Shown one piece after another: positions 1-64,000 of a DNA stretch of 64,000 bases. Origin of the DNA: a virus (taxonomy: Duplodnaviria > Caudoviricetes); the IMG/VR virus record IMGVR_UViG_3300025600_000004, positions 15,564 through 79,563 of that record; one strand, written 5' to 3'. Under the pieces are notes generated by a model, which did not search any database, was not told the origin of the DNA, and saw nothing but the letters and a program-made list of their open reading frames with translations. Numbering within the stretch: the stretch's first letter is position 1; every line of letters begins with the position of its first letter. The translations under genes and the position numbers were made by a program.

Positions 1-10
1 ACCATTCTAT

Positions 11-592
11 ATGGTAAAGGAAGCGTTTGAATCAGCTGGATATGCCGTCGTCGATGGAGATTATAGGATTACATCTGATAAGGTTAACTATATCTGTAGC
101 AAGCATGGAATCCAAAGTATGAGCTATAGTAATTTTAGTCAAGGATATAGGTGCCCAGGGTGCAACATTGATAATCATCGAGGTTCCAAGAATCCATTTT
201 GGAAAGGCGGGGTAACTGAGTTATCAAAGCACCTTCGTAGCTTACTGTCTCCATGGGCACTACAACAACTCCAACGGACTAATTACACCTGTGAGTTAAC
301 AGGTGAACAGGGAGTCCTTAATGTTCACCATATGTATAGTTTTATCAATATTCTAAGTGACACTATGGAAGAACTAAATATGGATATCAGACCAAACATT
401 GGTGATTATTCTGAGGATGAACTTCAGTTAATCACCATTAACTTTTTAAAGAACAATGACCTTTATGCTAGACCCATAGTTTTGCTTGAGCAAATACATC
501 GGAATTTTCATAGTTTCTGTGGCGGTAATTCAAAAGATACATCACTAGAACAGCTAGAGAAATTCAAAGAATCTCTTAGGGAGGCTGTGTAG
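11..592 (+). CDS. Free-standing HNH-type homing endonuclease-like protein (frame open to window edge, may be 5'-truncated)
   Basis: CPGC zinc motif, NPFWKGG, CELTG...LNVHH...HRNFH pattern typical of phage HNH proteins. Confidence 0.65.
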   Translation: MVKEAFESAGYAVVDGDYRITSDKVNYICSKHGIQSMSYSNFSQGYRCPGCNIDNHRGSKNPFWKGGVTELSKHLRSLLSPWALQQLQRTNYTCELTGEQGVLNVHHMYSFINILSDTMEELNMDIRPNIGDYSEDELQLITINFLKNNDLYARPIVLLEQIHRNFHSFCGGNSKDTSLEQLEKFKESLREAV

Positions 593-1134
593 TGATAGAG
601 CTGGAGATTGCCAAGGTGCTGAAACTACACACAGATATCATATGCACCCGAGTAAGAGCCCGATGGGGTTCCATGAGTACCATAGTCGGCAAAGAGGAGA
701 TCCATAGCAATCTCCCAGTGATCGTTGGAACCACTATAATAGCATCTATAGAATCATCTGGGATGGCTGCGTTCATCAAGGAATTTGGCTCAGGGCATCT
801 CCTAGATCCATCATCACCATACTTTGCAGAATACAAGAATTCACCTATGTGGAATAATGCCCGCACCTCAGATGGTAATGAATTCGTAGGACGCTCCGCT
901 GGGGCAACGGTGTATAGACCAGATGGAAGTACATCGACATCCACTGGCAAAGCTGAAGGAATGCGCCTTGAGCATCAACTTGGGAATCTCCCTGCATACA
1001 AAGCATTTTCTCCGAGCCATACAATACAGCACGAGGTATCCGCAGAATTGCCTGAGATCATATTGCATCTACAGCAGGTCATTGAAGCCCATGTACTCGC
1101 AGAAATGTCGATGGAAGTCCAAATTTATATCTAA
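592..1134 (+). CDS. Putative neck/tail-completion protein
   Basis: GGAGG-GTG start, coupled to upstream stop; position just upstream of the tail genes; function by synteny only. Confidence 0.45.
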   Translation: MIELEIAKVLKLHTDIICTRVRARWGSMSTIVGKEEIHSNLPVIVGTTIIASIESSGMAAFIKEFGSGHLLDPSSPYFAEYKNSPMWNNARTSDGNEFVGRSAGATVYRPDGSTSTSTGKAEGMRLEHQLGNLPAYKAFSPSHTIQHEVSAELPEIILHLQQVIEAHVLAEMSMEVQIYI

Positions 1135-1148
1135 GGAGGCGATGCTTA

Positions 1149-1562
1149 TTGAAAGATACCTTCGACGTACTCGATGCAATCTTCACAGCATTCGTAGATG
1201 ACACAGAATTACCAGGAATCGTCGGAATCACTGATCCCACAGACATTGCATTGGCAGACACTAAGTTCCGCAGATCCTTCGCAGACTCAACCTTAGTAAC
1301 CCAAGAAGAACTGGACTTCATAGACTTCTCATTCATCCCCAGCCACAGTGAAACGCAGAATTACCTCGTCAACCGAGAAGTCCTCGAAGTCAATATCTAC
1401 ACTGCGAATGTTTTCCGAGCATCCCTAATCTGCAAAGCCATCCTCAGAATATTCAAAGCCACCTTCCCTGAAATGCAATGTACAACTCCATGTCAAGCAG
1501 GGTGTGCCGTAGTGGGCATAGTACGCTATAGTTTCCGAGGTAAAAACTTAGTAGGTTCTTAG
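1149..1562 (+). CDS. Putative tail terminator protein
   Basis: 137 aa, directly upstream of major tail gene; synteny. Confidence 0.45.
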   Translation: MKDTFDVLDAIFTAFVDDTELPGIVGITDPTDIALADTKFRRSFADSTLVTQEELDFIDFSFIPSHSETQNYLVNREVLEVNIYTANVFRASLICKAILRIFKATFPEMQCTTPCQAGCAVVGIVRYSFRGKNLVGS

Positions 1563-1660
1563 GAGTTCTTAGTGTCCGATGGATGCCGAGGGCTCCTTTA
1601 GTATATCAGCGAGGTACTCGATGAGACCTCCATAAATAAACAAAGGTAGGTAATGTAAAC

Positions 1661-2440
1661 ATGGCATTAACAGCAAATACAGAGTTAGTAATCCAAGGCG
1701 TAGGTTCTGCGAATCTCATTGGAACCGATGGCACTAAGACTCCTATGGGTAAACTCCAAGACATGACAATCGAGATTTCCACAACAATGGAGAAAATCTA
1801 TGGAGGCGACAGCATCTTCAATTTCTTCGAGTTCGTCAAAGAAAAATCAATGACATTCACATTTACATCCGCGATATTTAATATGAATATGCTTAAGTTG
1901 TCTCAGGGTTCTACGACAGGCGCAGGTGAACTATACAAAGACGAAGTTGTAACTGTGGATGGAACTACGCAACTAGGTATCCTTAGCGTAGTCACTGGAG
2001 TTACCCCTGCGGATATCATTGTATCTAAGACATCCGATGGAACCATCTTTAAGTACATGACTGGCACTGTCCCCGTGGCTACCAAGTTCACCTTCGATGC
2101 TACGACTAGTACATTGAAATTCTTCGCCACAGACGTTGCAGTAGACACTGAATTCGATGTTTCCTACGCATATACCAAGGTTGGCTTGGTGTCTCAGGAT
2201 ATCTTGACTACCTCTGTACCAGGCTTCGTGGAACTTCGGCATACATCGAATCCAACTTTGATGCCCGATGGCAACACATACATCTTGCACACCAGGGTAT
2301 ACAAAGCTCGTTGCGATGGAAAACTTAGCATCAATCACAAACGTGGTGCTGCCGAGGCTCCTAAGCTGGCGTTCAGTTCCCTCGATCCTCAACGTGCAGA
2401 CAAGAAGTTCTGCAGTATCACAATGGAATTAGTGGCATAG
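1661..2440 (+). CDS. Major tail (tube) protein
   Basis: 259 aa, T/G/V-rich beta-type sequence, followed by terminator, chaperone and tape measure. Confidence 0.8.
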   Translation: MALTANTELVIQGVGSANLIGTDGTKTPMGKLQDMTIEISTTMEKIYGGDSIFNFFEFVKEKSMTFTFTSAIFNMNMLKLSQGSTTGAGELYKDEVVTVDGTTQLGILSVVTGVTPADIIVSKTSDGTIFKYMTGTVPVATKFTFDATTSTLKFFATDVAVDTEFDVSYAYTKVGLVSQDILTTSVPGFVELRHTSNPTLMPDGNTYILHTRVYKARCDGKLSINHKRGAAEAPKLAFSSLDPQRADKKFCSITMELVA

Positions 2441-2446
2441 AACCTT

Positions 2447-2472
2447 GGAGGGCTTCGGCTCTCCTTTGTTTT
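2447..2472 (+). terminator. Rho-independent terminator after major tail gene
   Basis: GGAGGGC-TTCG-GCTCTCC hairpin followed by TTTGTTTT. Confidence 0.8.
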
Positions 2473-2538
2473 ATCTAGGTATCCAAAGACTATCCTTTGG
2501 GTGCTTAGATAAGTCAAAGAAACAGGGAGGAATTTACA

Positions 2539-2964
2539 ATGGCAACCGACACTCGTACAGAGGAATACCTAGGAACATTGGAATATGTGTTAGACAAGGA
2601 TACCAAGAAGAAACACTATGTGTATGCAATGGAGTCCAGGGATTACCTTAAAGTCCAAGCACTTTTCAAGAAGATCGATGTTGAGTATATCATAGCTAAC
2701 TACCCATGTCCTTTATTGGATGACGATGGCAACCTAGCATTAAGCGAAGCTGGCGAAGAAATCATGAGCACAGAGAAATTCGATGCTATGCAAGAGCTAC
2801 TTGAGATCGCACTGAAGGAGCCATGGAATATCACTGAGTCATGGATTACAATTCGGCAAATCGAAGAAGTCCTGCATATGTTTCAAGGACTCAGTGGACT
2901 ACTTGTAAAAAAGCGTCGTCTGGAGCAGGAGATTTTGACTTCTGGGTTCTCTGTGCAAGCCTAG
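2539..2964 (+). CDS. Tail assembly chaperone (G-like, short form)
   Basis: Between major tail and tape measure; carries A-AAA-AAG slippery site in frame. Confidence 0.85.
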   Translation: MATDTRTEEYLGTLEYVLDKDTKKKHYVYAMESRDYLKVQALFKKIDVEYIIANYPCPLLDDDGNLALSEAGEEIMSTEKFDAMQELLEIALKEPWNITESWITIRQIEEVLHMFQGLSGLLVKKRRLEQEILTSGFSVQA

Positions 2965-3137
2965 TACAAAATACTTCGATGACTCCAGATGACGTAGGCA
3001 GACTTAGCATCCCTCATATAATAGCATTGATTGATGCCTTTGGGGAGGCGAACAAAGACTCAGATAGCCAAGGAGATTCCAAGAATTCATTACACGACAG
3101 TGATGCCTTTAAGTATCTCATGGACAATCCAATGTAA
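2539..3137 (+). CDS. Tail assembly chaperone long form (GT-like) via -1 programmed frameshift at 2907-2913
   Basis: gtA AAA AAG at 2907-2913; the -1 frame stays open to 3137 (ASSGAGDFDFWVLCASL...MDNPM). Confidence 0.8.
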
Positions 3138-3151
3138 AGGACGGTGATCCA

Positions 3152-6100
3152 ATGGCAGGCGACGGTATCATACGCACATCCATCGTAGTCGATAATACCT
3201 CAGTAAAATCAATGATGCAATCCATCAAAGAACTCAAAGCAGCCGTAGCAGACCTTAAAGCCCAAGGCAAAGGCTCTGCAACGATGTTCAACGGTGAACT
3301 CGCAGGTGTCAAAGAATTACAGGGAGTCATCAAGCAACTCCAGGCTGATATGAAGGCATTGCGTAACAACGCATCCCCAGGCAAATCCAATGTCACTAAA
3401 GGCGTCAATGATGCTGTAGATGAAACCTCTGCAAAACTAAAGACTCTCCAAGCCAAAGTCAGAGAAGCAATGGTCGCTGCGGATAAAGCATGGCAGAGTG
3501 GCAGTGGATTCAAGACAGCCAAGGATAGCTTTGGTAATGCACTGAATCAACTCACGGCATTCAAAAGAGACCTTGGAACTCTATCGATTGGTCAAGAGAA
3601 ATCATTGTACTCCAACCTTCGCAGAGGACTCGATGAGGGCTCCGCATCTGCTAAGGTGCTCACTGAGCGCATCAAAGAATTAAATGCAGAAACAGCAAGG
3701 AATAAAGCCATAGACTCTCCGAAGGTCGCCAAGGTGGAAAGCATTAATTCATCACAAATAACCGATGGAATCAAACAGGCCAAGCAAAACATCCTTGCCA
3801 TTGATAGGCAAATATTTGAACAACTTCAGAAAAACAATGGCGCAGAGACTCAAAGGACAGCGGAGTTGCGTAGACAAAAGGCAGAACTGGAGTCGCAAGT
3901 CAATGCGTTGAAAACTCCAAAGACTGTTCCAAGTTACCAAGGGTACACTCAGCAAATCAGTGCAGCTAAAGCCAAAACTGAAGAACTATACCAAGTGATG
4001 TTAAGGACTAACAACGCACAATCCAAGTTGGATTTCGCCACTGCAAGGACAGGGCTTATGTCAACAATTAAGGAATCCAATGCGTTCAATGCATCACTTG
4101 GCATCGGTATAGATAGAGCTGGTGGACTTGGATCTCTTATGCAAAAGCTCCGTTCGCACACGAATTGGATCATCGCTGGTGGAATGATCAGCGCGGCCGT
4201 AGGAATTCCAATGGCGTACATTAGCACACTCAAAGAAATCGAAGTAGGCATGGCGGGTATTTCTCAGGTACTCCCTGCTGTCCATGGAAACCAAGTAGCA
4301 TTAAATCAAGTATCAAGGGAATTCGTAGGCATCGCACAGGAATACGGTGAATCCGTCAATGGAGTTATCGAAGCTGGAAAATTATGGGGACGAGCGTACA
4401 AGGATATCCCAACACTCATGGCATTCACCTCAGCATCGGCAAAGTTAGCAGTTGCAGATAACTTCGGACTCGCTGAATCTAACAAAGCCCTCGAAGCAAC
4501 ACTCGCACAATATGAATGGAGAGCAAAGTCTGCAGCGGAGGCTACTGCGTACTCAATGAGAGTCGTGGACACATGGACTGCTGTGGCACATAATGCACAA
4601 GTATCAGCGCAGGATCTTGCAATGGCGAATGAAAGAACCGCAGGTGTAGCAAGGATGGTTGGTGTGGAGTTCGAATTTCTCCAGGCGATGGTCGCTGCTG
4701 GCGTAAAAAATACTGGAAGATCGGGACAGGAAATCGGCAATACTTTGAAAACCGTCTTCGGATCAATTCATAGTGACAAAGCAGTCGGTGAAATCGAAGC
4801 CATCGGTGTAGCTATGAAAACCACTGCTGCCGATGGAACTCAGAAGTGGCGTAAAGTTCAAGATGTCATCGTTGACTTAGCCATAGCTACCAGAGCAACA
4901 ACTAAGGATGTCGAAGGATTATTCAAAGCTGCTGCGGGTGGGAAGTTCCAGTGGGCAAAGTTTTCCTCTATGCTTGACTATGATGAACTTATAAAAGTCT
5001 ATGCTATTGCAGTAAACTCCGCTGGTACAACCGAGAAACAAATTGCTATGCAAATGGATACAATCTCAAGGAAGGTCGAACAACTCAAAGCAACCATGGT
5101 GGGTCTCACGACAAATTCAGGTGGTACATTAGCTAAGTTCATCAAGGATGCTATTGATAACTTCTCAAGATTCATCAATATATTAAACAATGTTTCAACT
5201 ACGACATATACAGTGGCATCTAAGATGCTCGGTGCTGCACTGGTAGTAGCTGCGGGTGTCAAAGTATGGCAACAGCTTGGCATAGTACTGGGAATATACA
5301 GAGGTGCTCTCTTAGCATCATCCGTAGCGACCAATGTAAATACTGCATCCCAAGCATTAAACACTGGAGCTCAGATATCTGGTGCTATGGCTCAAGGTGC
5401 TAAGACTGGGGCATCAGTGGCTAACACCGTAGCAACCAATGTAAACACTGCTGCCCAAGTAAGGAATGCCATAGCTACTACGATTGCCACTGGAGGTCTT
5501 AACCTTATCATTCCAGTTCTTGCAGCATCAGCCATAGCATTAATGGGATATTCTGCGGTGACTGGGGATGCAACGAATTCCACAGATAAACTAGGTAGAT
5601 CATTGGATGACCTTGGTAAAATGCAGGAAGAAACTGGAATCAAAGAAAACCTGATCCAATCATTGAAGCAAAGGTATGACTATGTAGACACTCTTACTAA
5701 TGCACACGATAAATTGACTATAGCACTATCTAAGGAGTCTGAGGGTAGTAAAGAATACAATAAATTGCAGAAGAGTCTTGGAGCAACACAAGAACAACTC
5801 GCGAACATCGTTGGTGTCACCACTGGAGAGATAGTACAAGATGGAGTCCTTCGGATGGACTTGATTAACCAAGAGAAAACCAATATGGAAACCAAGGCAG
5901 AGGGGATCAAGAAGGAAATCTCTAATCTCAAAGTCGCACAGATAAAATACACTGAGCAATCCATACAATCTGCTCAGGATCGCATTGATGCGTTGGGAAC
6001 TGAAACTAAAGCATGGGGACTCCTTGCACAAGCTCAGATGTGGGCAATGGAACAATATGCTGGTGTTATGGATCTACAGATAGCAGCCAAGCAATTCATC

Positions 6101-7840
6101 TATGATCAAACACCAGATACTTTGAAAACTGAGGCATCAAGGGCAAGCATTCAGTCTGACAAAGATTATAGAGAGTCACTAAGAAACTACAAACCAACAT
6201 CGGTCACCGAAGAAATCAATGCTAATGCACAGAAAATCACTGACTTAGGACTCAAGAAAGCACAGATAGCAATGTCAAACATTGATTATGATACTACGAA
6301 TTCTGGGGCAACAGTGAACCCCGACGATCCTGCAAAGCCCAAAGCAGAACCAGGACTAGGAGCCAAGGACACCGCAGAATCAACAGCGGAGAAACTTGAG
6401 CTACACACTGAAAAGCGCAAGCTCGCTGAAATTCTGCATAATGCAAAGTTGGCAGACAATGTATTCTCAGAACTCATGGACAACATCAAGTCTTACGAAG
6501 AAATCCATGGTGAAGACTCGTACAGCATCTTAGAATACATGAGAACAAGGGCAGACAAAGTTAAACTCCTTAAACTTCAGAATGAAACCCTAGAGAATGA
6601 CATCGGTGGACTCGATGTTCTCATTGACGCATACATCGCCACCAATGCTGAACTTAGTGGTAAACTGGCTGGCAAGGATGCCAAAGGTAACACATTGGGA
6701 TACGGTGATATGACTAAGAATCAAAAGACTTATCAACGCACCATCAATGCTGACTTAGTATCCAATGACAGTAATCTTAGTGCATACACTGGGCTCCGTG
6801 ATAAGGCAGAGGAGAAGCAAGGCTCCAACAATGTAGAAATTACCAAGCTAAACAATGATAATGACAGGATTGCCATAGGTGACACTCAGAATCGTTCGAA
6901 GGTTCATAGTAGAAACCTAGATGCCATAAATCTACAAAGCGATTCTAAGGATGCCAATGATTTCAGTAATGATCCCTTGGTTGCTAAAGAAGCTGCACTG
7001 AGAAAATTCAGAGTTACAGCCACAGAGAACTATAGATATCTAGGTGAACTTGAAAGTAACCTTCGGAAAGCTAAGTTGATAGAGGTTAACGAGGAAGATG
7101 CATTGCTAAGGGCAGCAGCTATGGAGCAGGTTAGGATCGCACAGGAAGCCTACGACAAACAGCGACTCATCATCGACAAAGCATACAAAGAGCAAGCCAA
7201 TGCAGCCCGTGCTAAAGACATGGCAATCAGAGAATCCTGGTATTCCGTAGCTGACGATATGATTGTCAAAGGAAACACACTCCGTAGCATCGTTGATGGA
7301 TTATGGAAAGGCTTGGCATCCGATGCGCTCAAAGCCATTACTGGAGTGTCTAAGAAAGGCGAAGAAGGAACAATGTTCCAAACCCTGCAGAGGCTTATGC
7401 ATCCCAAGTCTGACAACGGAACCCAGGGTCGCGGTGGTAACATTCCCGTCAGCATCGGACGCTGGGAATTACCTCAAACTGGGACTAACTCAGACTGGCA
7501 GGGCATCTCAGATAAGTACTCTGTCAAACCTAAGACTAACTACTTCGGACTCGCAAGCCAGCTAGGGATATTCAAAGGGACTAACGTAGTGGCATCAGTA
7601 TCTCCTCGCACTACTGCGACTGCCAATGCCATCGCGGGTAAAGGCAGTAATTATGCAGGTCAACTTAGTCAGATGCAGACACAACTTGGACAGGTAGTGC
7701 AGGTCTTGACATACATGGCAAATAACAATGCTGCCAAGTCAGCCACTGGAACCAACGTGGCAGTGCTGCAACAAGGACAGTCTAATGAATCCTTTGCTAA
7801 CCAGCTTAACATAGTGAAATCCTTGGGACTGCTTGGATAA
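3152..7840 (+). CDS. Tape measure protein
   Basis: 1562 aa, Ala/Gln-rich helical, PhageMin_Tail-like segment (QEYGESVNGVIEAGKLWGRAY), central hydrophobic stretch, canonical position. Confidence 0.93.
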   Translation: MAGDGIIRTSIVVDNTSVKSMMQSIKELKAAVADLKAQGKGSATMFNGELAGVKELQGVIKQLQADMKALRNNASPGKSNVTKGVNDAVDETSAKLKTLQAKVREAMVAADKAWQSGSGFKTAKDSFGNALNQLTAFKRDLGTLSIGQEKSLYSNLRRGLDEGSASAKVLTERIKELNAETARNKAIDSPKVAKVESINSSQITDGIKQAKQNILAIDRQIFEQLQKNNGAETQRTAELRRQKAELESQVNALKTPKTVPSYQGYTQQISAAKAKTEELYQVMLRTNNAQSKLDFATARTGLMSTIKESNAFNASLGIGIDRAGGLGSLMQKLRSHTNWIIAGGMISAAVGIPMAYISTLKEIEVGMAGISQVLPAVHGNQVALNQVSREFVGIAQEYGESVNGVIEAGKLWGRAYKDIPTLMAFTSASAKLAVADNFGLAESNKALEATLAQYEWRAKSAAEATAYSMRVVDTWTAVAHNAQVSAQDLAMANERTAGVARMVGVEFEFLQAMVAAGVKNTGRSGQEIGNTLKTVFGSIHSDKAVGEIEAIGVAMKTTAADGTQKWRKVQDVIVDLAIATRATTKDVEGLFKAAAGGKFQWAKFSSMLDYDELIKVYAIAVNSAGTTEKQIAMQMDTISRKVEQLKATMVGLTTNSGGTLAKFIKDAIDNFSRFINILNNVSTTTYTVASKMLGAALVVAAGVKVWQQLGIVLGIYRGALLASSVATNVNTASQALNTGAQISGAMAQGAKTGASVANTVATNVNTAAQVRNAIATTIATGGLNLIIPVLAASAIALMGYSAVTGDATNSTDKLGRSLDDLGKMQEETGIKENLIQSLKQRYDYVDTLTNAHDKLTIALSKESEGSKEYNKLQKSLGATQEQLANIVGVTTGEIVQDGVLRMDLINQEKTNMETKAEGIKKEISNLKVAQIKYTEQSIQSAQDRIDALGTETKAWGLLAQAQMWAMEQYAGVMDLQIAAKQFIYDQTPDTLKTEASRASIQSDKDYRESLRNYKPTSVTEEINANAQKITDLGLKKAQIAMSNIDYDTTNSGATVNPDDPAKPKAEPGLGAKDTAESTAEKLELHTEKRKLAEILHNAKLADNVFSELMDNIKSYEEIHGEDSYSILEYMRTRADKVKLLKLQNETLENDIGGLDVLIDAYIATNAELSGKLAGKDAKGNTLGYGDMTKNQKTYQRTINADLVSNDSNLSAYTGLRDKAEEKQGSNNVEITKLNNDNDRIAIGDTQNRSKVHSRNLDAINLQSDSKDANDFSNDPLVAKEAALRKFRVTATENYRYLGELESNLRKAKLIEVNEEDALLRAAAMEQVRIAQEAYDKQRLIIDKAYKEQANAARAKDMAIRESWYSVADDMIVKGNTLRSIVDGLWKGLASDALKAITGVSKKGEEGTMFQTLQRLMHPKSDNGTQGRGGNIPVSIGRWELPQTGTNSDWQGISDKYSVKPKTNYFGLASQLGIFKGTNVVASVSPRTTATANAIAGKGSNYAGQLSQMQTQLGQVVQVLTYMANNNAAKSATGTNVAVLQQGQSNESFANQLNIVKSLGLLG

Positions 7841-7854
7841 ACAAAAGGAGAGCC

Positions 7855-8220
7855 TTAGTTGGCTCTCTGTAGTATTGCATCGATTGACGGTTGGTTTATT
7901 CCATCGAGCCACGCAGACTTATCCTTGGGATTGTTGATGCTTCTATGTATCATAGTCCCCTCGCTGTCAAAGCTCTCATAGGTGACACTACACCACATCT
8001 TAGTATCCTTGTTGATCATTAGTGTCATCAATGAATATCCTCCACTTTTCGTGGGACTCTTAGTTGTTGCTTTGACTACCTCATCATAATCCACAGTCAT
8101 ACTCTTGATGCTGTTGACATCCACTAATGCGTAGTCGTCTATGGGCTCCCATTGAGGTGTTGTGAAGCCGATGCTTGTCCAAAGCATCCCCAGAATCACC
8201 AAAGTCACTATGCGTTTCAT
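7855..8220 (-). CDS. Secreted/periplasmic hypothetical protein (moron, antisense to tail genes)
   Basis: GGAGG RBS, signal peptide MKRIVTLVILGMLWTSIG; opposite strand inside tail module. Confidence 0.7.
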   Translation of the reverse strand: MKRIVTLVILGMLWTSIGFTTPQWEPIDDYALVDVNSIKSMTVDYDEVVKATTKSPTKSGGYSLMTLMINKDTKMWCSVTYESFDSEGTMIHRSINNPKDKSAWLDGINQPSIDAILQRAN

Positions 8221-8379
8221 AGTTTACCCTCCGTTTCTTCCTATCATACCACAATTTACCACAGAAATGCAAGAGAGTCCATTGTACCTGCCTAAGAGGA
8301 CGCTGGTGGCACTTTGGCATTTCACTAAGCCTATCCATAGGACACCTAAGATTAAACGTAGCTGTAGCGACATACGGAG

Positions 8380-8811
8380 GTGGTTATTTCGGAGGTTTCA
8401 AAGTATACATCGATTCCCTACGTATTCAATGGCAGATCCAAGGAAGGCTGTGATTGCCTAGGACTCATCATAGAAATATTTAAGGATGAGCAGTGGAGTC
8501 CTTCGTTTGACGATGGCAAGCTCATAGAAGAACAATGGTGGGTCAAAGAAAAGTATAGGTTGCTCAGATATCTCATGAAGACAATGACACCCATAAAAAA
8601 CATAGAAGCCCTAGAACCCAATGATGTGCTTTATTTCTCCATAGGAGGCGAAGCACATCTTGGGTTCTTACTTATGTATGGCAGGGTGCTGACGACGTTT
8701 GTCCCAGGATGTAAGCATTGGGATGGCAGTGAATTCCCAAGTCGTTCAATGATCATACACAGAAATATGTGGAACCAGGGCTTCATCGCAGGGTTCCGAA
8801 GGAGGTCTTAG
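8380..8811 (+). CDS. NlpC/P60-family tail tip protein (lambda K-like); true start possibly ATT at 8386
   Basis: IPYVFNGRSKEGCDCLGL and HLG motifs; position after tape measure. Confidence 0.8.
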   Translation: MVISEVSKYTSIPYVFNGRSKEGCDCLGLIIEIFKDEQWSPSFDDGKLIEEQWWVKEKYRLLRYLMKTMTPIKNIEALEPNDVLYFSIGGEAHLGFLLMYGRVLTTFVPGCKHWDGSEFPSRSMIIHRNMWNQGFIAGFRRRS

Positions 8812-8812
8812 T

Positions 8813-9172
8813 ATCGACACGTTTAGTTGGAAAGCAAGGGGCACAGTGAAGCCTCGGACTCAAGCTATGAATACAAGGTTAGAATTCTCTGCTGGCAATG
8901 AACAAATCTTCCGTACATCTGTGAACCCAAAGGTGACCTGGGAATTCACCATTGAAGGCGTAGTGGAAACAATGAATGATATCCAGGACTTCTTTGAAGC
9001 TCACTCTGATGGAACACAGTTCTACTACATTGACTATCGAGGGGAGCAGCATAGGGTTCGCTTTGAGAAGGATGCCTTCGAACCCACTGGCAACATCGGA
9101 TGGGATCAGGATGGCTTTGGTGTCAAGGGATTCAGTGTAACCATAAATCTCAGGAAGGTGTGGAGCACATGA
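8813..9172 (+). CDS. Minor tail protein (lambda M / DUF2460-like); likely ATC start at 8813 (track uses GTG 8846)
   Basis: W..F....F..H.DG..F...RF..D pattern; GGAGG at 8801-8805 is 7 nt before ATC GAC ACG TTT AGT TGG. Confidence 0.7.
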   Translation: MDTFSWKARGTVKPRTQAMNTRLEFSAGNEQIFRTSVNPKVTWEFTIEGVVETMNDIQDFFEAHSDGTQFYYIDYRGEQHRVRFEKDAFEPTGNIGWDQDGFGVKGFSVTINLRKVWST

Positions 9173-9996
9173 TAATACTGCCTGTGATCATCAGTGATGC
9201 CAAAGACAAAGACATCGTTTTCTTCATTGAGCTCTATCGCATCCAACTCGCCTCTGGAGCCATCTACTTCAACAATAGTGACATTGACATTCCCTTCTAC
9301 ATCCAAGGGACAGAGACTCCAGTGACATACCTATCGAATCCCATTGAGCGCGGAGACCTCAAGCAGTCTGTGGATAACAGGGTAGACAACTGCACAATCA
9401 AAGTAAACAATGTCACCGATGATTTCACTAACTTACTCTTTGGCAGCTTCGACTTCCGAGGGAGTAACGTGGATATCCTGCAGATTAGTTACCCGAATTC
9501 CCTTGGAAATCCTACGGCATACAAGCACACCTTTGCGGGTTATATTGATACTCCCAGCTTAGACGAATCAACAAAGACCTTCGAAGCAACATTGAAAGCC
9601 CGAAGTCCAAACCTTGAAACATACAGAACAGTCAAGGGCACATGCAATGCCTGGTTCGGTGATACCGATGAATGCGGAGTTGCTCAGGAGTCCAAGGCAT
9701 CCACCGTACACGCTGGATCAACACAGTACACCATATATGACCCAGTAATTACAGAAGCATCGGGGCATTGGAACAATGGAGTCCTTACGATAGGCTTTGA
9801 ATCCAAGAAGATTGTGTCGTCAGCGGTAGGCTTAGTAACCGTAGAATTCCCGTTTTACTCAGTGCCAGCCGTGGGTACGGTGTATTCAATGGTGACAGGC
9901 TGCGATCATACAAAGAATGACTGTAAGAGACATAGTAATCTGACGAATTTCAGCGGATTCCCTGCAGTGGTCTTCGAATACCAAGTCAAAACTTAG
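9169..9996 (+). CDS. Tail tip protein (lambda L / DUF2163-like, Fe-S cysteines)
   Basis: CNAWFGDTDEC and GCDHTKNDC...NFSGFP motifs; ATG overlaps upstream stop. Confidence 0.85.
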   Translation: MIILPVIISDAKDKDIVFFIELYRIQLASGAIYFNNSDIDIPFYIQGTETPVTYLSNPIERGDLKQSVDNRVDNCTIKVNNVTDDFTNLLFGSFDFRGSNVDILQISYPNSLGNPTAYKHTFAGYIDTPSLDESTKTFEATLKARSPNLETYRTVKGTCNAWFGDTDECGVAQESKASTVHAGSTQYTIYDPVITEASGHWNNGVLTIGFESKKIVSSAVGLVTVEFPFYSVPAVGTVYSMVTGCDHTKNDCKRHSNLTNFSGFPAVVFEYQVKT

Positions 9997-10009
9997 GAGG
10001 TGATGAATC

Positions 10010-12199
10010 ATAGGGAAGAGCACTGGCAAAACAATTTTATCCATAGCTGGCATCGCATTCGGCTTAGGAGGCACAGGCTCCTGGGGATGGCTAGGGAAGG
10101 GCATAGCTGGCGGTGGATTGACGGGGGCAATGGCAGGACTATCCCTCGCATCAACGATATGGTCTGCGTTGCATCCACCGACTACTACGTACAACTTCGA
10201 CGCAACTAAGAATGTCATAGCCAATGATGCAATGATACCCATAGTATATGGCACGAGGAAGTGGGGAGGCATACAAACCTGGGCATTCACAGCCTCCGAT
10301 GGAGCCACGCAGACCAAGGATATCATCATATCCGAAGGTAATATCAGCGGAGTCTCTGGCATAACGGCGAATTGCCTATTACTCACCACTGGTGATACCT
10401 TGTTCTCTCTGCAGAATGCAGTGTACGCAGATGCCACTGTTCACGTCTACGAGTCTGGGTCACCTACACCGAATGACAAGGTACTCGCATTGTATGCCAA
10501 TGGAGCTACGACCAACATCGCATTACAAGGACTCTCAGATATAGCTACGGATCAATCCAATGACTTCTCGTGTTCTGGGTTAAAGCTCATGCAACACATA
10601 GAAGAACTAGGGACTGGCTGGGTAGTAACGAATAACGCTGGGGTCGATGTATCCCCAGAAGATATCTATGCGGTGGCATCGACCCCAGCGTATAAAGCCG
10701 AGGTGAATCTCTGTGGGAAAGGCATAGATAACTGCAGCTACACCTTTAGTAACGGTGGGCTCCCAGATAACTATGAAACCGTAGGCAGCTATAAGAACTG
10801 TGCATGGCTAAGGGCGAAGTTCAAGATATCAGAGAAGTTACAGGGGACAAACCCGACCATCTCCGCAGTAGTCAAAGGTAGACTTGTGTATGATCCTCGT
10901 AGCGGAGTTACCGCGTATTCTGAGAATCCAGCGTTATGCCTAAGAGACTATGTACTCAGCAAACGCTTCGGCATGGGTCGATGGATTAAAAACACAGACC
11001 TCGATGAAGATTCATGGATGGAAGTCGCTGATCACTGTGATGGTCTAGTGAGTTACACGGATGCCTACGGGCATACAGTGACAGAACCTCGGTATCGTCT
11101 CAATATCATCTTAGCAGAGAAGCAGAAGAACATAGCTAACATCCAAGCCATCCTTGCAGTCTTTGCAGGGTTCTTAGTTTTTTCAGGGGATAAACTGAGT
11201 CTTCGCGTGGAGAAACAGGAGAGTATATCGTATTCCTTTGATCCATCGAATATCAAGAAGGATTCAGTGAAGTTTGACCAAGTAGACCTTGAGTCATCCC
11301 CAAATCGCTATGAGATTACTTACTATGATCCAGCGCAGAACTGGGTAGGAGTCAAGGTTCAAGTCGAAGACTCCGCAGACCAACATTGGCGTGGCAATGT
11401 AATTAACAAGGATGTCCAGTTGCAAGGCTGCATACATCAAGGACAAGCATTGCGTCTAGGGCGCATCTATAAGGCGTTGAATAGGCTGTGTCCTAACATT
11501 GTAACCTTCTCCACTGGAACCCATGCGCTCCACCTGCAACCTGGGGATGTCATTGGATTCACCTATGGAATACTAACGAACATGTCGATGCGAATCCTGA
11601 GCATCAGTGAATCCAAGGGTACATGGACTATCAAGGCTCAACAGTACAATCTTAGTATTTACGACGATGCCCTGGGTTCACAGATATCTGTGAGCAACTA
11701 TGTACAAGTACCCATAGCAACCTTAGTTAGTGCTAATAATCCAATGATGTCAGGCACAGCTACAATAAACGAGGTCACAGTCGCAGTAGCCACTGACGTA
11801 TCCGATGCACTGACCACAGCAAAGACATACACAGATAGTGCAGTGTCTAGCATAGTACTGCCTGACTCTGGGATCACCGCAGGAACCTATCGCAGTTTGA
11901 CAGTGAATGCCAAAGGAATCGCAGTGGCAGGGAGTAATCCCAGCACCGTAGCTGACATTGGAATAACCGATGTATATACGAAGACACAAGTGGATGCCAA
12001 GGATGGAACTAAGGCAAACTCTGCAAGCCTCGTAAGCACTGGGCCAACGATACTAGGGTGCTCTGCGATTAGTGGCACTGGGGCATTAGCAAGCAAACAA
12101 ATGAGCTTCTATGTAGATGAGACAACTAATCTTCTGTATCTAATGTATAAAAGAAGCGATGGTGTTGTCAAATCATACTCATTAACACCATACGCATAA
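10010..12199 (+). CDS. Tail tip/host-specificity hub protein (lambda J-like); likely ATA start at 10010 (track uses TTG 10118)
   Basis: IPIVYGTR, VKGRLVYDPR, YSENPALCLRDY, LQPGDVI motifs; Gly-rich N-terminus continuous from 10010. Confidence 0.88.
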   Translation: MGKSTGKTILSIAGIAFGLGGTGSWGWLGKGIAGGGLTGAMAGLSLASTIWSALHPPTTTYNFDATKNVIANDAMIPIVYGTRKWGGIQTWAFTASDGATQTKDIIISEGNISGVSGITANCLLLTTGDTLFSLQNAVYADATVHVYESGSPTPNDKVLALYANGATTNIALQGLSDIATDQSNDFSCSGLKLMQHIEELGTGWVVTNNAGVDVSPEDIYAVASTPAYKAEVNLCGKGIDNCSYTFSNGGLPDNYETVGSYKNCAWLRAKFKISEKLQGTNPTISAVVKGRLVYDPRSGVTAYSENPALCLRDYVLSKRFGMGRWIKNTDLDEDSWMEVADHCDGLVSYTDAYGHTVTEPRYRLNIILAEKQKNIANIQAILAVFAGFLVFSGDKLSLRVEKQESISYSFDPSNIKKDSVKFDQVDLESSPNRYEITYYDPAQNWVGVKVQVEDSADQHWRGNVINKDVQLQGCIHQGQALRLGRIYKALNRLCPNIVTFSTGTHALHLQPGDVIGFTYGILTNMSMRILSISESKGTWTIKAQQYNLSIYDDALGSQISVSNYVQVPIATLVSANNPMMSGTATINEVTVAVATDVSDALTTAKTYTDSAVSSIVLPDSGITAGTYRSLTVNAKGIAVAGSNPSTVADIGITDVYTKTQVDAKDGTKANSASLVSTGPTILGCSAISGTGALASKQMSFYVDETTNLLYLMYKRSDGVVKSYSLTPYA

Positions 12200-12211
12200 G
12201 GAGGTAATGAC

Positions 12212-12568
12212 ATGGCAGGAATCTATGATTTACAGATCGACCAAGGAGCCACATTCAGCCAAGGGTTCGCATGGCAGGACGGTGTAGGCAGAGGAATTAA
12301 TCTCAATGGGTACACTGGGTCTTGCGTCATCCGTAGGTCTGCACAGGATGCCACAGTATTGGCTACGGCCTCCGTAGTTATCACCGATGCACTCAATGGT
12401 AGATTCATGGTGATGATGGACTTCACTGACACAGCAGGGATATCCGTAGATGGTACTAGTTGCTATGACAAGCTACAGTATGTCTTCGATGTATATTTCA
12501 CCAATGGAGTTAGTAGATACAGAGTAGTCAATGGGTATGCCTATGTATCCCCACAGGTGACACGATGA
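12212..12568 (+). CDS. Baseplate/fibre adaptor (BppU-N-like beta domain)
   Basis: YDLQIDQGATF...INLNGY...YVFDVYFT...YRVVNG pattern. Confidence 0.6.
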   Translation: MAGIYDLQIDQGATFSQGFAWQDGVGRGINLNGYTGSCVIRRSAQDATVLATASVVITDALNGRFMVMMDFTDTAGISVDGTSCYDKLQYVFDVYFTNGVSRYRVVNGYAYVSPQVTR

Positions 12569-12759
12569 GCAAAGTTAACAAGGAATATTACAGTATTGTT
12601 ATGGGAGAGCCTATGAGTTCAATAGATCATATAGGACATCAAGGAGAACTAGGTGTATCACCTGGTATCATAGGAAATCCAGGAAATGTAGGACTTCGAG
12701 GAGCCTTGTATGATACAAGCATCCATGATACAGCAACGAATACGGAGGTGGCGCAATGA
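12565..12759 (+). CDS. Small tail-associated protein with short Gly-X-Y stretch
   Basis: GHQGELGVSPGIIGNPGNVGLRG; coupled to neighbours. Confidence 0.45.
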   Translation: MSKVNKEYYSIVMGEPMSSIDHIGHQGELGVSPGIIGNPGNVGLRGALYDTSIHDTATNTEVAQ

Positions 12760-13595
12760 GTGATTACATAGTAATATCTGAGGGTAGCATGGGGGTTCAA
12801 GGAGCTACGGGGGCTACTGGGCCTACTGGCGATATAACCGCTGGACACGGAACTATGACTGGTGCTGAACAAGGGCCAATCCTAGTACTTAACAATGGGG
12901 TGGACTCTAATTACCTTGAATTTGCAAAGACAGGACATACAGTCAAGGGGTCAGTTGGTGCTCTTGGGGCATTCGAGATGAATATTAGCTATAATATGGA
13001 CTATAAAACTGGAATCCATAAATACTACGATTCCACCGAAAATGCCCATTGGATCGCCATGAATGACAATGGAATATATCTGCAATACGCCCCTAAGAAT
13101 TATGTAACTGACGGTGATATTTGGGATGAACAAGGAAGACTTTATAACTGGCGCGTTGACCCATCAGGACATCAAACTATTGGTGGACACTTAACCATTG
13201 GGGAGCATTTGACAGATTTTGCAGTGATCGAAACGGCTAATACCACAGCAAGTTTAGCCTTAAATACTAATCAATCAATGGTATTTAACATCAATGCTAT
13301 TGGGAGCAATCCTGGTACATCTTACTTTTGGGGAGTTGGCAGAAGTAGACTAACTGATGGGACAACTCTAATGAAGCTTACAAGTGATGGTCACCTTGGC
13401 TTAAAGGTAACAGATCCTCAAACTACATTGCATACTGGTGGCAATACCATTATTGGAGTAGATGGGGCTGGCGCAACGACGTCATGGTTAGGCAATAAGC
13501 AATGTTTGATATGGTTACTTGATGATACTACTTTACGCTTTAGCGTTAAAGGGTCAGATGGAGTTACAAGAGCTGCTTCACTAACGCTAGTATAA
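12756..13595 (+). CDS. Tail fibre/receptor-binding protein
   Basis: N-terminal GXY repeats, beta-rich body, LGLKVTDPQTTLHTGG fibre-like motif. Confidence 0.7.
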   Translation: MSDYIVISEGSMGVQGATGATGPTGDITAGHGTMTGAEQGPILVLNNGVDSNYLEFAKTGHTVKGSVGALGAFEMNISYNMDYKTGIHKYYDSTENAHWIAMNDNGIYLQYAPKNYVTDGDIWDEQGRLYNWRVDPSGHQTIGGHLTIGEHLTDFAVIETANTTASLALNTNQSMVFNINAIGSNPGTSYFWGVGRSRLTDGTTLMKLTSDGHLGLKVTDPQTTLHTGGNTIIGVDGAGATTSWLGNKQCLIWLLDDTTLRFSVKGSDGVTRAASLTLV

Positions 13596-13614
13596 ATAGG
13601 AAGGGGAAATTAAA

Positions 13615-13773
13615 ATGATAGAACAAATTAAACAACGTCAAAATGCACTATTGGTAGGATTGGCTGATTTATTCGTACAGAAAGAACAACTTGAAACAAG
13701 GATTGATGGTCAGAAAATAGCAATACAAGAATTAGGGAATTTGATTAAAACAGTGGAAGAACCGAGCGTATAA
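13615..13773 (+). CDS. Small coiled-coil protein (possible fibre chaperone), 52 aa, not in track
   Basis: MIEQIKQRQNALLVGLADLFVQKEQLETRIDGQKIAIQELGNLIKTVEEPSV after AGGAAGGGG RBS. Confidence 0.55.
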   Translation: MIEQIKQRQNALLVGLADLFVQKEQLETRIDGQKIAIQELGNLIKTVEEPSV

Positions 13774-13798
13774 CACATAGGGATGATGCAATGTTATT

Positions 13799-14536
13799 CT
13801 ATTGATTTGTATATTTAGATATTGCATCTTTCCAAAAGTTATACCCTTTATCGTTTAAATGTACACCATCATTGGTTAAGTTAATATTTAATTGATCTTG
13901 ATAGGACATAAGTGAATAAAGGTCGATATATGATAGATTATATTTTTCAGATAACAGATGTATTTCTTTATTGCAAATTATAACCTTTTCATTATTTGTA
14001 AGATTTTTATTAGCGTTATATATAATTCCGTTGATTGGCAAAATACTTTGGACAAATATCTTAGTATTTGGCAACTCTTTCGTAATCTTTCCCAATATTT
14101 TATCATAATTAGATATAATTTCTTGAATAGCTACACCATTGCTAATATCATTAATTCCTATCATTAAAAAAACCTTGTTAGGATTTGATTTTATTACATT
14201 ATCCAATCTGTTCAATACGCCATAAGTTGTATCTGAACTTATTCCGCGATTTTTGATATTTTGGTTTTGCAGTAGCTCACTCCACTCGCATCCATCTGTA
14301 ATGCTATCTCCTAAAAAAATAGTGGCATTATCCGATATTGGAAGACTTTTAAACAAATCTGTTCTGTTTTTATAGTAAGGATCACTGGTAATAGGCTGAC
14401 TTTCTGACGCTCCCACCGTTGTGGTTATCCGATTTATAATATATGTTATACCACCCTTTCTGCAGACAACAACACAAGCCATTGATAAAAATACAATATT
14501 AAAAACAATCGATAATATTAAGATTTTCTTGTTCAA
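13799..14536 (-). CDS. Membrane-anchored SGNH/GDSL esterase (moron); start TTG 14536
   Basis: Blocks FLGDSITDG, GISSDTT, MIGIND, DGVHLN; N-terminal TM; visibly AT-rich; GAGGTG RBS. Confidence 0.88.
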   Translation of the reverse strand: MNKKILILSIVFNIVFLSMACVVVCRKGGITYIINRITTTVGASESQPITSDPYYKNRTDLFKSLPISDNATIFLGDSITDGCEWSELLQNQNIKNRGISSDTTYGVLNRLDNVIKSNPNKVFLMIGINDISNGVAIQEIISNYDKILGKITKELPNTKIFVQSILPINGIIYNANKNLTNNEKVIICNKEIHLLSEKYNLSYIDLYSLMSYQDQLNINLTNDGVHLNDKGYNFWKDAISKYTNQ

Positions 14537-14604
14537 ACTAACCACCTCAATATCATTATATCCTATCACTTGTGCAAATATTGTCATATTTAAGGAGGCT
14601 CCCC

Positions 14605-14859
14605 ATGATCCCACAGCTAATCCAAGCCCTTCCCCTGATACTCTCAGACTCCCAAGATCCCAAGGACATCTCAGAAACCAGAGTCATCGCAGCGTTGTTT
14701 GCGGTGGCTCTCTTAGTTTCCCTGCCCATCGTATTCCTATGGCTTCCACAGTACATCACTGAATTCAAAGGATACTGGAGCGATGCGTTGTTATTCCTCG
14801 GCTCTCTCTTAGGAGCCAATGTCATCAAGAAGTTTACACCGATAAAACAAGGAGGTTAA
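14605..14859 (+). CDS. Holin (two TM helices)
   Basis: AGGAGG RBS then ATG 14605; two hydrophobic segments and basic C-terminus; upstream of endolysin. Confidence 0.7.
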   Translation: MIPQLIQALPLILSDSQDPKDISETRVIAALFAVALLVSLPIVFLWLPQYITEFKGYWSDALLFLGSLLGANVIKKFTPIKQGG

Positions 14860-14861
14860 CT

Positions 14862-15170
14862 ATGGAATCACTGACACACTTAGAACAGCGTGTAGAAAGA
14901 CTAGAGGATTCAATGAAATCCCTAGCCTCCCTCCCAGCACAATTCGAGATACTCATAGGATTACAAAGGGAAGCCAATGCAGACTCCAAAGAATTAACCA
15001 AGCACATCACAGAAACCTACGCATCCAAGGAACTCTGTGCTGAGAGACATAAGAATATCAATGATGATGCACAGGATAACAAAGACTTCCGCAAGTGGGT
15101 CTATGGTTCCTTGGTAGTCGGTGCTGGCACTGTAATCATGGAATTAACAAAGTATATAGGAGGTAAATAA
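14862..15170 (+). CDS. Holin-like/XhlA-like membrane protein
   Basis: N-terminal coiled coil (LEQRVERLE), C-terminal TM; immediately before amidase. Confidence 0.55.
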   Translation: MESLTHLEQRVERLEDSMKSLASLPAQFEILIGLQREANADSKELTKHITETYASKELCAERHKNINDDAQDNKDFRKWVYGSLVVGAGTVIMELTKYIGGK

Positions 15171-15171
15171 G

Positions 15172-15693
15172 ATGAACAAAGTAACCTTAGTAGGTCTACA
15201 GACCCTCGCAGAGTCCGCCAAAGGTTCCATTGACCGCATATATCTCCATTGGTCTGCAGGGCATTATACTCAGTACTTCGATGACTACCATATCAACATC
15301 AATGGTGACGGTGAAATCTATGCCAGCACCGATGATCTCACAGAGCACAAGTCTCACACATGGCACAGGAATTCCAGAGCCATCGGTGTCAGCCTTTGCT
15401 GTTGTTGCAATGCTACATCGGATGACTTAGGTTCCGAGCCACCTACGACTGCACAGATTGAATCCATGGCACAAGTCATCGCAGTACTGTGTAAATACCT
15501 CGAATTGCCCTGTGACTATTCCGTAGTACGCACCCATGGAGAACAAGGAGACGAAGAAGATCCAGGGTATGGTCAAAGCACCACATGTGAACGATGGGAC
15601 TTGGCATTGCTGAGGAACGGAGACGCATGGGGCAGCGGTGGCAATACACTGAGAGGCAAAGGTAACTACTACATTGCCCAGGGAAGTTTATGA
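15172..15693 (+). CDS. Endolysin, N-acetylmuramoyl-L-alanine amidase (Amidase_2-like)
   Basis: IYLHWSAG, YHININGDG, HTWHRNSRAIGVSLC, VRTH zinc-amidase motifs. Confidence 0.88.
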   Translation: MNKVTLVGLQTLAESAKGSIDRIYLHWSAGHYTQYFDDYHININGDGEIYASTDDLTEHKSHTWHRNSRAIGVSLCCCCNATSDDLGSEPPTTAQIESMAQVIAVLCKYLELPCDYSVVRTHGEQGDEEDPGYGQSTTCERWDLALLRNGDAWGSGGNTLRGKGNYYIAQGSL

Positions 15694-15932
15694 CTCTCAC
15701 TGACTTACTCACAGTAATCTATGACAACAGGGATGCGATGTTGGCAAAGTATCCGAGGGATACCAAGATAATCATTGATGTCCATAATAACCTAGCGTTA
15801 AACGTGGATAAACTCATAAAATCCAATGTAACTGCCTAGGAGGACGCTGGTGTACTTTTATGGAATCACATAGGTTCACCATAGTCCTACCTGGATTAAA
15901 CGTCTGTAATCCACGACTACAAGGAGGTTTCT

Positions 15933-16496
15933 ATGACATCATTAGGAATTATAAAGGATTACTGGAAATACCTAGTAATCTTCGTACTCGGAGTTGCCCT
16001 TGGATGCTGGGTGACCTATCAATGGTTTCCGAGGGAAGTCACAGTTGCCCCAGTATCCGAAGTATCAGCCAATGTTGAACTCAAGGATCACACAGAAGTC
16101 AGCTATGTGCCCAAAGTTAACAACGAATCCACAGATGTCGAAGTGAACAAAGCGTTGCCTGTGGTGACAGTGAAGGTCAATGGAGTGACTACGGCAATGC
16201 CACTGATTCAAGGTGAGACTCAGAAATTTGACAAAGGCAAGATCATAGTGGATCAGAGTACTTCATTGAAAGTCGATGTGACTGCCCAGGTTCAGTCTCA
16301 GATTGAACAGGGTATTGCCGATGCTTTTGCTAAGGAGTCTAAGAAATCCAAGGTTAAGCTGGGAGTCGAAGGTTCATTGGATAGCAATGTCAAAACCGAT
16401 GCACAACTGAGGCTGTCTCGGCAATCTGAGAAATTCGACATTGACATCAGAGTAAATCAAAAGAAACAAAGTATCAGTGGAACATTGTGGTTCTAA
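15933..16496 (+). CDS. Putative spanin-like outer-membrane disruption protein
   Basis: Last gene of lysis cassette; N-terminal TM, beta-rich body, C-terminal ...SISGTLWF. Confidence 0.5.
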   Translation: MTSLGIIKDYWKYLVIFVLGVALGCWVTYQWFPREVTVAPVSEVSANVELKDHTEVSYVPKVNNESTDVEVNKALPVVTVKVNGVTTAMPLIQGETQKFDKGKIIVDQSTSLKVDVTAQVQSQIEQGIADAFAKESKKSKVKLGVEGSLDSNVKTDAQLRLSRQSEKFDIDIRVNQKKQSISGTLWF

Positions 16497-16514
16497 ATGA
16501 CTCATCAGAGTCCT

Positions 16515-16557
16515 GCGGGGAATCTTAGGCTTAGGCTTAGGGTTCCCCGCTTTTCTT
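16515..16557 (+). terminator. Terminator closing the late/lysis transcript
   Basis: GCGGGGAATC...GGTTCCCCGC stem followed by TTTTCTT. Confidence 0.8.
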
Positions 16558-16582
16558 CGTTGTATTTCTAAGAAACATTTCA

Positions 16583-16621
16583 AAGAAACATATTGACACA
16601 ATGTTTCCTAGGTGGTATAGT
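16583..16621 (+). promoter_or_regulatory. sigma70/sigmaA early promoter
   Basis: AAGAAACATA-TTGACA-17 nt-TATAGT with TG extension. Confidence 0.8.
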
Positions 16622-16656
16622 AGGTACATAGGAAATGCGAAGGAGGCGAAGTAACA

Positions 16657-16863
16657 ATGTTTACAGAGGAATCAGAGAGGAAAACCGATGTATTCGGCAG
16701 GAAGTACATATGGATTATTACTACGACAACTACGTTCATGTCTATGGAAATCAATGTGTATCATAGTGCCCATGATAGCTATTGGGATGCTGAGGTTTAC
16801 GCAGAGGAAAGTCATTGGCTCAGAGATAGTCCATACAAGATCAAAAGAGACATAGTGAGATAA
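16657..16863 (+). CDS. Hypothetical early protein
   Basis: GGAGG RBS, first ORF after early promoter. Confidence 0.55.
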   Translation: MFTEESERKTDVFGRKYIWIITTTTTFMSMEINVYHSAHDSYWDAEVYAEESHWLRDSPYKIKRDIVR

Positions 16864-17006
16864 GGAGGAACAGTGATGTTCGAAGAATACAAAGCTGAAT
16901 ACCGAATCAACAAAGCATCCATCGATACCAAGGCTCTATGGAATACTATGCTTGCAGTGACATTCATCACAGTACTGGTGTTGCTATGAAGAACGGAGGA
17001 ACAACA

Positions 17007-17360
17007 ATGAAACCACAGATAGGACAAAGGGTATTCTTGAAACCAGTGGGCGACGCAGCTCGCAGAGGCAACACTGTCATCAAGGAATACATCGTATCAA
17101 AGGTAGGCAGGAAATACTTTGAAGCATGGGACGGGTCATGGAAATACTCTGCCATAAAGTTTCACATTGAAGGACTTAGGCAAGTCACAGATTACTCAGT
17201 AGACTATGAATTATACTTTGATATGCAGGAAATCATTGATGAACGAGAATGCGAGGTGCTCATTGATGATCTCAGGAAAGTCATCGGAAACTATGGGCCA
17301 CCAAAGTTATCCTTAGATCAACTACGTCGTATCAATGCAATCATCAAGGAGGGGTTATGA
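17007..17360 (+). CDS. Hypothetical early protein (IGQRVFL...KVGRKYF beta-barrel type)
   Basis: GGAGG RBS before ATG 17007. Confidence 0.6.
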   Translation: MKPQIGQRVFLKPVGDAARRGNTVIKEYIVSKVGRKYFEAWDGSWKYSAIKFHIEGLRQVTDYSVDYELYFDMQEIIDERECEVLIDDLRKVIGNYGPPKLSLDQLRRINAIIKEGL

Positions 17361-17478
17361 CAGTATTCATAGACAAACACAATGTAATATTCTACGTCAA
17401 TTCACAGGATTCCCTGGATGCCCTGTTTTATGCTGAGGGAATGTATGTAGTGGCAATGGATGGCATTGGAGGTGTACG

Positions 17479-17796
17479 ATGACTATAAAGATCAACTGTG
17501 TATACTGTGGCGAACCTATCAGATCATACCAAGAATGCGCTGGATATCCTAGTGCTCAATGCTTGGATTGTCTCATCAAAGCCAACATAGAATCCAAGAA
17601 GGACTATCTATGGAATCTAAGAGAATCATACAGATCCAAGAGTCTCAGTATTTCAATAGTTAACGCAGATGAATCAGTGGACAAAATCTACGATGTCTCT
17701 GGGATGTCACGTAGTAATATTCACTGGCTACTTAGTAGAATACCGATGTACTTAACCAATGGCAAATATGTAGAACTCAAGGAGGAATTACAATGA
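17479..17796 (+). CDS. Hypothetical protein with CxxC...CxxC
   Basis: GGAGG RBS; CVYC and CLDC. Confidence 0.55.
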   Translation: MTIKINCVYCGEPIRSYQECAGYPSAQCLDCLIKANIESKKDYLWNLRESYRSKSLSISIVNADESVDKIYDVSGMSRSNIHWLLSRIPMYLTNGKYVELKEELQ

Positions 17797-18035
17797 TAAA
17801 ACTCAGAAAGACTCAGTGCCCACACTGTCAACGTACCGTCCATGCAGTCCTAAGTCACGGTGAATGGCGAGGTGAGTGTTCAGTGTGCAGCGATGGGTTT
17901 ACTATGCCTACTGTGTTGCCCGAAGTTTCCGAAGATGAACGTAGACGTGTCGATGAATTCTTTGATAACCTAAGTTTCGATGATCTCAAAGTCAAACTAG
18001 GAGAAGCAGGGTATGCGGAGGATGCCAAGGGATAA
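17793..18035 (+). CDS. Hypothetical zinc-finger protein containing an in-frame copy of the 28-bp motif
   Basis: CPHC/CSVC; MPTVLPEVS encoded by motif at 17903. Confidence 0.55.
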   Translation: MIKLRKTQCPHCQRTVHAVLSHGEWRGECSVCSDGFTMPTVLPEVSEDERRRVDEFFDNLSFDDLKVKLGEAGYAEDAKG

Positions 18036-18108
18036 CTATGTCTACCTTGTTGCCCAAAGTTTCCTAGGGATATGGAGTGGCTTCCTAAGTAGCCGAAGGA
18101 GGGATTAG

Positions 18109-21100
18109 ATGGACAATTATGATACTTACGTACCACCACATTTACATCTTGATTACAGTAACAATGGCATGAAGGATTCAGTGAATACCATAGATAACGT
18201 TGTGAAGAGACTCAAGGAAATCGGAGCTACTGCGTGTGCGGTGACAGACCATGGAACTACATCGGGCATCGTAGAAGCATACAAGAAGTTCAAGAAGGCA
18301 GGGATTAAGCTGATTCCAGGGTACGAAGGATATCTCACTGGAGACCTGTCGATACAGCAAAGAGACCTAAGCCATATAACACTGTGGGCAAAGGATTCTC
18401 AGGGGCTTCGTAACCTCTATGAAATATCTACGATTGCCAATGGGGACAAAGGTCGTTCACCGAATAACTATTACTACAAACCGAGGGTGGACTTAGAATT
18501 ACTGAGACGATTCTCTGCTGGCATCATGGCTGGATCTGCGTGCCTTGGTGGATGCTTGGTTACTGAGGATTACGGTGTGAACGAAGATAAACTTCAGCAA
18601 CTTATTGACATCTACGGAGCTGATGATGTATTCCTTGAAATCCATACATACCAATGTCCTGAGCAATTCAAGTACAACCATGCACTCGTCAAAGCATCCA
18701 AGAAATTCAATGTGAGACTCATAGTTGCTACGGATGCCCACTTCGCGTGGAAGTACAGTGCTGAACTCAGAAAACACTTCAAGAATACATCGAAGACTCA
18801 GGAAGGCGATGAGAATATTGACGATACATTGTATATTCAAGATGTCGATGAAATACGCAGTAACCTGAGATACCTAGATGGACTCGTAATCAATGAAGCC
18901 ATTGCCAATACCCATGTACTCGCAGAGAAATCCAATGTAGAAATAGCATTCAACGGTAAGCACTATCCAGAGTATAAGTGTGAAAATCCATTGACAGAGG
19001 TGAGACTCCAAGCAATCGCAGGGTGGAATAGGTTAGTCAAAGGCACTGGCGTAGATTACGATGCATACGCAGAGAGAGTCAAGTTTGAACTGAACATCCT
19101 CGATAAGCAAGACTACTGTAGTTACTTCTTGATCAATAGTGGACTCATTAAGAAATTCATTGCAGCAGGGATTCCAGTGGGTGACGGTAGAGGATCAGTG
19201 GTGGCATCGATGGTGGCTTGGTTGCTAGGGATTACAAAATTAGATCCATATAAATACAATTTAGTCTTCGAAAGGTTTGCTCACATGGAAAGGCTTAGTC
19301 CACCCGACGTGGATACTGATATTTCTAAGAAACACAGACATCAATGCTTAGAAATTATCAAAGAAGAATACGGTGAGACGTACCAGTGTAGAACCTTCGC
19401 CCGCTATGGTGCATCAGGGAGCATTAGGCAAGCAGGGAAGGCATTGTTCTATCCATTGGATGTCGTGGATGCCTTAGCAAAATCATTGTCTAAGTATGAA
19501 TCCGATGATGAAGACGATGAAACTTCCACGTATGATCAGAAGATATGGATGTTAGACAATGTTAAAACCGATGACAACGCAGACCTCATAGAACTAGCAA
19601 AGCAATTCGTAGGCATCTGCTTTGGATATGGCAAACACGCCTCAGCGATCATCGTACTGACAGAGGATGTTCTACAGTTTTGTTCCGTAGAGCGTCAGAA
19701 GGACAGTAAAACAGGGGATATCAATTACATCCTCGCATGTGACTTTAAACTCCTTGAGGAAATGGGACTGATGAAACTTGATATGCTTGGACTTAAGACC
19801 CTCGATGTTATCCAAGATACATTAGATATGCTCAGTGTTCCCATTGACATTGAAACTATTCCATTGGATGACGAAGCTACTTCTCAGATGTTATGCGAAG
19901 GCAAAACCAAAGGCTGTTTCCAAATATCTTCACCTGGCATGACACAGTTAGTTAAAGGAATTCAGCCTAAGAACTTTGCTGACATGATACCTTTGGTTAG
20001 TCTGTACAGACCAGGGCCACTCGATGCCATCGTAGAAGAAACAGGGGACACAATGGTTGACACCTATGTAAAAGTCAAGAATGGCGAGATAGAAGCCACG
20101 TATCTCCATGAAAAACTGCGACCTATCCTTAGTGACACCTACGGGATTATCTTATATCAAGAGCAAATCTTAGAAATAATCAAGGAACTATGTGGGTACT
20201 CATTGGGCGAGGCTGACATGTTTCGCAGAATTATTGGCAAGAAAAAAGTCGATGAAATGAAACCTGCGATTGAAGCGATGATTGAACGTGGAGTTATCCA
20301 AGGCATCCCTAGACCAACTATGGAATCCATCGCAGATCGCATTGTAACCTTTGCTATGTATGGATTCAACAAGTGCTTATCAGGGGATGAGAGGCTTCAT
20401 AGACCTGCCAATGGTAAATTTATGCCAACACTGAGTGAAATGTGGATGATCAAGAATAGCCTCGCATACGCCAAAGAAACCAAGCACAAAGAACTCTATG
20501 ATAAATACAATGCGTATGGCTATGGGACAACGTTGTCTATGTTTGACGATGGCAATATCAAGAAAAATACTATAGTTGACATTGTACCCTCTGGAACCGC
20601 AGCCATCTATAGACTCACTACGAAGACAGGGAAGATCGTAGACTGCACAATGAATCATAAGCTCCCTACACCACAAGGTGGCAAGATACTCTATGATCTC
20701 AAAGTAGGCAGCGAAGTTTATGTCATTGGCGACTATGAAATTACATCGACCATCTATAATTTCTACAATGGTAACCCTCCAGAATCCAACGTACCCAAAG
20801 CAGGACAACAGGGCTTCCAGCGTAATCCATATGGAGCATCGACACTCTTTGATACAGCAAGGGAATTCTTCAGTAACATCCACGCTGCCTGTGAAGACTG
20901 CGGAACCTATGATGCTAAGAAATACGAATTGCACCATGTTAACATGAATCGCCAGGATAATTCCAATGAGAATCTAAGGTGGCTATGTGTATCGTGTCAT
21001 CGGAAAGCTCATTATGCCATGGGCAGAACTAAGGTGGGAACAAGGGGCTCATCGGCTGCCATAGATACCATCGCAAGCATAGAATATCTAAAAACCACAG

Positions 21101-22065
21101 AAGTCTTTGATGTGACAATGGAGGCTCCAGCACATAACTTCGTTAACCTAGGTGGCGTAGTAGTCTCAAATTCTCATAGTGCTGCCTATGGAAAGCTGGC
21201 GTACAAGACCTCGTATCTCAAGGCTCATTATCCTCTGCAATATATGTGTGCATGTATCAACAATGAAGAAGGTAAGCAAGACAAGATACTCCCGTTCATC
21301 AAGGAGTGCGGGAAGCTGGAGATTACAGTGTTGCCCCCTGACATCACATTGAAGAATCGCCAATGGATTATACAGGGAGATTCACTGGTGATGGGGCTTC
21401 ACTATATCAAAGGTGTCGGCAATAATCTCAGGTTGGACAATATAAATTCCTATGATGACATTGTACGCTATAATGCTAAGGATGTAACTACAGCACTTAT
21501 CAAGTCTGGAGCAATGGATAGCTATGGTGATCGTGGAGTCCTACTGGATAGCTTAGAATCACTACAGGATACAATGAAACGCATCGACAACTGCATGGCG
21601 AAGGTCAAAGAGAACTCAGAATCCCTAGCACTCGCAGTATCTGACAAAGACATCAAGAAGTATGCTCGGCAGAAGGGACAATGGGAAGCCAAGTTGTCCG
21701 AAGCCAAAGCAAAGGAAGCTCAAGTATCATCCACTGAATTCTATGATAAAGTCATAGGAGAAATCGAGGTCTTAGGTTACAGCGAAGGTGTATCTCCGAC
21801 AATTAAAGTAGGTAAGGTAGTCGGTGTATTCTCTAAGGTGATAGGCAATGGTTCAACTATGGGTTGGGTCACGCTAAAGTCTCCTCATGGTGAGTTTCGA
21901 TGTGCGTGTTTCTCAGATATGTGGGATATCATCAAAGACTTAGTAGTCGTAGGGTCAACATACAAATTCGTCGTTAAATCCAATGATCGCGGTGACAACT
22001 TAGAAGAGATATCGATTAACGGAGTAACCCATAGAAAGCCTCAGAAGCAATGGGCGAAACGATGA
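18109..22065 (+). CDS. dnaE: DNA polymerase III alpha subunit (family C) with intein
   Basis: PHP motifs (HLHLDYS, AVTDHG), GRGSVVAS, PPDVDTD, KLDMLGLKTL, YGIILYQEQ, YGFNK/SHSAAY. Confidence 0.95.
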   Translation: MDNYDTYVPPHLHLDYSNNGMKDSVNTIDNVVKRLKEIGATACAVTDHGTTSGIVEAYKKFKKAGIKLIPGYEGYLTGDLSIQQRDLSHITLWAKDSQGLRNLYEISTIANGDKGRSPNNYYYKPRVDLELLRRFSAGIMAGSACLGGCLVTEDYGVNEDKLQQLIDIYGADDVFLEIHTYQCPEQFKYNHALVKASKKFNVRLIVATDAHFAWKYSAELRKHFKNTSKTQEGDENIDDTLYIQDVDEIRSNLRYLDGLVINEAIANTHVLAEKSNVEIAFNGKHYPEYKCENPLTEVRLQAIAGWNRLVKGTGVDYDAYAERVKFELNILDKQDYCSYFLINSGLIKKFIAAGIPVGDGRGSVVASMVAWLLGITKLDPYKYNLVFERFAHMERLSPPDVDTDISKKHRHQCLEIIKEEYGETYQCRTFARYGASGSIRQAGKALFYPLDVVDALAKSLSKYESDDEDDETSTYDQKIWMLDNVKTDDNADLIELAKQFVGICFGYGKHASAIIVLTEDVLQFCSVERQKDSKTGDINYILACDFKLLEEMGLMKLDMLGLKTLDVIQDTLDMLSVPIDIETIPLDDEATSQMLCEGKTKGCFQISSPGMTQLVKGIQPKNFADMIPLVSLYRPGPLDAIVEETGDTMVDTYVKVKNGEIEATYLHEKLRPILSDTYGIILYQEQILEIIKELCGYSLGEADMFRRIIGKKKVDEMKPAIEAMIERGVIQGIPRPTMESIADRIVTFAMYGFNKCLSGDERLHRPANGKFMPTLSEMWMIKNSLAYAKETKHKELYDKYNAYGYGTTLSMFDDGNIKKNTIVDIVPSGTAAIYRLTTKTGKIVDCTMNHKLPTPQGGKILYDLKVGSEVYVIGDYEITSTIYNFYNGNPPESNVPKAGQQGFQRNPYGASTLFDTAREFFSNIHAACEDCGTYDAKKYELHHVNMNRQDNSNENLRWLCVSCHRKAHYAMGRTKVGTRGSSAAIDTIASIEYLKTTEVFDVTMEAPAHNFVNLGGVVVSNSHSAAYGKLAYKTSYLKAHYPLQYMCACINNEEGKQDKILPFIKECGKLEITVLPPDITLKNRQWIIQGDSLVMGLHYIKGVGNNLRLDNINSYDDIVRYNAKDVTTALIKSGAMDSYGDRGVLLDSLESLQDTMKRIDNCMAKVKENSESLALAVSDKDIKKYARQKGQWEAKLSEAKAKEAQVSSTEFYDKVIGEIEVLGYSEGVSPTIKVGKVVGVFSKVIGNGSTMGWVTLKSPHGEFRCACFSDMWDIIKDLVVVGSTYKFVVKSNDRGDNLEEISINGVTHRKPQKQWAKR
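20374..21171 (+). mobile_element. Intein (266 aa) with HNH homing endonuclease, inserted in YGFNK|SHSAAY
   Basis: Starts C(LSGDE), ends ...HNFVNLGGVVVSN before Ser+1; internal CEDC...ELHHVNMNRQDNSNENLRWLCVSCH. Confidence 0.92.
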
Positions 22066-22416
22066 TTTCCTATGCCCACTATGTTTCCCAATGTTTCCTC
22101 ATAGTCCATCCTAGCGTCCCAATCCAAGGTATCCTATGCCAAACCTACGCACGACAAAGAAACCCACTGAGCGTCCTTCTAGGGTGCTTGGTGGGAAGCT
22201 ACGCATAATCTTCGTAAACTCAGATTAAAACGGAGGGAATTACAATGGCAAAACTGCAATACGTAGGATACACCGACGACTTAGATATCTTCATGTATCC
22301 ATCAGAGGATAAACCAGAGGATTCAATGAATGTAACATGGGATTTCCCAAACTATCTCATGGGCATCAAAGTAAGAATCACCATAGAACCAGAGGAGGAC
22401 TAAGGTACATGGCAAA

Positions 22417-22447
22417 GCCCTCAGCACACCATCGGCATACTGAGGGT
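22417..22447. terminator. Hairpin between convergent early and repressor transcripts
   Basis: GCCCTCAG...CTGAGGGT stem. Confidence 0.55.
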
Positions 22448-22463
22448 TAAGTCCTCGTATTCA

Positions 22464-22931
22464 TCATAGAGGTTTGTCCAGTGTACGATACAGTTCCGCA
22501 GTTGTCTTAGGACTCAATGTTTCAGTGTCTAACTTAGTTTGCATTGATCGTAGACCTGCGAAGTGTATTTCCTCGGCAGTCTTGGTTTTTGCTAGGTCTA
22601 ACTCCATTTGAGCCAAGGCAGCTTTGATGTACTTAGTGCTGGCATGATTCTCCATGAGTTCTGCTTCGCGGTCGGTGTATCTCTTAGTGATAAACTTGTC
22701 TGACCCTAGCAACACCGCAGGATCAACTCCGAGTCTAAAGGCTATGGCTTCTATCTGCGAATGGCTAGGGAGTGACTTACGTGCTCCGTCTTCCATTTTG
22801 CATACAGCGGATCGTCCAATGTGTAATACGTCTGCAATGGTTTGCTGGGAAAGTCCTTTGGATTCTCTAAGTCTTCTTACGTTTGCTCCGAATTCTTCTA
22901 TGATGTTTGTTGTGATGCTCACGATATTCAC
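22464..22931 (-). CDS. XRE-family HTH repressor (no peptidase domain)
   Basis: FGANVRRLRESKGLSQQTIADVLHIGRSAVCKMEDG; divergent from xis-like gene. Confidence 0.85.
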   Translation of the reverse strand: MNIVSITTNIIEEFGANVRRLRESKGLSQQTIADVLHIGRSAVCKMEDGARKSLPSHSQIEAIAFRLGVDPAVLLGSDKFITKRYTDREAELMENHASTKYIKAALAQMELDLAKTKTAEEIHFAGLRSMQTKLDTETLSPKTTAELYRTLDKPL

Positions 22932-22957
22932 CGTTCCTTCGTTTATTTCTTGGACTC

Positions 22958-22997
22958 ATTGTATCATACAAGGAAACACTGTGTCAACAAGTTTCTT
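22958..22997 (-). promoter_or_regulatory. Repressor promoter with GAAAC/GTTTC inverted half-sites around -35
   Basis: - strand AAGAAACTTG-TTGACA-cagTGTTTCCttgtatga-TACAAT. Confidence 0.65.
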
Positions 22998-23052
22998 GTG
23001 AGAATCAACATGTTTCTCGTCGTAATCATAAATAAATCTTAGGAGGTTGACT

Positions 23053-23235
23053 ATGAATAGTCCATTGTTTACAATAAAGGAAACCGCAGAGTACCTTAGA
23101 CTCTCTGAACCCGTAGTATATGGCTTAGTTAAAATCAAAGAATTCCCCTCAGTAAAGGTAGGTGGTGCTTGGAGAATATTCAGTGACAAGCTTCAGCCAT
23201 GGTTAGAGACATTATATGATAACAAAGATGAATAA
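23053..23235 (+). CDS. xis: Excisionase (AlpA/HTH_17-like)
   Basis: LFTIKETAEYLRLSEPVVYGLVK..EFPSVKVGGAWRI; adjacent to att region and integrase. Confidence 0.85.
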   Translation: MNSPLFTIKETAEYLRLSEPVVYGLVKIKEFPSVKVGGAWRIFSDKLQPWLETLYDNKDE

Positions 23236-23460
23236 GCACTTATAAGCACTTTGTGAAGCATGGGAAGCCTTGACAGCCGTTGATTTCCTTGCTTCACAGA
23301 CTTCTTAATATTACGTTGAAAGAGTGATGAGTCAACATAGAAGAAACACCGAGAATCCAGCGTTTGTGCGGGTTGCTCGGTGTTTTGCTTTGGTAGATTT
23401 ATAATAGTTTCTAGCACTTTTAAGCACTTTATAATAGTGTTAAGCACTTTATAAGCACCT
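23233..23460. other. attP region with six arm-type repeats T(A)AGCAC(T/C)T
   Basis: Copies near 23233, 23243, 23412, 23421, 23441, 23452, in pairs about 10 bp apart, between xis and int 3' ends. Confidence 0.75.
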
Positions 23461-23461
23461 G

Positions 23462-24595
23462 TTATTCCTTAGAAAGTCCCAGTAATTTACCCATGATTGC
23501 TGCTGCTGTTTTGTCCTGCTCAGGTACGCTGTGAACATAGAGTTGCAGGGTAATTCCCACAGAGGAATGCCCTAGTCTCTCACTGACCATCTTGATATTA
23601 CATCCCTCGGCAATCAGTTGAGTAGCATGGGTATGTCTAAGATCATGAAAGCGAACTCCCTTGATTCCAGAGAGTGCCAGGACTTCGCGATAGAGAGCTG
23701 AGGCATTCGTAGTTAACAACGGCTTCCCAGTGGCATTGTGGAACACCAATGGATTCCCTAGGTTAATACTCTGCAACTCCTCCAGCACCTTAGCATCCAC
23801 AGATATCGTACGTATCGAAGAATTAGACTTAGGAGATTCCAATGATCCTTCCTTAGATAGACTGCGGATGACTTTGACATTATCGAGTCCTACGCAATCC
23901 CACTGTAGTCCCAGCAACTCCCCAAGTCTCATCCCAGTGGCGAGGGCAAGGAGAATAAGGTAATACGCAGCCCTCAGCATCTCCCTACGAGAACTTAGGC
24001 ATCCACGAGCTGCCTCAAGCAACGTTGTTATCTGTGTCTGACTGAGTATATGCATTGTCTTCATTGGGCGCTTCAGCGGGTTACTACGACTTGCAGGGTT
24101 GATTCCAATGATTCCTTCGTCCACAGCGAGGTTCAACATATTATGTATAGCCTCTCTATGCTTCCCTAGACTAGTCGGTGAAAGTCCATAGGCAACCTTG
24201 ACATTAAAGTAATCATTGATGATGCCAGTGGTTAGCTTTTGAACCTTGTATTTACCTAGTGTCGGCTCAATGTGCTTAGTGCAGACATGGACATAACAAA
24301 GGTACGTAGACTCCCTAAGTTGCGTCTTCTTGCTCTCTAGCCATCTTTGGATGTACTGAGTTACCGTGTAGCTATTGCCTGGTTTCAGTAATCCTTTGCC
24401 ATTTTGCTTCTTGAGTTCATCCAGTGCCTTCACTGCATTCTTCTGTCCTTCTACGGTAACTGACTTTCTCCTCTGTTCTCCACCGATGCCATCTATGGTG
24501 ATTTGAACTTTGTATTTACCTTTGGATATTTCTAGAATGCTGCCATCGCCCTTGGGTCTCCGAGGTTTAGGCTTAGGTTTTTCCTTATCTTCCAT
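23462..24595 (-). CDS. int: Tyrosine integrase with N-terminal arm-binding domain
   Basis: RRPKGDGSI, ATGMRLGELLGL, RFHDLRHTHAT, ERLGHSSVGITLQLY; ATG 24595 has RBS. Confidence 0.95.
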   Translation of the reverse strand: MEDKEKPKPKPRRPKGDGSILEISKGKYKVQITIDGIGGEQRRKSVTVEGQKNAVKALDELKKQNGKGLLKPGNSYTVTQYIQRWLESKKTQLRESTYLCYVHVCTKHIEPTLGKYKVQKLTTGIINDYFNVKVAYGLSPTSLGKHREAIHNMLNLAVDEGIIGINPASRSNPLKRPMKTMHILSQTQITTLLEAARGCLSSRREMLRAAYYLILLALATGMRLGELLGLQWDCVGLDNVKVIRSLSKEGSLESPKSNSSIRTISVDAKVLEELQSINLGNPLVFHNATGKPLLTTNASALYREVLALSGIKGVRFHDLRHTHATQLIAEGCNIKMVSERLGHSSVGITLQLYVHSVPEQDKTAAAIMGKLLGLSKE

Positions 24596-24671
24596 AACTT
24601 CCCTCCATTCGACATTAAACACTCTTGTGGTACTTTAGTCCCGATGATATACTATGTGTATATACAGTAAT

Positions 24672-24685
24672 AGAACAAACGTTTG
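24672..24685 (+). promoter_or_regulatory. Firmicutes-type LexA (SOS/Cheo) box
   Basis: AGAACAAACGTTTG fits GAAC-N4-GTTY; downstream of TTGTGG-17-TATACT promoter (24625-24653). Confidence 0.6.
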
Positions 24686-24703
24686 CATAAGGAGTCGATG
24701 TAA

Positions 24704-24937
24704 ATGACACTGAAAACTATAGGCACTACGCAATACATAACTTACATATTTGATACTGTGAAAAAATGGAGCTGGACAAAGGGGATGTACTTTGTTCACC
24801 CTTCGGCAGAACAGGAATTCATCGCATACATTAGACACAATGAATCACTTCAACAGCTCCGCGAGCTCCGAGATATCCTTAGCTTCTTTATCAGTGGGCT
24901 TACCTTTGCCTCTAGTGAATATCTCCGTATCATCTAA
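24704..24937 (+). CDS. Hypothetical protein, candidate SOS-induced antirepressor
   Basis: AAGGAG RBS, own promoter and SOS box; 3' end overlaps convergent XRE gene. Confidence 0.4.
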   Translation: MTLKTIGTTQYITYIFDTVKKWSWTKGMYFVHPSAEQEFIAYIRHNESLQQLRELRDILSFFISGLTFASSEYLRII

Positions 24938-25162
24938 TAGAAACACATCGATCTCGTCGTCATCAAAGAAGAAGTATCCTTTGGGCAACTCTGCGATGGC
25001 GATGAGTTCCTTTGTTTTATCCCAGCCAAGCTTCTTAGATTCATCCTTGCAGTTTTCGATGTTGGCGATGTTACGCTCTGTAGTATCTAATGCTGCAGCG
25101 AGTTCTATCCTTGAATACCCTAGTTTATTCCTAGCGTACCGAACTCTTTCCCCGTATATCAT
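24845..25162 (-). CDS. Second XRE-family HTH regulator
   Basis: YGERVRYARNKLGYSRIELAAALDTTERNIANIEN; GAGGTG RBS. Confidence 0.85.
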   Translation of the reverse strand: MIYGERVRYARNKLGYSRIELAAALDTTERNIANIENCKDESKKLGWDKTKELIAIAELPKGYFFFDDDEIDVFLLDDTEIFTRGKGKPTDKEAKDISELAELLK

Positions 25163-25326
25163 TTGATCACCTCGCTATCATTATATATGTAAATGAATTA
25201 CAATGCAACTACCTAGGGTTACACAAAGTTTGTTTAACGAAAATAAGTGTTGCATTCTCGGACAACCTATGATATTATAAACACATCGAAGGGCACAGAG
25301 CACACCGAGTCCTCCAAAGCCTTTCC

Positions 25327-25653
25327 ATGCAAAGCGAGGAACGTACATTGAAAACATCATACAGCGAAGACCCACAGAGGATAAGCTTAGGACAACTCCA
25401 GGATTCCTACTATGAAGCACAGCATTCCGAAGAAAGCATCTTAGGTTCCGCGAAAGCCCATCGTAACCGACACATAGCAAGGGCAAACTCAGCATTCGAA
25501 GTATTGCTGAGGAATCACCCAGAAGGCGAAGTGTTGCTGAGGATGCTGTGGGATGAACTAAGTGATGCAGAGGATATCATAGTAGATGCAACGGTTGAAC
25601 ATTGTTTCGTAGAATGTCAAAAGAAACTTATTGACACAGTGGTTGCGAGGTGA
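25327..25653 (+). CDS. Hypothetical protein
   Basis: ORF divergent from XRE gene. Confidence 0.45.
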   Translation: MQSEERTLKTSYSEDPQRISLGQLQDSYYEAQHSEESILGSAKAHRNRHIARANSAFEVLLRNHPEGEVLLRMLWDELSDAEDIIVDATVEHCFVECQKKLIDTVVAR

Positions 25654-25659
25654 TATAGT
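25621..25659 (+). promoter_or_regulatory. sigma70-type promoter
   Basis: AAGAAACTTA-TTGACA-17-TATAGT. Confidence 0.75.
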
Positions 25660-25665
25660 AAGTAC

Positions 25666-25765
25666 ATAAGAGTTAATCGCAATTAACGATTGCTCGTAGA
25701 AGGACGGTGAGCAACAATGAGATCAAGGGACAGGCCGTAGGAAGTAGCTTGGAATACTTCCTTGA
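25666..25765 (+). ncRNA. Candidate small RNA between tandem promoters
   Basis: No credible ORF; three hairpins GTTAAT/ATTAAC, TTGCTC/GAGCAA, GGAAGTA/TACTTCC. Confidence 0.4.
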
Positions 25766-25773
25766 AATATCCA

Positions 25774-25812
25774 AAGAAACATATTGACATAATGAATTGA
25801 CTATGGTACACT
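25774..25812 (+). promoter_or_regulatory. sigma70-type promoter
   Basis: AAGAAACATA-TTGACA-17-TACACT. Confidence 0.7.
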
Positions 25813-26329
25813 AAGTACATAGCAAAGGTTGCACGGACACAATGGATCAAGGGTGATCCGCATTGCTATGGCTAGGGTGTTTCCCGAAGTTTCCACAAGG
25901 AATAAGGAGGAAGAACAATGATAAAACAAGAGCTAACACCAATGGAAGAACAGAGTATTTTCAATGCAGCCTTTGAATATAGGTATGCTGGCAAAGAATT
26001 ATCTTGGGGCTTAATTACTGCGATAATCAATAGGCGACTCGATGTAAAGTACAATGTCAACAAGGTTAGACAAGTATGCGGAAGACTGCACAGGGAGTTC
26101 GTTGTCAAACGAGGTAACCAATGAAGATCAACTGTAGTTATATCAATGACTGCCTAAATCGTAACAATGACTGCGATATGTGCACTAGAAACTCCCTGTA
26201 TACCCACTGGACACTTGGAGATCAATATCATGCTGAGAAGTGCAATGATTGCCAAGATAACAAATACTATGAAGTCTGCGAAGACAATGTCTGCAATGAA
26301 TATCACAATAATTACGAGGAGGAATAACA

Positions 26330-26566
26330 ATGGCAAAACCAAAGGTAACTGTAGTTGTAACCTGTGAGGATTTTAATGATAAACCTAGTAGAAAGTCAAA
26401 GAGTAAATCCGACAATGAAAAGGTAACATATTACCTAGCACCAGATACTATCGACAAGGTACATGAATTAGACTTTCACGCAAAACAGCGCAGAGAGAAG
26501 ACATCTTACTCCCAGATAATAAGCGAAGCTGTCAATGTATACTATGATCAGCAAACAATTTTCTAA
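26330..26566 (+). CDS. Ribbon-helix-helix-like DNA-binding protein
   Basis: KVTYYL..DTIDKVHEL...TSYSQIISEAVNVY. Confidence 0.6.
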   Translation: MAKPKVTVVVTCEDFNDKPSRKSKSKSDNEKVTYYLAPDTIDKVHELDFHAKQRREKTSYSQIISEAVNVYYDQQTIF

Positions 26567-26605
26567 GCAATCAGAGTTTCCTAAGAATACTAAGGAGGAA
26601 TTACT

Positions 26606-27220
26606 ATGACAACAATGACCAACCAAGAATTAGCCACAGAGTTCCGCAGACTGGCTAAGGAAACCCTGGCATCCTTAGAAACCATAAAGAGTGGCAATAG
26701 ACTCCTTAGCACAATGATAACAGCTAAGGCGCACGATGAACACATGGAGCAACTGAAAGCTATGAATACAGTGATGTCTCAGCAACTCGAATCTATCAAA
26801 GCAATGGTCAATGGCACAACTATGCCCACCTTGTTTCCTAGAGTTTCCGAGATCACTCAGACTTACATCAAAGAACTCCAGGCATCCAATGACATCATGC
26901 AGACACAGTTAGAAACCATATCATCACCAGAACTACGCAAGATATGGAGCGATGCACATTCTAAGATGGCCGAAGAATACAAGTATAAACTTGCAGTACT
27001 TCTGAGTCAACCTATTTACGAAGTACACCTTGATGTCAATGCTCCAGAGTTTCCAAAGAATACGAAGGATACCATGGCATTCTATGAAGCCATGATGAAA
27101 ATCCCTGAGCATCAACGGACATCCGAAGAAATCGGTGAATCACTAAGGAGAATACTTAGTAGCATCAACGAAACGGAGGAATTACAATGTATTTCACAGC
27201 CAAACACCAAGAACTCATAG
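26606..27220 (+). CDS. Hypothetical helical protein with in-frame 28-bp motif
   Basis: AGGAGG RBS; MPTLFPRVS from motif at 26821. Confidence 0.55.
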   Translation: MTTMTNQELATEFRRLAKETLASLETIKSGNRLLSTMITAKAHDEHMEQLKAMNTVMSQQLESIKAMVNGTTMPTLFPRVSEITQTYIKELQASNDIMQTQLETISSPELRKIWSDAHSKMAEEYKYKLAVLLSQPIYEVHLDVNAPEFPKNTKDTMAFYEAMMKIPEHQRTSEEIGESLRRILSSINETEELQCISQPNTKNS

Positions 27221-27606
27221 ACCAACTACAGGAACTATGTCCCATCGCATTTCCTAAGAAGCCCAGTCCTAAGGTCGCACTGGCACACGGGCAACACATC
27301 GACATCCAACGAATCCTAAGCATCGACAAGGCAACTTCGATAGCACTGTTGAACTTCTGGTGCAAGGGACATCGGTATGACCTCGCATGTTCCATAGAAG
27401 GTGTCCTTCGGCTGAGGTACGATGGCAGCGTAGGAGGCAAGGTGAGTCTAAGGGAATCGCAGATACATAAGAGGAAGCTGGATGGGTACTATGAGACGAG
27501 GGTGGCTCCGAAGGGTTACAAGGTTACACCAAGGGAGCCGAAGTCATTCTTTGCTACAGCTAAGGAAATGCTAAGGTCACTATGGCGCAAGGAGGTAGCT
27601 CAGTAA
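27187..27606 (+). CDS. ProQ/FinO-domain RNA-binding protein
   Basis: By-eye alignment to E. coli ProQ N-domain: L..LCP.AF, LAHGQHIDI, FWCKGHRY, GVLRLRYDG..GGKVS. Confidence 0.7.
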   Translation: MYFTAKHQELIDQLQELCPIAFPKKPSPKVALAHGQHIDIQRILSIDKATSIALLNFWCKGHRYDLACSIEGVLRLRYDGSVGGKVSLRESQIHKRKLDGYYETRVAPKGYKVTPREPKSFFATAKEMLRSLWRKEVAQ

Positions 27607-27751
27607 TGTACATAGTAATCGATGAACACAGAGCATGGTTTACACTGACGGACAAAGACAGGCTAAGGGATATCTGTGACAACATGGCAAAGCTAGGAAC
27701 ATCCTTTGAAGTGTTCAAAGCTGAATCAGTGAATTATAAGGAGGAATCACA

Positions 27752-28420
27752 ATGAATAACTTAGTCACAATGACAAACGGCACAGCCACAGTAACATCTC
27801 GGCAGGTCGCGGAGAACTTTGGGAAGGAACATAGTAAGGTCAAGGCATCCATAGAAAATATCATGGAAGAATTAGGTAGCGCGGAAATCGGCGACACCTC
27901 AATGTTCACAGTGGGATGCTATGTAGATCAGTGGAATCGCAATCAGGCAGAGTTTACAATGAATCGCGATGGCTGGACTTTGCTGACTATGGGATTTACT
28001 GGTTCCAAAGCCCTTCAATGGAAGCTCAAGTACATCGCAGCATTCAATGATATGGAGAAGCAACTTAGTACCCATGCAATTCCACAGACTCGCGCAGAGG
28101 CTCTGAGACTTGCTGCGGATGCGATGGAACAACTTGATTCAGCCAAGACTCTCATAGAAATCATGGAGCCCAAAGCTAAAGCCTTCGACATATTCATTGA
28201 CTGCCAAGGTTACTACTCAGTTGGCACAGCAGCCAAGATGTTGAACACTGGTCGCAATAGACTCTTCGCATTCATGGCAATTCATAAAATCATCATGGAT
28301 AGCAATGTTCCCTATCAATGCTATGTAGACAGAGGGTACTTTGCGGTCAAAGGTCATAATGGAATCACCTATGTATCTCCCAAGGGTCTCCAATGGTTGT
28401 CGGAGAAACTCTTAGCTTAA
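27752..28420 (+). CDS. Rha-family regulator with C-terminal ANT/KilAC antirepressor domain
   Basis: VTSRQVAENFGKEH, MNRDGWTLLTMGFTGSKALQWKLKYIAAFNDME, TAAKMLNTGRNRLF. Confidence 0.9.
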   Translation: MNNLVTMTNGTATVTSRQVAENFGKEHSKVKASIENIMEELGSAEIGDTSMFTVGCYVDQWNRNQAEFTMNRDGWTLLTMGFTGSKALQWKLKYIAAFNDMEKQLSTHAIPQTRAEALRLAADAMEQLDSAKTLIEIMEPKAKAFDIFIDCQGYYSVGTAAKMLNTGRNRLFAFMAIHKIIMDSNVPYQCYVDRGYFAVKGHNGITYVSPKGLQWLSEKLLA

Positions 28421-28795
28421 CTATGCCCACACTGTTTCCCAAAGTTTCCAAGGAGGTGATACAATGGACAGCTTCAGATTCAAACTCAGTAATCCTGAGT
28501 CCCTAGGACATGACTTCGAATACCTAGCAACCAAAGTCACTCCAGGGAGGTACAAGGTATCATGGACTGACAAAGGAGTGCTACAGGCAGAGGACTTCGG
28601 ACTCTTTGAGGTCAGAGACTCTATCAAGGATGGTACTTGGGTGATCGTAGAATAGTCGAAGTATAAGGAGGTAACAATGGAATTACTTAGTCAATACAAT
28701 GCTATCATATGTCAAGTCTTAGTAATCATATGCATACTGAAGTCATCATGGCATTACTGGAAAGGCGATGTAACCAAGGCAAACTTTGAGATGCT

Positions 28796-29134
28796 ATGGG
28801 CAATCTTGTTAAACATGGGAATATAAGGAGGAATAACATGGAAATCAACATTAGAACAATGTCAACAATGGAGTCGCTAAAATCCAAGGAACTCAGAGTC
28901 GCAGGGTACATAGACAAATTCCTAGCTTTTGCAAAGTACATCGAAGGTAAGGCATTGGCATTCCAGAGAAATTCCACAGAACAACTACGGGATGACCTCG
29001 CCAAACAACGATCCATCCGAGCAGACTACTTGATCACCTTGGCACTAGAGGCTCAAAGGGTTAACGATGAAATCGATGAGATTACTGAGGCTCATGGCAG
29101 ACATAGTGAGAATCTGGAGATGTACAAGGGTTAA
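28796..29134 (+). CDS. Hypothetical coiled-coil protein (likely start ATG near 28838)
   Basis: AGGAGG RBS upstream of MEINIRT. Confidence 0.5.
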   Translation: MGNLVKHGNIRRNNMEINIRTMSTMESLKSKELRVAGYIDKFLAFAKYIEGKALAFQRNSTEQLRDDLAKQRSIRADYLITLALEAQRVNDEIDEITEAHGRHSENLEMYKG

Positions 29135-29227
29135 CTATGTGCACTGTGTTTCCAAAAGTTTCCTAGGAATACAAAGTTTCCTCCAAGGCGTACATCGGGA
29201 CGACCACGTAGCGAAGGAGATTATAAC

Positions 29228-29845
29228 ATGGCATTTTTGAACAAAGTAAACGGTGGTAATAACTTAGTAACTCCAAAGGGTAACGTAGAATTCTCAATGA
29301 TTAACACTGCTCAGGATTTCTTCAAAGAGAAATACTACCATAATATCACAATGTCATTCGATGAAACTACGGACGCGAAGTTCACTGCAACAATGGAAGC
29401 CCTGCACAATGCCATCGAAGAACTACCAGAAAACAAAGGAAAGAAATGGATGCCTGAGCATAGACTGGGGTACTTCGAAGATAAGAACGGTAAGAAACTG
29501 TGGAAATTCAAGACCTATGCCTTCGAAGTATCCACAGATAACACAACTCCTAAGAAACCAGTGTTCGTCGCAGATAAATTCCAGAAACCATTGCCTGATA
29601 CTACGATTGGCAGAGGCTCCATCGCTCAAGTCCAGTTTACAGCTAAGTGGTCATATGAATCGAAGAACAACTGCGGAATTTCACTGTGGTTGGAGGGTGT
29701 CATGGTTCATGATTTGGTAGAAGTCGGTGGATCGAAGATGAACTTTGCCTTCGAAGAACCTAAGATGTCCTTTGTTCCTGAAGTTGCTCCGAAGACCACT
29801 ACGGCTCCATCGACCACCATCGGTGACGAAGAAATCCCATTCTAG
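29228..29845 (+). CDS. Single-stranded DNA-binding protein, T7 gp2.5-like
   Basis: KFKT, IGRGS.AQV, GISLWLEGVMV, acidic tail ending DEEIPF. Confidence 0.8.
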   Translation: MAFLNKVNGGNNLVTPKGNVEFSMINTAQDFFKEKYYHNITMSFDETTDAKFTATMEALHNAIEELPENKGKKWMPEHRLGYFEDKNGKKLWKFKTYAFEVSTDNTTPKKPVFVADKFQKPLPDTTIGRGSIAQVQFTAKWSYESKNNCGISLWLEGVMVHDLVEVGGSKMNFAFEEPKMSFVPEVAPKTTTAPSTTIGDEEIPF

Positions 29846-30530
29846 GCATAAGTGGTCGCAACCATGTTGCTCGCACAACTATGTCCACCCTGTTTCCCAG
29901 AGTTTCCTACGATCACACAGGGAGCATGGAGTCATCAAACTCCACTCCCATACAAAGGAGTTAACAATGAAAGTCAATGTAAGCATCGTAACAGAACGTA
30001 GATTCACATTGGATATGTCAGAGGATGAAGCTAGAACACTAAGAAGCCTAGCCCCTAACATCGGATACAAGCAGATCACGGGATTCGGTGGCGGTCATAG
30101 TATAGCAGAGAAAGGCGATGAGTTATTCAAGGACATTAGTGAGACTCTTAGAAGCATCCTATGAACACGCAGGACTACATCGTAATCTGCGGAAAGCCCA
30201 TAGTACTCCCAGAATGGCTGAGTCCCTTAGATATGCCCAGCGATTCGCAGGACTACATGGAATACTTGGACTACAGCGAGGACATAGGTAACTTTAATTG
30301 AGCTTTGAATAGCGATGTAAGCGTAGGAGTACAAAGTTGCACCAGCGTCCTCTGAGGGCGTTACAATGAGAAACGGAGGAATATCAATGATTAGTATGTT
30401 TGTCGCAGGTGCTTTGTTCACATCGATAGCCTTAGATGTATTGCGTAGAGATTGCAATGGATTAACAGTGTTCAATACAGTAGCTTGCATAGGGAACATA
30501 TGGTGTGCGTTAAATTAAGGAGGAATAACA

Positions 30531-30911
30531 ATGGTTAACTCAGCAGAAACCCAGCTTGCAATGGAAACAGTGTTGCAGTCAATGAGAAACGTAGGCTCCC
30601 AGTTATCAGCATTGAAGTCCAAGGTTAGATTCTACAATAATGCATTGGATAATCTTAGACACATCCGTGAGTTCAATGAGACTATGACTTGCTTAGAAAT
30701 CTTAGATCATGACAAGGAAGTCCATCGGATTTCTAAGGAGAGGCGCGTCATCAAGGATGAGATCATGGTACTCGGTGCATTCAAAGGATTATACGATGAC
30801 AACCCTGGACTTAGGGATGCGATGCAGAACGTGGTGAATTCTATGGAGTGTGCGAAGAGGCGGGTGGGGAGTCAGAGGTATTTTCTAAAAGACACTGGTG
30901 GCGTGGTTTAA
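30531..30911 (+). CDS. Hypothetical protein
   Basis: AGGAGG RBS; stop abuts motif copy. Confidence 0.55.
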   Translation: MVNSAETQLAMETVLQSMRNVGSQLSALKSKVRFYNNALDNLRHIREFNETMTCLEILDHDKEVHRISKERRVIKDEIMVLGAFKGLYDDNPGLRDAMQNVVNSMECAKRRVGSQRYFLKDTGGVV

Positions 30912-30964
30912 CTACGCATACTGTGTTGCCCGAAGTTTCCTGAGAATGCGGAGGAGGTGATTCA

Positions 30965-32164
30965 TTGATAATCAAAGTAATCGATGCTGGCTGTGGTGAA
31001 GGTAAGACGACCTATGCTGCTACAATGATTAACCAGAATCCAGAGAAGAGCTATGTGTTCATTACACCGTACATCAATGAGGTCGAGAATATGAAGGACA
31101 AAAGGTGTCCTATGGCAAACTTCAAGCAGCCAACTCAGCGTGGCGAAGGTAAATTCGGTGATTTCCATAGACTCTTGGTTCAAGGAGATAACATAGCTAG
31201 TACACACGCGTTATTCCAAAGGTCAACCCAGGAAACCATGGATCTCATTGAAAGCCATGACTATACATTGATACTCGATGAGGTCATGAATGTACTCGAA
31301 GAATTACCTTTGAAGAAAGATGATTTACCTACGATACTTAGTCAATCATTGGCTCACGTAGATGACGGTGGATTCCTCGTATGGGATGCTAAGGAGTACG
31401 ATGGCCGATACAATGATGTCAAGATCATGTGTAACAACAAGAGCCTCTTTGTAGTCAATGATTGTGTGCTGATGTGGACATTCCCAGCAGAGGTGTTCAA
31501 GTGCTTCAGAGAAGTCTATGTTCTCACCTATATGTTCTCAGCGCAGATTCAGAGATATTACTATGACCTCCACGGCATCAGCTATGAATATTACAGTGTT
31601 GCGATGAATGCCGATGGACGCACTGCCAGTCTTATGCAATACAAAGAGAATGGCAAGGCTCCCAAGGGAACAGTGGACATATACGAAGGCAAACTGAATA
31701 TCATCGGTGATGGCATGACAGCATTGAGCAAGTCTTGGTATCTGAAGAATCGCTATGCAAAGATCGAGGTGCTCAGGAATAATACATTGAATTACTTCGT
31801 TCATATCACAAAGTCTAAATCTAAGTTCAACCTATGGACAACCTTCAAGGACTACAAGAACAAAGTGAGTGGCAAAGGATACTCCAGAGGATTCCTTGCA
31901 AGCAATGCCAGGGCAACCAATGAATATAAGGATAGAACTACGGTTGCATATACAATCAATAAATTTCTAAGTCCAATCTTAGTATCATTCTTTGCTAGAC
32001 ATGGCATCAGTGTAGACCAAGACATGTTTGCTACCTCAGAGTTAGTACAGTTCATCTACAGATCAGCCCTAAGAGAAGACCAAAGAATATCATTGTACAT
32101 ACCAAGTGAACGTATGAGGACTTTGCTGAAACAATGGTTGTTGCAATGGAAGCAACAGAATTAA
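30965..32164 (+). CDS. SF2 helicase-like P-loop protein (possible origin-binding/initiator)
   Basis: Walker A GCGEGKT, Walker B LILDE, LVQFIYRSALR motif VI-like. Confidence 0.65.
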   Translation: MIIKVIDAGCGEGKTTYAATMINQNPEKSYVFITPYINEVENMKDKRCPMANFKQPTQRGEGKFGDFHRLLVQGDNIASTHALFQRSTQETMDLIESHDYTLILDEVMNVLEELPLKKDDLPTILSQSLAHVDDGGFLVWDAKEYDGRYNDVKIMCNNKSLFVVNDCVLMWTFPAEVFKCFREVYVLTYMFSAQIQRYYYDLHGISYEYYSVAMNADGRTASLMQYKENGKAPKGTVDIYEGKLNIIGDGMTALSKSWYLKNRYAKIEVLRNNTLNYFVHITKSKSKFNLWTTFKDYKNKVSGKGYSRGFLASNARATNEYKDRTTVAYTINKFLSPILVSFFARHGISVDQDMFATSELVQFIYRSALREDQRISLYIPSERMRTLLKQWLLQWKQQN

Positions 32165-32913
32165 CAATGAACCCTTGTATTCCGTGGCTTGGCGGGGTGT
32201 TACCCTTAAAAGAAACTATGAATACTTAGGGAGGGACGAGGAACACTGACGCATTCGCCACGGGCTCACTTGTCGGTCAGCTACGCTTCCCAATCACTAA
32301 CATATGATAATTGTGAGCAAAGCGAACGTTGGTAGCATAGCGGACAACTCGTTCCTACCTCGGAACATAGGGAACCTAAGACCACCATTGACCATCTGTG
32401 TCACTGATCCACAGCAATCCCAATGTCCACTTAGTTAACTATGAATACAAGGAGGTTAACCAATGTATCAACCAATGATGCCAATGTCACCCTTCAAAGT
32501 ACAGCCAACGCATGACGGTGAAAACTACAGTGCATCCATTGAATATACAGTTCTCTATGGCTACATCTGTGAGACTATGGATGTCTTCGTAATCCGAGGG
32601 AACAATGGTCGTCCAGAGAATCTTCAGAGCCACGAAGTTACGGTGGTGTTGCTATGAAAATACAGATAACCGATAGAGTCCTATGGTTGGACAAAGTGAA
32701 CCTTGAACTCCAGGAAATCTATGACACCAGAGCCACAGAGAATGCAGAGATGGAGGCGTTACCCTGGTATCGCAGTATATTCATCGGAACCTTTGACTAC
32801 CCAAGCATGTACAGGTTTAATGCTAAGTATGACCTAGAACGATTTAAGACAGCATTGGAATCCGAGGGCACTGGGAATATCTATGTAGGCGCAGATGTGC
32901 TGAGGTATTTGCT

Positions 32914-33363
32914 ATGACAACTAGGAGACCCCGAACCCAATGCACCCATAAGAAACAATGTATATCCAAGCTGTGTGGTGACTGCAAAGAAGGCTTAGGC
33001 AGCAGTGATCACTTCACTGAGAAGCCCAAGAAACAGCCATTGACACCTTTGATATTCCATGCTCTCCCACAGGCACAAAGGCTCCAACAACTAGCATTGA
33101 TATACATGGCACGATGTACTACCGATGGTTTTACGAAGGCTGGTCTGTTCAAACTCAGTAGATACTTTGCCACCATTGATCCTCAGCATGTGCAGTGTTT
33201 CTTTGACTACATCTATGGGATGTCAGAGAATGCCGAAGTTAATCTCTATGACATCTATGATAAGTCGAGGGCGTGGCAGTTGAATCTTAGGTTGACTGCG
33301 AATAAGCCGACTGCCGAGGTTGCACAGTATCCAAGCCTCTTAGATTGTCTCAATGGATTATAA
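32914..33363 (+). CDS. Hypothetical protein
   Basis: ATG overlaps upstream stop; Cys-rich N-terminus. Confidence 0.5.
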   Translation: MTTRRPRTQCTHKKQCISKLCGDCKEGLGSSDHFTEKPKKQPLTPLIFHALPQAQRLQQLALIYMARCTTDGFTKAGLFKLSRYFATIDPQHVQCFFDYIYGMSENAEVNLYDIYDKSRAWQLNLRLTANKPTAEVAQYPSLLDCLNGL

Positions 33364-34059
33364 GGAGGAATAACAATGATAATCAAAGCCCGCATCACGT
33401 TCATCAATGGTAAGACAATGGAAATACAAGATGAAGCCAAGAACTTCCGAAGCTTTGCCAGGACACTATGTAGGACGCAATGGAGGATCTTTGGAGACAA
33501 AGCATTCAACGCTGAGACTATATGTACTATTGAGGAGGTCACAGAATGACAATGTAAACCAAAGTACCCATCGTAGTAACAAGGAGGTCACAGTTATGAT
33601 AAGTAAACTACTATGTAAATTCCTAGACCACAACTTCGAGTCCATCGGATTCTACAACTCATACTATTGTAGTCGATGTAAGTCATGGGTGAAGCTATGA
33701 TCCGATGGCAAACACAGAAAGTCACTGCCATTCAAGGCAAGTACAGTATCACCATTGAACGCCAAAGTTGGGACGGTAGATACGTAGGAGCCATAGATAT
33801 CTGGGATGATCACAAAGGATATCAACGATTCGGTGGATTCAGCAGTATAACTATCGAGTCAGCACAGGCTGTAGCAAAGGAACTTGTGAGACTCATGGAG
33901 GTCACCGATGAAACATAGATGTTCAAAACTGCCACGCAATGTAAACGTAGAACACGACGCATCCTGGGGATGGCTATGGACTACAAAGGATACGATGGCT
34001 GCAGTGAATTATTGCCCGATCTGCGGAGTTGAACTAAGGAAAATCAAGGAGGTAAATCA

Positions 34060-34962
34060 ATGAAACTCATAGCAATCAAAACTAAGGATTCGGTGTATAT
34101 CTCAGATAACATTGACAACTCAGGCTACTACAGTTCAGCCCTCGGAAATCTATTGTTCGACGGTGTAAAACCTGAGACAACCTATAATAGAACATGGTTC
34201 AAGCTCCCTGGCATTCCTAAGACCATCCAAAAGTTAAACAAGGGTGGCAGAGTAAACCGCAGATTCACATTGAAGGATGGGTTTCCTGAGACTGCGAAGA
34301 CTCCTCAGTTAATCACATGGCAACAGTGGAATGCAGAGGATGATGATGGTGACTATACGCTATTCACTGATGTCCGAGGGTTGTACGAAGAGCAGTACGA
34401 GATGTCTGAGGATGAACTGGTTGACGTAGAATTCTCACTGAACATCATTGAAGAACTCGAAGAATTTACTATGACCGCAACGAAATATGTGATGACCTAC
34501 AATTTCATAGATATGCTCAATACAAATCCTGTGTTATTGCCATTGAAGCCATGTAGTCTCGATGCTCAACAAAGTTATAACATTATCAGAGCCTATGTTA
34601 AAACTCACATTGACCCAAGGTGGGCAAAGATTACCAGTGATTATGACTTCTGCTTTACTGTGAAGAAAGTCATAGCACTCACTGAGGCCGAGGAATATGC
34701 AGTGGATATCAATAATTTAGGATTTGGTAAAAAGAGGAAGCCCAAGTATGAAACTAGGTATCGTAAAACCAGGGAAACCGAGGTATACGAAGTTGCTCCT
34801 AAGTCATATCAAAGCTATTCCATAGTTCAACCCTTCGCTGGCAAGGATTACGAAGCATTGCAAAGTAACATCCAAGCATTCCTAGAAGACCTTATGAAAA
34901 CCATCAATGCTCCTTTGATTGACTGCCCACATTGCAATGGATCAGGGATTGTACAATGCTAA
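34060..34962 (+). CDS. Conserved phage hypothetical protein with terminal CPHCNGSG
   Basis: 300 aa ORF with GGAGG RBS. Confidence 0.65.
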   Translation: MKLIAIKTKDSVYISDNIDNSGYYSSALGNLLFDGVKPETTYNRTWFKLPGIPKTIQKLNKGGRVNRRFTLKDGFPETAKTPQLITWQQWNAEDDDGDYTLFTDVRGLYEEQYEMSEDELVDVEFSLNIIEELEEFTMTATKYVMTYNFIDMLNTNPVLLPLKPCSLDAQQSYNIIRAYVKTHIDPRWAKITSDYDFCFTVKKVIALTEAEEYAVDINNLGFGKKRKPKYETRYRKTRETEVYEVAPKSYQSYSIVQPFAGKDYEALQSNIQAFLEDLMKTINAPLIDCPHCNGSGIVQC

Positions 34963-35795
34963 CCATGGGACACAACCTACGGCACTCCCTAGACTTACTA
35001 CGAGCTCTCATGGCAGTTCATAGAGAACATGATACCTATGAGAACAGAGAAGTGCTGAGGCTGGCACGAGAAGAATTCGAGGAATTGAACGATGTGTTTC
35101 TTAGGATTACTGGGGAACGGAGTCCATGGAGAACGGAGGATAAACGATGATCACAATGTTAAGACCGCTGCAAATCGTAGTTAACAATGAATCCTGCGGA
35201 ACATACGTGACTCCATGCAAGAAATACAATGTAGTAGCTATGGACTACAATGAGGACAACGATCTGCGCTTTGTTATCATTGATGATACCTGTGAATTGC
35301 TATGGGTAAGCAGAGGAAATTTCAGAGTATACGAGGAGGTAAGCTATGATAATCAATGACACCTATGAAATCCTAGTAGACGAACGGAACTTTGTACTCA
35401 AGAAGTACATCGAACCCGTGGAGAAGTTCAAGAAGGTCGAAGGTATACGTGAGTCCCAAGGGATGTCGAAGGGCTCCTGGGAGACGCAAGGGTACTACCC
35501 ATCGTTAGCTGCGTGTCTCCGAGGGTATGTCAATGTGGAAACCCGCAGTGTGCCTATGGAGGTCAGTAAATTACTATGGAAACTCGATGCAATCTATGTT
35601 GCCATTGATAGGCTGGAGGTGTCCGATGCATCATAGTTGCGGTGAGATGCCTGGGGATTACTCTGTGAAAACTTGGCGACACGGGAACATAGAATACTGG
35701 GCAGTCTGGGAGTTACATAGTATTTTCAAGGAGTTCAAAGGAATCATAGCTAACAATGTATGCCCATGGTGCGAGGAGAAATTGGAGGTGGAACA

Positions 35796-36674
35796 ATGAT
35801 TAACATAGCTGAGCTCAGTGGTAGACCAAAGGACAAGCTAGTACAAAAGGTGCTCGATGTAGGCAAGGCAAATTCTAAGAAGCTGAAGTTCCCAATGCTA
35901 TTCTCAGAGAAGGTCGATGGAGTATACTGCCTTGCGATGAGAGACGATGACTTCATTAATATCTATAGTCGCACTGGTGAGCAATATACATCTATGAAAC
36001 ACATTGAGTCAATGCTGGGCGATGTAATGGACGATGATGACATTGTAATCTTTGAAGCCTATGAAATCGGCAAAGAACAGTCAGTCATCAGTGGGCATTG
36101 CAGGGACACCAAGAATCAATTCCCAGACATCATCGCAAGGTGTCATCAGTACCTCACTGTATCAGAGTTTGTCAATGGTGGCACTACGACTGCCCAGGAA
36201 TCCTATGAAGCCCTACTGGATATGATGGCAGACACAGACATCTCAGTTATTCCGCAGAAGCTGGTGCATTCATTGGAAGAAGCAATGGAGTTAACTAAGG
36301 AAATCTGGGCAGGTGGTGGAGAAGGTAGTGTCCTCGTGAGTCCTCATGGAGTATTCTGTGGTGGCAAGAAGAATGCAGAGAAGGTACGGATTAAACAGAG
36401 TGTCACCTATGATCTCGAAGTAGTCGGAGTACTCATTGGCAAGAAAGGGAAGTACGAAGCCACCCTTGGGAAGCTGGTGGTTCGATGGAAGGATGGGAAG
36501 ACCTTGCCAGTCTCAGGAATGACAGATGATCAGAGACATCTATGGTGGAATGATCCGTCGATTATCATAGGCTCCATCATTGAGGTTAAGGCAATGACAG
36601 ATAGTAGCAAGGGATCACTAAGAGAGGCTAGGTTTAAGTCAGTGAGATTCGACAAGGTTACTGCGGATTATTAA
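35796..36674 (+). CDS. ATP-dependent DNA ligase
   Basis: SEKVDG motif I, EGSVL, KVRIK, OB domain VSGMTD...REARF. Confidence 0.9.
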   Translation: MINIAELSGRPKDKLVQKVLDVGKANSKKLKFPMLFSEKVDGVYCLAMRDDDFINIYSRTGEQYTSMKHIESMLGDVMDDDDIVIFEAYEIGKEQSVISGHCRDTKNQFPDIIARCHQYLTVSEFVNGGTTTAQESYEALLDMMADTDISVIPQKLVHSLEEAMELTKEIWAGGGEGSVLVSPHGVFCGGKKNAEKVRIKQSVTYDLEVVGVLIGKKGKYEATLGKLVVRWKDGKTLPVSGMTDDQRHLWWNDPSIIIGSIIEVKAMTDSSKGSLREARFKSVRFDKVTADY

Positions 36675-36845
36675 GGAGGCGATGAATAATGGCAGTGTAT
36701 ATTCAATGTGATTACACGGGAGAATGTCGGAAGTACAAAGTTGACTGCGGTGATTGCTCAAGGAATCATTTGGCAGACGAAGATGAGGATTGGGAATTAG
36801 AGGATTGTTTTGACGACTATGAATAACTAAAGGAGGCGATGAATA

Positions 36846-37241
36846 CTGAGAAATCTACTGATGACGTTAGTGCTGGTTGCTCTGATGTCACCAGTGAGTG
36901 GGCAAGGGTTGAGCAGTGAGGTCTTTGATAAGGCTATGGAGGAGCTTAGGCAGCCAAAGTACACCGAAGTAACCATGGAAGTCTCGTACTACACTGCTGA
37001 CGATGATAGCATGGACGGTCTAGGAATTACTGCGAGTGGAACAGTGGCGGTCGAGGGACGCACCGTGGCGATGGGAGCAGAGTATCCATTGGGTACAGTG
37101 ATATGGATGGATGGTCATAGATATGTCTGTGAGGATCGCGGTGGGTACATTGTAGGCGATAGAGTCGATGTGTATGTTGAGGATACTGAGACGGCATTGG
37201 AGCGAGGGAGATCAATGAAGACGGTGAGAGTGGAGGAATAG
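36846..37241 (+). CDS. Secreted 3D-domain (cell-wall) protein; likely CTG start 36846 (track uses ATG 36861)
   Basis: YYTA...GITASG...TVA...CEDRGG..VGDRVDVYV; signal peptide. Confidence 0.85.
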   Translation: MRNLLMTLVLVALMSPVSGQGLSSEVFDKAMEELRQPKYTEVTMEVSYYTADDDSMDGLGITASGTVAVEGRTVAMGAEYPLGTVIWMDGHRYVCEDRGGYIVGDRVDVYVEDTETALERGRSMKTVRVEE

Positions 37242-37607
37242 TGATGAGTAAACTTAGTGAAATCAAGGTGGCAGTGAGTCCATTGAGCAACACAATATTC
37301 GCAGGATATGTCAAGGGTGACCGATGGACTTCTAAGGTAGACGTGACAGACCAGGTTATCAAGGCAGTCATGGAACATCTCAGTGTGGCTCAGTGCGATT
37401 ACGAAGGTAAACTCGGAGTATTGACATTGAAGCTAATTATCCGTGAATAACACAGCGCGATACAGAGGTTTTACCTAGGTAGGACTATGGATTGCTTTGG
37501 TGGAGTGGTGGAGTATGTGTCAGCGGAGTGCTAGGGTGGTATTTCTATGCCTAGATTGTTTCCTAGAGTTTCCTGGGAGTACGAAGAATGCGAAGGAGTG
37601 GTGTAGT

Positions 37608-38264
37608 ATGGCAAAAGGTGATTCGTGCGAAGTCTGCGGAAAATCAGAAGGTAAAGTGTTTGATAGCAAAGTATTTGGAATGAAATTGTGTCAGAAACAC
37701 TATAGCCAAAAACAGACACATGGCAAAACACTAAGCAGAACCTCGGCTGATCCAAACGAAATCGTAATTTACAAAGACTATGCTGAGGTTATAATGTACA
37801 ACAAAAAATGTGAAGAATCAGCAAGAGCCAAGATCGACCTGGAAGATATAGATAAAGTAAAGAAATATAAATGGAATCTTGGAAGCGATAAGTACGCAGT
37901 ATCAAAAACAGATGACCAAAGAAGAGTGGCGATGCATCGGTATCTTATGGATTGCCCAGACGACATGGTTACAGACCATAAATTTGGTGATCGTCTCGAT
38001 AATCGCAAAGAACATCTGAGAAACTGCACGTTCAATGAAAATCTATTAAATCAAAAGAGAGGGTCAAGGAATACATCAGGTTGCAAAGGTGTTAGCTGGG
38101 AACAAAATAAGAGGCACAAGAATGGAGTTTGGTTAGCGAGGATAACTGTGAAGGGTAAGTATTATTTCCTTGGGTACTTTAAAAACTTCGATGACGCTGT
38201 AAGAGCAAGAAAAGCTGCTGAGACAAAATATCAGGGCGAGTTCGCATATAAGGAGGTGATTTAG
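37608..38264 (+). CDS. HNH-AP2 homing endonuclease
   Basis: MHRYLM...DHKFGDRLDNRKEHLR; GCKGVSW...YFLGYFKNFDDAVRARKAAE. Confidence 0.9.
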   Translation: MAKGDSCEVCGKSEGKVFDSKVFGMKLCQKHYSQKQTHGKTLSRTSADPNEIVIYKDYAEVIMYNKKCEESARAKIDLEDIDKVKKYKWNLGSDKYAVSKTDDQRRVAMHRYLMDCPDDMVTDHKFGDRLDNRKEHLRNCTFNENLLNQKRGSRNTSGCKGVSWEQNKRHKNGVWLARITVKGKYYFLGYFKNFDDAVRARKAAETKYQGEFAYKEVI

Positions 38265-40307
38265 ATGGCAAGTATTATAGAAGCCTTAGAGCATAAGATT
38301 GACATTGTAGATTTAATCTCGGAGAGCGTGGAACTTCGTCAGTCATCCAGAGGGTACACAGGAAAGTGCTGCTTACACGATGGAAATGGAGAAGCGAGCC
38401 TTTGGGTCACAGGGGATAATCAACGATTCCATTGCTTTAGCTGCCATGAGTCAGGCAATGCAATATCCTGGTACGCAAAGCTAAACAACCTGCAATTCTA
38501 TGAAGCCATTAATAAACTCTGCGAATTAAACAATATTGATCTCGGTAATAACCAAGCATACCAGGAAGAACGCAATTTAGTCCAAGGATTCACAGTGCAG
38601 GCTGCGAAATTACACGAGAATTCGTCGCGCATCAGAGATTACATTGTGAATACGAGGAAGTTAACAGATGAATCCATAGCACTTCATCGCATTGGCTTTG
38701 ATGAATACAAGAATGCCATATCGATACCTTTGATTGATATCTACGGACGCACAATAGCAATGGCCTTCAGAAACATGGATGAATCCGCGAAGATGAAGTA
38801 TGTCAATAGCAAGAACAATGATCTCTATGATAAATCTAACTATCTATATAACCTTGTGAATGCTAGGAAGCTCATAAAGAAAACTGGGAGACTTTGGATG
38901 GCAGAGGGTTACTTCTGTGCCATATCAGGGCAAGAGCAAGGTGAAGCCGTCGTAAGCTATAACAGTGCATCGATAAACAAGGGGCATATCTTGGAGGTAA
39001 AGAACTCACTAAGAGACCTCAAGAACATTGAAGTCATTCTTGCTGCGGATGCCGATGAGCCAGGGCAGTCAAAGATTCAGAAGATGGCAGAAAAGTTCCG
39101 CAAGTATTTCCCTAAGTGTAACCTCAGAGTAGCTGTGCACCCAGAGGGCAAAAAGGATCTCAATGATTCCCATGTTGCAGGGTTGAAAATTGCTGATATT
39201 GAAACTGTAGCTGTCGATATGTTCGTACTGAAGCAATTATTGTCCAAGTGCAAATCAATGGAAGAAAAATATACCACAGTGCAAGACTTTGCTCCAACTG
39301 TACCGAATCCACTGGTACTCGCTGACATCGCAGATTACCTCGTGACTGCATTGAACAAACCCTTAGAGAAAATCGAAGCAATGCTCAGTATCAAGGTTAA
39401 TTCCAAGGATGAAAAACTGAGGAAACTCGCCAGCTTCGACGAATCATACAGTGAGCTCCGAGAAAGCGTCTTGGGTGAGCAGAAAGGTCTAGGGTTCCCT
39501 CAGTTAGACTACGCTATGAATGGGACTAAGCCGAAGGAATGCCTGGTTCTCGCGGGCTATACTGGATCAGGGAAATCCACGATAGCATTGAAGATCATCG
39601 CTAATCGCATCGTAAGATACAATGAAAACGTGGCATATTTCAGCCTCGAAATGTCTAAGGGCATGGTGATCCAAGGTGTTATCATGGAAGTCCTAGAGGT
39701 GAACCAGTATGAACTTGAGAAACTGATAAGAACCGATGCTGGCATTGAAATATACGCGAAGGTCAAAGCGATCGTAGATAAGAGACTTCGCATTGTCGAT
39801 GATCCCACGATAACAGTGCCAGAAATCAAGGAATACATTGACCTATGTAACTCTGACATCTTTGATGAACCAGTGAATACCTTCTGTCTAGACCACTTCC
39901 ATTTATTGGATGGAGCAGAGGATAATGCCATCGCAGTAACATTGGCAAACGATATAGGCAAGGTTATCAAAGAATGCAATGTCAACGCAGTGATACTCGC
40001 CCAATTCAATGAGTCATCGCAAAGCAATGTAAAAATGGGTAAATTCACTGAAGCAACGCTTGGGGATGTCAAGGGCTCCAATGCTCTCAAAGCCATCGCC
40101 CATACAATCCTGTTAGTCTGGAGGCTTCTGTACTGCCACCCTGAGAAATCCAAGATTGAACAAGATGACTTCCAGTACATCACAAGGATTAAACTTGGCA
40201 AACACCGCAGGGGAGTCCGTGGAGGCTGCAGCTTATACTATGACCTCCAGTACAACCCCACCACCACGAAGATGACTGAGAATAAAACATTGTACCAAAT
40301 CTCCTAA
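38265..40307 (+). CDS. Primase-helicase fusion (CHC2 ZnF, TOPRIM, DnaB-like)
   Basis: CCLH...CFSC, AEGY, AADAD, Walker A GYTGSGKST, LDHFHLL, LAQFN. Confidence 0.92.
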   Translation: MASIIEALEHKIDIVDLISESVELRQSSRGYTGKCCLHDGNGEASLWVTGDNQRFHCFSCHESGNAISWYAKLNNLQFYEAINKLCELNNIDLGNNQAYQEERNLVQGFTVQAAKLHENSSRIRDYIVNTRKLTDESIALHRIGFDEYKNAISIPLIDIYGRTIAMAFRNMDESAKMKYVNSKNNDLYDKSNYLYNLVNARKLIKKTGRLWMAEGYFCAISGQEQGEAVVSYNSASINKGHILEVKNSLRDLKNIEVILAADADEPGQSKIQKMAEKFRKYFPKCNLRVAVHPEGKKDLNDSHVAGLKIADIETVAVDMFVLKQLLSKCKSMEEKYTTVQDFAPTVPNPLVLADIADYLVTALNKPLEKIEAMLSIKVNSKDEKLRKLASFDESYSELRESVLGEQKGLGFPQLDYAMNGTKPKECLVLAGYTGSGKSTIALKIIANRIVRYNENVAYFSLEMSKGMVIQGVIMEVLEVNQYELEKLIRTDAGIEIYAKVKAIVDKRLRIVDDPTITVPEIKEYIDLCNSDIFDEPVNTFCLDHFHLLDGAEDNAIAVTLANDIGKVIKECNVNAVILAQFNESSQSNVKMGKFTEATLGDVKGSNALKAIAHTILLVWRLLYCHPEKSKIEQDDFQYITRIKLGKHRRGVRGGCSLYYDLQYNPTTTKMTENKTLYQIS

Positions 40308-40415
40308 GAAACACATTGACACAACGCCCAACCTATGATATCATTAGTACATACCCCAGTCACCAAAGAAACATTGAAGAAACTTGTTGACAAGCAATGG
40401 ATAACGTGGTAAACT
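40306..40415 (+). promoter_or_regulatory. Two tandem sigma70-type promoters
   Basis: AAGAAACACA-TTGACA(40316)-17-TATCAT and AAGAAACTTG-TTGACA(40387)-17-TAAACT. Confidence 0.7.
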
Positions 40416-41723
40416 AAGGAAGTCAAGGAGGTAGAACAATGACAACAGAGAAAATCAAAGAAGCCATAATACTCCTAGCGTCTAAGTTTGACCAAAGGAC
40501 TCAGACAGACATTGAACAAATCCTATGTGACCATGGATGCGTAGATCAACAAGAAAGGTGCGAGGAATTCTGTGTATGTCGTAGTTGCCTAAAGAGCATC
40601 GAAGTTTCGGAGTATCGCCAAAGATTATCTATGAATATACCAGGAATCCTGTATTTAGCCGATGGAACCAAGGAATACCGATGCAGACCAGTGTAAAGGC
40701 AGGTGAACAACAATGACGGTCAAAGAATTAATCAGAGAATTACAAAGTATGCCACAGGATGCCAAGGTAGTTACTGAGACTAACATAACATACCGAGTCA
40801 GCTTAGACTCCGAAGAAAACTTAGTGCTCATAGCGTAAGGAGGTAACCCAATGAATAGTGAGTGTTCCACACGAACTGTGCAACATCCAAAGCATATCCA
40901 AGCAGCCCTAGAAGAACTAAGCGAATACATGGAAATAAACTATGATAATATTACTGTATTTGATGCAGTCAGGGACAGTCGTATGCTCGAAGCTGCCCAA
41001 GCCGAACTCGCAGAATTACTCAGTATTCATAGTTTAGTCAAGGGATTCATCGAGGACAATGGAATCAAGTGTCGTGGCAATATCAATAGATGCGAAGTTG
41101 ACGAAGTACTCAGTGCATTCAAGGATATCTGCGACATCGTTGGGTACAAGGTTTAACTATGCCCACTTTGTTTCTCGAAGTTTCCAAGAAGAATACGAAG
41201 GAGCGATGAAGATGCTAATAGAGGTAACTGAGAATGAATTAAAGACAATAAAGAATGCATTGTGTAATAACATTAATTCGCTTAAAGAGACCAATCATAA
41301 TCTACGGGAAGATTTTGAATATGAGGCGTACAAATACATCGTTGTCGATGAATATAGGAGAAAAATACTAGGCAACAAAGATAAGATAGCAACAATACAA
41401 AAGTTACTAGATAACCTAAAGCCAGTCGAGATATCTAAGCCTAAACGTGGTGGCGATAGCTGTGATTACTATAATCCATCAAGGCATGACTTGGAGGAGA
41501 TTTTGCACGATGGCAGTGATCGTTGGGCATCCAATGATTTCCAAAGAGCTTGGTCAGGGTATCCTACGGGTCGAAGATTTTAACAAAGGAGCGATGAATA
41601 CAATGGACATCACAGGAACCAAAGTTGAAGTAACGTGTACTATGAATGTCAGCGACGAGCATTGGGACAACATTTGGAAGACTAAGGAGCCCAGTGTTGC
41701 CGAAGAATCTAAGGAGGTAAACA

Positions 41724-42149
41724 ATGAACATCAATGATACATACTTAGTAGTAGACACTGAATCCAAGGAAGTCTTCGGACACTATGACACTCCAGGAAA
41801 AGCGAAGGGTCAGGTGAAACGCAAGGGTGCGAGGTACGCTGTGTACGTGGTGACTGCGGTGGAGCCATTGGTGAAACCTAAGAAGGTCATTGAAGACCTC
41901 ACGGGAGTGTCGTACCTTGACAACTTAGAAGAGTGCAAGGAATACATGAGAGAAGGCATGGTTGAAACTGCGAAGGACGAGGCTGGCTTTGCTTGCTGCG
42001 GAGACAGTGAAGTCACTGATATCTTCAAGTATCAAGGGAAATTCTATGAGATTACTGTGGAGATCGAATGGGATCGCAGAGATAAGCAGTTTTACTTTGT
42101 ATATTCCAGTGAAGTTCGTAGCTGCAAGGAGGTCGATGAACCTGAGTGA
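41724..42149 (+). CDS. Hypothetical acidic protein
   Basis: AGGAGG RBS. Confidence 0.55.
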   Translation: MNINDTYLVVDTESKEVFGHYDTPGKAKGQVKRKGARYAVYVVTAVEPLVKPKKVIEDLTGVSYLDNLEECKEYMREGMVETAKDEAGFACCGDSEVTDIFKYQGKFYEITVEIEWDRRDKQFYFVYSSEVRSCKEVDEPE

Positions 42150-42960
42150 TACTTTGCAAATCCTAATAGACGCAGACATCCAATGTTTTCTCGCAGCTTG
42201 CATAGGCGAAACCAAGACCGACTGGGGGCCGTACACAGATGAGCAAGGCATTCTCCATGAAACCAACATAGTAATAGCCTATGATCTTCCGAAGGCACTG
42301 TCAGTCTTCGAAGCCAAGGTGTCCAATGTTATCCAAGCAGTCAGAGAATACATGGGAGTAGACATGGAATACAAAGTAACTATGTGCTTGACTCATAGGA
42401 ATAACTTCAGAAAGACATTGATGCCAAGTTACAAAGCAAACCGCACAGCCCCGAAGCCGAAGTTGCTCCCAGATATCAGGGCTCACTGTGAAGCGAAATA
42501 TGACTGCGAGTGCTGGGAGAACTTGGAGGCCGATGATACATTGTCTATTTTAGGCACTACTTTGGACAACAGTGTAGTGTGCAGTATAGACAAAGATATG
42601 CTGACTATCCGCGACACCATCGTTTACAACTGGAACAAAGATAACTTTGTACACACTGACCCACAGTCTGCACAGTATCACCACTATTACCAGACACTCA
42701 AAGGCGACTCCTGTGACGGCTTCGGGGGAGCAAAGGGCATCGGTGATAAACGAGCCAGAGCCATCTTAGAAACCGATGATTCATGGGAAGCTGTGGAGTC
42801 CACGTTTATATCCAAAGGACAGACCAAAGAAGATGCATTGTTGATGGCAAGGATGGCAAAGTTGCTAACACCAGACCTTTATGATAGAGCCATGGGTACA
42901 GTGACATACTGGAATCCACCTGGCACTCCTATGCCCACCATGTTGCCCGAAGTTTCCTGA
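42136..42960 (+). CDS. 5'-3' exonuclease, T7 gp6-like
   Basis: LIDAD, NNFRK..MPSYKANR, LEADD, SIDKD, GDSCDGFGGAKGIG; C-terminus MPTMLPEVS is the motif. Confidence 0.88.
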   Translation: MNLSDTLQILIDADIQCFLAACIGETKTDWGPYTDEQGILHETNIVIAYDLPKALSVFEAKVSNVIQAVREYMGVDMEYKVTMCLTHRNNFRKTLMPSYKANRTAPKPKLLPDIRAHCEAKYDCECWENLEADDTLSILGTTLDNSVVCSIDKDMLTIRDTIVYNWNKDNFVHTDPQSAQYHHYYQTLKGDSCDGFGGAKGIGDKRARAILETDDSWEAVESTFISKGQTKEDALLMARMAKLLTPDLYDRAMGTVTYWNPPGTPMPTMLPEVS

Positions 42961-42996
42961 GACTACCTTCGTAAACTCAGTTAAATACGAGGAGGA

Positions 42997-43839
42997 ATGA
43001 CAATGAATTTCAAAGAAGGACAACGTCTAATCGCAGTAGCCAATGGTGTAGACTTTGGTAAACCCAACGCATCCTACAGTTGGACTGAGCAAATCCATGA
43101 CTACGCAGTGGGTTGGAAGGGAACCATGGGAGATAACAATGTAATAACCTTTGATAACGGCAGAGCCATCCGAGGGTGTGACCATCGTAGCTTCGATGAA
43201 TTAAAGGAGGAAACAAAGATGATCAAAGGCGACAAGGTTAAAGTCAGTGGATGCACAGGATGTAAAGAAAAGTTCAATGGTAAAACTGGGGAATACATAG
43301 AGAAGGTTGAAGACCTTTCCTTGGCACACCATAGAATCTGCTTCGATGACACGGGGAAATCCTGCGGTTATATCTTTACAGACAATGAATTGACGGTGGT
43401 TCCAAAGGCTACAGTGCTTGGCGTGGGCTCCAAGGTCACCTGCGTAGACGGTAGTTATTCGATGGAATTCACTGATGGAACACTGAAGGATACAGGGGAT
43501 ATGCGAGAACATATCTATGAAATCACAGAGATGGGACTACGACTCCCTGCGAGTATACTGTTCTCTCCTCAGACCAACGACACCATCATACGCAGAATCA
43601 GTGATGGTAAAGTGTTCTTTGTGCAGCAACGGTTTCTTAAGGAGTTCGTGGCAGTTCCTAAGTTCAAACGAGGAGACTGGGTACAGTATGACAATGGATA
43701 TTACAAAGTAGTGTCTAGTAAAACTAAGGACAGCGAAGTATCCTATAAGGTAACACAGATTCCCCAGGTATACGATGAGAATGATGGGAAATTCGGAGTT
43801 ACAGCCAAAGAATCGGAGTTGTCAGAGGTGGCACAATGA
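42997..43839 (+). CDS. Hypothetical protein with tandem SH3/KOW-like modules
   Basis: Repeated (F/I)K.GD.V.V...G..G units. Confidence 0.55.
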   Translation: MTMNFKEGQRLIAVANGVDFGKPNASYSWTEQIHDYAVGWKGTMGDNNVITFDNGRAIRGCDHRSFDELKEETKMIKGDKVKVSGCTGCKEKFNGKTGEYIEKVEDLSLAHHRICFDDTGKSCGYIFTDNELTVVPKATVLGVGSKVTCVDGSYSMEFTDGTLKDTGDMREHIYEITEMGLRLPASILFSPQTNDTIIRRISDGKVFFVQQRFLKEFVAVPKFKRGDWVQYDNGYYKVVSSKTKDSEVSYKVTQIPQVYDENDGKFGVTAKESELSEVAQ

Positions 43840-44447
43840 ACTACATAATATGCGGTGAAATAGCCAGTGGAAAAGACACTGTAGCAGAGTTACTCCCTGG
43901 AACCCGCATGGCCTTCGCAGATGACTTCAAGGTAGTCTGCAGGTTACTTCGTATCCGTGACATCTATGGAGCCTTTAACTTCATGGAAACACTGTTCAAC
44001 GGCAATGAGCCCAAGGATTACCGCAAGCAACTAAGAAAATTCATGGAATACCCAGTAGAACAAGGGAAAGACCGTAGATTATACCAAGATATAGGCATGT
44101 GGAGTCGGCAGAGTTACCCTGATATCTGGATTGATGCAGTGAAACGTCGTATCCAGCGAACCAAAGGCTCCATAGTAATCACTGATTGTCGGTTTTACAA
44201 TGAACTCGCAGCCTTCCCAGACTTCCATAGTATCTACGTCGATTGCTCAGAAGAACTGCGTATGCAACGTATGGTGGCAAGGGATGGCGAAGTTAAACAA
44301 GGCAGTTTGGGTCATGCTGCGGAACAAGAGATCCAAGGACTCAAGGAACTCTGTAATGTAGTCGTGGTGAACGAAGGCTCCCTGGATGATCTTAGAGTTG
44401 ACGTTGATTCTGCACTAGCATACATGAATTTTAAAATGACGAACTAA
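43836..44447 (+). CDS. Deoxynucleoside monophosphate kinase
   Basis: GEIASGKDT, MAFADDFK, RRLYQDIG, VITDCRFYNE. Confidence 0.8.
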   Translation: MNYIICGEIASGKDTVAELLPGTRMAFADDFKVVCRLLRIRDIYGAFNFMETLFNGNEPKDYRKQLRKFMEYPVEQGKDRRLYQDIGMWSRQSYPDIWIDAVKRRIQRTKGSIVITDCRFYNELAAFPDFHSIYVDCSEELRMQRMVARDGEVKQGSLGHAAEQEIQGLKELCNVVVVNEGSLDDLRVDVDSALAYMNFKMTN

Positions 44448-44514
44448 GGGATTACTATGTCTACGGTGTTTCCCAAAGTTTCCACGAAGAATACGAAGAT
44501 GGAGGAATGACATA

Positions 44515-45279
44515 ATGAATAAACTAAGTATAGGCGATGAAGTCAAGGTGGTCGGAGGATGCCCAGGAAGTCTGAGTATTTACTTAGGACGCACTGGAGT
44601 CATAGAGAAAATCAAAGGCGAGCGATGGCCTTATCGTATCAAAGGGTTCACAAATATCAATGGACACTATGCAGTGTGGTCTGAGGATGAACTAGAGTTA
44701 GTCAAAGAGGAGGCGAAGGAAATAATGGAATTCAAAGTAGATGACAAAGTAACCGTAGTGAAAAGCAGAGACCTTGGTAACAGCCATAAATCCATCGGCA
44801 AAACTGGGATAGTCCAAAGAGTTGACGATGATTCTACTCCGTACAGAGTACACTTTGATGAACTCAATGATTACTGGTACTATCGCAGAGATGAACTTGT
44901 ATTGGCTAAGTCCACCATCGAACCCAAAGATGTCCTCCGTTTACTCCTAGAAGGCAAAGACATCCGACACTCTGCAATGAGTCAAGGAAGATACATGAGA
45001 TTCACCAATGGAACAATCAAGTATAACGATGGTGGATACTGCGATGTTACTGTATGGATAGCGAAGGATGGCGGTGAGTTCGAGGAGTACGTTGAACCTG
45101 AGTCACCACCCAAGTTCTCCAAGGACTCCCTAGTCTACAACACTGACGGAACCATCGGCAAAGTCGTAGAAGACAAAGGATTATTCAAGGGTACGAGGAA
45201 GTATGCTGTGAAATTCAATGCAGTCAGAGAGGCTTTGAGAACAGTGGGTGAATCGGAGCTATCAGCCTATGAATCTTGA
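44515..45279 (+). CDS. Hypothetical protein with tandem SH3/KOW-like modules
   Basis: IGDEVKV..GRTGVI, FKVDDKVTV..GKTGIV, KFSKDSLV. Confidence 0.55.
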   Translation: MNKLSIGDEVKVVGGCPGSLSIYLGRTGVIEKIKGERWPYRIKGFTNINGHYAVWSEDELELVKEEAKEIMEFKVDDKVTVVKSRDLGNSHKSIGKTGIVQRVDDDSTPYRVHFDELNDYWYYRRDELVLAKSTIEPKDVLRLLLEGKDIRHSAMSQGRYMRFTNGTIKYNDGGYCDVTVWIAKDGGEFEEYVEPESPPKFSKDSLVYNTDGTIGKVVEDKGLFKGTRKYAVKFNAVREALRTVGESELSAYES

Positions 45280-45649
45280 CAGGTTTGCCGAGGGAGTCGA
45301 AGACATCCAAGATATACCAGTGTTGAGCCACTGCTGGCGATGTGGCGACGAAATATACAATGGACACTATGCGAGCTTAGGTGTTTGCGAAGAATGCGAT
45401 GAAGCCCAAGATAAAGAGGAGGATAACATAGATGATTAAAGTGTCACTTAGCAAGCCAAAGGAATCCGAGGTAACCCTAAAGATGAGCCTAAGCTCAGCC
45501 ATAATATTCTCAGAATACCTACTGTATGCCATTGATCACATAGACATCCATGGCGCAGCTATGGTCATCGTAGACACTCTGCAATGCGAAGTAACCGATG
45601 TTGACACAGTGATTGCTGAGATTACCAGTGGATTAAGGGAGGAATTAGC

Positions 45650-46132
45650 ATAGGAACAAAGAAAGCACCGAAACCCAAAGCTCCTAAGAAAACAAAGTGG
45701 GCCAAGGGTCAACGTAGTATCAAATGTGAATACGATGGCATCAAGTTTGACAGCGAACTTGAGCGAGATTTTTTCATTGAACTCCTACGGAGGAAAGACG
45801 CGGGGGAATTCGTAAGCGTAACCTTGCAGCCTAAGCTAGTCCTGCAGCCAAAGTTCAAACGCGATGGTAAAACAGTGTTGCCTGTGACATACTCCCCAGA
45901 CTTCCTCACTATTGACAAAGATGGGACAAAGGTGTACTGGGATGCGAAGGGGCAAAGTACCCAACAAGGGGACCTAAGGCGTAAGCTGTACCTCTACCAG
46001 TATCCAGAGGAATTACGATGGATTACAAAGAGTCTGAAGTATGCTGTGGACGGTGATCCATGGGTTGACTATGATTATGTCCAGAAATGTCGTAGACAGG
46101 CGAAGAAAACTAAGAAAGGATCGGTGGCATAA
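45650..46132 (+). CDS. DUF1064-like PD-(D/E)xK endonuclease (resolvase candidate); ATA start 45650 (track uses TTG 45824)
   Basis: YDGIKFDSELE lies upstream of the first canonical start; LQPKF, YSPDF, WDAKG. Confidence 0.75.
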   Translation: MGTKKAPKPKAPKKTKWAKGQRSIKCEYDGIKFDSELERDFFIELLRRKDAGEFVSVTLQPKLVLQPKFKRDGKTVLPVTYSPDFLTIDKDGTKVYWDAKGQSTQQGDLRRKLYLYQYPEELRWITKSLKYAVDGDPWVDYDYVQKCRRQAKKTKKGSVA

Positions 46133-46134
46133 CA

Positions 46135-46839
46135 ATGAAAATCAAAGTAACCAAAGGTAGAAACAGTTGCTGGTACAATGACTTCATAGGTGAAATCTTC
46201 GAGGTAACCAATGATCGCAGAGGTTATTATACAGTTAAGCACAATGGCACCGATGATATCTGCGTTGTTAATCATGAGGACTGCGAAGTCATCCCAGAGT
46301 TTACCATCGGCTCCAAGGTAATCGTCAGAGACAACTCAGAGGACGATGGTCGCACTGGAGTTATCATTGGCACAGACGATGTATATCCATGGAGAATCAG
46401 GTATGACAGCAATGGAGAGAATGAGCTATTCTTTGAAGGATGCTTGGAGTTAGTCCCAGAGGAACAATGGCTCACGAAGGAAGCTGCGTTATGCCTCGCA
46501 ATCAAGGGAGCCAAGGTAATCAATAAAGGAACAAGGAAAGACACAACGTATGTCTATTGGAATGGCAGAGGATTCGTCGTAAATATCAAAGATGATACAG
46601 AATATCCATTGGAATCACCTAGAGCCGATGATACTCATTGGAAGATCTGGATTCCACCGACACCTCCGAAGCCTAAGTTCTCCATCGACTCCTTCGTAAT
46701 CTTCGAAGAATGCTATGTTCGCATCATTGATTCAGAGTTCAAGCATGGAAATCATAGATACTATGTGTCCAAGGGAACCTTTGCAAATGCTAAGTCAGAC
46801 TGCATGGTTGCCGATGAAACTGAGTTAACAGAGGTGTAA
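46135..46839 (+). CDS. Hypothetical protein with SH3/KOW-like modules
   Basis: FTIGSKVIV..GRTGVI, KFSIDSFV, DETELTEV. Confidence 0.55.
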   Translation: MKIKVTKGRNSCWYNDFIGEIFEVTNDRRGYYTVKHNGTDDICVVNHEDCEVIPEFTIGSKVIVRDNSEDDGRTGVIIGTDDVYPWRIRYDSNGENELFFEGCLELVPEEQWLTKEAALCLAIKGAKVINKGTRKDTTYVYWNGRGFVVNIKDDTEYPLESPRADDTHWKIWIPPTPPKPKFSIDSFVIFEECYVRIIDSEFKHGNHRYYVSKGTFANAKSDCMVADETELTEV

Positions 46840-47291
46840 CTATGCCCTCTATGTCTCCAAAAGTTTCCACAAATAACGAAGGAGTGATCCAATGGAAAGC
46901 GTTGCAATCAAAGTTACCGCTTGGATGATTACGATAATCATATGGAAATGCTTTGTTGACCTTGTAACCTATGCATTCCATATTCCCTTTGATGTCACAT
47001 GGATACAAGCATTGGTCGTCGCATCGGTATGGACACTAGGTATCAAAGTACTAAGAAATATCTTTGGAGGTAAACAATGAATAACTTAGAAGCAATGGTT
47101 ATCAAAGTATTAACATCGTACAACGAAGGTGCTGCCGTAGACACCACCGATCCACTGACAAAGAGGGTCGTGGATAAGCTGTGGCGCAGAGGTTTGCTGG
47201 TGAAGGCTGTGAGTAACGGTGAGATGTCGGTGAGTGACTACGGACGCAGGGTGCTACGGAAGTTTAAGGCGATGGAAGGCGAGGTGGCTCA

Positions 47292-48992
47292 ATGAATGTA
47301 GCACAGCGTATCGATGAATACATAGCGAGATCGGGGAGTCGTGCAAAGGAAAACGCCAATCAATCCTTTAGTTATCCAGGGATGCTAGGGTATCTACTGG
47401 GTTTCGTAACATCTGAGTATGCACTGGATCGCATATATCCCAAGGCTGCCCAGGAACTCCATGAAAAAGCCCAAATACACATCCATGACATGTCTGGGTT
47501 ATGCTGTTACTGCTATGGAATGGACTATGAGATGGCACTGGATCAAGGAATCCAAGGGGAGTCAGAGCCTCCTAAGCATTTCGAGACTGCCTTGGGTCAG
47601 ATGGATACATTGATATTCCAGATAGCAGGGCAAATCGCTGGAGCCGTAGCAATCAATAGTCCCGATGTACTCCTTGCTCCCTACATTAAAAACGATGGAC
47701 TCACATACAAACAGGTGAAGCAATGTATCCAACAGTTTATCTACCGCATCAATGCAAAACTAAGGCAAAACTATGAAGCACCATTCAGCAACTTCCAGCT
47801 AGACCTCACAGTTCCTAAGAGACTACGAGGGAGAACACCAGTCATCGCAGGGCAAGCTATGGAATTCCATTATGACGATTGCCAACAAGAGATCAACTGG
47901 TTTAACACAGCACTCATTGAAGTCATGATGGAAGCAAAGCGTATCCTGCCATTCCCAGTGTTGAACATGAGCATCACCAAAGACTTCAACTGGGACAACA
48001 AACTCGCTGAAACAATGTTTAAAGGCATCGGAAGCATGGGATTACCAGTGATTAATAACTATGTTAACAGCGACTATGACCCTGATTCAGTGAAGTCCAT
48101 GTGTTGTTCGCTAAGGCTTGACATGAGTAAACTAATGAAGTCCAATGGTTCCTTTGGCTCCAATGACAACTCTGGTTCCATAGGTGTTGTCACGATTAAC
48201 CTTGCACTCATGGGTTACCTAGCAGAAGGCAGTAAAGCAATGCTTCTAGGTAATATCAGAGATAACATGTATGTAGCAGCGGAGGTCTTGGAAAACAAGC
48301 GTGAATTCATTGAACACTGGCACTCCATCGGAATGTATCCAAGGCTTCAACAGTTCATCACAGACTTTCATAGTTTCTTCAGTACCATCGGCATCGGTGG
48401 AATGAACGAGATGTGCCTTAATTTCCTAGGGAAGGGCATTGATACTGAGGAAGGCATAGAACTTTCCATAGAAATACTGGACTATATGAATGATATCCTA
48501 GCAGAACTACAGGAACAAAGCACTCATTGGTATGGTGGCAGAGGAGTCTATTGGAACCTTGAGTCCACGCCACTCGAAGGAGCAACCCGCAGACTTGCAC
48601 AGCAAATGCATAAGTATTACCCAGATGCTGTGACGAGCAATGGATCAAACCAAGATTACATCACAAGGGGAACTCAGTTACCAGTGGATGTGAAGTACAC
48701 TTTGAAGTTTGCTACGGAACATCAGCAAAAACTACAGGATAAACTGAGTGGCGGTGCTAACTTTGCTCATTATCTAGAAGCCCCAATAGATGACTGGAAG
48801 GTTACACGGAGCATCGTCAAGCGCATCGTGAACAATACATCGTTGCCCTTTGTATCCATAAGTCCCATGGTTGCCATATGTCCAGTGTGTAATCAAAGAG
48901 TCAGCGGAGACACCTGCGAGCACGATGTTTCACAGTATGAACTTGATGAGCTGCTGAAACAGGGAGTCCAAGTAGAGGAGGTGATTCAATGA
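47292..48992 (+). CDS. nrdD: Class III anaerobic ribonucleotide reductase large subunit lacking the glycyl-radical loop
   Basis: IHIHD, CCYC, NYEAPFSN, FPV, SMCCSLRL, GSIGVVTINL, FSTIGIGG, NLESTPLEG, LSGG, CPVC; no RxxGY. Confidence 0.9.
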   Translation: MNVAQRIDEYIARSGSRAKENANQSFSYPGMLGYLLGFVTSEYALDRIYPKAAQELHEKAQIHIHDMSGLCCYCYGMDYEMALDQGIQGESEPPKHFETALGQMDTLIFQIAGQIAGAVAINSPDVLLAPYIKNDGLTYKQVKQCIQQFIYRINAKLRQNYEAPFSNFQLDLTVPKRLRGRTPVIAGQAMEFHYDDCQQEINWFNTALIEVMMEAKRILPFPVLNMSITKDFNWDNKLAETMFKGIGSMGLPVINNYVNSDYDPDSVKSMCCSLRLDMSKLMKSNGSFGSNDNSGSIGVVTINLALMGYLAEGSKAMLLGNIRDNMYVAAEVLENKREFIEHWHSIGMYPRLQQFITDFHSFFSTIGIGGMNEMCLNFLGKGIDTEEGIELSIEILDYMNDILAELQEQSTHWYGGRGVYWNLESTPLEGATRRLAQQMHKYYPDAVTSNGSNQDYITRGTQLPVDVKYTLKFATEHQQKLQDKLSGGANFAHYLEAPIDDWKVTRSIVKRIVNNTSLPFVSISPMVAICPVCNQRVSGDTCEHDVSQYELDELLKQGVQVEEVIQ

Positions 48993-49108
48993 AAATCGCA
49001 GTAAAAGCTAAGAAGTACATTCGCGTCGTAGGGTACTACAGTGAGGCATCCAATCTTAACAAAGGTAAAGCTCAGGAACTCAAAGATCGTCAATGTTATT
49101 CTAACTAA
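48989..49108 (+). CDS. 39-aa stand-alone NrdD glycyl-radical peptide (not in track)
   Basis: MKIAVKAKKYIRVVGYYSEASNLNKGKAQELKDRQCYSN; GGAGGTG RBS; ATGA overlap with nrdD stop. Confidence 0.85.
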   Translation: MKIAVKAKKYIRVVGYYSEASNLNKGKAQELKDRQCYSN

Positions 49109-49163
49109 TCTTAGATATGGCAAAGGAACCAAGTGCAATCCTTGGTTCCCAGATGGAGGAACA

Positions 49164-49610
49164 ATGAATATATCACCATTACTCTTTGACTGTACTCAAG
49201 GGTACGATGGGACAGCAGTGGAAATCTATGTATCAGGGTGTACTCGGAACTGCAAAGGTTGCCATAATCCACAAATGCAGAGTTTTAACCATGGAAAAGA
49301 ACTATGGTACTCTGATCTTATCCAAGAACTCAATGAACACAAAGAATGGTTCGACATCATCAGTATACTCGGTGGCGATCTAATGTGCCAAAACCTCTTT
49401 GATGCAGCGACATTCACTAAGATATTACATAGGAAATTCCCAGACAAAAAACTCTGGTTATTCACTGGAGCAGAGTTGTCAGAGGTTCATGGTTTTTTCT
49501 TAGAGCATTTTGATGTCATTAAGACTGGGACATACGAAGAATCCCTTCGGCAATCCACTGGGCTGGCATCGTCAAACCAGAGATTAAACATGAAAGGCAG
49601 TGATTATTAA
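49164..49610 (+). CDS. nrdG: Class III RNR activase (radical SAM)
   Basis: SGCTRNCKGCHN CxxxCxxC, ISILGGD, WLFTG, DVIKTG, SSNQR; GGAGG before ATG 49164. Confidence 0.92.
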   Translation: MNISPLLFDCTQGYDGTAVEIYVSGCTRNCKGCHNPQMQSFNHGKELWYSDLIQELNEHKEWFDIISILGGDLMCQNLFDAATFTKILHRKFPDKKLWLFTGAELSEVHGFFLEHFDVIKTGTYEESLRQSTGLASSNQRLNMKGSDY

Positions 49611-49789
49611 TGAATGAACTTCAACTCATGGCAGTCGCAGGGCTCAAGAGAAATTTTGAAACCTATGGCAAACCATTCTGCCCATGCTTAAATCCATCGT
49701 TATTCACTCAGCCAAACTCCGATGACTATATATGTAAATGCAAGGAATTCAGAGAGGGCAAAGGATGCCATTGTGGGTTACATCTATGA
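49610..49789 (+). CDS. 59-aa ferredoxin:thioredoxin reductase catalytic-chain-like protein (not in track)
   Basis: YGKPFCPC...DYICKCKEF...GCHCGL; ATG overlaps nrdG stop. Confidence 0.75.
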   Translation: MNELQLMAVAGLKRNFETYGKPFCPCLNPSLFTQPNSDDYICKCKEFREGKGCHCGLHL

Positions 49790-50778
49790 ACCAATGCCAA
49801 ACCTGCGTCTTCTCCAACGAGTTATCATCGTCATCCATCGACCACTGTGGCCTTTGCATCAGCGAAAGCAGTGGAGCTATAGACTTCCCAAGATACATTG
49901 AAAGTCCAAAGTATAAGGAGGTAAACAATGGAGTTCACAGTAACAACTAAGGATGGCAAAGAATTCTCAACAACCATGAATCGCATAAAAGCTAGGGAAG
50001 TCATTGAATCCATTGACACTACCAAGGATATCAAGATGATTCCTACGGATGGCAGTGAGTGGTATGTGATTCCAGGGAATACAGTGAAATACATAGTGTT
50101 TAAGGAGGTAAACAATGGAAACTAACATAGAAAATCTACAGTACCTACTCAGTAAAATGGTCGAGGTGAACACTGGATACCTAGATGCCATAACCACCAG
50201 AGACATAATGATCCTGAGGCTCAACAGTGAAGCCGATGGACTCCGCAGGCGCATAGAAGAGTTAGAGTTTGCCAGTGAATTGCCTGTGGGAATCGAGGTG
50301 AGCCAATGAGTGACTTAGATTATGCCATAGTATTTTGGATCGTGGTTATCATAGTATTTATTGCTTACTGCGGTTTAACAACGAAAGCAGAGGAGGATGA
50401 CAATGATTAGCTTTGAAACCCATAACCTACTAGGAGTTCTCGGAGCGTTTATGTACATCTCAGTAATGGTGCTGATTAACATAGTATTCATTAGTAAGCT
50501 CACAGATATCATTGAGTCTAAAACTACCGGGAAATTCAATGAATGGGCATCGTTCGGCTCTGTGTTTCTGTGGGTGGCAATGGGAATAGCATTGATGGCG
50601 GTGAGTCAATGAGAATCGAGTTAACATCAAAGCATTCCATCGGAGACAGGGTTCCCTGGAATGCACCGTATGGTATGGAAACTGTGATAATATCCAATGT
50701 TGGATTCAATGAATATACTAGGAAATTCTACTATGAAGTCAAAGAATACAGCTTTACATTGAATGAGGAGGAACTACG

Positions 50779-51378
50779 ATGATAACAACCATTGGCAAAC
50801 TATGCACAGACTGGGTTGATGTCAAGAATAAATGCAGAGTCACAGTGAATAAATCAGAGTCCTCCATAGAAGCAACCGAGCTATTCAAAGAGAAGCTGTT
50901 GATATCTGAGCATAGTCCCATTAGACTACTTCGGATCTCATGGAAATGGGCATTGAAGTACTGGCTATCCACTGAATTCTCTCGGCATCACATAGGATGG
51001 GAGAAGTGGATTAGTACACAGAGGGATGACAGGACTGCTACGAACCGCAATGCATCTCCCCAGGATACAGAGGTGGCAATGGCAGTCGAAGCTAATGCAC
51101 AGGCACTTATCAATGTAGCGAGGGTTAGACTATGTAATGGCAGTGCTCACCCAGAAGCCAGAGCACACATGGAGTCATTGAAACGAACATTGTACGCCCA
51201 TGAGCCTGAGATTGCCAGTGTCATGCAGAAGAATTGCGTGTATAGATGTGGATGCCCTGAGTTTGTCCCATGTGGGTACTGGGATGGCTTCGTACAGAGG
51301 CATCTTGGGCTTAACATGTGCGACATCGGTGCGAGGTATCGAGCTGTTAACTATGAATTTCTAGGAGGTAAACAATGA
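50779..51378 (+). CDS. thyX: Flavin-dependent thymidylate synthase-like protein
   Basis: EHSPIR, STEFSRHH, STQRDDR, NAQALINVARVRLC. Confidence 0.8.
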   Translation: MITTIGKLCTDWVDVKNKCRVTVNKSESSIEATELFKEKLLISEHSPIRLLRISWKWALKYWLSTEFSRHHIGWEKWISTQRDDRTATNRNASPQDTEVAMAVEANAQALINVARVRLCNGSAHPEARAHMESLKRTLYAHEPEIASVMQKNCVYRCGCPEFVPCGYWDGFVQRHLGLNMCDIGARYRAVNYEFLGGKQ

Positions 51379-51586
51379 AAATCCTAACATTAAACTCAGA
51401 ATACATAGTAGACGGCAAGGAGCTATGGAAGAACGGTGTACTCCTTAGTAAAGACGTAAGGGATGTCATGGGAGTCACAAAGGGAACATGGATGTTTTAT
51501 GAAGGTGTCCCTTGTGTCGGTGACATGCTGTACGTTCAATATGGTGCGAAGTATCTTAGGACTTCTACGATAACGGAGGTAGAACA

Positions 51587-52183
51587 ATGAAATACAAAGT
51601 AAACGATGATGTCCGAGTAATCACCACTGACACCTGTGGGTTTGGCTGTGGATATATAGGAAAGGTCACTGCAGTCTATGGCGATAACTATGAGGTCGAC
51701 GGGGCGTGTGAGTACTGCGATGAAGAACTGGAGTTCATTGCTCCCCGGCGTACCCGTGGCTTCCAACGCATCAAAGGCTTCGAAGACATTCCATTGCCAA
51801 CCAGAGCTACAAAGTACTCCGCAGGGTATGACCTAGCTTCTGCCATAGACATCACTATTATACCCGATGCTGCCGTAGTCATTCCAACTGGACTCAAAGC
51901 GTACATGTTACCCAATGAATTCCTAGGACTCTATGTAAGGTCTTCCATAGGAAAACAAGGGCTGGCGATGGTCACTGGAGTTTCTGTGATTGACTCAGAC
52001 TACTATGAAAACCAAGACAACGATGGTCACATCTTCGTGATGTTGAGAAATGATTCTTCGTTTACCATAGAGATTACGAAGGGTACAAGGCTGGTTCAAG
52101 GCATCTTCCATAGCTATCTCTGCACCGACGATGACAAATGTACAAATGTTAGAAATGGTGGAATAGGGAGTACCAACATATGA
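51587..52183 (+). CDS. dut: Trimeric dUTPase with extra N-terminal SH3-like module
   Basis: SAGYDL, IPTG, RSSIG, VIDSDYY, RLVQG, RNGGIGST. Confidence 0.92.
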   Translation: MKYKVNDDVRVITTDTCGFGCGYIGKVTAVYGDNYEVDGACEYCDEELEFIAPRRTRGFQRIKGFEDIPLPTRATKYSAGYDLASAIDITIIPDAAVVIPTGLKAYMLPNEFLGLYVRSSIGKQGLAMVTGVSVIDSDYYENQDNDGHIFVMLRNDSSFTIEITKGTRLVQGIFHSYLCTDDDKCTNVRNGGIGSTNI

Positions 52184-52827
52184 CGAAAATAAAGACATGT
52201 GAAATATGTGGAACCACAGATGGCGTTATTTACAAAAGCACCAAATATAATAAAGTGTTATGCTCAAGGCATTCAGCACAAATGGATAATCATGGGAAAA
52301 TATTAGAAAGAACGAGGTATGACGGTAACAAGTTTATTATCAATGGAGATATATTGACAATTACTATGTATGATAATAAAGGCAATGAGAATGGTGAAAC
52401 AATACTTGATGCTAAACATTACGATGCTGTTTCTGCGTTTAAATGGCATTGCTTAAAAGGAAGTAAGTACGCAGGGAGCCGTATAAACGGAAAGCAAATC
52501 CAATTACATAGGCTTATAACAAATGCTAATGACGAAATGGTCGTTGACCATAGAAACCATAACACCTTGGATAATAGAGATATAAATTTAAAAGTATGTA
52601 CTCGTCAAGAAAATTCATGGAACTATAGTAATAACCCAGCTAATACCAGTGGACATAAAGGTGTATATTAGTACAAAAGAGATAGCAAGTGGCAGGCGAA
52701 AATATACGTAAAGAATAAAAGCATACATCTTGGTTACTTCGACAATATAGACGATGCTATAAACGCTCGCAAGGAAGCTGAGATTAAGTACTTTGGAGAA
52801 TGTCTTTATAGCTCCACTGGAGCATAA
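52180..52827 (+). pseudogene. HNH-AP2 endonuclease interrupted by in-frame TAG at 52669-52671
   Basis: HNH part ends GHKGVY*; same frame continues YKRDSKWQAKI...HLGYFDNIDDAINARKEAE to TAA 52827. Confidence 0.8.
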
Positions 52828-52879
52828 CTATGTCCACTATGTTGCCCAAAGTTTCCTAAGATAATGAAGGAGGAATTCT

Positions 52880-53236
52880 ATGCAAGCAACCCTGCACTAC
52901 CATTGTTACCTACTACGCATCAAAGACTACTGGGTGCGCCTTGTCTTCCATCGCGGAGCCAAGCGTCACCATCGTAAATACCTTCGTACCCTAGGGACTG
53001 ACATAGAATTCCTTGGCTCCTTGCCCTTGCCAATCAAGTATGACATAGATGTCCAAGTAGGCCAGGGAACCAAGGTGGTCAATAGCTTTACAGTAATCTC
53101 CTGCAAGCATGTGAGACAGATGATAACCCAAGACCTCCAAGAGCAAACCTTAGTAGAATACCAAAGGTCATCCATAGTCAGAATCCGTAGAGGACAGGAG
53201 GATTACATCGATGCAAAGATTCTTAGACAAGCTTGA
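52880..53236 (+). CDS. Hypothetical protein
   Basis: GGAGG RBS after motif copy. Confidence 0.5.
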   Translation: MQATLHYHCYLLRIKDYWVRLVFHRGAKRHHRKYLRTLGTDIEFLGSLPLPIKYDIDVQVGQGTKVVNSFTVISCKHVRQMITQDLQEQTLVEYQRSSIVRIRRGQEDYIDAKILRQA

Positions 53237-53798
53237 GCACCACCTATGTGATCTGAGGAATGTGCAGAGTTCATTGCCTTCCTCTGGTGGCCTTGAACTC
53301 TTAGAAGAGCAGTATAGACGCAGGTTACTCATAGGGCACTTCAGAGTTCTATGTTCCCTGCGAGACTCCGAAGGATCACCAGTGCTGGATCGTAGAAACC
53401 GTCGCATCCTATACCTCTACGCTGTGGGGCATTCCCAGCGAGCCATAGCAACCAAGGTAGGCATCAATCAACCCAATGTACTCAAGCGAATCAATAGTAT
53501 GTCTAAGAAGATACTGATGTACGCCCCAGTACAAACATTGGATGGTCTATGGGGGCTTCTGCAGAGTTCACAGTCAACTAAGACTGCCCATGCTCCCGAG
53601 GTTATGTTGGGATTAGGCTTCGATGCTGCACAGGAGACATACGCAGGGAGTTACTGGGGTAAACACAATGGCAACAAGGCGTGGAAGACTAAGAGTACCT
53701 GTGAAGTTCCTGCGTATCTCTCAGTCTGCTTTGGAGACAAGGAGACTCGATGTAGTTACTGTGGGATCGGATGTAGTCGTAAGAAGGTCAATGGATGA
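53211..53798 (+). CDS. Sigma70-region-4-like HTH protein, candidate late transcription activator
   Basis: RRILYLYAVGHSQRAIATKVGINQPNVLKRINS; Cys-rich C-terminus; last gene of early block. Confidence 0.6.
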   Translation: MQRFLDKLEHHLCDLRNVQSSLPSSGGLELLEEQYRRRLLIGHFRVLCSLRDSEGSPVLDRRNRRILYLYAVGHSQRAIATKVGINQPNVLKRINSMSKKILMYAPVQTLDGLWGLLQSSQSTKTAHAPEVMLGLGFDAAQETYAGSYWGKHNGNKAWKTKSTCEVPAYLSVCFGDKETRCSYCGIGCSRKKVNG

Positions 53799-53817
53799 AC
53801 ATAGAAAAACCCACTGA

Positions 53818-54291
53818 TTATACAGTGGGTTTCTTTGCATCCTTCTTGAAACTCCCGAAGATGGCAGTGATGTCTTCCATGGACTCTATGGTACGGGTGA
53901 TGGCTACTCTGCCCTCCGATGCCCAACCTACGTCTACCAAGGATGATCCTATGCTCTTAAGGTATGGTCGGTATGATTTAGTAAGATTATCGGCAGTCAA
54001 TGTTGAACCTGGCTTTGGGGAATAGAAGATAGTCCCAGCGGACTCAATGGCCTTTCGATAGGACAGCATATACTTAGCAAAGACCTTGGCTTCTTCCAAT
54101 GACAACACCGCGATCTTATCGTCTCTAAGAGCTACCACGGGCTTACCATTGATGACGCTGACGTTCTCAGGTTTCAATGCTATTACATCGTTGACACTGA
54201 AGCCCTTCGTTGACAATGCATGGATGGCTATGTATTTATCTTGGCTTGTCTTACGACCTTGGGCGATGGCGATGTGGGGTACTTCGTTCAT
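53818..54291 (-). CDS. Degenerate tyrosine-recombinase-fold protein (catalytic residues absent)
   Basis: DKYIAIHALSTKGFSVNDVIALKPENV resembles the TGxRxxElxxL box without Arg; no HxxR; GGAGG before ATG 54291. Confidence 0.5.
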   Translation of the reverse strand: MNEVPHIAIAQGRKTSQDKYIAIHALSTKGFSVNDVIALKPENVSVINGKPVVALRDDKIAVLSLEEAKVFAKYMLSYRKAIESAGTIFYSPKPGSTLTADNLTKSYRPYLKSIGSSLVDVGWASEGRVAITRTIESMEDITAIFGSFKKDAKKPTV

Positions 54292-54923
54292 ACTATGACC
54301 TCCTATGTTAGTTACGTTATCATTGTATCCATTATACTTCTTTGATATACATGGTGTCAAGGATGGTCTTAAGACGGTCGAGGGAGTTTCATCGCCTACC
54401 ATTGGAATATCCGTGGAACAAATCTGGGAGTCATCCATAGAACTTCGCAGGTATTCCACGACCTCTACCATGGCTATTCGCAGAATTCCCTAGAAGGATT
54501 TTCAGCCATGCCATGGAACTTCCTAGAATCTCCCAGGTATTTCAAAGTCGCCTACCATCGATATTCTCAGAAACTTCCAGAGCAAACCCGAGGGTCATCC
54601 ATGTCGATTCTAGGAAATCCCTGGCAAGTTTTCAGTGCGTACCATGACCTTCTGGGAGTACCGTGGGTACTATGAATCCCTCGGAGACACTGAATCCCTC
54701 GGATGACATTGGAATCCTGGGATTCCATTGTATACCCTGTGTAGCGTTGTTGACAGTGATTTACCTCGTGACCTATGTATACCTATGGACGATGAGGCAA
54801 AGTGGCTTGGTGGTGGCAAGGTGGAAGCGTGGGAGGATATTGGTTTGATTTGTGCTTGACATAGTGGGTATATTATGGTAATATTGACTTAGTTGGAATA
54901 CGTAATTAAATAGAGGATGGTGT

Positions 54924-55205
54924 TTGAGAATGACAAATGAAGAAGTCGGAAAAGAACTATTGTATCAAAGGAAAATACAGGGACTAACACAGAGACAATA
55001 CGCTGAACAATTAGGACTAACAAGAGCACAGTATGTAGGGTATGAGCGAGGTAATCCAGAAAAGGTAATAGTGGACAAATCATACTTCGCAGAATTCAAT
55101 AAAATAATGAATCAGCCAGGTATAGAGCATGAAGGAGTCATTGGTTTTAACCCAGAGCAAGCGGGATATGTTCAGAGGGTACTGAGAGAGATTAAAGGAG
55201 AATAA
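54924..55205 (+). CDS. XRE-family HTH (Cro-like)
   Basis: GLTQRQYAEQLGLTRAQYVGYERG. Confidence 0.8.
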   Translation: MRMTNEEVGKELLYQRKIQGLTQRQYAEQLGLTRAQYVGYERGNPEKVIVDKSYFAEFNKIMNQPGIEHEGVIGFNPEQAGYVQRVLREIKGE

Positions 55206-55208
55206 CAA

Positions 55209-55238
55209 AGAAGACCTACGTTAATTCGTAGGTCTTTT
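55209..55238. terminator. Bidirectional terminator
   Basis: AAGACCTACG-TTAATT-CGTAGGTCTT with A/T flanks. Confidence 0.7.
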
Positions 55239-55396
55239 CCTTACAATCCCATTGTACCTACCTAGTAGGACGCTGGTGCGGTTTTACGGTGTAACGTAGG
55301 TATTCCATAAGGGTGTATGGATTAAAGCTGTGGTGTGGCGTTGTAGGGCGTGGGATATAAAGAAAGACCATAGATTAATTCTATGGTCTCAGTGGA

Positions 55397-56173
55397 TTAC
55401 CTCGGATCTGCGTATTTTTGGGTTAATCTGTAGGAGCCTTGAATATGTTCTTCGATTATCCCTCGTTCCATGAGTCTGGGGATATACCTTGTATAATCTG
55501 TAGTCTGCGTATTGCCACAACTCGCCTCTAATAACTCTATAGCCATATCACGGACATCGTTGAATGCTCTGGCTTTTGGTATTCCTGAGTAATCTCTAGG
55601 CGGTAAAGAGTCCATAATTTCTTTTACATTTTGGCGAACCTTATTAAATTTTTCATCATTTATCGTAAGTTTACCTATATTATATGATATATAATTACTA
55701 CGCTGCGATATAGGGCGACAATTGTTATTTTTAAGAATCAGTGGATCACACTTTAATACCTCTGAAAGCTTTAGAATGAAGCGATCAGATGGCAATTTAT
55801 ATTTATTACCCTTTCTTGCCTGATATGCCGATATAGTTATCCCTAGTAAATCAATAAAATCCTTTTGAGATAGTCCCATGTTTTCCCTTTTATTTTCTAT
55901 GTTTTCCCAAAAATTTCTTACCGCTGTTACTTCTGATAATAATGTGGAATGTGTATTCTTATTTGTCATATTTTCCATAGTTGTGTTTAGTACTTCACAT
56001 ATTGCTATTGCTATTTTCTCTCTTATATTATTGGCTCTTACCTCCCAATAATTATACATTGGTTTAGTTATTCCCAACTCTCCAGCCATGTACTGCTGGC
56101 TATACCCTTTGTCTTCTCTTAGTTGTTTTAAGTTTGTGCGGAATATCATCATATTAACTCCAACTATTTTCAT
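55397..56173 (-). CDS. Tandem double-XRE HTH regulator (AT-rich)
   Basis: NLKQLREDKGYSQQYMAGELG and NKRENMGLSQKDFIDLLG. Confidence 0.8.
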   Translation of the reverse strand: MKIVGVNMMIFRTNLKQLREDKGYSQQYMAGELGITKPMYNYWEVRANNIREKIAIAICEVLNTTMENMTNKNTHSTLLSEVTAVRNFWENIENKRENMGLSQKDFIDLLGITISAYQARKGNKYKLPSDRFILKLSEVLKCDPLILKNNNCRPISQRSNYISYNIGKLTINDEKFNKVRQNVKEIMDSLPPRDYSGIPKARAFNDVRDMAIELLEASCGNTQTTDYTRYIPRLMERGIIEEHIQGSYRLTQKYADPR

Positions 56174-56500
56174 AATATCACTACCTTTCCGTCCATTAAT
56201 GTACATTCATTGTATCATAGATCCCTTAGATAGTCAATAAGTCATTGTATCAATATGTTTCTTTGCATGTCGTCATTACTCTATGTATTACAATGTTTAA
56301 TCCTATGTAGATACCACAAATCCCATTGCACCTACCTCACAGCACCATAGAGCAACTTTGTCCACATGCGCATACAATCCATAGGACTACATAGATTAAA
56401 CCTCTGTAATCTCATCGTAGAGCGTCGAATTCAAAGTACACAAAGAAATACCCACGTTTTACCGTGGGCTGCCTGTGATTATTCATATGTGATCTCCTTA

Positions 56501-56884
56501 TCAACTATGTACATCTGTATAATCATCGCTGTTCAATGCCTCGAAGAATTCTAGTTTCTGTTTGAAATAACTAAGTGTGTCATTGATTATCATTGTAGAT
56601 AACTTGTTAATTTCTGAGAATTCAAAGACTTCCTTCAATGTTACTTCCTTTGTCTCATCGATTTCCAACACATCAAGGTATTTGTCTAGGTTATACTTAG
56701 CTTGCAATGATTCCATGAATTCCCTTGAGCTCTTCAATGTAGTTATCCCAGTTTCTTTGCTGATCCTTGCAATTACATCGAAGTCGCTGAATTCTATAGA
56801 CTCTAAGTTCCTCATAATGTCATCATGACTACATCTGATTACTGAGTGATTTAACATTGTCAAACCTCCGTTTATTCTAATCAT
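56501..56884 (-). CDS. Hypothetical protein
   Basis: Leftward ORF with GGAGG RBS before internal start. Confidence 0.5.
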   Translation of the reverse strand: MIRINGGLTMLNHSVIRCSHDDIMRNLESIEFSDFDVIARISKETGITTLKSSREFMESLQAKYNLDKYLDVLEIDETKEVTLKEVFEFSEINKLSTMIINDTLSYFKQKLEFFEALNSDDYTDVHS

Positions 56885-57226
56885 ACCATAAATTTACACT
56901 GTATTCCTAGTTCCCTTCGAAAAACACTGCCACGCAGAATCCCATTAGTATCAATGTTAGCATGATGTTACCTCCTTGATTATCAATGAATTGTCGGATA
57001 CCATAGCCAGCCCGTGGGCAATCATAGTATCAATGTATAACTTTAGGTCTGACAGAGTAAGTACTATGGATGTACCCTTGGCTGTCCAGTGTTGGCCCGC
57101 GGGTATCAGTTGGATGTCATTGTAGGTCATTGGTTGGCCTCCTTGGTTTAGTCATAGATACTATGAGTATCACTAGTTTCTCTTTGAGCTTCATCGTATT
57201 CCCTCCTTATTATCTTAGTTCTCCAT

Positions 57227-57258
57227 AGTGCCAACTAAGGTAATTCTTAGTTGGCACT
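57227..57258. terminator. 13-bp perfect hairpin
   Basis: AGTGCCAACTAAG-GTAATT-CTTAGTTGGCACT. Confidence 0.6.
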
Positions 57259-57272
57259 GGCAAAACTAAGTC

Positions 57273-57632
57273 CTATGTCCACGTCATGACATTCGCTGAT
57301 GATTCTGCGTACTTCATTGACTCTCTAAGTGTCTCGGCTCCATTGCCGTACTGCGTTAACCATTGTTCCAGCTGTGGCACAGTTGCAGTGTATCTCCTTG
57401 TTTCATCCATTGATAGACACTCGTTTGCTATGGTTATCAATGCCTTCCATACAACCTGCTCTGGGGCTAGTCGATGACTGCTGAGTTGATACTGTAATTC
57501 CTTGCTGGTGCGGATGCATAGGATTATCGAAGCGTTTAACTCAGATTCATTGATATGACCTTGGTGTGCGAAGGCATTGCTCAGGCTGTCGTGGGTTTTG
57601 CCTGGGTCTGTCAGTGAGAGTATGTTGTCCAT
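57273..57632 (-). CDS. Hypothetical protein
   Basis: GGAGGTG RBS preceded by a minus-strand motif copy. Confidence 0.55.
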   Translation of the reverse strand: MDNILSLTDPGKTHDSLSNAFAHQGHINESELNASIILCIRTSKELQYQLSSHRLAPEQVVWKALITIANECLSMDETRRYTATVPQLEQWLTQYGNGAETLRESMKYAESSANVMTWT

Positions 57633-57691
57633 GTTATCACCTCCTTTCGTTCGAAGGAAACTTTGGGAAACATAGTTTACATAGTTGTACC

Positions 57692-58204
57692 CTAGTCAAG
57701 CCTTATAATTCCTTTGCTGGTCACTGTATAGCCATCGAATCCGAGGTCTCTTCCTAGTCTTTCAAAGTCAATATAGTTTGCCAATGTACCCATAGCACTA
57801 GTATCTCCCCATAGACCTTCATCGAACATCTCTTGTGCTAGGTCTTCCAATGAATCACATTGATAGAATTGGTATGACTGAGATTCTAAGATTTCCATTG
57901 CCTGTTCAAATGTTCCACCATTGGCTTCTAGGATTGAACTAAGTATGTCCTGCTCACTGGTGTCTAAGTTGTCATATGATTCTGCTATGGTATTCAATGA
58001 ATCAATCGAAGTATATTCGCCGATTTCTAAGCCTTCAATGTCTGTCTCATGATCACTATTGAAATATTCTTCGTATTCTTCATTGATACCTATGGAGTCG
58101 AGGCATTCTTTGATTTCTTCCTCTGTTGCTGGGAGGGTTAACCATGCATATACTAAGTTGCCTTCATTGTATTTTCCTAGGTTTGTTACTGCGAGTTTAA
58201 TCAT
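57692..58204 (-). CDS. ardA: ArdA anti-restriction (DNA mimic) protein
   Basis: VTNLGKYNEGNL..AWLTLP, EEYF..D.E, YIDFERLGRDL; very acidic. Confidence 0.9.
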   Translation of the reverse strand: MIKLAVTNLGKYNEGNLVYAWLTLPATEEEIKECLDSIGINEEYEEYFNSDHETDIEGLEIGEYTSIDSLNTIAESYDNLDTSEQDILSSILEANGGTFEQAMEILESQSYQFYQCDSLEDLAQEMFDEGLWGDTSAMGTLANYIDFERLGRDLGFDGYTVTSKGIIRLD

Positions 58205-58616
58205 TGTATTTCCTCCTTGTGCCTGAGACCCTTTGTTCTCCACGGCATAACCATTGATTCAGTGAATGTTGCTAAACATGAACAGTGAGCTTCAGAGAAC
58301 TACCAGCCTCTACGAAATATACAGTCCAGCCATTGTTTAAATTCTCTGTTCTTACCTTTGAATCTCCTAGTCTTCAGTGTCAGCATAGTATTTCCAAGTA
58401 CTCACAGTACTCCGCAGAATGCTGAGTGTACAACTTAGTTTCCTTCATTGGTTCATAGTTACCCTCTGCATGACATTGTATCAACAGTTCTATGTCTGCG
58501 AGGTTTGCCTTTGGGATTCGTCGGTGGGACATGATGTTCTTAAGTTGCTTGGCTGTCATTGGAAGACCTCCTTTGTGTTCGTGGAAACTTTGAGAAACAG
58601 GGTGGACATAGTTATC

Positions 58617-59189
58617 TTAGGCAATATCACCGTTGGCGTAGAATTCGTAGTCGTTGGCTTCGCAGGTTTCGATCATGCATTCCTCTGAATTCTGATATTC
58701 AAGTTCTGCATACCCTGTCTTTTCTAGTTCTCTACAGATACCTATGCGCCATTCGTTGATAGTTTCTTCGCAGGACTCAATGAATTTAGCCAATGCTTTA
58801 CCATAGTATCTATGGGAATATAACTCTGTTTGTACAGTGTATTCATGGGCGCACTGGTGGCTTATTCTTTCGAATTTCAAAGTAAAGTAGGGAAGGACTT
58901 TGATTAACCTTGCAGGTACTTTGTTATCATAGACTTTATTAAGAATTGTCATTGCTTCTTCGTTTTCCCATCGTCCTGTAAAGCTAACACCGTCACCTTG
59001 GCAACTACTGAGGCTATAACTAAGTTCAGCATGGGGAATTTTATAGAATTCACTTAGATCGTTTTCAAGGGTATCAGTGAGCAGGAAGGAATCATCATCG
59101 TTAAGCCAGTGCTTTACTTTGTCCTTTGCACGTTCGCTAAGTTCTCCATAGGTATATACATTGACTTCTTTAATTCTCATTGTTATCAT
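58617..59189 (-). CDS. Conserved mobile-element hypothetical protein
   Basis: VYTYGELSERAK...ELEKTGY.ELEY..SEE...ETCEANDYEF. Confidence 0.6.
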   Translation of the reverse strand: MITMRIKEVNVYTYGELSERAKDKVKHWLNDDDSFLLTDTLENDLSEFYKIPHAELSYSLSSCQGDGVSFTGRWENEEAMTILNKVYDNKVPARLIKVLPYFTLKFERISHQCAHEYTVQTELYSHRYYGKALAKFIESCEETINEWRIGICRELEKTGYAELEYQNSEECMIETCEANDYEFYANGDIA

Positions 59190-59739
59190 ACTCCTCTTAG
59201 TAAACTTCGGGAAACAAGGTATTTCATAGTTAATTCAGTACACCACATAGTATAAACGCTGTTTAGTCCAGGACATTGCAGGGGATAGGCTATGTTATAC
59301 TTTGTCCCATTTGCGGTTATGGGATAACCAGTATCACTTAGCATACTAGGCAAGTCTTAGTTACCTATGTACACCTTAAACTCTGTCTTAGCAGTCTATG
59401 CAACATTCACGGTTTCCAGTAAATCCTCCATAGGACACTAAGCGCGTCCTAGACAATCCTTCGTATCATAGTGCTTCACCTCCTTTGTAGTTCGATGTCC
59501 TCCTTGGGTTGATCATTGGGTTCACCTGCTTTCGTTGGTAGCTATAGTTACATGGAATAATGCCTTGATAATAATGTATCTATACGCAGCCTTTGGCATT
59601 CTGTGAGTCCATCGTAACCCTTGGCTATCTCAGTATTAAGGAGAATGTCGAGTTCTTTGAGTTCGTCACTGGTTAACATTGCTATCACCGATCCTTTATG
59701 TATATTCTATGGAGTCCGTTGTTTCTTTGACTTGATTAC

Positions 59740-59778
59740 ATTGTATCATATGATGGGCAGTGTGTCAATATGTTTCTT
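59740..59778 (-). promoter_or_regulatory. Leftward sigma70-type promoter
   Basis: - strand AAGAAACATA-TTGACA-17-TACAAT. Confidence 0.7.
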
Positions 59779-59781
59779 TGA

Positions 59782-60156
59782 TTATTCAGGAATTATTAAG
59801 CCTTTACTTTGTATCATTTGCCTAAATCCTTTGATAACTTCGATACGTGCATCGGCTTGCTTCTGTGAATCGCTACTGTAATTCACTTCTTCCATATACC
59901 AATCAATGGCACTTTGTGTACATACTACTTTGTTACCTTTGTAGTCGCAGATATCATTCCAACAATTATGCATATACTCAGATTCTAAGATAACAGAGTT
60001 TTCTATAGGTACATATAAGAGGCTAAGGTCATTCATTAGTGTTCTAAGCCCTGTTAGTGTGTCACTGTTAACATAGTTGTTCAGTTTGTAGTATGTGTAA
60101 TACTGTTTATATACTTCACTTATCTTAGATACATCTTGCTTATTCATTGTTAACAC
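59782..60156 (-). CDS. Hypothetical protein
   Basis: First ORF after leftward promoter at 60188-60226. Confidence 0.55.
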   Translation of the reverse strand: MLTMNKQDVSKISEVYKQYYTYYKLNNYVNSDTLTGLRTLMNDLSLLYVPIENSVILESEYMHNCWNDICDYKGNKVVCTQSAIDWYMEEVNYSSDSQKQADARIEVIKGFRQMIQSKGLIIPE

Positions 60157-60187
60157 CTACTTTCAATGTGTTCTTTAACTTGTCTTT

Positions 60188-60226
60188 ATTATATCATAGT
60201 TAGTCTATAGTGTCAATATGTTTCTT
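60188..60226 (-). promoter_or_regulatory. Leftward sigma70-type promoter
   Basis: - strand AAGAAACATA-TTGACA-17-TATAAT. Confidence 0.8.
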
Positions 60227-61076
60227 TGCAATATTATGATATTCTTCGCATCATAGGAAACATTGTATCATTGATGGCGTGGCTATACGTGGAGGTCGTA
60301 GTATCAGTGTACAGCATAGTAGGTCAGTGAGGTCGTGGCAGGTCGTAGATAGACAGGGTATAGCGTAGTATGGGCGTAGGCTGCATAGGTAGGGTACGAT
60401 GGTAAGTCGTAGGTGTCAGAGGACTGCTATGGAGTCGATGTATGTCTATGCAGTCATGGGATAGTGCCATTGTCTGACAATGATCTAGTTATGAGAACTA
60501 GGTGTGCTAGGGTTGTGCATCGGTAAATTGTCTGACTATTATACCATACCATGCACATGTGAATGGTCGCTCATATGACATTGTACATACGCAGACCCTC
60601 GGCTCACATCGGACACACTGTCAGCAACATGGGCATAACATAGGCTAGACAGTGCCTGTCGATGGATCAATCTGAGTTCTAACTATGCAATTCTAAGTAA
60701 CGATAACGAAACATTATCGCTAGTTAGGATCGTGGAAAGCCTTGTATTCCGTGGCTTCATGGTGGGTGCGGTGATATTTCACTGACCAAACTGGGAGACC
60801 TTGACAGCGACGACGCGGGTATTGTCCCTCGGCAATCTGCGTCCCAAACTTCGCTAAATCATAGAATACAGGGAGTGATACTATGTTATTCATCGTGATA
60901 GGGTAGGGTGATCTTGGGCATACTAAAGTACCTAAGAACCCGCAGTACACCTACGTTTCCATAGAATATTTTGGAATTTACTAGGATGTTACAGTGCCCA
61001 TCGGTGATAAACTCCGTGCAAACCAACGTAGTTCCTAGGCTGACGGTACATTCCATAGAATAAACTATATGTTACA

Positions 61077-61113
61077 AAGAAACATTGACACAGTGATGGC
61101 GATGTGCTAAACT
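61077..61113 (+). promoter_or_regulatory. Rightward sigma70-type promoter
   Basis: AAGAAACA-TTGACA(61085)-17-TAAACT. Confidence 0.7.
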
Positions 61114-61148
61114 AAGGGTACGAAGAATACAGAGGACGGTGTTAAGCA

Positions 61149-61733
61149 ATGGAATTCGTTGAGCCGATCAAAGACAAAGCAAAGATAGCAAAGATGAAAC
61201 ATTGTTTGAAACATGGATATGGCAAGAAACAGGGGAGCCTCAGAGATTGGCTATTGTTCACACTCGGTATCTCAAGTGGCCTTCGAATCAGTGACCTACT
61301 CAAGCTGACAGTGGAGGACGTAGATGGCATGGATCGTCTCAGTATCCAAGAGACTAAGACTGGGAAGCCCAAGGATTTCCCATTGAGACCAATATGCAAA
61401 GATGCTATCAATGAGTACCTCAGTACACCTGGCATCCCTAAGACTGGTGCATTGTTCCCAAGTCGCAAGGGCGGAACTTCGATTAGTCGCCAGCAAGCCT
61501 ATGACATTATCAATGGAGCAGCATTGGAAGCCAAGGTGATTACTAAGACTAACGGCGTACACATTGGAACTCACTCACTCAGAAAAACAATGTCCTATCA
61601 TCTGTACAACGCTGGTGTAGGCATAGAAATTATCATGGATATGCTGAATCATTCTTCGATTAAGACTACGATGAAGTACATAGGGATTACTAGGGAGACT
61701 ATGGATGCAGCGTATCTTAGCTTAGATATCTAA
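61149..61733 (+). CDS. Stand-alone tyrosine recombinase (catalytic domain only, Xer/resolvase-like)
   Basis: SGLRISDLL, K, GTHSLRKT, LNHSS, TMKYIG: complete R-K-H-R-H-Y set. Confidence 0.9.
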   Translation: MEFVEPIKDKAKIAKMKHCLKHGYGKKQGSLRDWLLFTLGISSGLRISDLLKLTVEDVDGMDRLSIQETKTGKPKDFPLRPICKDAINEYLSTPGIPKTGALFPSRKGGTSISRQQAYDIINGAALEAKVITKTNGVHIGTHSLRKTMSYHLYNAGVGIEIIMDMLNHSSIKTTMKYIGITRETMDAAYLSLDI

Positions 61734-61771
61734 AGAAACATGTTGACACAGTGAATAGACTATGTTAAACT
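61733..61771 (+). promoter_or_regulatory. sigma70-type promoter
   Basis: AAGAAACATG-TTGACA(61743)-17-TAAACT. Confidence 0.7.
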
Positions 61772-62304
61772 ATAAGAAGCAGCAGTGTTCCCTTTGGAGT
61801 CAAAGTGAACATTGGTTTTCCTATGGGTACGTTGTTTCCTGGAGTTTCCGAAGAATACAAAGGAGGTATACTATGATACTCACAGAAGCAGAGAAATTCA
61901 GAGTTAACAAAGTAACCAAAGAAATAGCTAGGGAAGGCATTAGACCAATGTATGTCAAAGGAGTCAGTGTTGGCGATGTATCCGTAGATATAAAGCTAGG
62001 TGACACTAAGTTGCGACTGCGGATGGAGAAGGGATACTATATGAACTGTGGTCACTTTGTACATGGATGGAAACTCTATGTAGGTAATGTTCACATCAGT
62101 GAATCCGATGACGGTCAATGGTGGGACACTGTACGCGATGAGATTCCAAAGCTAGAACAGTTAGTCATTGATTATTACAAGACTATCGATGACAGGCAAA
62201 GGGAAGATAAAGAACACCGCGATCAACAAAGAGCCAGAGAATTGCAACGTGCCGAAGACTATCTCAATGGGTGGCGATGGTGGAAACCTTGGTGGAAGGG
62301 TTAA
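61762..62304 (+). CDS. Hypothetical protein (likely start MILTEAEK after GGAGG near 61873)
   Basis: RBS follows motif copy; stop abuts next motif copy. Confidence 0.55.
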   Translation: MLNYKKQQCSLWSQSEHWFSYGYVVSWSFRRIQRRYTMILTEAEKFRVNKVTKEIAREGIRPMYVKGVSVGDVSVDIKLGDTKLRLRMEKGYYMNCGHFVHGWKLYVGNVHISESDDGQWWDTVRDEIPKLEQLVIDYYKTIDDRQREDKEHRDQQRARELQRAEDYLNGWRWWKPWWKG

Positions 62305-62375
62305 CTACGCCCTCCCTGTTTCCCAAAGTTTCCTGCGTATCCAATGAATCCAAAGTATAAGGAGGAAGAACCAAT

Positions 62376-62882
62376 ATGATATACCTATATCTTACATCGA
62401 TAATCATGGCTAACGTAGTAACTGCTCAGTTTGCACCGTTGAACTTTGGTTGGTGCATAGTTCCCTATGGTACATTCATCATAGGACTCACATTCATCTT
62501 CAGAGACTTAGTGCAACAAAGAATAGGCCGACGTAAAACCTATGGAGTCATCGGACTAGCATTGGTACTCTCAGCAGTAACCTCAGCAATACTTGGCGAT
62601 CCACTGACCATCGTAATAGCATCTGCGGTTACCTTTGCCTTCTCTGAAACCGCGGATACTGAGATATTCACTAGACTACGTGGAACATTCATAGAGAAGG
62701 TACTATACAGCAGCGTAATCGGTGGCATAGTAGACTCAAGCATCTTCGTCATCATTGGATTGTCACCGTTTGGCGCAGGGTTCCTAAGTTGGTCACAGGT
62801 TCCCCTGGCAATACTAGGGCAAATCTTAGTAAAGACATTGATGCAACTAGGGAGTGTCATTGCCATCCGTAGGTTTATGTGA
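62376..62882 (+). CDS. VUT/YhhQ-family queuosine-precursor transporter
   Basis: ANVV, GTFIIGLTFIFRDLVQ, ASAVTFAFSETADTEIF, DSSIFVIIGL; multi-TM. Confidence 0.85.
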   Translation: MIYLYLTSIIMANVVTAQFAPLNFGWCIVPYGTFIIGLTFIFRDLVQQRIGRRKTYGVIGLALVLSAVTSAILGDPLTIVIASAVTFAFSETADTEIFTRLRGTFIEKVLYSSVIGGIVDSSIFVIIGLSPFGAGFLSWSQVPLAILGQILVKTLMQLGSVIAIRRFM

Positions 62883-63622
62883 AGGTATTCCTTGCTGGCG
62901 TAGATCGCCTTAGTTTCCTGCCTTTACTATGGAACAATGGAGCCCGAAGGATTCTCATAAACTACTGGGACTGGCGTAATCGCTTCCACAAACTCATCCC
63001 AGAGTTACAGAAGTATAACTTTGAAGTACTGTTGGATTCTGGAGCATATGTCAAAGCTGCCAAGATTAATGTTAAGGATTACGCAGAATTCCTAGGCAAA
63101 TACAAAGATTACTTCTGTGGATACTTCAACCTAGATTCACTGTATGCCGATGATAACGTAGCGGTGTCGATGGACAACCAGGAATACTTAGAGTCCCAAG
63201 GTTTAACTCCGATACCAGTGTATCACTTCGGAGAACCCATAGAAGTGCTCCATGAATTGTTGCATAGTCATAGTCACATCGGCATCGGTGGTTGTGCGAG
63301 GAAATCTAGTAATACCGTGGATGCGTGGTTGAAGACATTGGAGCTACATAGATATTCGTGGGTACAATGGCATGTGCTGGGAATTACTGCAAAGTCAGTC
63401 CTTGAGAATAACCCAAGCATCACCAGTGTTGACTCTACGAAGTGGTTGGTAGGTCGCAGGTTTGGTATGCTGGTTAATGAAAGTGGCGTAGGACAAACAC
63501 CGAGCAAGTTAGGGAACGATGAAATGACTAAGATAAACATTGAGTGGCATTTGAAGCTGGAGGTGCTCTTGCATCAATCCAAAGGTATTCCTATGCCCAG
63601 TGTGTTTCCGAAAGTTTCCTAG
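62879..63622 (+). CDS. TGT/DpdA-like TIM-barrel (7-deazaguanine transglycosylase candidate), no C-terminal Zn site
   Basis: LLDSGAY, YFNLD, IPVYHFGE, HIGIGG, WHVLG, SVDST; coupled to VUT gene. Confidence 0.65.
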   Translation: MKVFLAGVDRLSFLPLLWNNGARRILINYWDWRNRFHKLIPELQKYNFEVLLDSGAYVKAAKINVKDYAEFLGKYKDYFCGYFNLDSLYADDNVAVSMDNQEYLESQGLTPIPVYHFGEPIEVLHELLHSHSHIGIGGCARKSSNTVDAWLKTLELHRYSWVQWHVLGITAKSVLENNPSITSVDSTKWLVGRRFGMLVNESGVGQTPSKLGNDEMTKINIEWHLKLEVLLHQSKGIPMPSVFPKVS

Positions 63623-63648
63623 GAGTACGAAGAATAAGGAGTGATTCA

Positions 63649-64000
63649 ATGACAGAAACATTGTCACCACTGGAACAAGCCTACGACGAGCAAGCCACGG
63701 AACTCAGAGGATACGTCGAATTAAACACTGAACTCACAGAACGTCTAAGTCACATAGAGTCCATCCAAGAGTGCATAGCAGTACAAAATGAAGAACGCAG
63801 GGTTAATAGAGCTGCTCAGTATGCCAAGAGACAATCAATGGACACTGAGAAATTCATCAAGATATTTCCAAAGAAGCTAAGGAACATCGAAGTGGCTCGG
63901 AGTGACAAAGACATCTCATTCTCAGACATAGGCAAGCTAATGATACTCTGTGGAAGCCTTCAGAAGGACACTGGCAAAATCATTAATGCCGAGGGCAACC
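63649..64000 (+). CDS. Hypothetical protein, 3'-truncated by window end
   Basis: AAGGAG RBS; MTETLSPLEQAYDEQ... open to end. Confidence 0.55.
   Translation, partial: MTETLSPLEQAYDEQATELRGYVELNTELTERLSHIESIQECIAVQNEERRVNRAAQYAKRQSMDTEKFIKIFPKKLRNIEVARSDKDISFSDIGKLMILCGSLQKDTGKIINAEGN

What the first reader, a model, noticed from the sequence alone, without database searches (positions are those of the whole stretch)
17903..63619. 21-copy, transcription-oriented 28-bp element marking early/middle gene boundaries (stoperator-like network)
Seen: cTAYG-N7-TGTTKCYNRRAGTTTCC recurs 21 times (e.g. 28422 TATGCCCACACTGTTTCCCAAAGTTTCC; 44456 TATGTCTACGGTGTTTCCCAAAGTTTCC; 52829 TATGTCCACTATGTTGCCCAAAGTTTCC). 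Length is fixed and it contains two GTT(T/G)CC-type units exactly 10 bp apart. All 18 copies in rightward blocks are on +; all 3 in the leftward block (57656, 58583, 59200) are on -. None was seen in 1-16.5 kb (tail/lysis). Most are followed within 0-20 nt, often via a GAATAC-like linker, by an AGGAG(G) RBS. Established: mycobacteriophage L5 stoperators are asymmetric, transcription-oriented repressor sites near gene boundaries. Inference: this is a genome-wide phage control network (repressor roadblocks, activator sites, or an mRNA element read just 5' of the SD). I do not recognise an equivalent description for this phage group.
Basis: partly seen in the sequence, partly recalled or inferred. 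Interest (0 to 1): 0.88.

Follow-up and report, generated by a model that had tools for sequence, protein, structure and literature searches.

The report
Oriented 36-bp phage gene-front signal
A previously unseen 79.5-kb phage carries 22 copies of a strictly oriented 36-bp DNA signal in front of its replication, nucleotide-metabolism and anti-defence genes, most likely a phage-specific promoter class, and its whole genome also shows a very unusual repeat of C-N3-G every ~10 bp.

Summary
There are 21 copies in the window and 22 in the 79,563-bp genome, against 0.04 expected. All 22 point the way their genes are transcribed, and none lies in the ~30 kb of virion genes. The conserved block is 36 bp, not 28: GGnwTAACTATGcccACnnTGTTKCCcaAAGTTTCC, about 46 bits, with a sharp 3' edge followed by a conserved purine-A 4-5 nt later.

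It is not a structured RNA (no consensus pairs, no Rfam match), does not measurably hide the ribosome-binding site, and is absent from other viral, metagenome and prokaryote collections beyond chance.

A separate family of 11 host-type sigma-A promoters drives early transcription, so the 36-mer is a second signal class. My best reading (about 0.4) is a phage-specific "middle" promoter, read by host RNA polymerase with an unidentified phage factor. One candidate is a sigma-region-4/GerE-like protein at 53211-53798. No sigma factor or RNA polymerase gene was found.

A stoperator-like repressor roadblock remains possible (about 0.25), but two stoperator hallmarks are not met. Close relatives exist but their DNA could not be fetched, so neither covariation nor RNA ends could be tested.

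By-product: a genome-wide, helically phased C-N3-G lattice (1.84x expected; 175 control loci at most 1.22). It is mostly written in synonymous sites and is weak or absent in apparently foreign genes.

The parts
17895..17930 (+). 36-bp element, copy inside the 80-aa ORF 17793-18035, 134 bp upstream of the next copy
   Evidence: 57.6 bits; translated in frame as ..FTMPTVLPEVS..
18029..18064 (+). 36-bp element; upstream stop TAA lies inside it (-15..-13); precedes DnaE (18109-22065)
   Evidence: DnaE by Pfam
22063..22098 (+). 36-bp element just after the DnaE stop; next start about 147 nt away
25859..25894 (+). 36-bp element about 45 nt downstream of the -10 of early promoter 25773-25812; ATG 23 nt after it
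26813..26848 (+). 36-bp element inside orphan ORF 26606-27220, upstream of the ProQ-like gene
28414..28449 (+). 36-bp element; TAA stop of the Rha/ANT gene lies inside it; SD starts right after it
29128..29163 (+). 36-bp element before the T7-type SSB gene 29228-29845
29872..29907 (+). 36-bp element before the 65-aa gene 29967-30164
30905..30940 (+). 36-bp element before the 399-aa gene (phrog_2467), heading a 6.6-kb stretch with no further copy
37538..37573 (+). 36-bp element before the HNH gene and the primase-helicase
41150..41185 (+). 36-bp element; upstream TAA lies inside it; precedes genes leading to the flap endonuclease
42922..42957 (+). 36-bp element fully translated as the C-terminus of the flap endonuclease (..PGTPMPTMLPEVS*)
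44448..44483 (+). 36-bp element before the 254-aa gene 44515-45279
46833..46868 (+). 36-bp element heading the NrdD/NrdG/nucleotide-metabolism block; ATG 23 nt after it
52821..52856 (+). 36-bp element before the 118-aa gene and the sigma-r4/GerE-like HTH gene; ATG 23 nt after it
57656..57691 (-). 36-bp element in the leftward block, before gene 57632-57273
58583..58618 (-). 36-bp element in the leftward block, before the 59-aa gene and ArdA
59200..59236 (-). Most degenerate window copy (1-nt insertion, AGTTTAC), before gene 59189-58617
   Evidence: 18.5 bits
61814..61849 (+). 36-bp element about 40 nt downstream of the -10 of early promoter 61732-61771; ATG 23 nt after it
62298..62333 (+). 36-bp element before the YhhQ/Vut-like transporter and the DpdA/TGT-like gene
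63584..63619 (+). 36-bp element translated as the C-terminus of the DpdA-like protein (..KGIPMPSVFPKVS*); precedes a 202-aa RepL-like wHTH gene that wraps the record end
53211..53798 (+). Candidate trans-factor: 195-aa protein with a sigma-70 region-4/GerE-like HTH (res. 59-99) and a C-terminal Cys cluster; last gene before a bidirectional terminator
   Evidence: lead only
16582..16621 (+). Context: one of 11 host-type sigma-A early promoters (AAAGAAACATATTGACA..TG.TAnAnT). Others: + 25620, 25773, 40305, 40376, 61076, 61732; - 60227, 59779, 56264, 22998

Best explanation
The 36-bp element is the promoter of a second, phage-specific transcription class ('middle' or delayed-early). Host sigma-A RNA polymerase first uses the 11 consensus-type early promoters. 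A phage product then redirects or assists RNA polymerase to start at the 22 elements, probably at the conserved purine-A 4-5 nt past the 3' edge. This would give short leaders that run straight into a strong Shine-Dalgarno site. It would boost the replication, nucleotide-metabolism, DNA-modification and anti-defence genes but not the virion genes. In this register AAGTTT sits at -12..-7, with A at -11 and T at -7. TGTTKCC sits at about -21..-15 and TAACTATG at about -36..-29. Shown: copy number, strict orientation, placement in front of genes, restriction to one gene class, 36-bp width, lack of RNA structure, and a distinct early promoter family. Inferred: that it initiates transcription, the start point, and the factor. 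The candidate factor is the sigma-region-4/GerE-like HTH protein at 53211-53798, whose own operon is headed by a copy.
For: All 22 copies are co-oriented with the local genes, including the 3 in the leftward block. Nineteen sit upstream of an SD and start codon, and six have an identical 23-nt spacing to the ATG. None lies in about 30 kb of virion and lysis genes. The conserved width of 36 bp and about 46 bits (against 12.8 needed) matches a large footprint such as a polymerase-plus-factor complex. It exceeds typical operators. Conservation ends sharply at TTTCC, followed by a purine at +20 (19 of 21) and A at +21 (16 of 21). Invariant and freely varying positions alternate and the flanks are unrelated, so this is selection on a site, not recent copying. 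A separate family of 11 sigma-A promoters with TTGACA, TG and TAnAnT exists, so the phage has at least two signal classes. The same leader (GTACGAAGAAT..) follows both the -10 of sigma-A promoter 61076 and copies 37557 and 63603. The only intrinsic terminators found on the + strand of the right-hand early/middle gene block lie at 45768 and 53830, so internal starts are the simplest way to raise expression of chosen genes. RNA-level readings are disfavoured. A sigma-r4-like HTH protein is encoded at the end of the block.
Against: No sigma factor, MotA/AsiA-like protein or phage RNA polymerase was found by Pfam or PHROGs over essentially all ORFs. There is no low-information spacer as in classical -35/-10 promoters. 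The -10-like AAGTTT matches TATAAT only at the A and the final T. Every copy lies downstream of an early promoter in the same direction, so none is demonstrably needed for expression. No copy follows the + terminator at 45768. Two copies sit only about 40-45 nt downstream of an early promoter, which suits a roadblock equally well. No transcript data could be obtained.
Confidence: 0.42

Rival explanations
1. Operator or roadblock site. A phage repressor, possibly a multi-domain or tandemly bound protein reading the helically phased units, binds the 22 sites and stops elongating RNA polymerase in an orientation-dependent way. This would resemble mycobacteriophage L5 stoperators and would silence replication and anti-defence genes in a lysogen.
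For: The site is asymmetric, occurs in many copies in short intergenic gaps, and its orientation follows transcription. These are the defining distribution of stoperators (PMC9283540). The phage has lysogeny-type genes: an integrase, a CI-like XRE with divergent promoters, and an orphan tandem-HTH XRE protein with its own promoter and terminators. Two copies sit about 40-45 nt downstream of early promoters. The direct repeats 10 bp apart would suit tandem DNA-binding domains.
Against: No copy overlaps any early promoter, so there is no operator form. None lies in the virion arm. Nine of the 11 early promoters have no copy within 0.5-1.3 kb, so the genes just downstream would stay unrepressed. 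The 22 bp conserved around the -35 of the early promoters is a more natural immunity operator. The tandem-HTH gene is an orphan with a weak C-N3-G signature (1.28 against a median of 1.86). That suggests recent arrival, which fits poorly with a 22-site network. The site is three times longer than a stoperator.
Confidence: 0.25
2. RNA-level element. The transcribed, unstructured C/U-rich 36-mer just 5' of the ribosome site is read in the mRNA. It could be a processing site, a translation enhancer or standby site, or the common target of an antisense RNA helped by the phage ProQ/FinO-like protein.
For: The element is always on the sense strand and lies close to the SD in 12-19 copies, with a fixed 23-nt spacing in six. 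The phage encodes a ProQ/FinO-domain protein and a separate ProQ-C-like ORF. UUUCC can pair with GGAGG in several minimum-free-energy folds.
Against: RNAalifold finds 0 conserved pairs and the small upstream hairpin shows no covariation. There is no Rfam match. SD pairing probability is 0.60 for motif genes against 0.51 for other genes, p = 0.13. Three copies have no SD nearby. No complementary (anti-motif) sequence exists outside the copies themselves. Thirty-six near-invariant nucleotides is far more than known single-strand RNA-binding sites use.
Confidence: 0.12
3. Architectural or recombination element. The copies are high-occupancy, oriented nodes of the genome-wide C-N3-G lattice, such as loading or anchoring sites for a DNA-coating or DNA-modifying activity. 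Alternatively they are module boundaries that promote gene-cassette shuffling, with expression effects secondary.
For: The element holds four pentads in exact lattice phase at -12, -3, +7 and +15/16. The lattice is genome-wide and unique among 175 control loci. The element abuts or contains the upstream stop codon in 13 copies. Flap-endonuclease relatives carry a different conserved tail at the same junction.
Against: The lattice is palindromic and present everywhere, including the virion genes, whereas the element is asymmetric and class-restricted. Shuffling would be a by-product of any dispersed repeat. No recombinase or coating protein can be tied to it.
Confidence: 0.1

Closest known systems
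Class-specific phage promoters (T7 class II/III for its own RNA polymerase; SPO1 gp28 middle promoters; T4 MotA/AsiA middle promoters). These rest on my own knowledge.
   Same: About 15-30 highly similar, strictly oriented copies in front of one temporal or functional gene class. They coexist with host-type early promoters, and their information content far exceeds what is needed to find the sites.
   Different: No cognate polymerase, sigma factor or MotA/AsiA homologue is detectable here. The block is 36 bp, continuous, and built from helically phased 10-bp units rather than -35/-10 boxes or a 23-bp T7-type site. No start sites have been mapped.
Stoperators of cluster A mycobacteriophages (L5, TipsytheTRex; PMC9283540)
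   Same: An asymmetric site in more than 20 copies, lying in short intergenic spaces, with orientation correlated with transcription.
   Different: Stoperators are 13-mers bound by a monomeric immunity repressor. They also occur as operators in promoters and are spread throughout the genome. Here the site is 36 bp, is absent from promoters and from the virion arm, and has no known binder.
Start-associated sequences (SAS/ESAS) of cluster K mycobacteriophages (PMC3203893)
   Same: A conserved, one-orientation element immediately upstream of the start codons of a subset of non-structural genes, with function unknown.
   Different: The SAS is a 13-bp element that includes the ribosome site, and the ESAS is a pair of 17-bp inverted repeats. 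Here the element is separate from the SD, with spacing from 0 to 50 nt. It has direct rather than inverted repeats, and three copies are not start-associated.
Promoter-early stem-loops (PeSL) of T4-type phages. This rests on my own knowledge.
   Same: Dispersed regulatory repeats at gene junctions that can also act as recombination points.
   Different: PeSLs combine a sigma-70 early promoter with a stem-loop. Here there is no host-type promoter and no stem-loop.

Membership tests
Stoperator (cluster A mycobacteriophage type) | Asymmetric site, many copies in short intergenic gaps, orientation follows transcription | tested here: met
   22 of 22 copies are co-oriented and 19 of 22 sit at gene fronts
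Stoperator (cluster A mycobacteriophage type) | The same site also serves as an operator inside the early lytic promoter | tested here: not met
   None of the 11 sigma-A early promoters contains the element. The closest copies lie about 40-45 nt downstream of a -10
Stoperator (cluster A mycobacteriophage type) | Sites spread throughout the genome, including the virion genes | tested here: not met
   No site scores above 10.6 bits in genome 3.1-33.4 kb
Stoperator (cluster A mycobacteriophage type) | Bound by the immunity repressor, which blocks elongation | not testable with these tools
   No binding assay was possible. The AF2 model of the tandem-HTH candidate was unusable, with pLDDT 48
Phage-specific promoter class | Oriented copies upstream of the genes of one temporal or functional class, distinct from host-type promoters | tested here: met
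Phage-specific promoter class | A cognate phage RNA polymerase, sigma factor or appropriator is encoded | tested here: inconclusive
   No Sigma70_r2, RNA_pol or MotA hit; the RNA_pol model rang in no control genome, so that search shows nothing. Only a sigma-r4/GerE-like HTH protein was found, at sub-threshold 14.6-16.6 bits, with Atlas neighbours scoring 0.88-0.91
Phage-specific promoter class | Primary transcript 5' ends map just downstream of the element | not testable with these tools
SAS/ESAS (cluster K) | The element includes or abuts the ribosome site at fixed distance from the start codon; the ESAS has 17-bp inverted repeats | tested here: not met
   The SD offset varies from 0 to 50 nt and three copies have no SD. 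The repeats are direct, not inverted
Structured cis-regulatory RNA (any Rfam family) | Conserved secondary structure with covariation, or a match to a curated model | tested here: not met
   0 Rfam hits at gathering score; 0 consensus pairs in 22 copies

The most novel reading that the evidence does not exclude
The 36-mer is not a conventional promoter or operator. It is the oriented, fully occupied form of a genome-wide code in which C-N3-G pentads are laid down every ~10.2 bp on one face of the helix. That code is written largely in synonymous sites and is weak or absent in apparently foreign genes. A phage-encoded activity, such as a DNA-coating or architectural protein or a base-modifying machine, would read this face. 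The 22 elements would be where it is loaded, positioned or coupled to transcription.
Probability: 0.12. Interest if true: 0.9.

Novelty: new variant of a known kind. Interest (0 to 1): 0.58.

Why it matters
If the elements are promoters, this phage reprograms a Bacillota-type host polymerase using a factor that no current protein family model recognises. It would also use an unusually long, helically phased recognition site. That would be a new handle on sigma appropriation or activation, and a ready-made orthogonal promoter set. If they are roadblocks, stoperator-type immunity exists outside actinobacteriophages. In either case the 22 sites define the phage's regulon exactly and give a 36-mer bait for finding the factor. 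The C-N3-G lattice found along the way is a DNA-level constraint of a strength I have not seen described for a phage, and it deserves its own study.

Tried and rejected
- **Conserved RNA structure:** RNAalifold on 22 copies gave 0 pairs, and the GG..CC mini-hairpin shows no covariation. Rejected.
- **Rfam:** the scan of the window gave no hits, and the window holds no tRNA.
- **SD sequestration by UUUCC:** not significant.
- **Mini-ORF (ATG at -10, stop at +17):** a stop is present in only 6-7 copies, there is no SD, and two copies read ACG. Rejected.
- **Known promoter types:** sigma-54, ECF, SigB/H/W-type and Spo0A-box resemblances were checked by eye against consensus sequences from memory. 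None fits.
- **Downstream AAGAAT/GAATAC as a sigma-A -10:** the start site would fall inside the SD. Rejected.
- **Replication-polarity signal:** orientation flips with the 5-kb leftward gene block, not with a plausible origin/terminus pair. Rejected.
- **Host repeat:** the 29-bp pattern gave only 3 single matches each in the prokaryote-genome and metagenome collections, about the number I estimated for chance in the genome set. The 17-bp core gave only single matches in IMG/VR.
- **Relatives (DNA):** there are none in GenBank phages. IMG/VR holds only relatives at no more than 39% identity, and these lack the motif.
- **Relatives (protein only):** close relatives appear only in the protein collection.
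- **Tandem-HTH protein P0027:** it has no homologues, and the single-sequence AF2 model had pLDDT 48, so no fold search was made.
- **ORF 26606-27220 (tests whether the motif is an in-frame insertion):** no homologues were found.
- **P0025 against the PDB:** no match.
- **Complex prediction:** not used, because there is no protein pair to test.


Full report
**Provenance.** The window is bases 15564-79563 of a 79,563-bp IMG/VR virus record. Its 99-bp terminal repeat looks like the overlap of a circular assembly. GC content is 43%.

Genes identified:
- DnaE with an HNH-bearing intein, a DnaG-DnaB primase-helicase, NrdD, an ATP-dependent ligase, a flap endonuclease, Gad1 and a tyrosine integrase.
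- A T7-type SSB, a Rha/ANT protein, a ProQ/FinO-domain protein, dUTPase and a ThyX-like protein.
- ArdA, a tandem-HTH XRE protein and a short integrase-like protein.
- A CI-like XRE protein and an HTH_17 protein flanking divergent promoters.
- A Vut/YhhQ-type transporter next to a TGT/DpdA-like enzyme.

Strong AGGAGG ribosome sites, TTGACA/TG-TATAAT promoters and Bacillota-dominated Atlas neighbours point to a Bacillota host. There is no near relative in GenBank phages or IMG/VR.

- The core pattern gives 21 matches in the window against 0.04 expected, and 22 in the genome.
- The information profile shows a conserved block from -19 to +16: GGnwTAACTATGcccACnnTGTTKCCcaAAGTTTCC. It carries about 46 bits, against 12.8 bits needed to specify 22 sites.
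- A weight-matrix scan is sharply bimodal. Twenty-one copies score 35-58 bits and the indel-bearing copy scores 18.5. The next best site scores 10.6 and shuffles reach at most 0.9.
- No copy lies in the virion and lysis region.
- All copies follow the local direction of transcription.
- Invariant positions alternate with freely varying ones and the flanks are unrelated. The family is therefore held by selection, not recent duplication.

**Placement.**
- Twelve copies have a Shine-Dalgarno sequence within 0-20 nt, and seven more within 21-50 nt. Six have exactly 23 nt to the ATG.
- In seven copies the TAA of the upstream gene is the TAA inside the element (-15..-13). In four the stop lies at -17..-20.
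- In two copies (flap endonuclease and DpdA-like) the whole element is translated and the stop follows it.
- Two copies lie inside ORFs.
- In the four translated cases the same frame is used, giving x-M-P-(T/S)-x-(L/F)-P-x-V-S.
- The 'GAATAC linker' is part of the general ribosome-site context of this phage. It also occurs at genes without the element and after sigma-A promoters.

**A second signal class exists.** Eleven sigma-A-type promoters share AAAGAAACATATTGACAcaGTG-N9-TG-n-TAnAnT-aaGTACATA. They lie at window + 16582, 25620, 25773, 40305, 40376, 61076 and 61732, and at - 60227, 59779, 56264 and 22998.
- They head the same gene blocks that carry the 36-mers.
- Two of them lie only about 40-45 nt upstream of a 36-mer.
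- Terminator-like hairpins are few. On + they lie at 16551 (strong), 45768 and 53830. On - they lie at 53809, 55365, 56448 and 22162.

**What the element is not.**
- It is not a structured RNA. RNAalifold finds no pairs, there is no Rfam family, and the small upstream hairpin shows no covariation.
- It is not a detectable SD-sequestering element (0.60 against 0.51, p = 0.13).
- It is not host DNA. The 29-bp pattern gives only 3 single matches in about 596 Gb of prokaryote genomes and 3 in the metagenome collection. The 17-bp core occurs only singly in IMG/VR.

**What reads it is unknown.** Pfam and PHROGs scans of essentially every ORF found no sigma factor, MotA/AsiA homologue or RNA polymerase.
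- The best lead is the 195-aa protein at 53211-53798.
  - It has a sigma-region-4/GerE-like HTH, below Pfam thresholds.
  - Its Atlas feature and structure neighbours are small sigma-r4-like regulators of Bacillota and their phages.
  - It is the last gene before a bidirectional terminator, and its operon is headed by a copy.
- The tandem-HTH XRE protein (55397-56206) would suit direct repeats. However, it is an orphan, gave an unusable model, and carries a weak lattice signature that suggests recent acquisition.

**Relatives.** Primase-helicase homologues of 65-82% identity and flap-endonuclease homologues of 46-81% exist in Logan, ENA and JGI assemblies, some on contigs of 54 and 80 kb.
- The protein tails give an indirect view. 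Our flap endonuclease ends in the motif-encoded ..PGTPMPTMLPEVS*.
- Three or four relatives end instead in ..LC(P/L/Q)(S/P)(V/C)(K/Q)P(N/D/S)ETKEV(A/T)V*, and others stop earlier.
- Back-translation is compatible with a shared CTATGCCC 5' part and a different 3' part.
- This is inference only. It suggests that relatives carry a related junction element of different specificity at the same place.

**Weighing the readings.**
- **Promoter reading (0.42).** It is favoured by the width, the information content, strict polarity, class restriction, the sharp 3' edge with a conserved purine-A, the coexistence with host-type early promoters, and a leader shared between a sigma-A promoter and two copies.
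  - It is weakened by the missing factor, the lack of a classical spacer, and the absence of any copy that is demonstrably needed for expression.
- **Stoperator-like reading (0.25).** It shares the distribution logic (PMC9283540). It fails two family hallmarks: an operator form inside promoters, and genome-wide spread.
- **RNA reading (0.12) and architectural/recombination reading (0.10).** These remain minor.

**By-product: a C-N3-G lattice.** Genome-wide, a C is followed four bases later by a G 1.84 times more often than expected. Every other gapped dinucleotide (gap 0-7) lies between 0.62 and 1.23.
- It holds in every 5-kb bin, in all three codon phases and in non-coding DNA.
- The pentads are spaced with a period of about 10.2 bp and a coherence of about 60 bp.
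- In 175 control loci the ratio is 0.93±0.11 (95 loci) and 1.03±0.05 (80 loci), with a maximum of 1.22.
- Shuffling synonymous codons within genes drops the coding-sequence ratio from 1.80 to 1.24±0.01. Shuffling whole codons drops it to 1.05.
- Apparently foreign or mobile genes have a weak signal or none: 13799-14587 at 0.67, 12756-13595 at 1.05, and the HNH and homing-endonuclease-like genes at 1.3-1.5.
- 61% of start codons sit in CAATG.
- The 36-mer holds four pentads in perfect phase.
- CCGG, GGWCC and GCNGC are almost absent.
- Known DpdA target motifs (GA, GGC; titles and abstracts) do not explain it, and the literature use of 'CNNNG' refers to I-TevI cleavage.

I do not know what causes the lattice.

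Noticed in passing
whole window 1-64000 (and genome 1-79563): A genome-wide C-N3-G excess of 1.84x. The pentads recur every ~10.2 bp with about 60 bp coherence. It holds in all codon phases and in non-coding DNA. Synonymous-codon shuffling drops the coding-sequence ratio from 1.80 to 1.24. In 175 control loci the maximum is 1.22. The cause is unknown.
   Followed up: partly
window 12756-14587: Two genes (279 aa on +, 262 aa on -) lack the C-N3-G signature, with ratios of 1.05 and 0.67. The HNH/homing-endonuclease genes and the tandem-HTH XRE gene are also low (1.28-1.51). This looks like recently acquired DNA.
   Followed up: partly
whole genome: Near-total avoidance of CCGG (2 found against 149 expected), GGWCC and GCNGC. 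GGCC, CGCG and GCGC are strongly depleted. This is likely restriction-site avoidance.
   Followed up: no
window 16582, 25620, 25773, 40305, 40376, 61076, 61732 (+); 60227, 59779, 56264, 22998 (-): A family of 11 sigma-A-type early promoters with about 22 conserved bp around the -35 (AAAGAAACATATTGACAcaGTG). This may double as an UP element or an immunity operator. Two members have GAAAC-N13-GTTTCC around the -35.
   Followed up: partly
window 8279-8356, 15823-15900, 55249-55326 (+); 30357 (-); genome 3142 and 2383 (-): A 78-nt repeat (CCAtTGTAcCTgCCTAgGAGGACGCTGGTG...GATTAAA) with a conserved 5' hairpin and a second hairpin showing two compensatory pairs. There is no Rfam match and its function is unknown. 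One inverted copy abuts the outlying motif copy at genome 3070.
   Followed up: partly
window 27187-27755: A ProQ/FinO-domain ORF (Pfam 31.1 bits). A Phage_ProQ_C_like hit (8.9e-15) appeared among the small ORFs scanned; I guess it is the 49-aa ORF that follows the ProQ gene (27606-27755), but the scan does not name the ORF. This would be unusual for a Bacillota-type phage.
   Followed up: partly
window 42922-42960 and relatives P0031, P0034, P0037, P0075: Flap-endonuclease relatives end in a different conserved tail (..LCPSVKPNETKEVAV*), where this phage has the motif-encoded tail. This suggests a related junction element of different sequence in sister phages.
   Followed up: partly
window 22190-22245 and 42965-43003: Copies 22082 and 42941 are followed by the same leader (cttcgtaaactcag(a)ttaaa.acg.agg), a second shared module.
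   Followed up: no
window 30240-30300 (-): A degenerate inverted motif-like site (10.6 bits) lies in the 370-bp non-coding gap 30164-30531, next to an inverted copy of the 78-nt repeat.
   Followed up: no
L119 7403-7478 (genome coordinates, outside the window): A tRNA-Thr(TGT) gene followed by a bidirectional terminator, just upstream of the terminase region.
   Followed up: no
gene starts genome-wide: 61% of start codons have C at -2 (CAATG), so the ATG itself is part of a C-N3-G pentad.
   Followed up: no

What the first reader, a model, noticed from the sequence alone, without database searches (positions are those of the whole stretch)
27187..27606. ProQ/FinO-domain RNA chaperone in an apparently Firmicutes phage
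Seen: QELIDQLQELCPIAF / LAHGQHIDI / LLNFWCKGHRY / GVLRLRYDGSVGGKVS align by eye with ProQ KEVIAFLAERFPHCF / LKIGIFQDL / LRLYTSSWRY / GATRVDLDGNPCGEL. Established: FinO-domain proteins bind structured sRNAs and terminators and are known mainly from Proteobacteria and their plasmids. Inference: the phage brings an RNA chaperone into a host lineage thought to lack it, possibly acting with the sRNA at 25666 or on the repeated leader element.
Basis: partly seen in the sequence, partly recalled or inferred. Interest (0 to 1): 0.72.

Follow-up and report, generated by a model that had tools for sequence, protein, structure and literature searches.

The report
FinO-domain RNA-binding gene in peat phage
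[quoted passage not shown] The phage most likely infects a two-membraned Firmicute (Negativicutes), so the family would reach beyond the Proteobacteria where it has been described, but the host is inferred rather than shown.

Summary
ORF 27187-27606 (+, 139 aa) passes Pfam's ProQ/FinO cut-off. It folds with pLDDT 96 and matches only FinO-domain structures (RocC Z 13.4, next unrelated fold Z 3.1). The 3'-nucleotide pocket residues are kept (Tyr64, Arg75, Gly35). The hairpin-contacting Arg (ProQ R58, RocC R75) is Ile52.

The gene sits in the early rightward operon beside the integrase and repressor. The closest related phage has an ortholog at 53% identity in the same place.

The host claim is only partly supported. 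Integrase, ArdA, antirepressor, terminase, Shine-Dalgarno sites and lysis-cassette position look Firmicutes-like. The tail tip and endolysin match only phages of two-membraned hosts. The nearest named NrdD is from a Negativicute, and Sporomusa silvacetica already carries an annotated ProQ/FinO protein. A Negativicutes-type host fits best (about 55%), but no direct host link was obtainable.

The proposed RNA partners are not supported. The 25667 region folds no better than shuffles, and the leader repeat is unstructured.

Verdict: a new, divergent member of a known family, of moderate interest. First readers flagged similar genes in two other "Firmicute-type" phages in this scan; those notes are unchecked.

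The parts
27187..27606 (+). Gene for a 139-aa minimal FinO/ProQ-domain protein (P0001). The FinO domain spans about residues 4-103. After it come a short linker and a basic C-terminal helix (residues 121-138). pI 9.7.
27175..27179 (+). GGAGG Shine-Dalgarno site 7 nt upstream of the ATG. The N-terminus (M1, F3, T4, H7) is invariant in the four closest homologues, which supports this start.
26606..27220 (+). Upstream 204-aa ORF of no known family. Its end overlaps the FinO gene start by 34 nt, so both lie in one operon. It contains an in-frame copy of the leader repeat at 26833-26848.
27606..27755 (+). Downstream 49-aa ORF. Its ATG overlaps the FinO stop codon (TAATG at 27604-27608), with AAGGAGG 10 nt upstream. 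This suggests translational coupling. Its stop in turn overlaps the antirepressor start.
   Evidence: (sequence read directly)
27752..28420 (+). Rha / KilAC antirepressor gene, two genes downstream of the FinO gene.
25784..25812 (+). Promoter-like site: TTGACA, 17 nt, TACACT, with a TG extended -10. It is the likely early rightward promoter feeding the operon that holds the FinO gene. A second site lies at 25631-25659 (11 of 12 matches).
   Evidence: These are consensus matches only, and the total count in the region equals the shuffled expectation.
24845..25162 (-). HTH (XRE-type) repressor of the lysogeny module, divergent from the early operon.
   Evidence: 45% identical ortholog in G001
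23462..24622 (-). Tyrosine integrase. It marks the phage as temperate.

Best explanation
The ORF encodes a minimal, stand-alone FinO-domain RNA-binding protein of a temperate siphovirus. It is made early, from the rightward operon that starts at the lysogeny switch. By analogy with RocC, FinO, NMB1681 and the ProQ NTD, it most likely clamps the 3'-OH end of structured transcripts, such as terminator-type hairpins with a short 3' tail. The clamp would be a pocket built from Tyr64, Arg75 and the Gly35 turn. Binding would shield these RNAs from 3' exonucleases or hold them ready for pairing, and so tune early phage (or host) gene expression after infection or induction. What is shown: family membership, predicted fold, pocket residues, gene position and operon context, and conservation in one diverged relative. 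What is inferred: RNA binding itself, the ligands and the regulatory outcome. The host is most likely a diderm member of the Bacillota (Negativicutes, Sporomusaceae-like), which is also an inference.
For: Family and fold. Residues: ProQ Y70/R80/R69/G37/K54 correspond to Y64/R75/R63/G35/K48. Across 55 relatives Y is kept in 54, R75 in 51, G80 in 54 and G84 in 51. RocC Y87 and R97, the equivalents, form the 3'-nucleotide pocket, and R97M costs more than 200-fold in binding (PMC9674577). The protein is basic, pI 9.7, net charge about +10. Expression context: it has its own GGAGG SD, overlaps both neighbouring ORFs, and lies downstream of strong promoter-like sites next to the repressor and integrase. 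Selection: the closest related phage G001 (TerL 76%) keeps an ortholog at 53% identity in the same place, while the small genes around it differ. Host: nearest relatives are Bacillota for the integrase, ArdA, antirepressor, TerL and the PF24203 protein. GGAGG SDs are frequent. [quoted passage not shown] The tail tip and endolysin are of diderm type. The nearest named NrdD is from Anaeroselena agilis. A FinO protein exists in Sporomusa silvacetica. In the tree the phage clade (99/87) lies outside the proteobacterial plasmid clade (100/98) and outside classical ProQ, in the same weakly supported assemblage as the Sporomusa protein.
Against: There is no RNA or binding data of any kind. The Arg that contacts hairpin phosphates (RocC R75, ProQ R58; R75D costs more than 100-fold) is Ile52 here. 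It is variable in the subfamily (I, N, R, R, D, E ...). ProQ K35, R32 and R62 are Ala, Val and Asn, so hairpin recognition may differ or be weak. No convincing terminator or sRNA candidate was found nearby: terminator-like sites occur at chance level, there are no Rfam hits, and 25667-25800 is not unusually structured. NCBIfam ProQ and FinO models do not hit the protein. Host: there is no prophage, CRISPR or attB link. P0001 is no closer to the Sporomusa protein than to Burkholderiales plasmid FinO proteins (52.8 against 52.8-53.1 bits). All named phage FinO-fold proteins in BFVD are from phages of Proteobacteria.
Confidence: 0.6

Rival explanations
1. It is a dedicated cofactor of one phage-encoded antisense or small RNA, in the manner of FinO/FinP-traJ, FopA/Inc or RocC/RocR. 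It would stabilise that RNA to set the lysis-lysogeny decision or antirepressor level, rather than bind many 3' ends.
For: Members of the family on mobile elements are typically specialists with one or two ligands (PMC9977716; PMC9674577). The gene lies next to the switch and two genes upstream of an antirepressor. The intergenic region between repressor and early operon is long, about 750 bp, and holds two strong promoter-like sites.
Against: No candidate RNA stands out: no Rfam hit, the 25667-25800 fold is not above shuffles, and terminator-like sites occur at chance level. The intergenic DNA is not conserved in G001, and there the antirepressor lies 6 kb from the FinO gene.
Confidence: 0.15
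2. It is a host-takeover or counter-defence factor. It would sequester or destabilise host regulatory or defence-associated RNAs early in infection.
For: It is an early gene in a phage that carries other anti-defence genes: Gad1 and ArdA. FinO domains read RNA shape rather than sequence, so host RNAs are possible ligands.
Against: This rests on circumstance only. No anti-defence model matches it. PADLOC was not searched, and PHROGs gives only phrog_21591 of unknown function. It is not adjacent to Gad1 or ArdA.
Confidence: 0.1
3. The host is a proteobacterium or another ordinary Gram-negative. The gene is then simply one more phage-borne FinO/ProQ-like protein of the kind already known.
For: The tail-tip protein matches 1759 phage records, and the listed genera are all Proteobacteria. 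Endolysin relatives come only from cyanophages and alphaproteobacterial phages. The tail module is of the GTA/phiJL001 type. The nearest plasmid FinO proteins are from Burkholderiales and Pseudomonas. Atlas neighbours are mostly Pseudomonadota. BFVD FinO-fold hits are all from phages of Proteobacteria.
Against: Integrase, ArdA, antirepressor, TerL and the PF24203 protein all have their best matches in Bacillota elements, although the plasmid and phage collections are dominated by Proteobacteria. The lysis cassette is in the Firmicutes position. GGAGG SDs are pervasive. A relative uses a large serine recombinase. The FinO clade lies outside the well-supported proteobacterial plasmid clade.
Confidence: 0.2
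4. The fold is kept but canonical RNA-hairpin binding is lost. The protein would act on another ligand, such as ssDNA or a protein partner like the coupled 49-aa product.
For: Four of the basic residues important in ProQ (R32, K35, R58, R62) are not basic here. The gene is translationally coupled to a tiny ORF. A gp2.5-type SSB and recombination genes lie close downstream.
Against: The most diagnostic pocket residues (Tyr, Arg, Gly) are intact. The protein stays strongly basic. Some clade members keep the R58-equivalent Arg.
Confidence: 0.05

Closest known systems
Minimal ProQ of Neisseria meningitidis (NMB1681, PDB 3mw6) and the FinO domain of Legionella RocC (PDB 7rgs, 7rgt, 7rgu)
   Same: A stand-alone FinO domain with short extensions. 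The predicted fold superposes at Z 12.4-13.4, rmsd 1.8-2.7 A over 96-99 residues. The pocket Tyr, Arg and Gly are conserved.
   Different: Sequence identity is only 15-21%. The N-cap Arg (RocC R75) is Ile. The gene is phage-borne in an early operon rather than chromosomal. The likely host is outside the Proteobacteria. It has an extra C-terminal basic helix (residues 121-138).
FinO (F-like plasmids, PDB 1dvo) and FopA (pCol1B9): FinO-domain proteins of mobile elements that serve one antisense RNA
   Same: Encoded on a mobile element, small and basic, FinO fold (Z 10.0). Plausibly a regulator of the element's own gene expression.
   Different: It has no FinO_N extension. No partner antisense RNA was identified. 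It falls in a different clade.
E. coli / Salmonella ProQ (PF04352 NTD, linker, Tudor-like PF17516 CTD)
   Same: It matches the NTD: hhalign probability 99.4, 106 aligned columns.
   Different: It has no linker or Tudor CTD. BLAST does not detect E. coli ProQ. It lies in a different major branch of the tree.
Phage-encoded ProQ/FinO-domain proteins of phages of Proteobacteria (Aeromonas phage 4_4572, Sinorhizobium phage phiM9, Rhizobium phage RHph_N34, Salmonella phage 7-11, Escherichia phage SU7)
   Same: Phage-borne and FinO fold (Foldseek probability 1.0, TM up to 0.80).
   Different: Identity is 12-22%. tblastn of P0001 finds no match in 50,697 phage records. Those hosts are Proteobacteria, whereas this phage has a Bacillota-type backbone.
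ProQ/FinO family protein WP_094604961.1 of Sporomusa silvacetica DSM 10669 (Negativicutes)
   Same: A small (125 aa) stand-alone FinO-domain protein. It shares the LQExxPxAFPKKPxPKVPLA signature. It is 33% identical over 93 aa, E 1e-14, and falls in the same loose tree assemblage.
   Different: It is chromosomal (6.05-Mb contig) in an unknown context. It is not closer to P0001 than proteobacterial plasmid FinO proteins are. It forms a separate, well-supported clade.

Membership tests
FinO/ProQ domain family (Pfam PF04352) | Sequence matches the family HMM above the curated cut-off | tested here: met
   31.1 bits against a cut-off of 27. All 55 nearest relatives also match, best E 1.4e-32. hhalign against E. 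coli ProQ gives probability 99.4. NCBIfam ProQ and FinO models (full-length equivalogs) do not hit it.
FinO/ProQ domain family (Pfam PF04352) | The FinO fold: a helical core with a beta-hairpin | tested here: met
   The predicted model has pLDDT 96.4. VIA-align gives Z 13.4, 12.4, 10.0 and 9.2 to RocC, NMB1681, FinO and Lpp1663, and the next fold scores Z 3.1. Foldseek gives probability 1.0. This is a predicted structure, not a solved one.
FinO/ProQ domain family (Pfam PF04352) | 3'-nucleotide pocket: conserved Tyr (ProQ Y70, RocC Y87), Arg (R80, R97) and the beta-turn Gly (G37, G52) | tested here: met
   Y64, R75 and G35 align to these positions. Among 55 relatives Y is kept in 54 and R in 51. 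The roles of these residues come from PMC9674577.
FinO/ProQ domain family (Pfam PF04352) | Helix N-cap motif with a following Arg or Lys that contacts hairpin phosphates (RocS70...R75; ProQ S53...R58) | tested here: not met
   The N-cap position is Asp47, a residue that can cap a helix, and K48 is kept. The Arg position is Ile52, and it varies across the subfamily. The paper reports this Arg as about 80% conserved, so the feature is frequent rather than absolute.
FinO/ProQ domain family (Pfam PF04352) | Binds structured RNA, i.e. a terminator hairpin with a free 3'-OH tail | not testable with these tools
   This needs EMSA, FP or ITC, or RIP or CLIP.
Classical ProQ (global chaperone of gammaproteobacteria) | FinO NTD plus a long linker plus a Tudor-like C-terminal domain (PF17516) | tested here: not met
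   The protein has 139 aa and its only Pfam domain is PF04352. It lies in a different tree branch from E. coli ProQ. The separate PF24203 'ProQ C-like' ORF at 16938-17360 shows no similarity to the ProQ CTD by BLASTP and is absent from G001.
Phage of Bacillota (diderm class Negativicutes) | Lysis cassette directly after the tail genes and before the lysogeny module (marker proposed in bioRxiv 10.1101/606087) | tested here: met
   The order is TMP 3152-7840, tail tip to 13595, holin-like ORF and amidase 14862-15693, then integrase and repressor 23462-25162, with DnaE in between.
Phage of Bacillota (diderm class Negativicutes) | A direct host link: prophage copy, CRISPR spacer or attB in a named genome | tested here: inconclusive
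   Two genome-contig scans (integrase; NrdD profile) confirmed no relative. No GTDB handles could be obtained.

The most novel reading that the evidence does not exclude
This is a representative of a distinct clade of minimal FinO-domain proteins native to phages, and occasionally chromosomes, of diderm Firmicutes (Negativicutes). FinO-type 3'-end binders would then operate in an RNase J-containing, non-proteobacterial lineage, contrary to the current picture of a Proteobacteria-restricted family. They would also do so with an altered hairpin-contact surface (no N-cap Arg).
Probability: 0.4. Interest if true: 0.55.

Novelty: new member of a known kind. Interest (0 to 1): 0.4.

Why it matters
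Reviews describe FinO/ProQ proteins as confined to four classes of Proteobacteria and their plasmids and phages. It has been argued that such 3'-end protectors never took hold in Gram-positive lineages because RNase J degrades RNA from the 5' end (PMC9977716). A conserved FinO-domain gene in a phage lineage with a Firmicutes-type backbone, together with an annotated homologue in Sporomusa, would widen the family's range. It would also give a concrete system in which to test that argument. If the host turns out to be a proteobacterium, the gene is an ordinary, if divergent, phage FinO protein.

Tried and rejected
- **Shallow-alignment fold.** The first AlphaFold run, on a 5-sequence alignment, gave pLDDT 55 and was discarded.
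- **Direct sequence searches.** phmmer of P0001 alone against PDB found nothing, and tblastn of P0001 against 50,697 phages found nothing. A megablast of 25 kb of the window (23001-48000) against the phage collection, and tblastn of the major capsid and portal proteins, also found nothing.
- **Viral contigs.** A scan with the close-family profile A1 confirmed no relative.
- **Host routes that failed.**
  - Two genome-contig scans confirmed no relative.
  - The metagenome scan returned only three short contigs and not the 313.9-kb contig that holds an 88% NrdD.
  - The genome search draws no relatives for viruses, does not accept taxon names, and turned plasmid and E. coli loci into W handles, which have no relatives.
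  - The Atlas search on the tail-tip protein gave only viral clusters.
  - No tRNA or Rfam hit gives an att clue.
- **"Split ProQ" idea** (FinO ORF plus the PF24203 ORF at 16938). Rejected: the ORFs are 10 kb apart in different modules. PF24203 relatives are in Bacillus, Clostridium and Cellulophaga phages, whose hosts lack ProQ. It is absent from G001, which keeps FinO. It has no similarity to the ProQ CTD. Complex prediction was therefore not spent.
- **Leader repeat as FinO ligand.** Not supported.
- **sRNA at about 25667.** Fold not above shuffles.
- **Antisense RNA against the antirepressor** (P22 sar-like). Only weak consensus sites at chance frequency, and the linkage is not conserved in G001.

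Full report
**What the window is.** It is bases 15564-79563 of a 79,563-bp IMG/VR virus record with 99-bp direct terminal repeats, rated 100% complete. The only public run holding the DNA is a peat metagenome. Close relatives of its NrdD come from fermentation and JGI metagenomes. The genome is a temperate siphovirus, and the gene order runs as follows:
- TerL, portal and head genes;
- tape measure at 3152-7840;
- a lambda-J/GTA-like tail tip;
- a holin-like ORF and a single-domain Amidase_2 endolysin at 15172-15693;
- a DnaE polymerase with an intein;
- integrase at 23462-24622 (-) and an XRE repressor at 24845-25162 (-);
- a rightward early operon;
- gp2.5-type SSB, Gad1, ligase, primase-helicase, exonuclease and NrdD;
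- a leftward block that includes ArdA.

**The observation.** ORF 27187-27606 (+, 139 aa) is real and has a GGAGG SD 7 nt upstream. It passes Pfam's ProQ/FinO gathering score: 31.1 bits against 27, E 2.5e-7.

A word-index search found four relatives at 47-53% identity. A full HMMER scan of 1.8 billion representatives with their profile found 165 proteins at E<=1e-3, of which only 8 were at E<=1e-30. This is a small, purely metagenomic core clade nested in the wider family. All 55 nearest relatives carry PF04352. Their profile hits E. coli ProQ NTD at 2e-27, and also Lpp1663, RocC, NMB1681 and FinO.

With that alignment AlphaFold2 gives pLDDT 96.4. Foldseek returns only FinO-domain chains among significant hits. 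VIA-align gives Z 13.4 (1.8 A over 97 residues) to RocC, 12.4 to NMB1681, 10.0 to FinO and 9.2 to Lpp1663, followed by a drop to Z 3.1. Family membership is therefore secure.

**Residues.** hhalign against E. coli ProQ, read with the RocC-RNA structure paper (PMC9674577), maps the residues as follows.

| ProQ residue | This protein | Role or status |
|---|---|---|
| Y70 | Y64 | 3'-nucleotide pocket, kept |
| R80 | R75 | 3'-nucleotide pocket, kept |
| G37 | G35 | beta-turn, kept |
| R69 | R63 | kept |
| K54 | K48 | kept |
| S53 (N-cap) | D47 | a residue that can cap a helix |
| R58 (RocC R75) | I52 | hairpin-phosphate contact, lost |
| R32 | V30 | basic residue lost |
| K35 | A33 | basic residue lost |
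| R62 | N56 | basic residue lost |

RocC R75D costs more than 100-fold in binding. The Ile52 position is variable in the clade. The protein is strongly basic, pI 9.7. I infer that 3'-end capture is retained and that the hairpin-contact surface has diverged.

**Context and conservation.**
- The gene overlaps the upstream 204-aa ORF by 34 nt.
- Its stop is fused (TAATG) to the start of a 49-aa ORF, which in turn overlaps the Rha/KilAC antirepressor.
- Strong promoter-like sites with extended -10 elements lie at 25631-25659 and 25784-25812, beside the divergent repressor.
- Among three related phage records found through TerL, the closest one is G001, at 80.2 kb and 76% TerL identity. It has a FinO ortholog of 146 aa, 53% identical, at the same place relative to integrase and repressor, while the intervening small genes differ.
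- G002 (TerL 61%) and the partial G003 lack the gene.
- It is therefore a retained accessory gene of the early operon, not a core gene.

**Candidate RNA partners.**
- The transcript region 25667-25800 folds no better than shuffles (z -0.74).
- The leader repeat GTTKCC-N4-GTTKCC is real: 23 copies against 0.8 expected. As RNA it is less structured than shuffles.
- That repeat is absent from G001. G001 has an analogous element with the same TAACTATG head but a GACACA-N4-TGTGTC palindrome.
- Terminator-like sites near the gene are at chance frequency, and Rfam finds nothing.

**Host.** The evidence is indirect and mixed, but patterned.

Bacillota-like features:
- The integrase's nearest plasmid-borne relatives are from Bacillus, Clostridioides and Enterococcus, with some from Streptomyces.
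- ArdA's nearest relatives are from Clostridioides and Enterococcus; 140 of 162 records are Enterococcus.
- The antirepressor is closest to those of Clostridium phage c-st and Lacticaseibacillus phages.
- TerL is closest to Faecalibacterium Mushu and Bacillus BalMu-1.
- The PF24203 protein is closest to Bacillus Goe11 and Clostridium Maintenon.
- GGAGG SDs with 7-9 nt spacing are pervasive: 45% of naive ORF starts against 5.6% background.
- The lysis cassette lies between the tail and lysogeny modules. That position is reported as diagnostic for phages of Firmicutes, Negativicutes included (10.1101/606087).
- A relative uses a large serine recombinase.

Diderm-like features:
- The J-like tail tip matches 1759 phage records, and the listed genera are all Proteobacteria.
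- The tail module has a BR0599, gp84_N and NlpC/P60 composition.
- The single-domain amidase has cultured-phage relatives only among cyanophages and alphaproteobacterial phages.

Links to Negativicutes:
- The nearest named NrdD (49%) is from the Negativicute Anaeroselena agilis.
- A 90%-identity cluster among the profile hits (P0019, about rank 19 of the listed hits, E 1.3e-13) contains the "ProQ/FinO family protein" of Sporomusa silvacetica.

A diderm Firmicute reconciles all of this. My estimates:

| Host | Estimated probability |
|---|---|
| Negativicutes-type | about 55% |
| Monoderm Bacillota | about 10% |
| Proteobacteria | about 20% |
| Other | about 15% |

No direct link could be obtained.

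**Phylogeny.** An ML tree of 60 FinO domains (P0137 was left out as too divergent) gives three groupings:
- a well-supported core phage clade (99/87);
- a separate, strongly supported clade (100/98) holding the Burkholderiales and Pseudomonas plasmid proteins;
- a classical ProQ branch with E. coli.

The core clade and the Sporomusa clade fall in one weakly supported assemblage (91/74). By pairwise score, P0001 is equally distant from the Sporomusa protein and from the proteobacterial plasmid proteins. No donor can be named.

**Comparison with what is known.** Phage- and plasmid-borne FinO proteins are established (PMC9977716). BFVD shows FinO-fold proteins in Aeromonas, Rhizobium, Sinorhizobium, Salmonella and Escherichia phages. 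The family is described as restricted to alpha-, beta- and gammaproteobacteria and Acidithiobacillia, and as having failed to enter Gram-positives. No paper in the library links ProQ with Negativicutes. The gene is thus a new, divergent member of a known family. Its interest lies in the probable but unproven host lineage and in the altered hairpin-contact surface.

**Other notes in this scan.** First readers flagged FinO-like genes in two other "Firmicute-type" phages. These notes are unchecked.

Noticed in passing
window 16938-17360 (+): A 140-aa ORF matches Pfam PF24203 'Phage ProQ C-terminal-like domain' (56 bits) and phrog_3032. Its best cultured-phage relatives are Bacillus phage Goe11 (43%), Clostridium phage Maintenon and Cellulophaga phages. 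It is present only in this phage, not in G001-G003, and has no BLAST similarity to the E. coli ProQ CTD.
   Followed up: partly
window, 23 copies (e.g. 25879, 28434, 44468; minus strand at 57656, 58583, 59200); L013:738-13568: A leader element, TAACTATG-N8-GTTKCC-N4-GTTKCC-SD, recurs 23 times against 0.8 expected. It is co-oriented with transcription. The related phage G001 has the same TAACTATG head followed by a different core, the palindrome GACACA-N4-TGTGTC. One G001 copy lies directly upstream of its FinO gene. So the head is shared and the core is phage-specific, which looks like a specificity-swapped regulatory site.
   Followed up: partly
window 15933-16496 (+): The last gene of the lysis cassette encodes a 187-aa protein with an N-terminal transmembrane helix. 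Its C-terminus ends ...SGTLWF, reminiscent of an outer-membrane beta-signal. It matches phrog_37316 (unknown function). It may be a spanin-like or outer-membrane-disrupting factor, which would fit a diderm host.
   Followed up: no
window 18109-22065 (+): The DnaE-type Pol III alpha has an intein/HNH insertion and is 1318 aa long. The orthologs in G001 (1028 aa) and G002 (1034 aa) are shorter by about the size of that insert; G002's gave no intein/HNH Pfam hit, G001's was not scanned.
   Followed up: partly
window 34060-34962 (+) and 57692-58243 (-): There are two anti-defence genes: Gad1 (anti-Gabija, 345.6 bits) and ArdA (anti-restriction, 110 bits). The closest plasmid-borne ArdA relatives are almost all from Bacillota.
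   Followed up: partly
window 13799-14614 (-): A GDSL/SGNH hydrolase gene lies on the opposite strand between the tail-tip and lysis genes. It looks like a moron and may be a surface-glycan modifying enzyme.
   Followed up: no
L014:1-1446 and L015:10967-12064 (provirus G002): The related provirus G002 is bounded by a large serine recombinase at one end and a tyrosine integrase at the other. It lacks both the FinO gene and the PF24203 gene.
   Followed up: partly
window 61149-61733 (+): A second, short (194 aa) tyrosine-recombinase-family ORF lies far from the lysogeny module, upstream of the transporter/TGT-like pair.
   Followed up: no

Follow-up and report, generated by a model that had tools for sequence, protein, structure and literature searches.

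A class III ribonucleotide reductase encoded in two pieces, with an autonomous glycyl-radical peptide, in a phage and its relatives

The class III ribonucleotide reductase (RNR) of the phage described here is encoded by two genes, a large nrdD piece carrying the catalytic domain and a gene of 39 codons carrying the glycyl-radical loop, and this split is kept throughout the clade to which the enzyme belongs, in varied reading frames and at varied distances. The two genes are conserved and are inherited together, and the complete genomes hold no fused copy, which bears out the original prediction of a genuine two-gene enzyme with an autonomous glycyl-radical peptide. We consider it likely, with good confidence, that the two products form an obligate two-chain class III RNR, NrdG activating the peptide as the subunit that bears the radical.

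Gene layout and anatomy of the two pieces

The window, i.e. the whole 64,000-nucleotide stretch that was analysed, belongs to a virus record (G000) that is complete at 79,563 bp and has direct terminal repeats. The large piece of nrdD (47292..48992, + strand, as are the peptide gene, nrdG and the mini-protein gene below) encodes 566 amino acids comprising the catalytic barrel and a predicted zinc site, and lacks the glycyl loop: the Pfam NRDD profile (PF13597, 562 positions) matches it over profile positions 1-525 (E 3e-105), and the chain stops there, in agreement with the first reading of its C-terminus. The glycyl-radical peptide gene (48989..49108) encodes 39 amino acids including an RVVGY loop and the conserved residues behind it, the loop glycine being codon 15 (49031-49033). 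It has a Shine-Dalgarno sequence of its own, GGAGGTG (48977..48983), which lies inside the tail codons of nrdD at a spacing of five bases from the ATG, and the TGA stop of nrdD (48990-48992) overlaps that ATG (48989-48991) as ATGA, placing the peptide ORF in the -1 frame. The coordinates and features that had been given at the outset, among them the 39-codon ORF with its own ribosome-binding site and overlapping start, are correct, as the ORF list and the DNA confirm. The NRDD profile matches the small ORF at positions 534-562 (E 2e-5) with a score of 23.9 bits, under the family cut-off of 26.2 because the peptide is so short, and among Pfam matches at E ≤ 1 it was the only family, with no match to Gly_radical. 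Combined, the two ORFs amount to one NrdD, with only about eight profile positions missing at the break.

Downstream lies nrdG (49164..49610), encoding a radical-SAM activase of 148 aa (Fer4_12 E 1e-21, Radical_SAM E 7e-6), followed by a gene for a 59-aa ferredoxin:thioredoxin-reductase-like (FTR-like) mini-protein (49610..49789; FeThRed_B E 1e-7), a possible electron-delivery partner that may belong to the same module. A perfect 9-bp hairpin with a 7-nt loop and without a T-run is present between the peptide gene and nrdG (49125-49149), this region folding no better than shuffled sequence (z -0.93). A gene for a DUF1064 protein (45824-46132) lies near the RNR genes, and a 199-aa ORF further downstream (50779-51378) has a weak match to ThyX (Thy1; E 3e-5, just under the cut-off); the ThyX-like ORF, the DUF1064 gene and the RNR genes form a nucleotide-metabolism and replication module. 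Elsewhere, at the viral locus L027 (3659-6304), a single 882-aa protein has, besides an ATP-cone and a full NrdD, a glutaredoxin-like domain with an FTR-like cysteine motif behind it (FeThRed_B E 0.002), its C-terminus being matched by the 59-aa ORF of the window in BLASTP (E 2e-6). These sequence similarities suggest that a ferredoxin-linked reductant chain may serve the NrdDs of the MCC type.

An AlphaFold2 model of the large piece (pLDDT 83.4, pTM 0.84) superimposes on known NrdD structures from phage T4, P. copri, S. thermophilus and T. maritima with Z-scores of 29-34, reaching Z 33.6 with an rmsd of 2.7 Å over 459 aligned residues for T4 NrdD (1h78) and Z 29.5 for T. maritima (4coi), and the structural alignment spans the large chain up to the zinc region. 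The finger loop carries a double cysteine, C271 and C272 (48102..48107), and both residues, together with C74, are invariant in 21 clade members. We take C74 (in beta-A) and the finger-loop cysteine to correspond to C79 and C290 of T4, matched by position, and C271/C272 is presumed to be the thiyl-radical site facing the glycine. Finger loops with such a double cysteine have been described as the MCC motif class (PMC9669993). Finger-loop residues 273-287 have a pLDDT below 50 in the model, which was made without the peptide, and this poor predicted confidence is consistent with the docking of the peptide that is proposed below.

The predicted zinc site, a Cys3His set consisting of C530, C533, C542 and H544 (48879..48923), lies at the end of the large piece, as had been noted; it had also been called partial, a description that does not hold, all four residues being invariant in the 21 members. 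Fused relatives have CxxH/C...CxxC at this position. Beyond it, residues 545-566 (48924..48989) make up a clade-specific C-terminal tail, a short helix (548-556 in the model) followed by a short extended stretch (557-566, modelled as coil with a pLDDT of about 58), which is conserved in all 28 clade homologues and has no counterpart in fused NrdDs. In total the break carries about 24 residues beyond those of fused NrdDs, divided between this tail and the N-terminus of the peptide, where the added part is a short lysine/valine-rich strand. We propose that the peptide docks on the tail of the large chain. Residues 611-644 of T. maritima NrdD, a protein of 651 residues, are matched by the peptide profile, so that the peptide corresponds to roughly the final 40 residues of an ordinary NrdD.

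Conservation, co-inheritance and independent splits

A search of 5.8 billion proteins for homologues of the large piece returned, as its 28 closest matches (46-89% identity), proteins that without exception stop at the same point: a CxxC is followed at a distance of eight or nine residues by CxH, and a conserved tail of about 22 residues completes the chain. The next tier, at about 40% identity, consists of fused NrdDs with the glycine loop. Megablast of the region against GenBank phages gave no match, and the nearest annotated phages, an Oceanotoga phage and Clostridium phage phiCTP1, have fused enzymes about 37% identical to it. Among named organisms, the closest to have a member of the clade is the Negativicute Anaeroselena agilis, from which a related large piece at 48-49% identity (P0024) is recorded, known here from the protein alone. 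Five members (P0005, P0014, P0018, P0023 and P0027; 714-978 aa) contain inteins inside the large piece (Pfam intein, LAGLIDADG/homing-endonuclease), and these are unrelated to the break. Outside the clade, a 675-aa protein with an ATP-cone (P0088, 41% identical) has a tail very like that of the clade, placed after a first knuckle of the CxxH type, and may represent either an intermediate on the way to the split or a lineage sister to it.

DNA of clade members was taken from viral and metagenome contigs, and a small loop-encoding ORF was present in every clade locus for which downstream sequence was available. Its placement varies: at L001/L073 the small gene overlaps nrdD by TAATG in a frame different from that of the window, at L069 the overlap is 14 nt with a GTG start, at L071 the small gene lies about 1 kb downstream and at L002/L072 it lies 1.67 kb downstream with six ORFs between. 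At no clade locus were nrdD and the peptide ORF seen in one frame, and in all six related loci, even where nrdD is far away, the peptide gene has a strong ribosome-binding site in front of it, equivalent to that of the window. The intervening DNA at L002 and L071, which represent two early-branching lineages of the clade, includes a gene of the SPFH/Band_7 family preceded by small hydrophobic ORFs (L002 1564-2433 and L071 2876-3715; 279-289 aa), the L002 copy matching the Pfam family at E 4e-25 and the L071 ORF resembling it by eye only. L002 also has nrdG, and between its peptide gene and nrdG there are four tandem paralogous small ORFs (2848-3876; 77-98 aa) with similar C-terminal ends.

The peptide is called as a gene in several metagenomes. 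A profile built from six peptides retrieved 21 called small proteins from the 5.8-billion-protein set (E 3.5e-18 to 1.6e-7), far more than chance would give, and against a representative set of 1.84 billion proteins it gave 13 proteins at E ≤ 1e-10 and 1960 hits at E ≤ 0.001. Detached NrdD-type glycine peptides are thus common in public data, since among the best 150 clusters (50% identity) matching the profile 147 are proteins of 130 residues or fewer that begin at a start codon. Within the clade, ten columns of the peptide are invariant across six lineages, between which synonymous sites are saturated (dS saturated in 13 of 15 pairs).

Eight large-piece/peptide pairs, compared in 28 combinations, show the identity of the peptide rising and falling with that of the large piece (r = 0.88), and the two genes are therefore inherited together. 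When viral contigs were scanned with the peptide profile, the peptide type of the clade was found only in L001 and L002, in both cases beside its own large piece, and no lone copy of it was found in that scan. Three complete records were searched whole with the NRDD profile, namely that of the phage itself (G000), an 81-kb provirus (G001) and a 66.8-kb genome with terminal repeats (G002), and each contains one large piece, one peptide and no fused NrdD. Because these three phage genomes hold no fused enzyme, their sequences argue that the peptide is a regular radical-bearing subunit and not a spare.

On viral contigs there are also ORFs of about 55-140 aa encoding a glycine loop of the NrdD type that have no NrdD closer than 10 kb (L216/L217, L219, L225, L226, L228-L231 and L234), which are lone copies of peptide types other than that of the clade. 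In one 76-kb record estimated as 89% complete (G003), the peptide match is the only one, with no NrdD match in the whole record.

The history of the split was examined in a tree of 91 NrdD sequences (530 columns before the zinc site, IQ-TREE quick search), in which the 18 rows of the clade are monophyletic with an SH-aLRT of 100 and a long stem; in this quick-search tree, branches are long near L040, the only fused neighbour of the clade. Split NrdDs of Treponema, of Rhodoferax and other Burkholderiales, and of the DPANN archaea Micrarchaeota/Iainarchaeota sit elsewhere among fused ones, and the starred branches force at least five changes between the split and fused states. On the evidence of these sequences the split is old in the clade and arose separately from at least four others in NrdD. 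All share one topological point: in the Treponema, Rhodoferax, Micrarchaeota and Iainarchaeota proteins too, the break falls between the zinc site and the strand leading to the glycine loop. The other lineages differ from the clade in what was added at the junction, and their small pieces keep one cysteine of the zinc site, whereas the peptide of the clade keeps none.

Each of these other splits has its own form. On the chromosome of Treponema sp. HNW (L138 5566-8303), where the split is independent, a 711-aa NrdD ends in a long charged helix and the next ORF (179 aa) encodes a helix, the glycine loop and then a glutaredoxin-like domain, followed by nrdG; the helices on the two pieces look like a coiled-coil clasp, and six other Treponema loci share this NrdD tail. 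In Rhodoferax and other Burkholderiales (L151 5614-7901; L166, L170, L193, L199 and L205), where the split is again independent, NrdD has 694 aa and ends behind the zinc site, and its gene overlaps by ATGA with a 68-aa ORF containing one leftover cysteine and the glycine loop, again followed by nrdG; the Rhodoferax junction has low-complexity linkers. In Micrarchaeota (L135 5098-7860 and L136), a 71-aa ORF for the glycine loop continues in the frame of NrdD after a stop and 12 nt, which is either a true split or read-through.

The proposed two-chain enzyme and its alternatives

We infer from this arrangement an enzyme that assembles from two chains, with the tail serving in docking, and that is activated by NrdG and active in nucleotide reduction. 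The 566-residue chain would provide the ten-stranded barrel, the finger-loop cysteines and the Cys3His zinc site, and the 39-residue chain only a strand, the glycine loop and a short helix. Both would be translated separately, with the ATGA overlap coupling them so that roughly equal amounts are made in the phage of the window. The chains would then assemble without a covalent bond, the loop of the peptide entering the barrel beside the finger-loop cysteine while the extra strand at the N-terminus of the peptide probably pairs with the large-chain tail and is held by it. NrdG would abstract a hydrogen from the glycine, and the radical would pass to the cysteine for nucleotide reduction, as in an ordinary NrdD. 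The activase of pyruvate formate-lyase (PFL) accepts short peptides bearing the glycine motif, and a 39-residue substrate is therefore chemically plausible.

The alternative that survives best, though we regard it as rather unlikely, is that the peptide is a sacrificial cartridge, in which case the split would be adaptive: oxygen would destroy only the 39-residue chain, this would dissociate, and a fresh peptide together with NrdG would re-arm the intact 566-residue body. Cleavage by oxygen at the radical glycine and the rescue of PFL by GrcA are both established (PMC13450708; PMC12288474), and the very high frequency of detached peptides in the protein sets, as well as the origin of the split at least five times at the same point, a recurrence that hints at some advantage, speak in the same direction. 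Recurrence at one point can equally mean, however, that this is the sole break the fold tolerates, and coupling by ATGA implies synthesis at 1:1 and not a surplus of spare peptide. As for a spare part in the manner of GrcA, which had been suggested for the peptide, it conflicts with the single large piece, single peptide and missing fused NrdD of the three complete phage genomes.

Markedly less probable is that the phage peptide also complements or repairs the NrdD of the host. Unrelated NrdD-type peptides do occur on viral contigs without an NrdD match in the record, G003 being an example, and the related split NrdD recorded from A. agilis could be taken in favour of such cross-repair. Against it, the peptides of the clade are found only beside their own large piece and diverge along with it, so the earlier suggestion that the peptide can also repair host NrdD is not sustained, and the large-chain tail and the N-terminal strand of the peptide are both specific to the clade.

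A programmed -1 frameshift at the ATGA overlap, giving a single fused NrdD, is very improbable. The peptide ORF does lie in the -1 frame with GGAGGTG just upstream, as at some frameshift sites, but the DNA of the window contains no X XXY YYZ slippery heptamer before the stop, confirming what had been read from the junction, every small gene comes with a start codon and a ribosome-binding site of its own, and relatives have it in a different frame or, with other genes in between, at a distance of 1.0-1.7 kb. Least probable of all, to the point of being negligible, is an indel introduced in sequencing or assembly, or a pseudogene in decay. Changing a single base could join both frames, yet the same end point and tail recur in 28 independent database proteins down to 46% identity, the catalytic and zinc residues are invariant and the approximately 24 extra junction residues are absent from every fused NrdD. 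Where the small gene sits behind an SPFH/Band_7 gene neither a frameshift nor an indel can explain it, and both frameshift and error are thus effectively excluded.

Two candidate causes of the break were also rejected. A split intein would have only about 22 residues after the zinc site and about eight before the conserved strand of the peptide, which is too short, and neither piece has a Pfam intein match, the inteins of other members lying elsewhere in the gene. The class I RNR split of phage Aeh1 was made by insertion of a homing endonuclease; here, the genes that intervene at L002 and L071 are small ORFs and the SPFH/Band_7 gene, with no recognisable endonuclease among them.

Comparison with known enzymes and significance

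The two-chain enzyme that we propose shares with canonical NrdD and NrdG systems (T4 1h78/1h7a; T. maritima 4coi/4u3e; P. copri 8p23) the fold, the MCC-type finger-loop cysteines, the position of a predicted zinc site before the glycine loop, the glycine-loop motif and the radical-SAM activase, which is adjacent here. It differs from them in that the last ~40 residues with the radical glycine are a separate gene product, so that the loop would be supplied in trans, in that its predicted zinc site is Cys3His and not four Cys or CxxH...CxxC, in the absence of an ATP-cone, and in the tail of ~22 residues and extra N-terminal strand of the peptide that are added at the break. By sequence, then, it would be a variant class III RNR architecture and not a canonical member.

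Small free-standing proteins with a glycyl-radical loop, activated by the activase of a partner enzyme, are known in GrcA/YfiD of E. coli and in Y06I (vs.6) of phage T4, the latter being of the PFL type and a phage-borne precedent (PMC1524935), and the peptide resembles them in this respect. GrcA, however, is a member of the Gly_radical family, of the PFL type, and its partner enzyme already has a glycine of its own, whereas the phage peptide is of the NrdD type and would be the sole source of the glycine. According to a 2026 review, spare parts are known only for formate lyases, the other enzymes being undetermined in this regard (PMC13450708); the other literature that was searched likewise describes free-standing glycyl-radical proteins for PFL alone. 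Split RNRs have been described in class I, in the alpha subunit of phage Aeh1 (alpha-a and alpha-b), and in class II, in NrdJa/NrdJb of P. aeruginosa (PMC3267527; PMC9669993). In both of these cases the catalytic subunit comes from two genes whose products form a non-covalent complex, as we propose here, but the breaks lie elsewhere and the radical-bearing element is not detached, unlike in the phage NrdD. No description of a split NrdD was found in the freely accessible full-text literature that was searched.

In that literature the radical glycine of glycyl radical enzymes is always on the catalytic polypeptide, and the split class III RNR would make the glycyl-radical element a subunit in the full sense. 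Many nrdD annotations marked as "truncated", and many small ORFs overlooked in the genomes of phages, bacteria and archaea, are also explained by the split. For studies of activation by NrdG, the 39-residue peptide would constitute a natural minimal substrate that can be synthesised and isotope-labelled, and its being separate makes repair after oxygen damage a directly testable question. If the cartridge explanation were true, a phage in a micro-oxic or fluctuating habitat would regain dNTP synthesis without remaking the 566-residue enzyme, and this RNR would be the first glycyl radical enzyme besides PFL to follow a spare-part logic, here built into its normal architecture.
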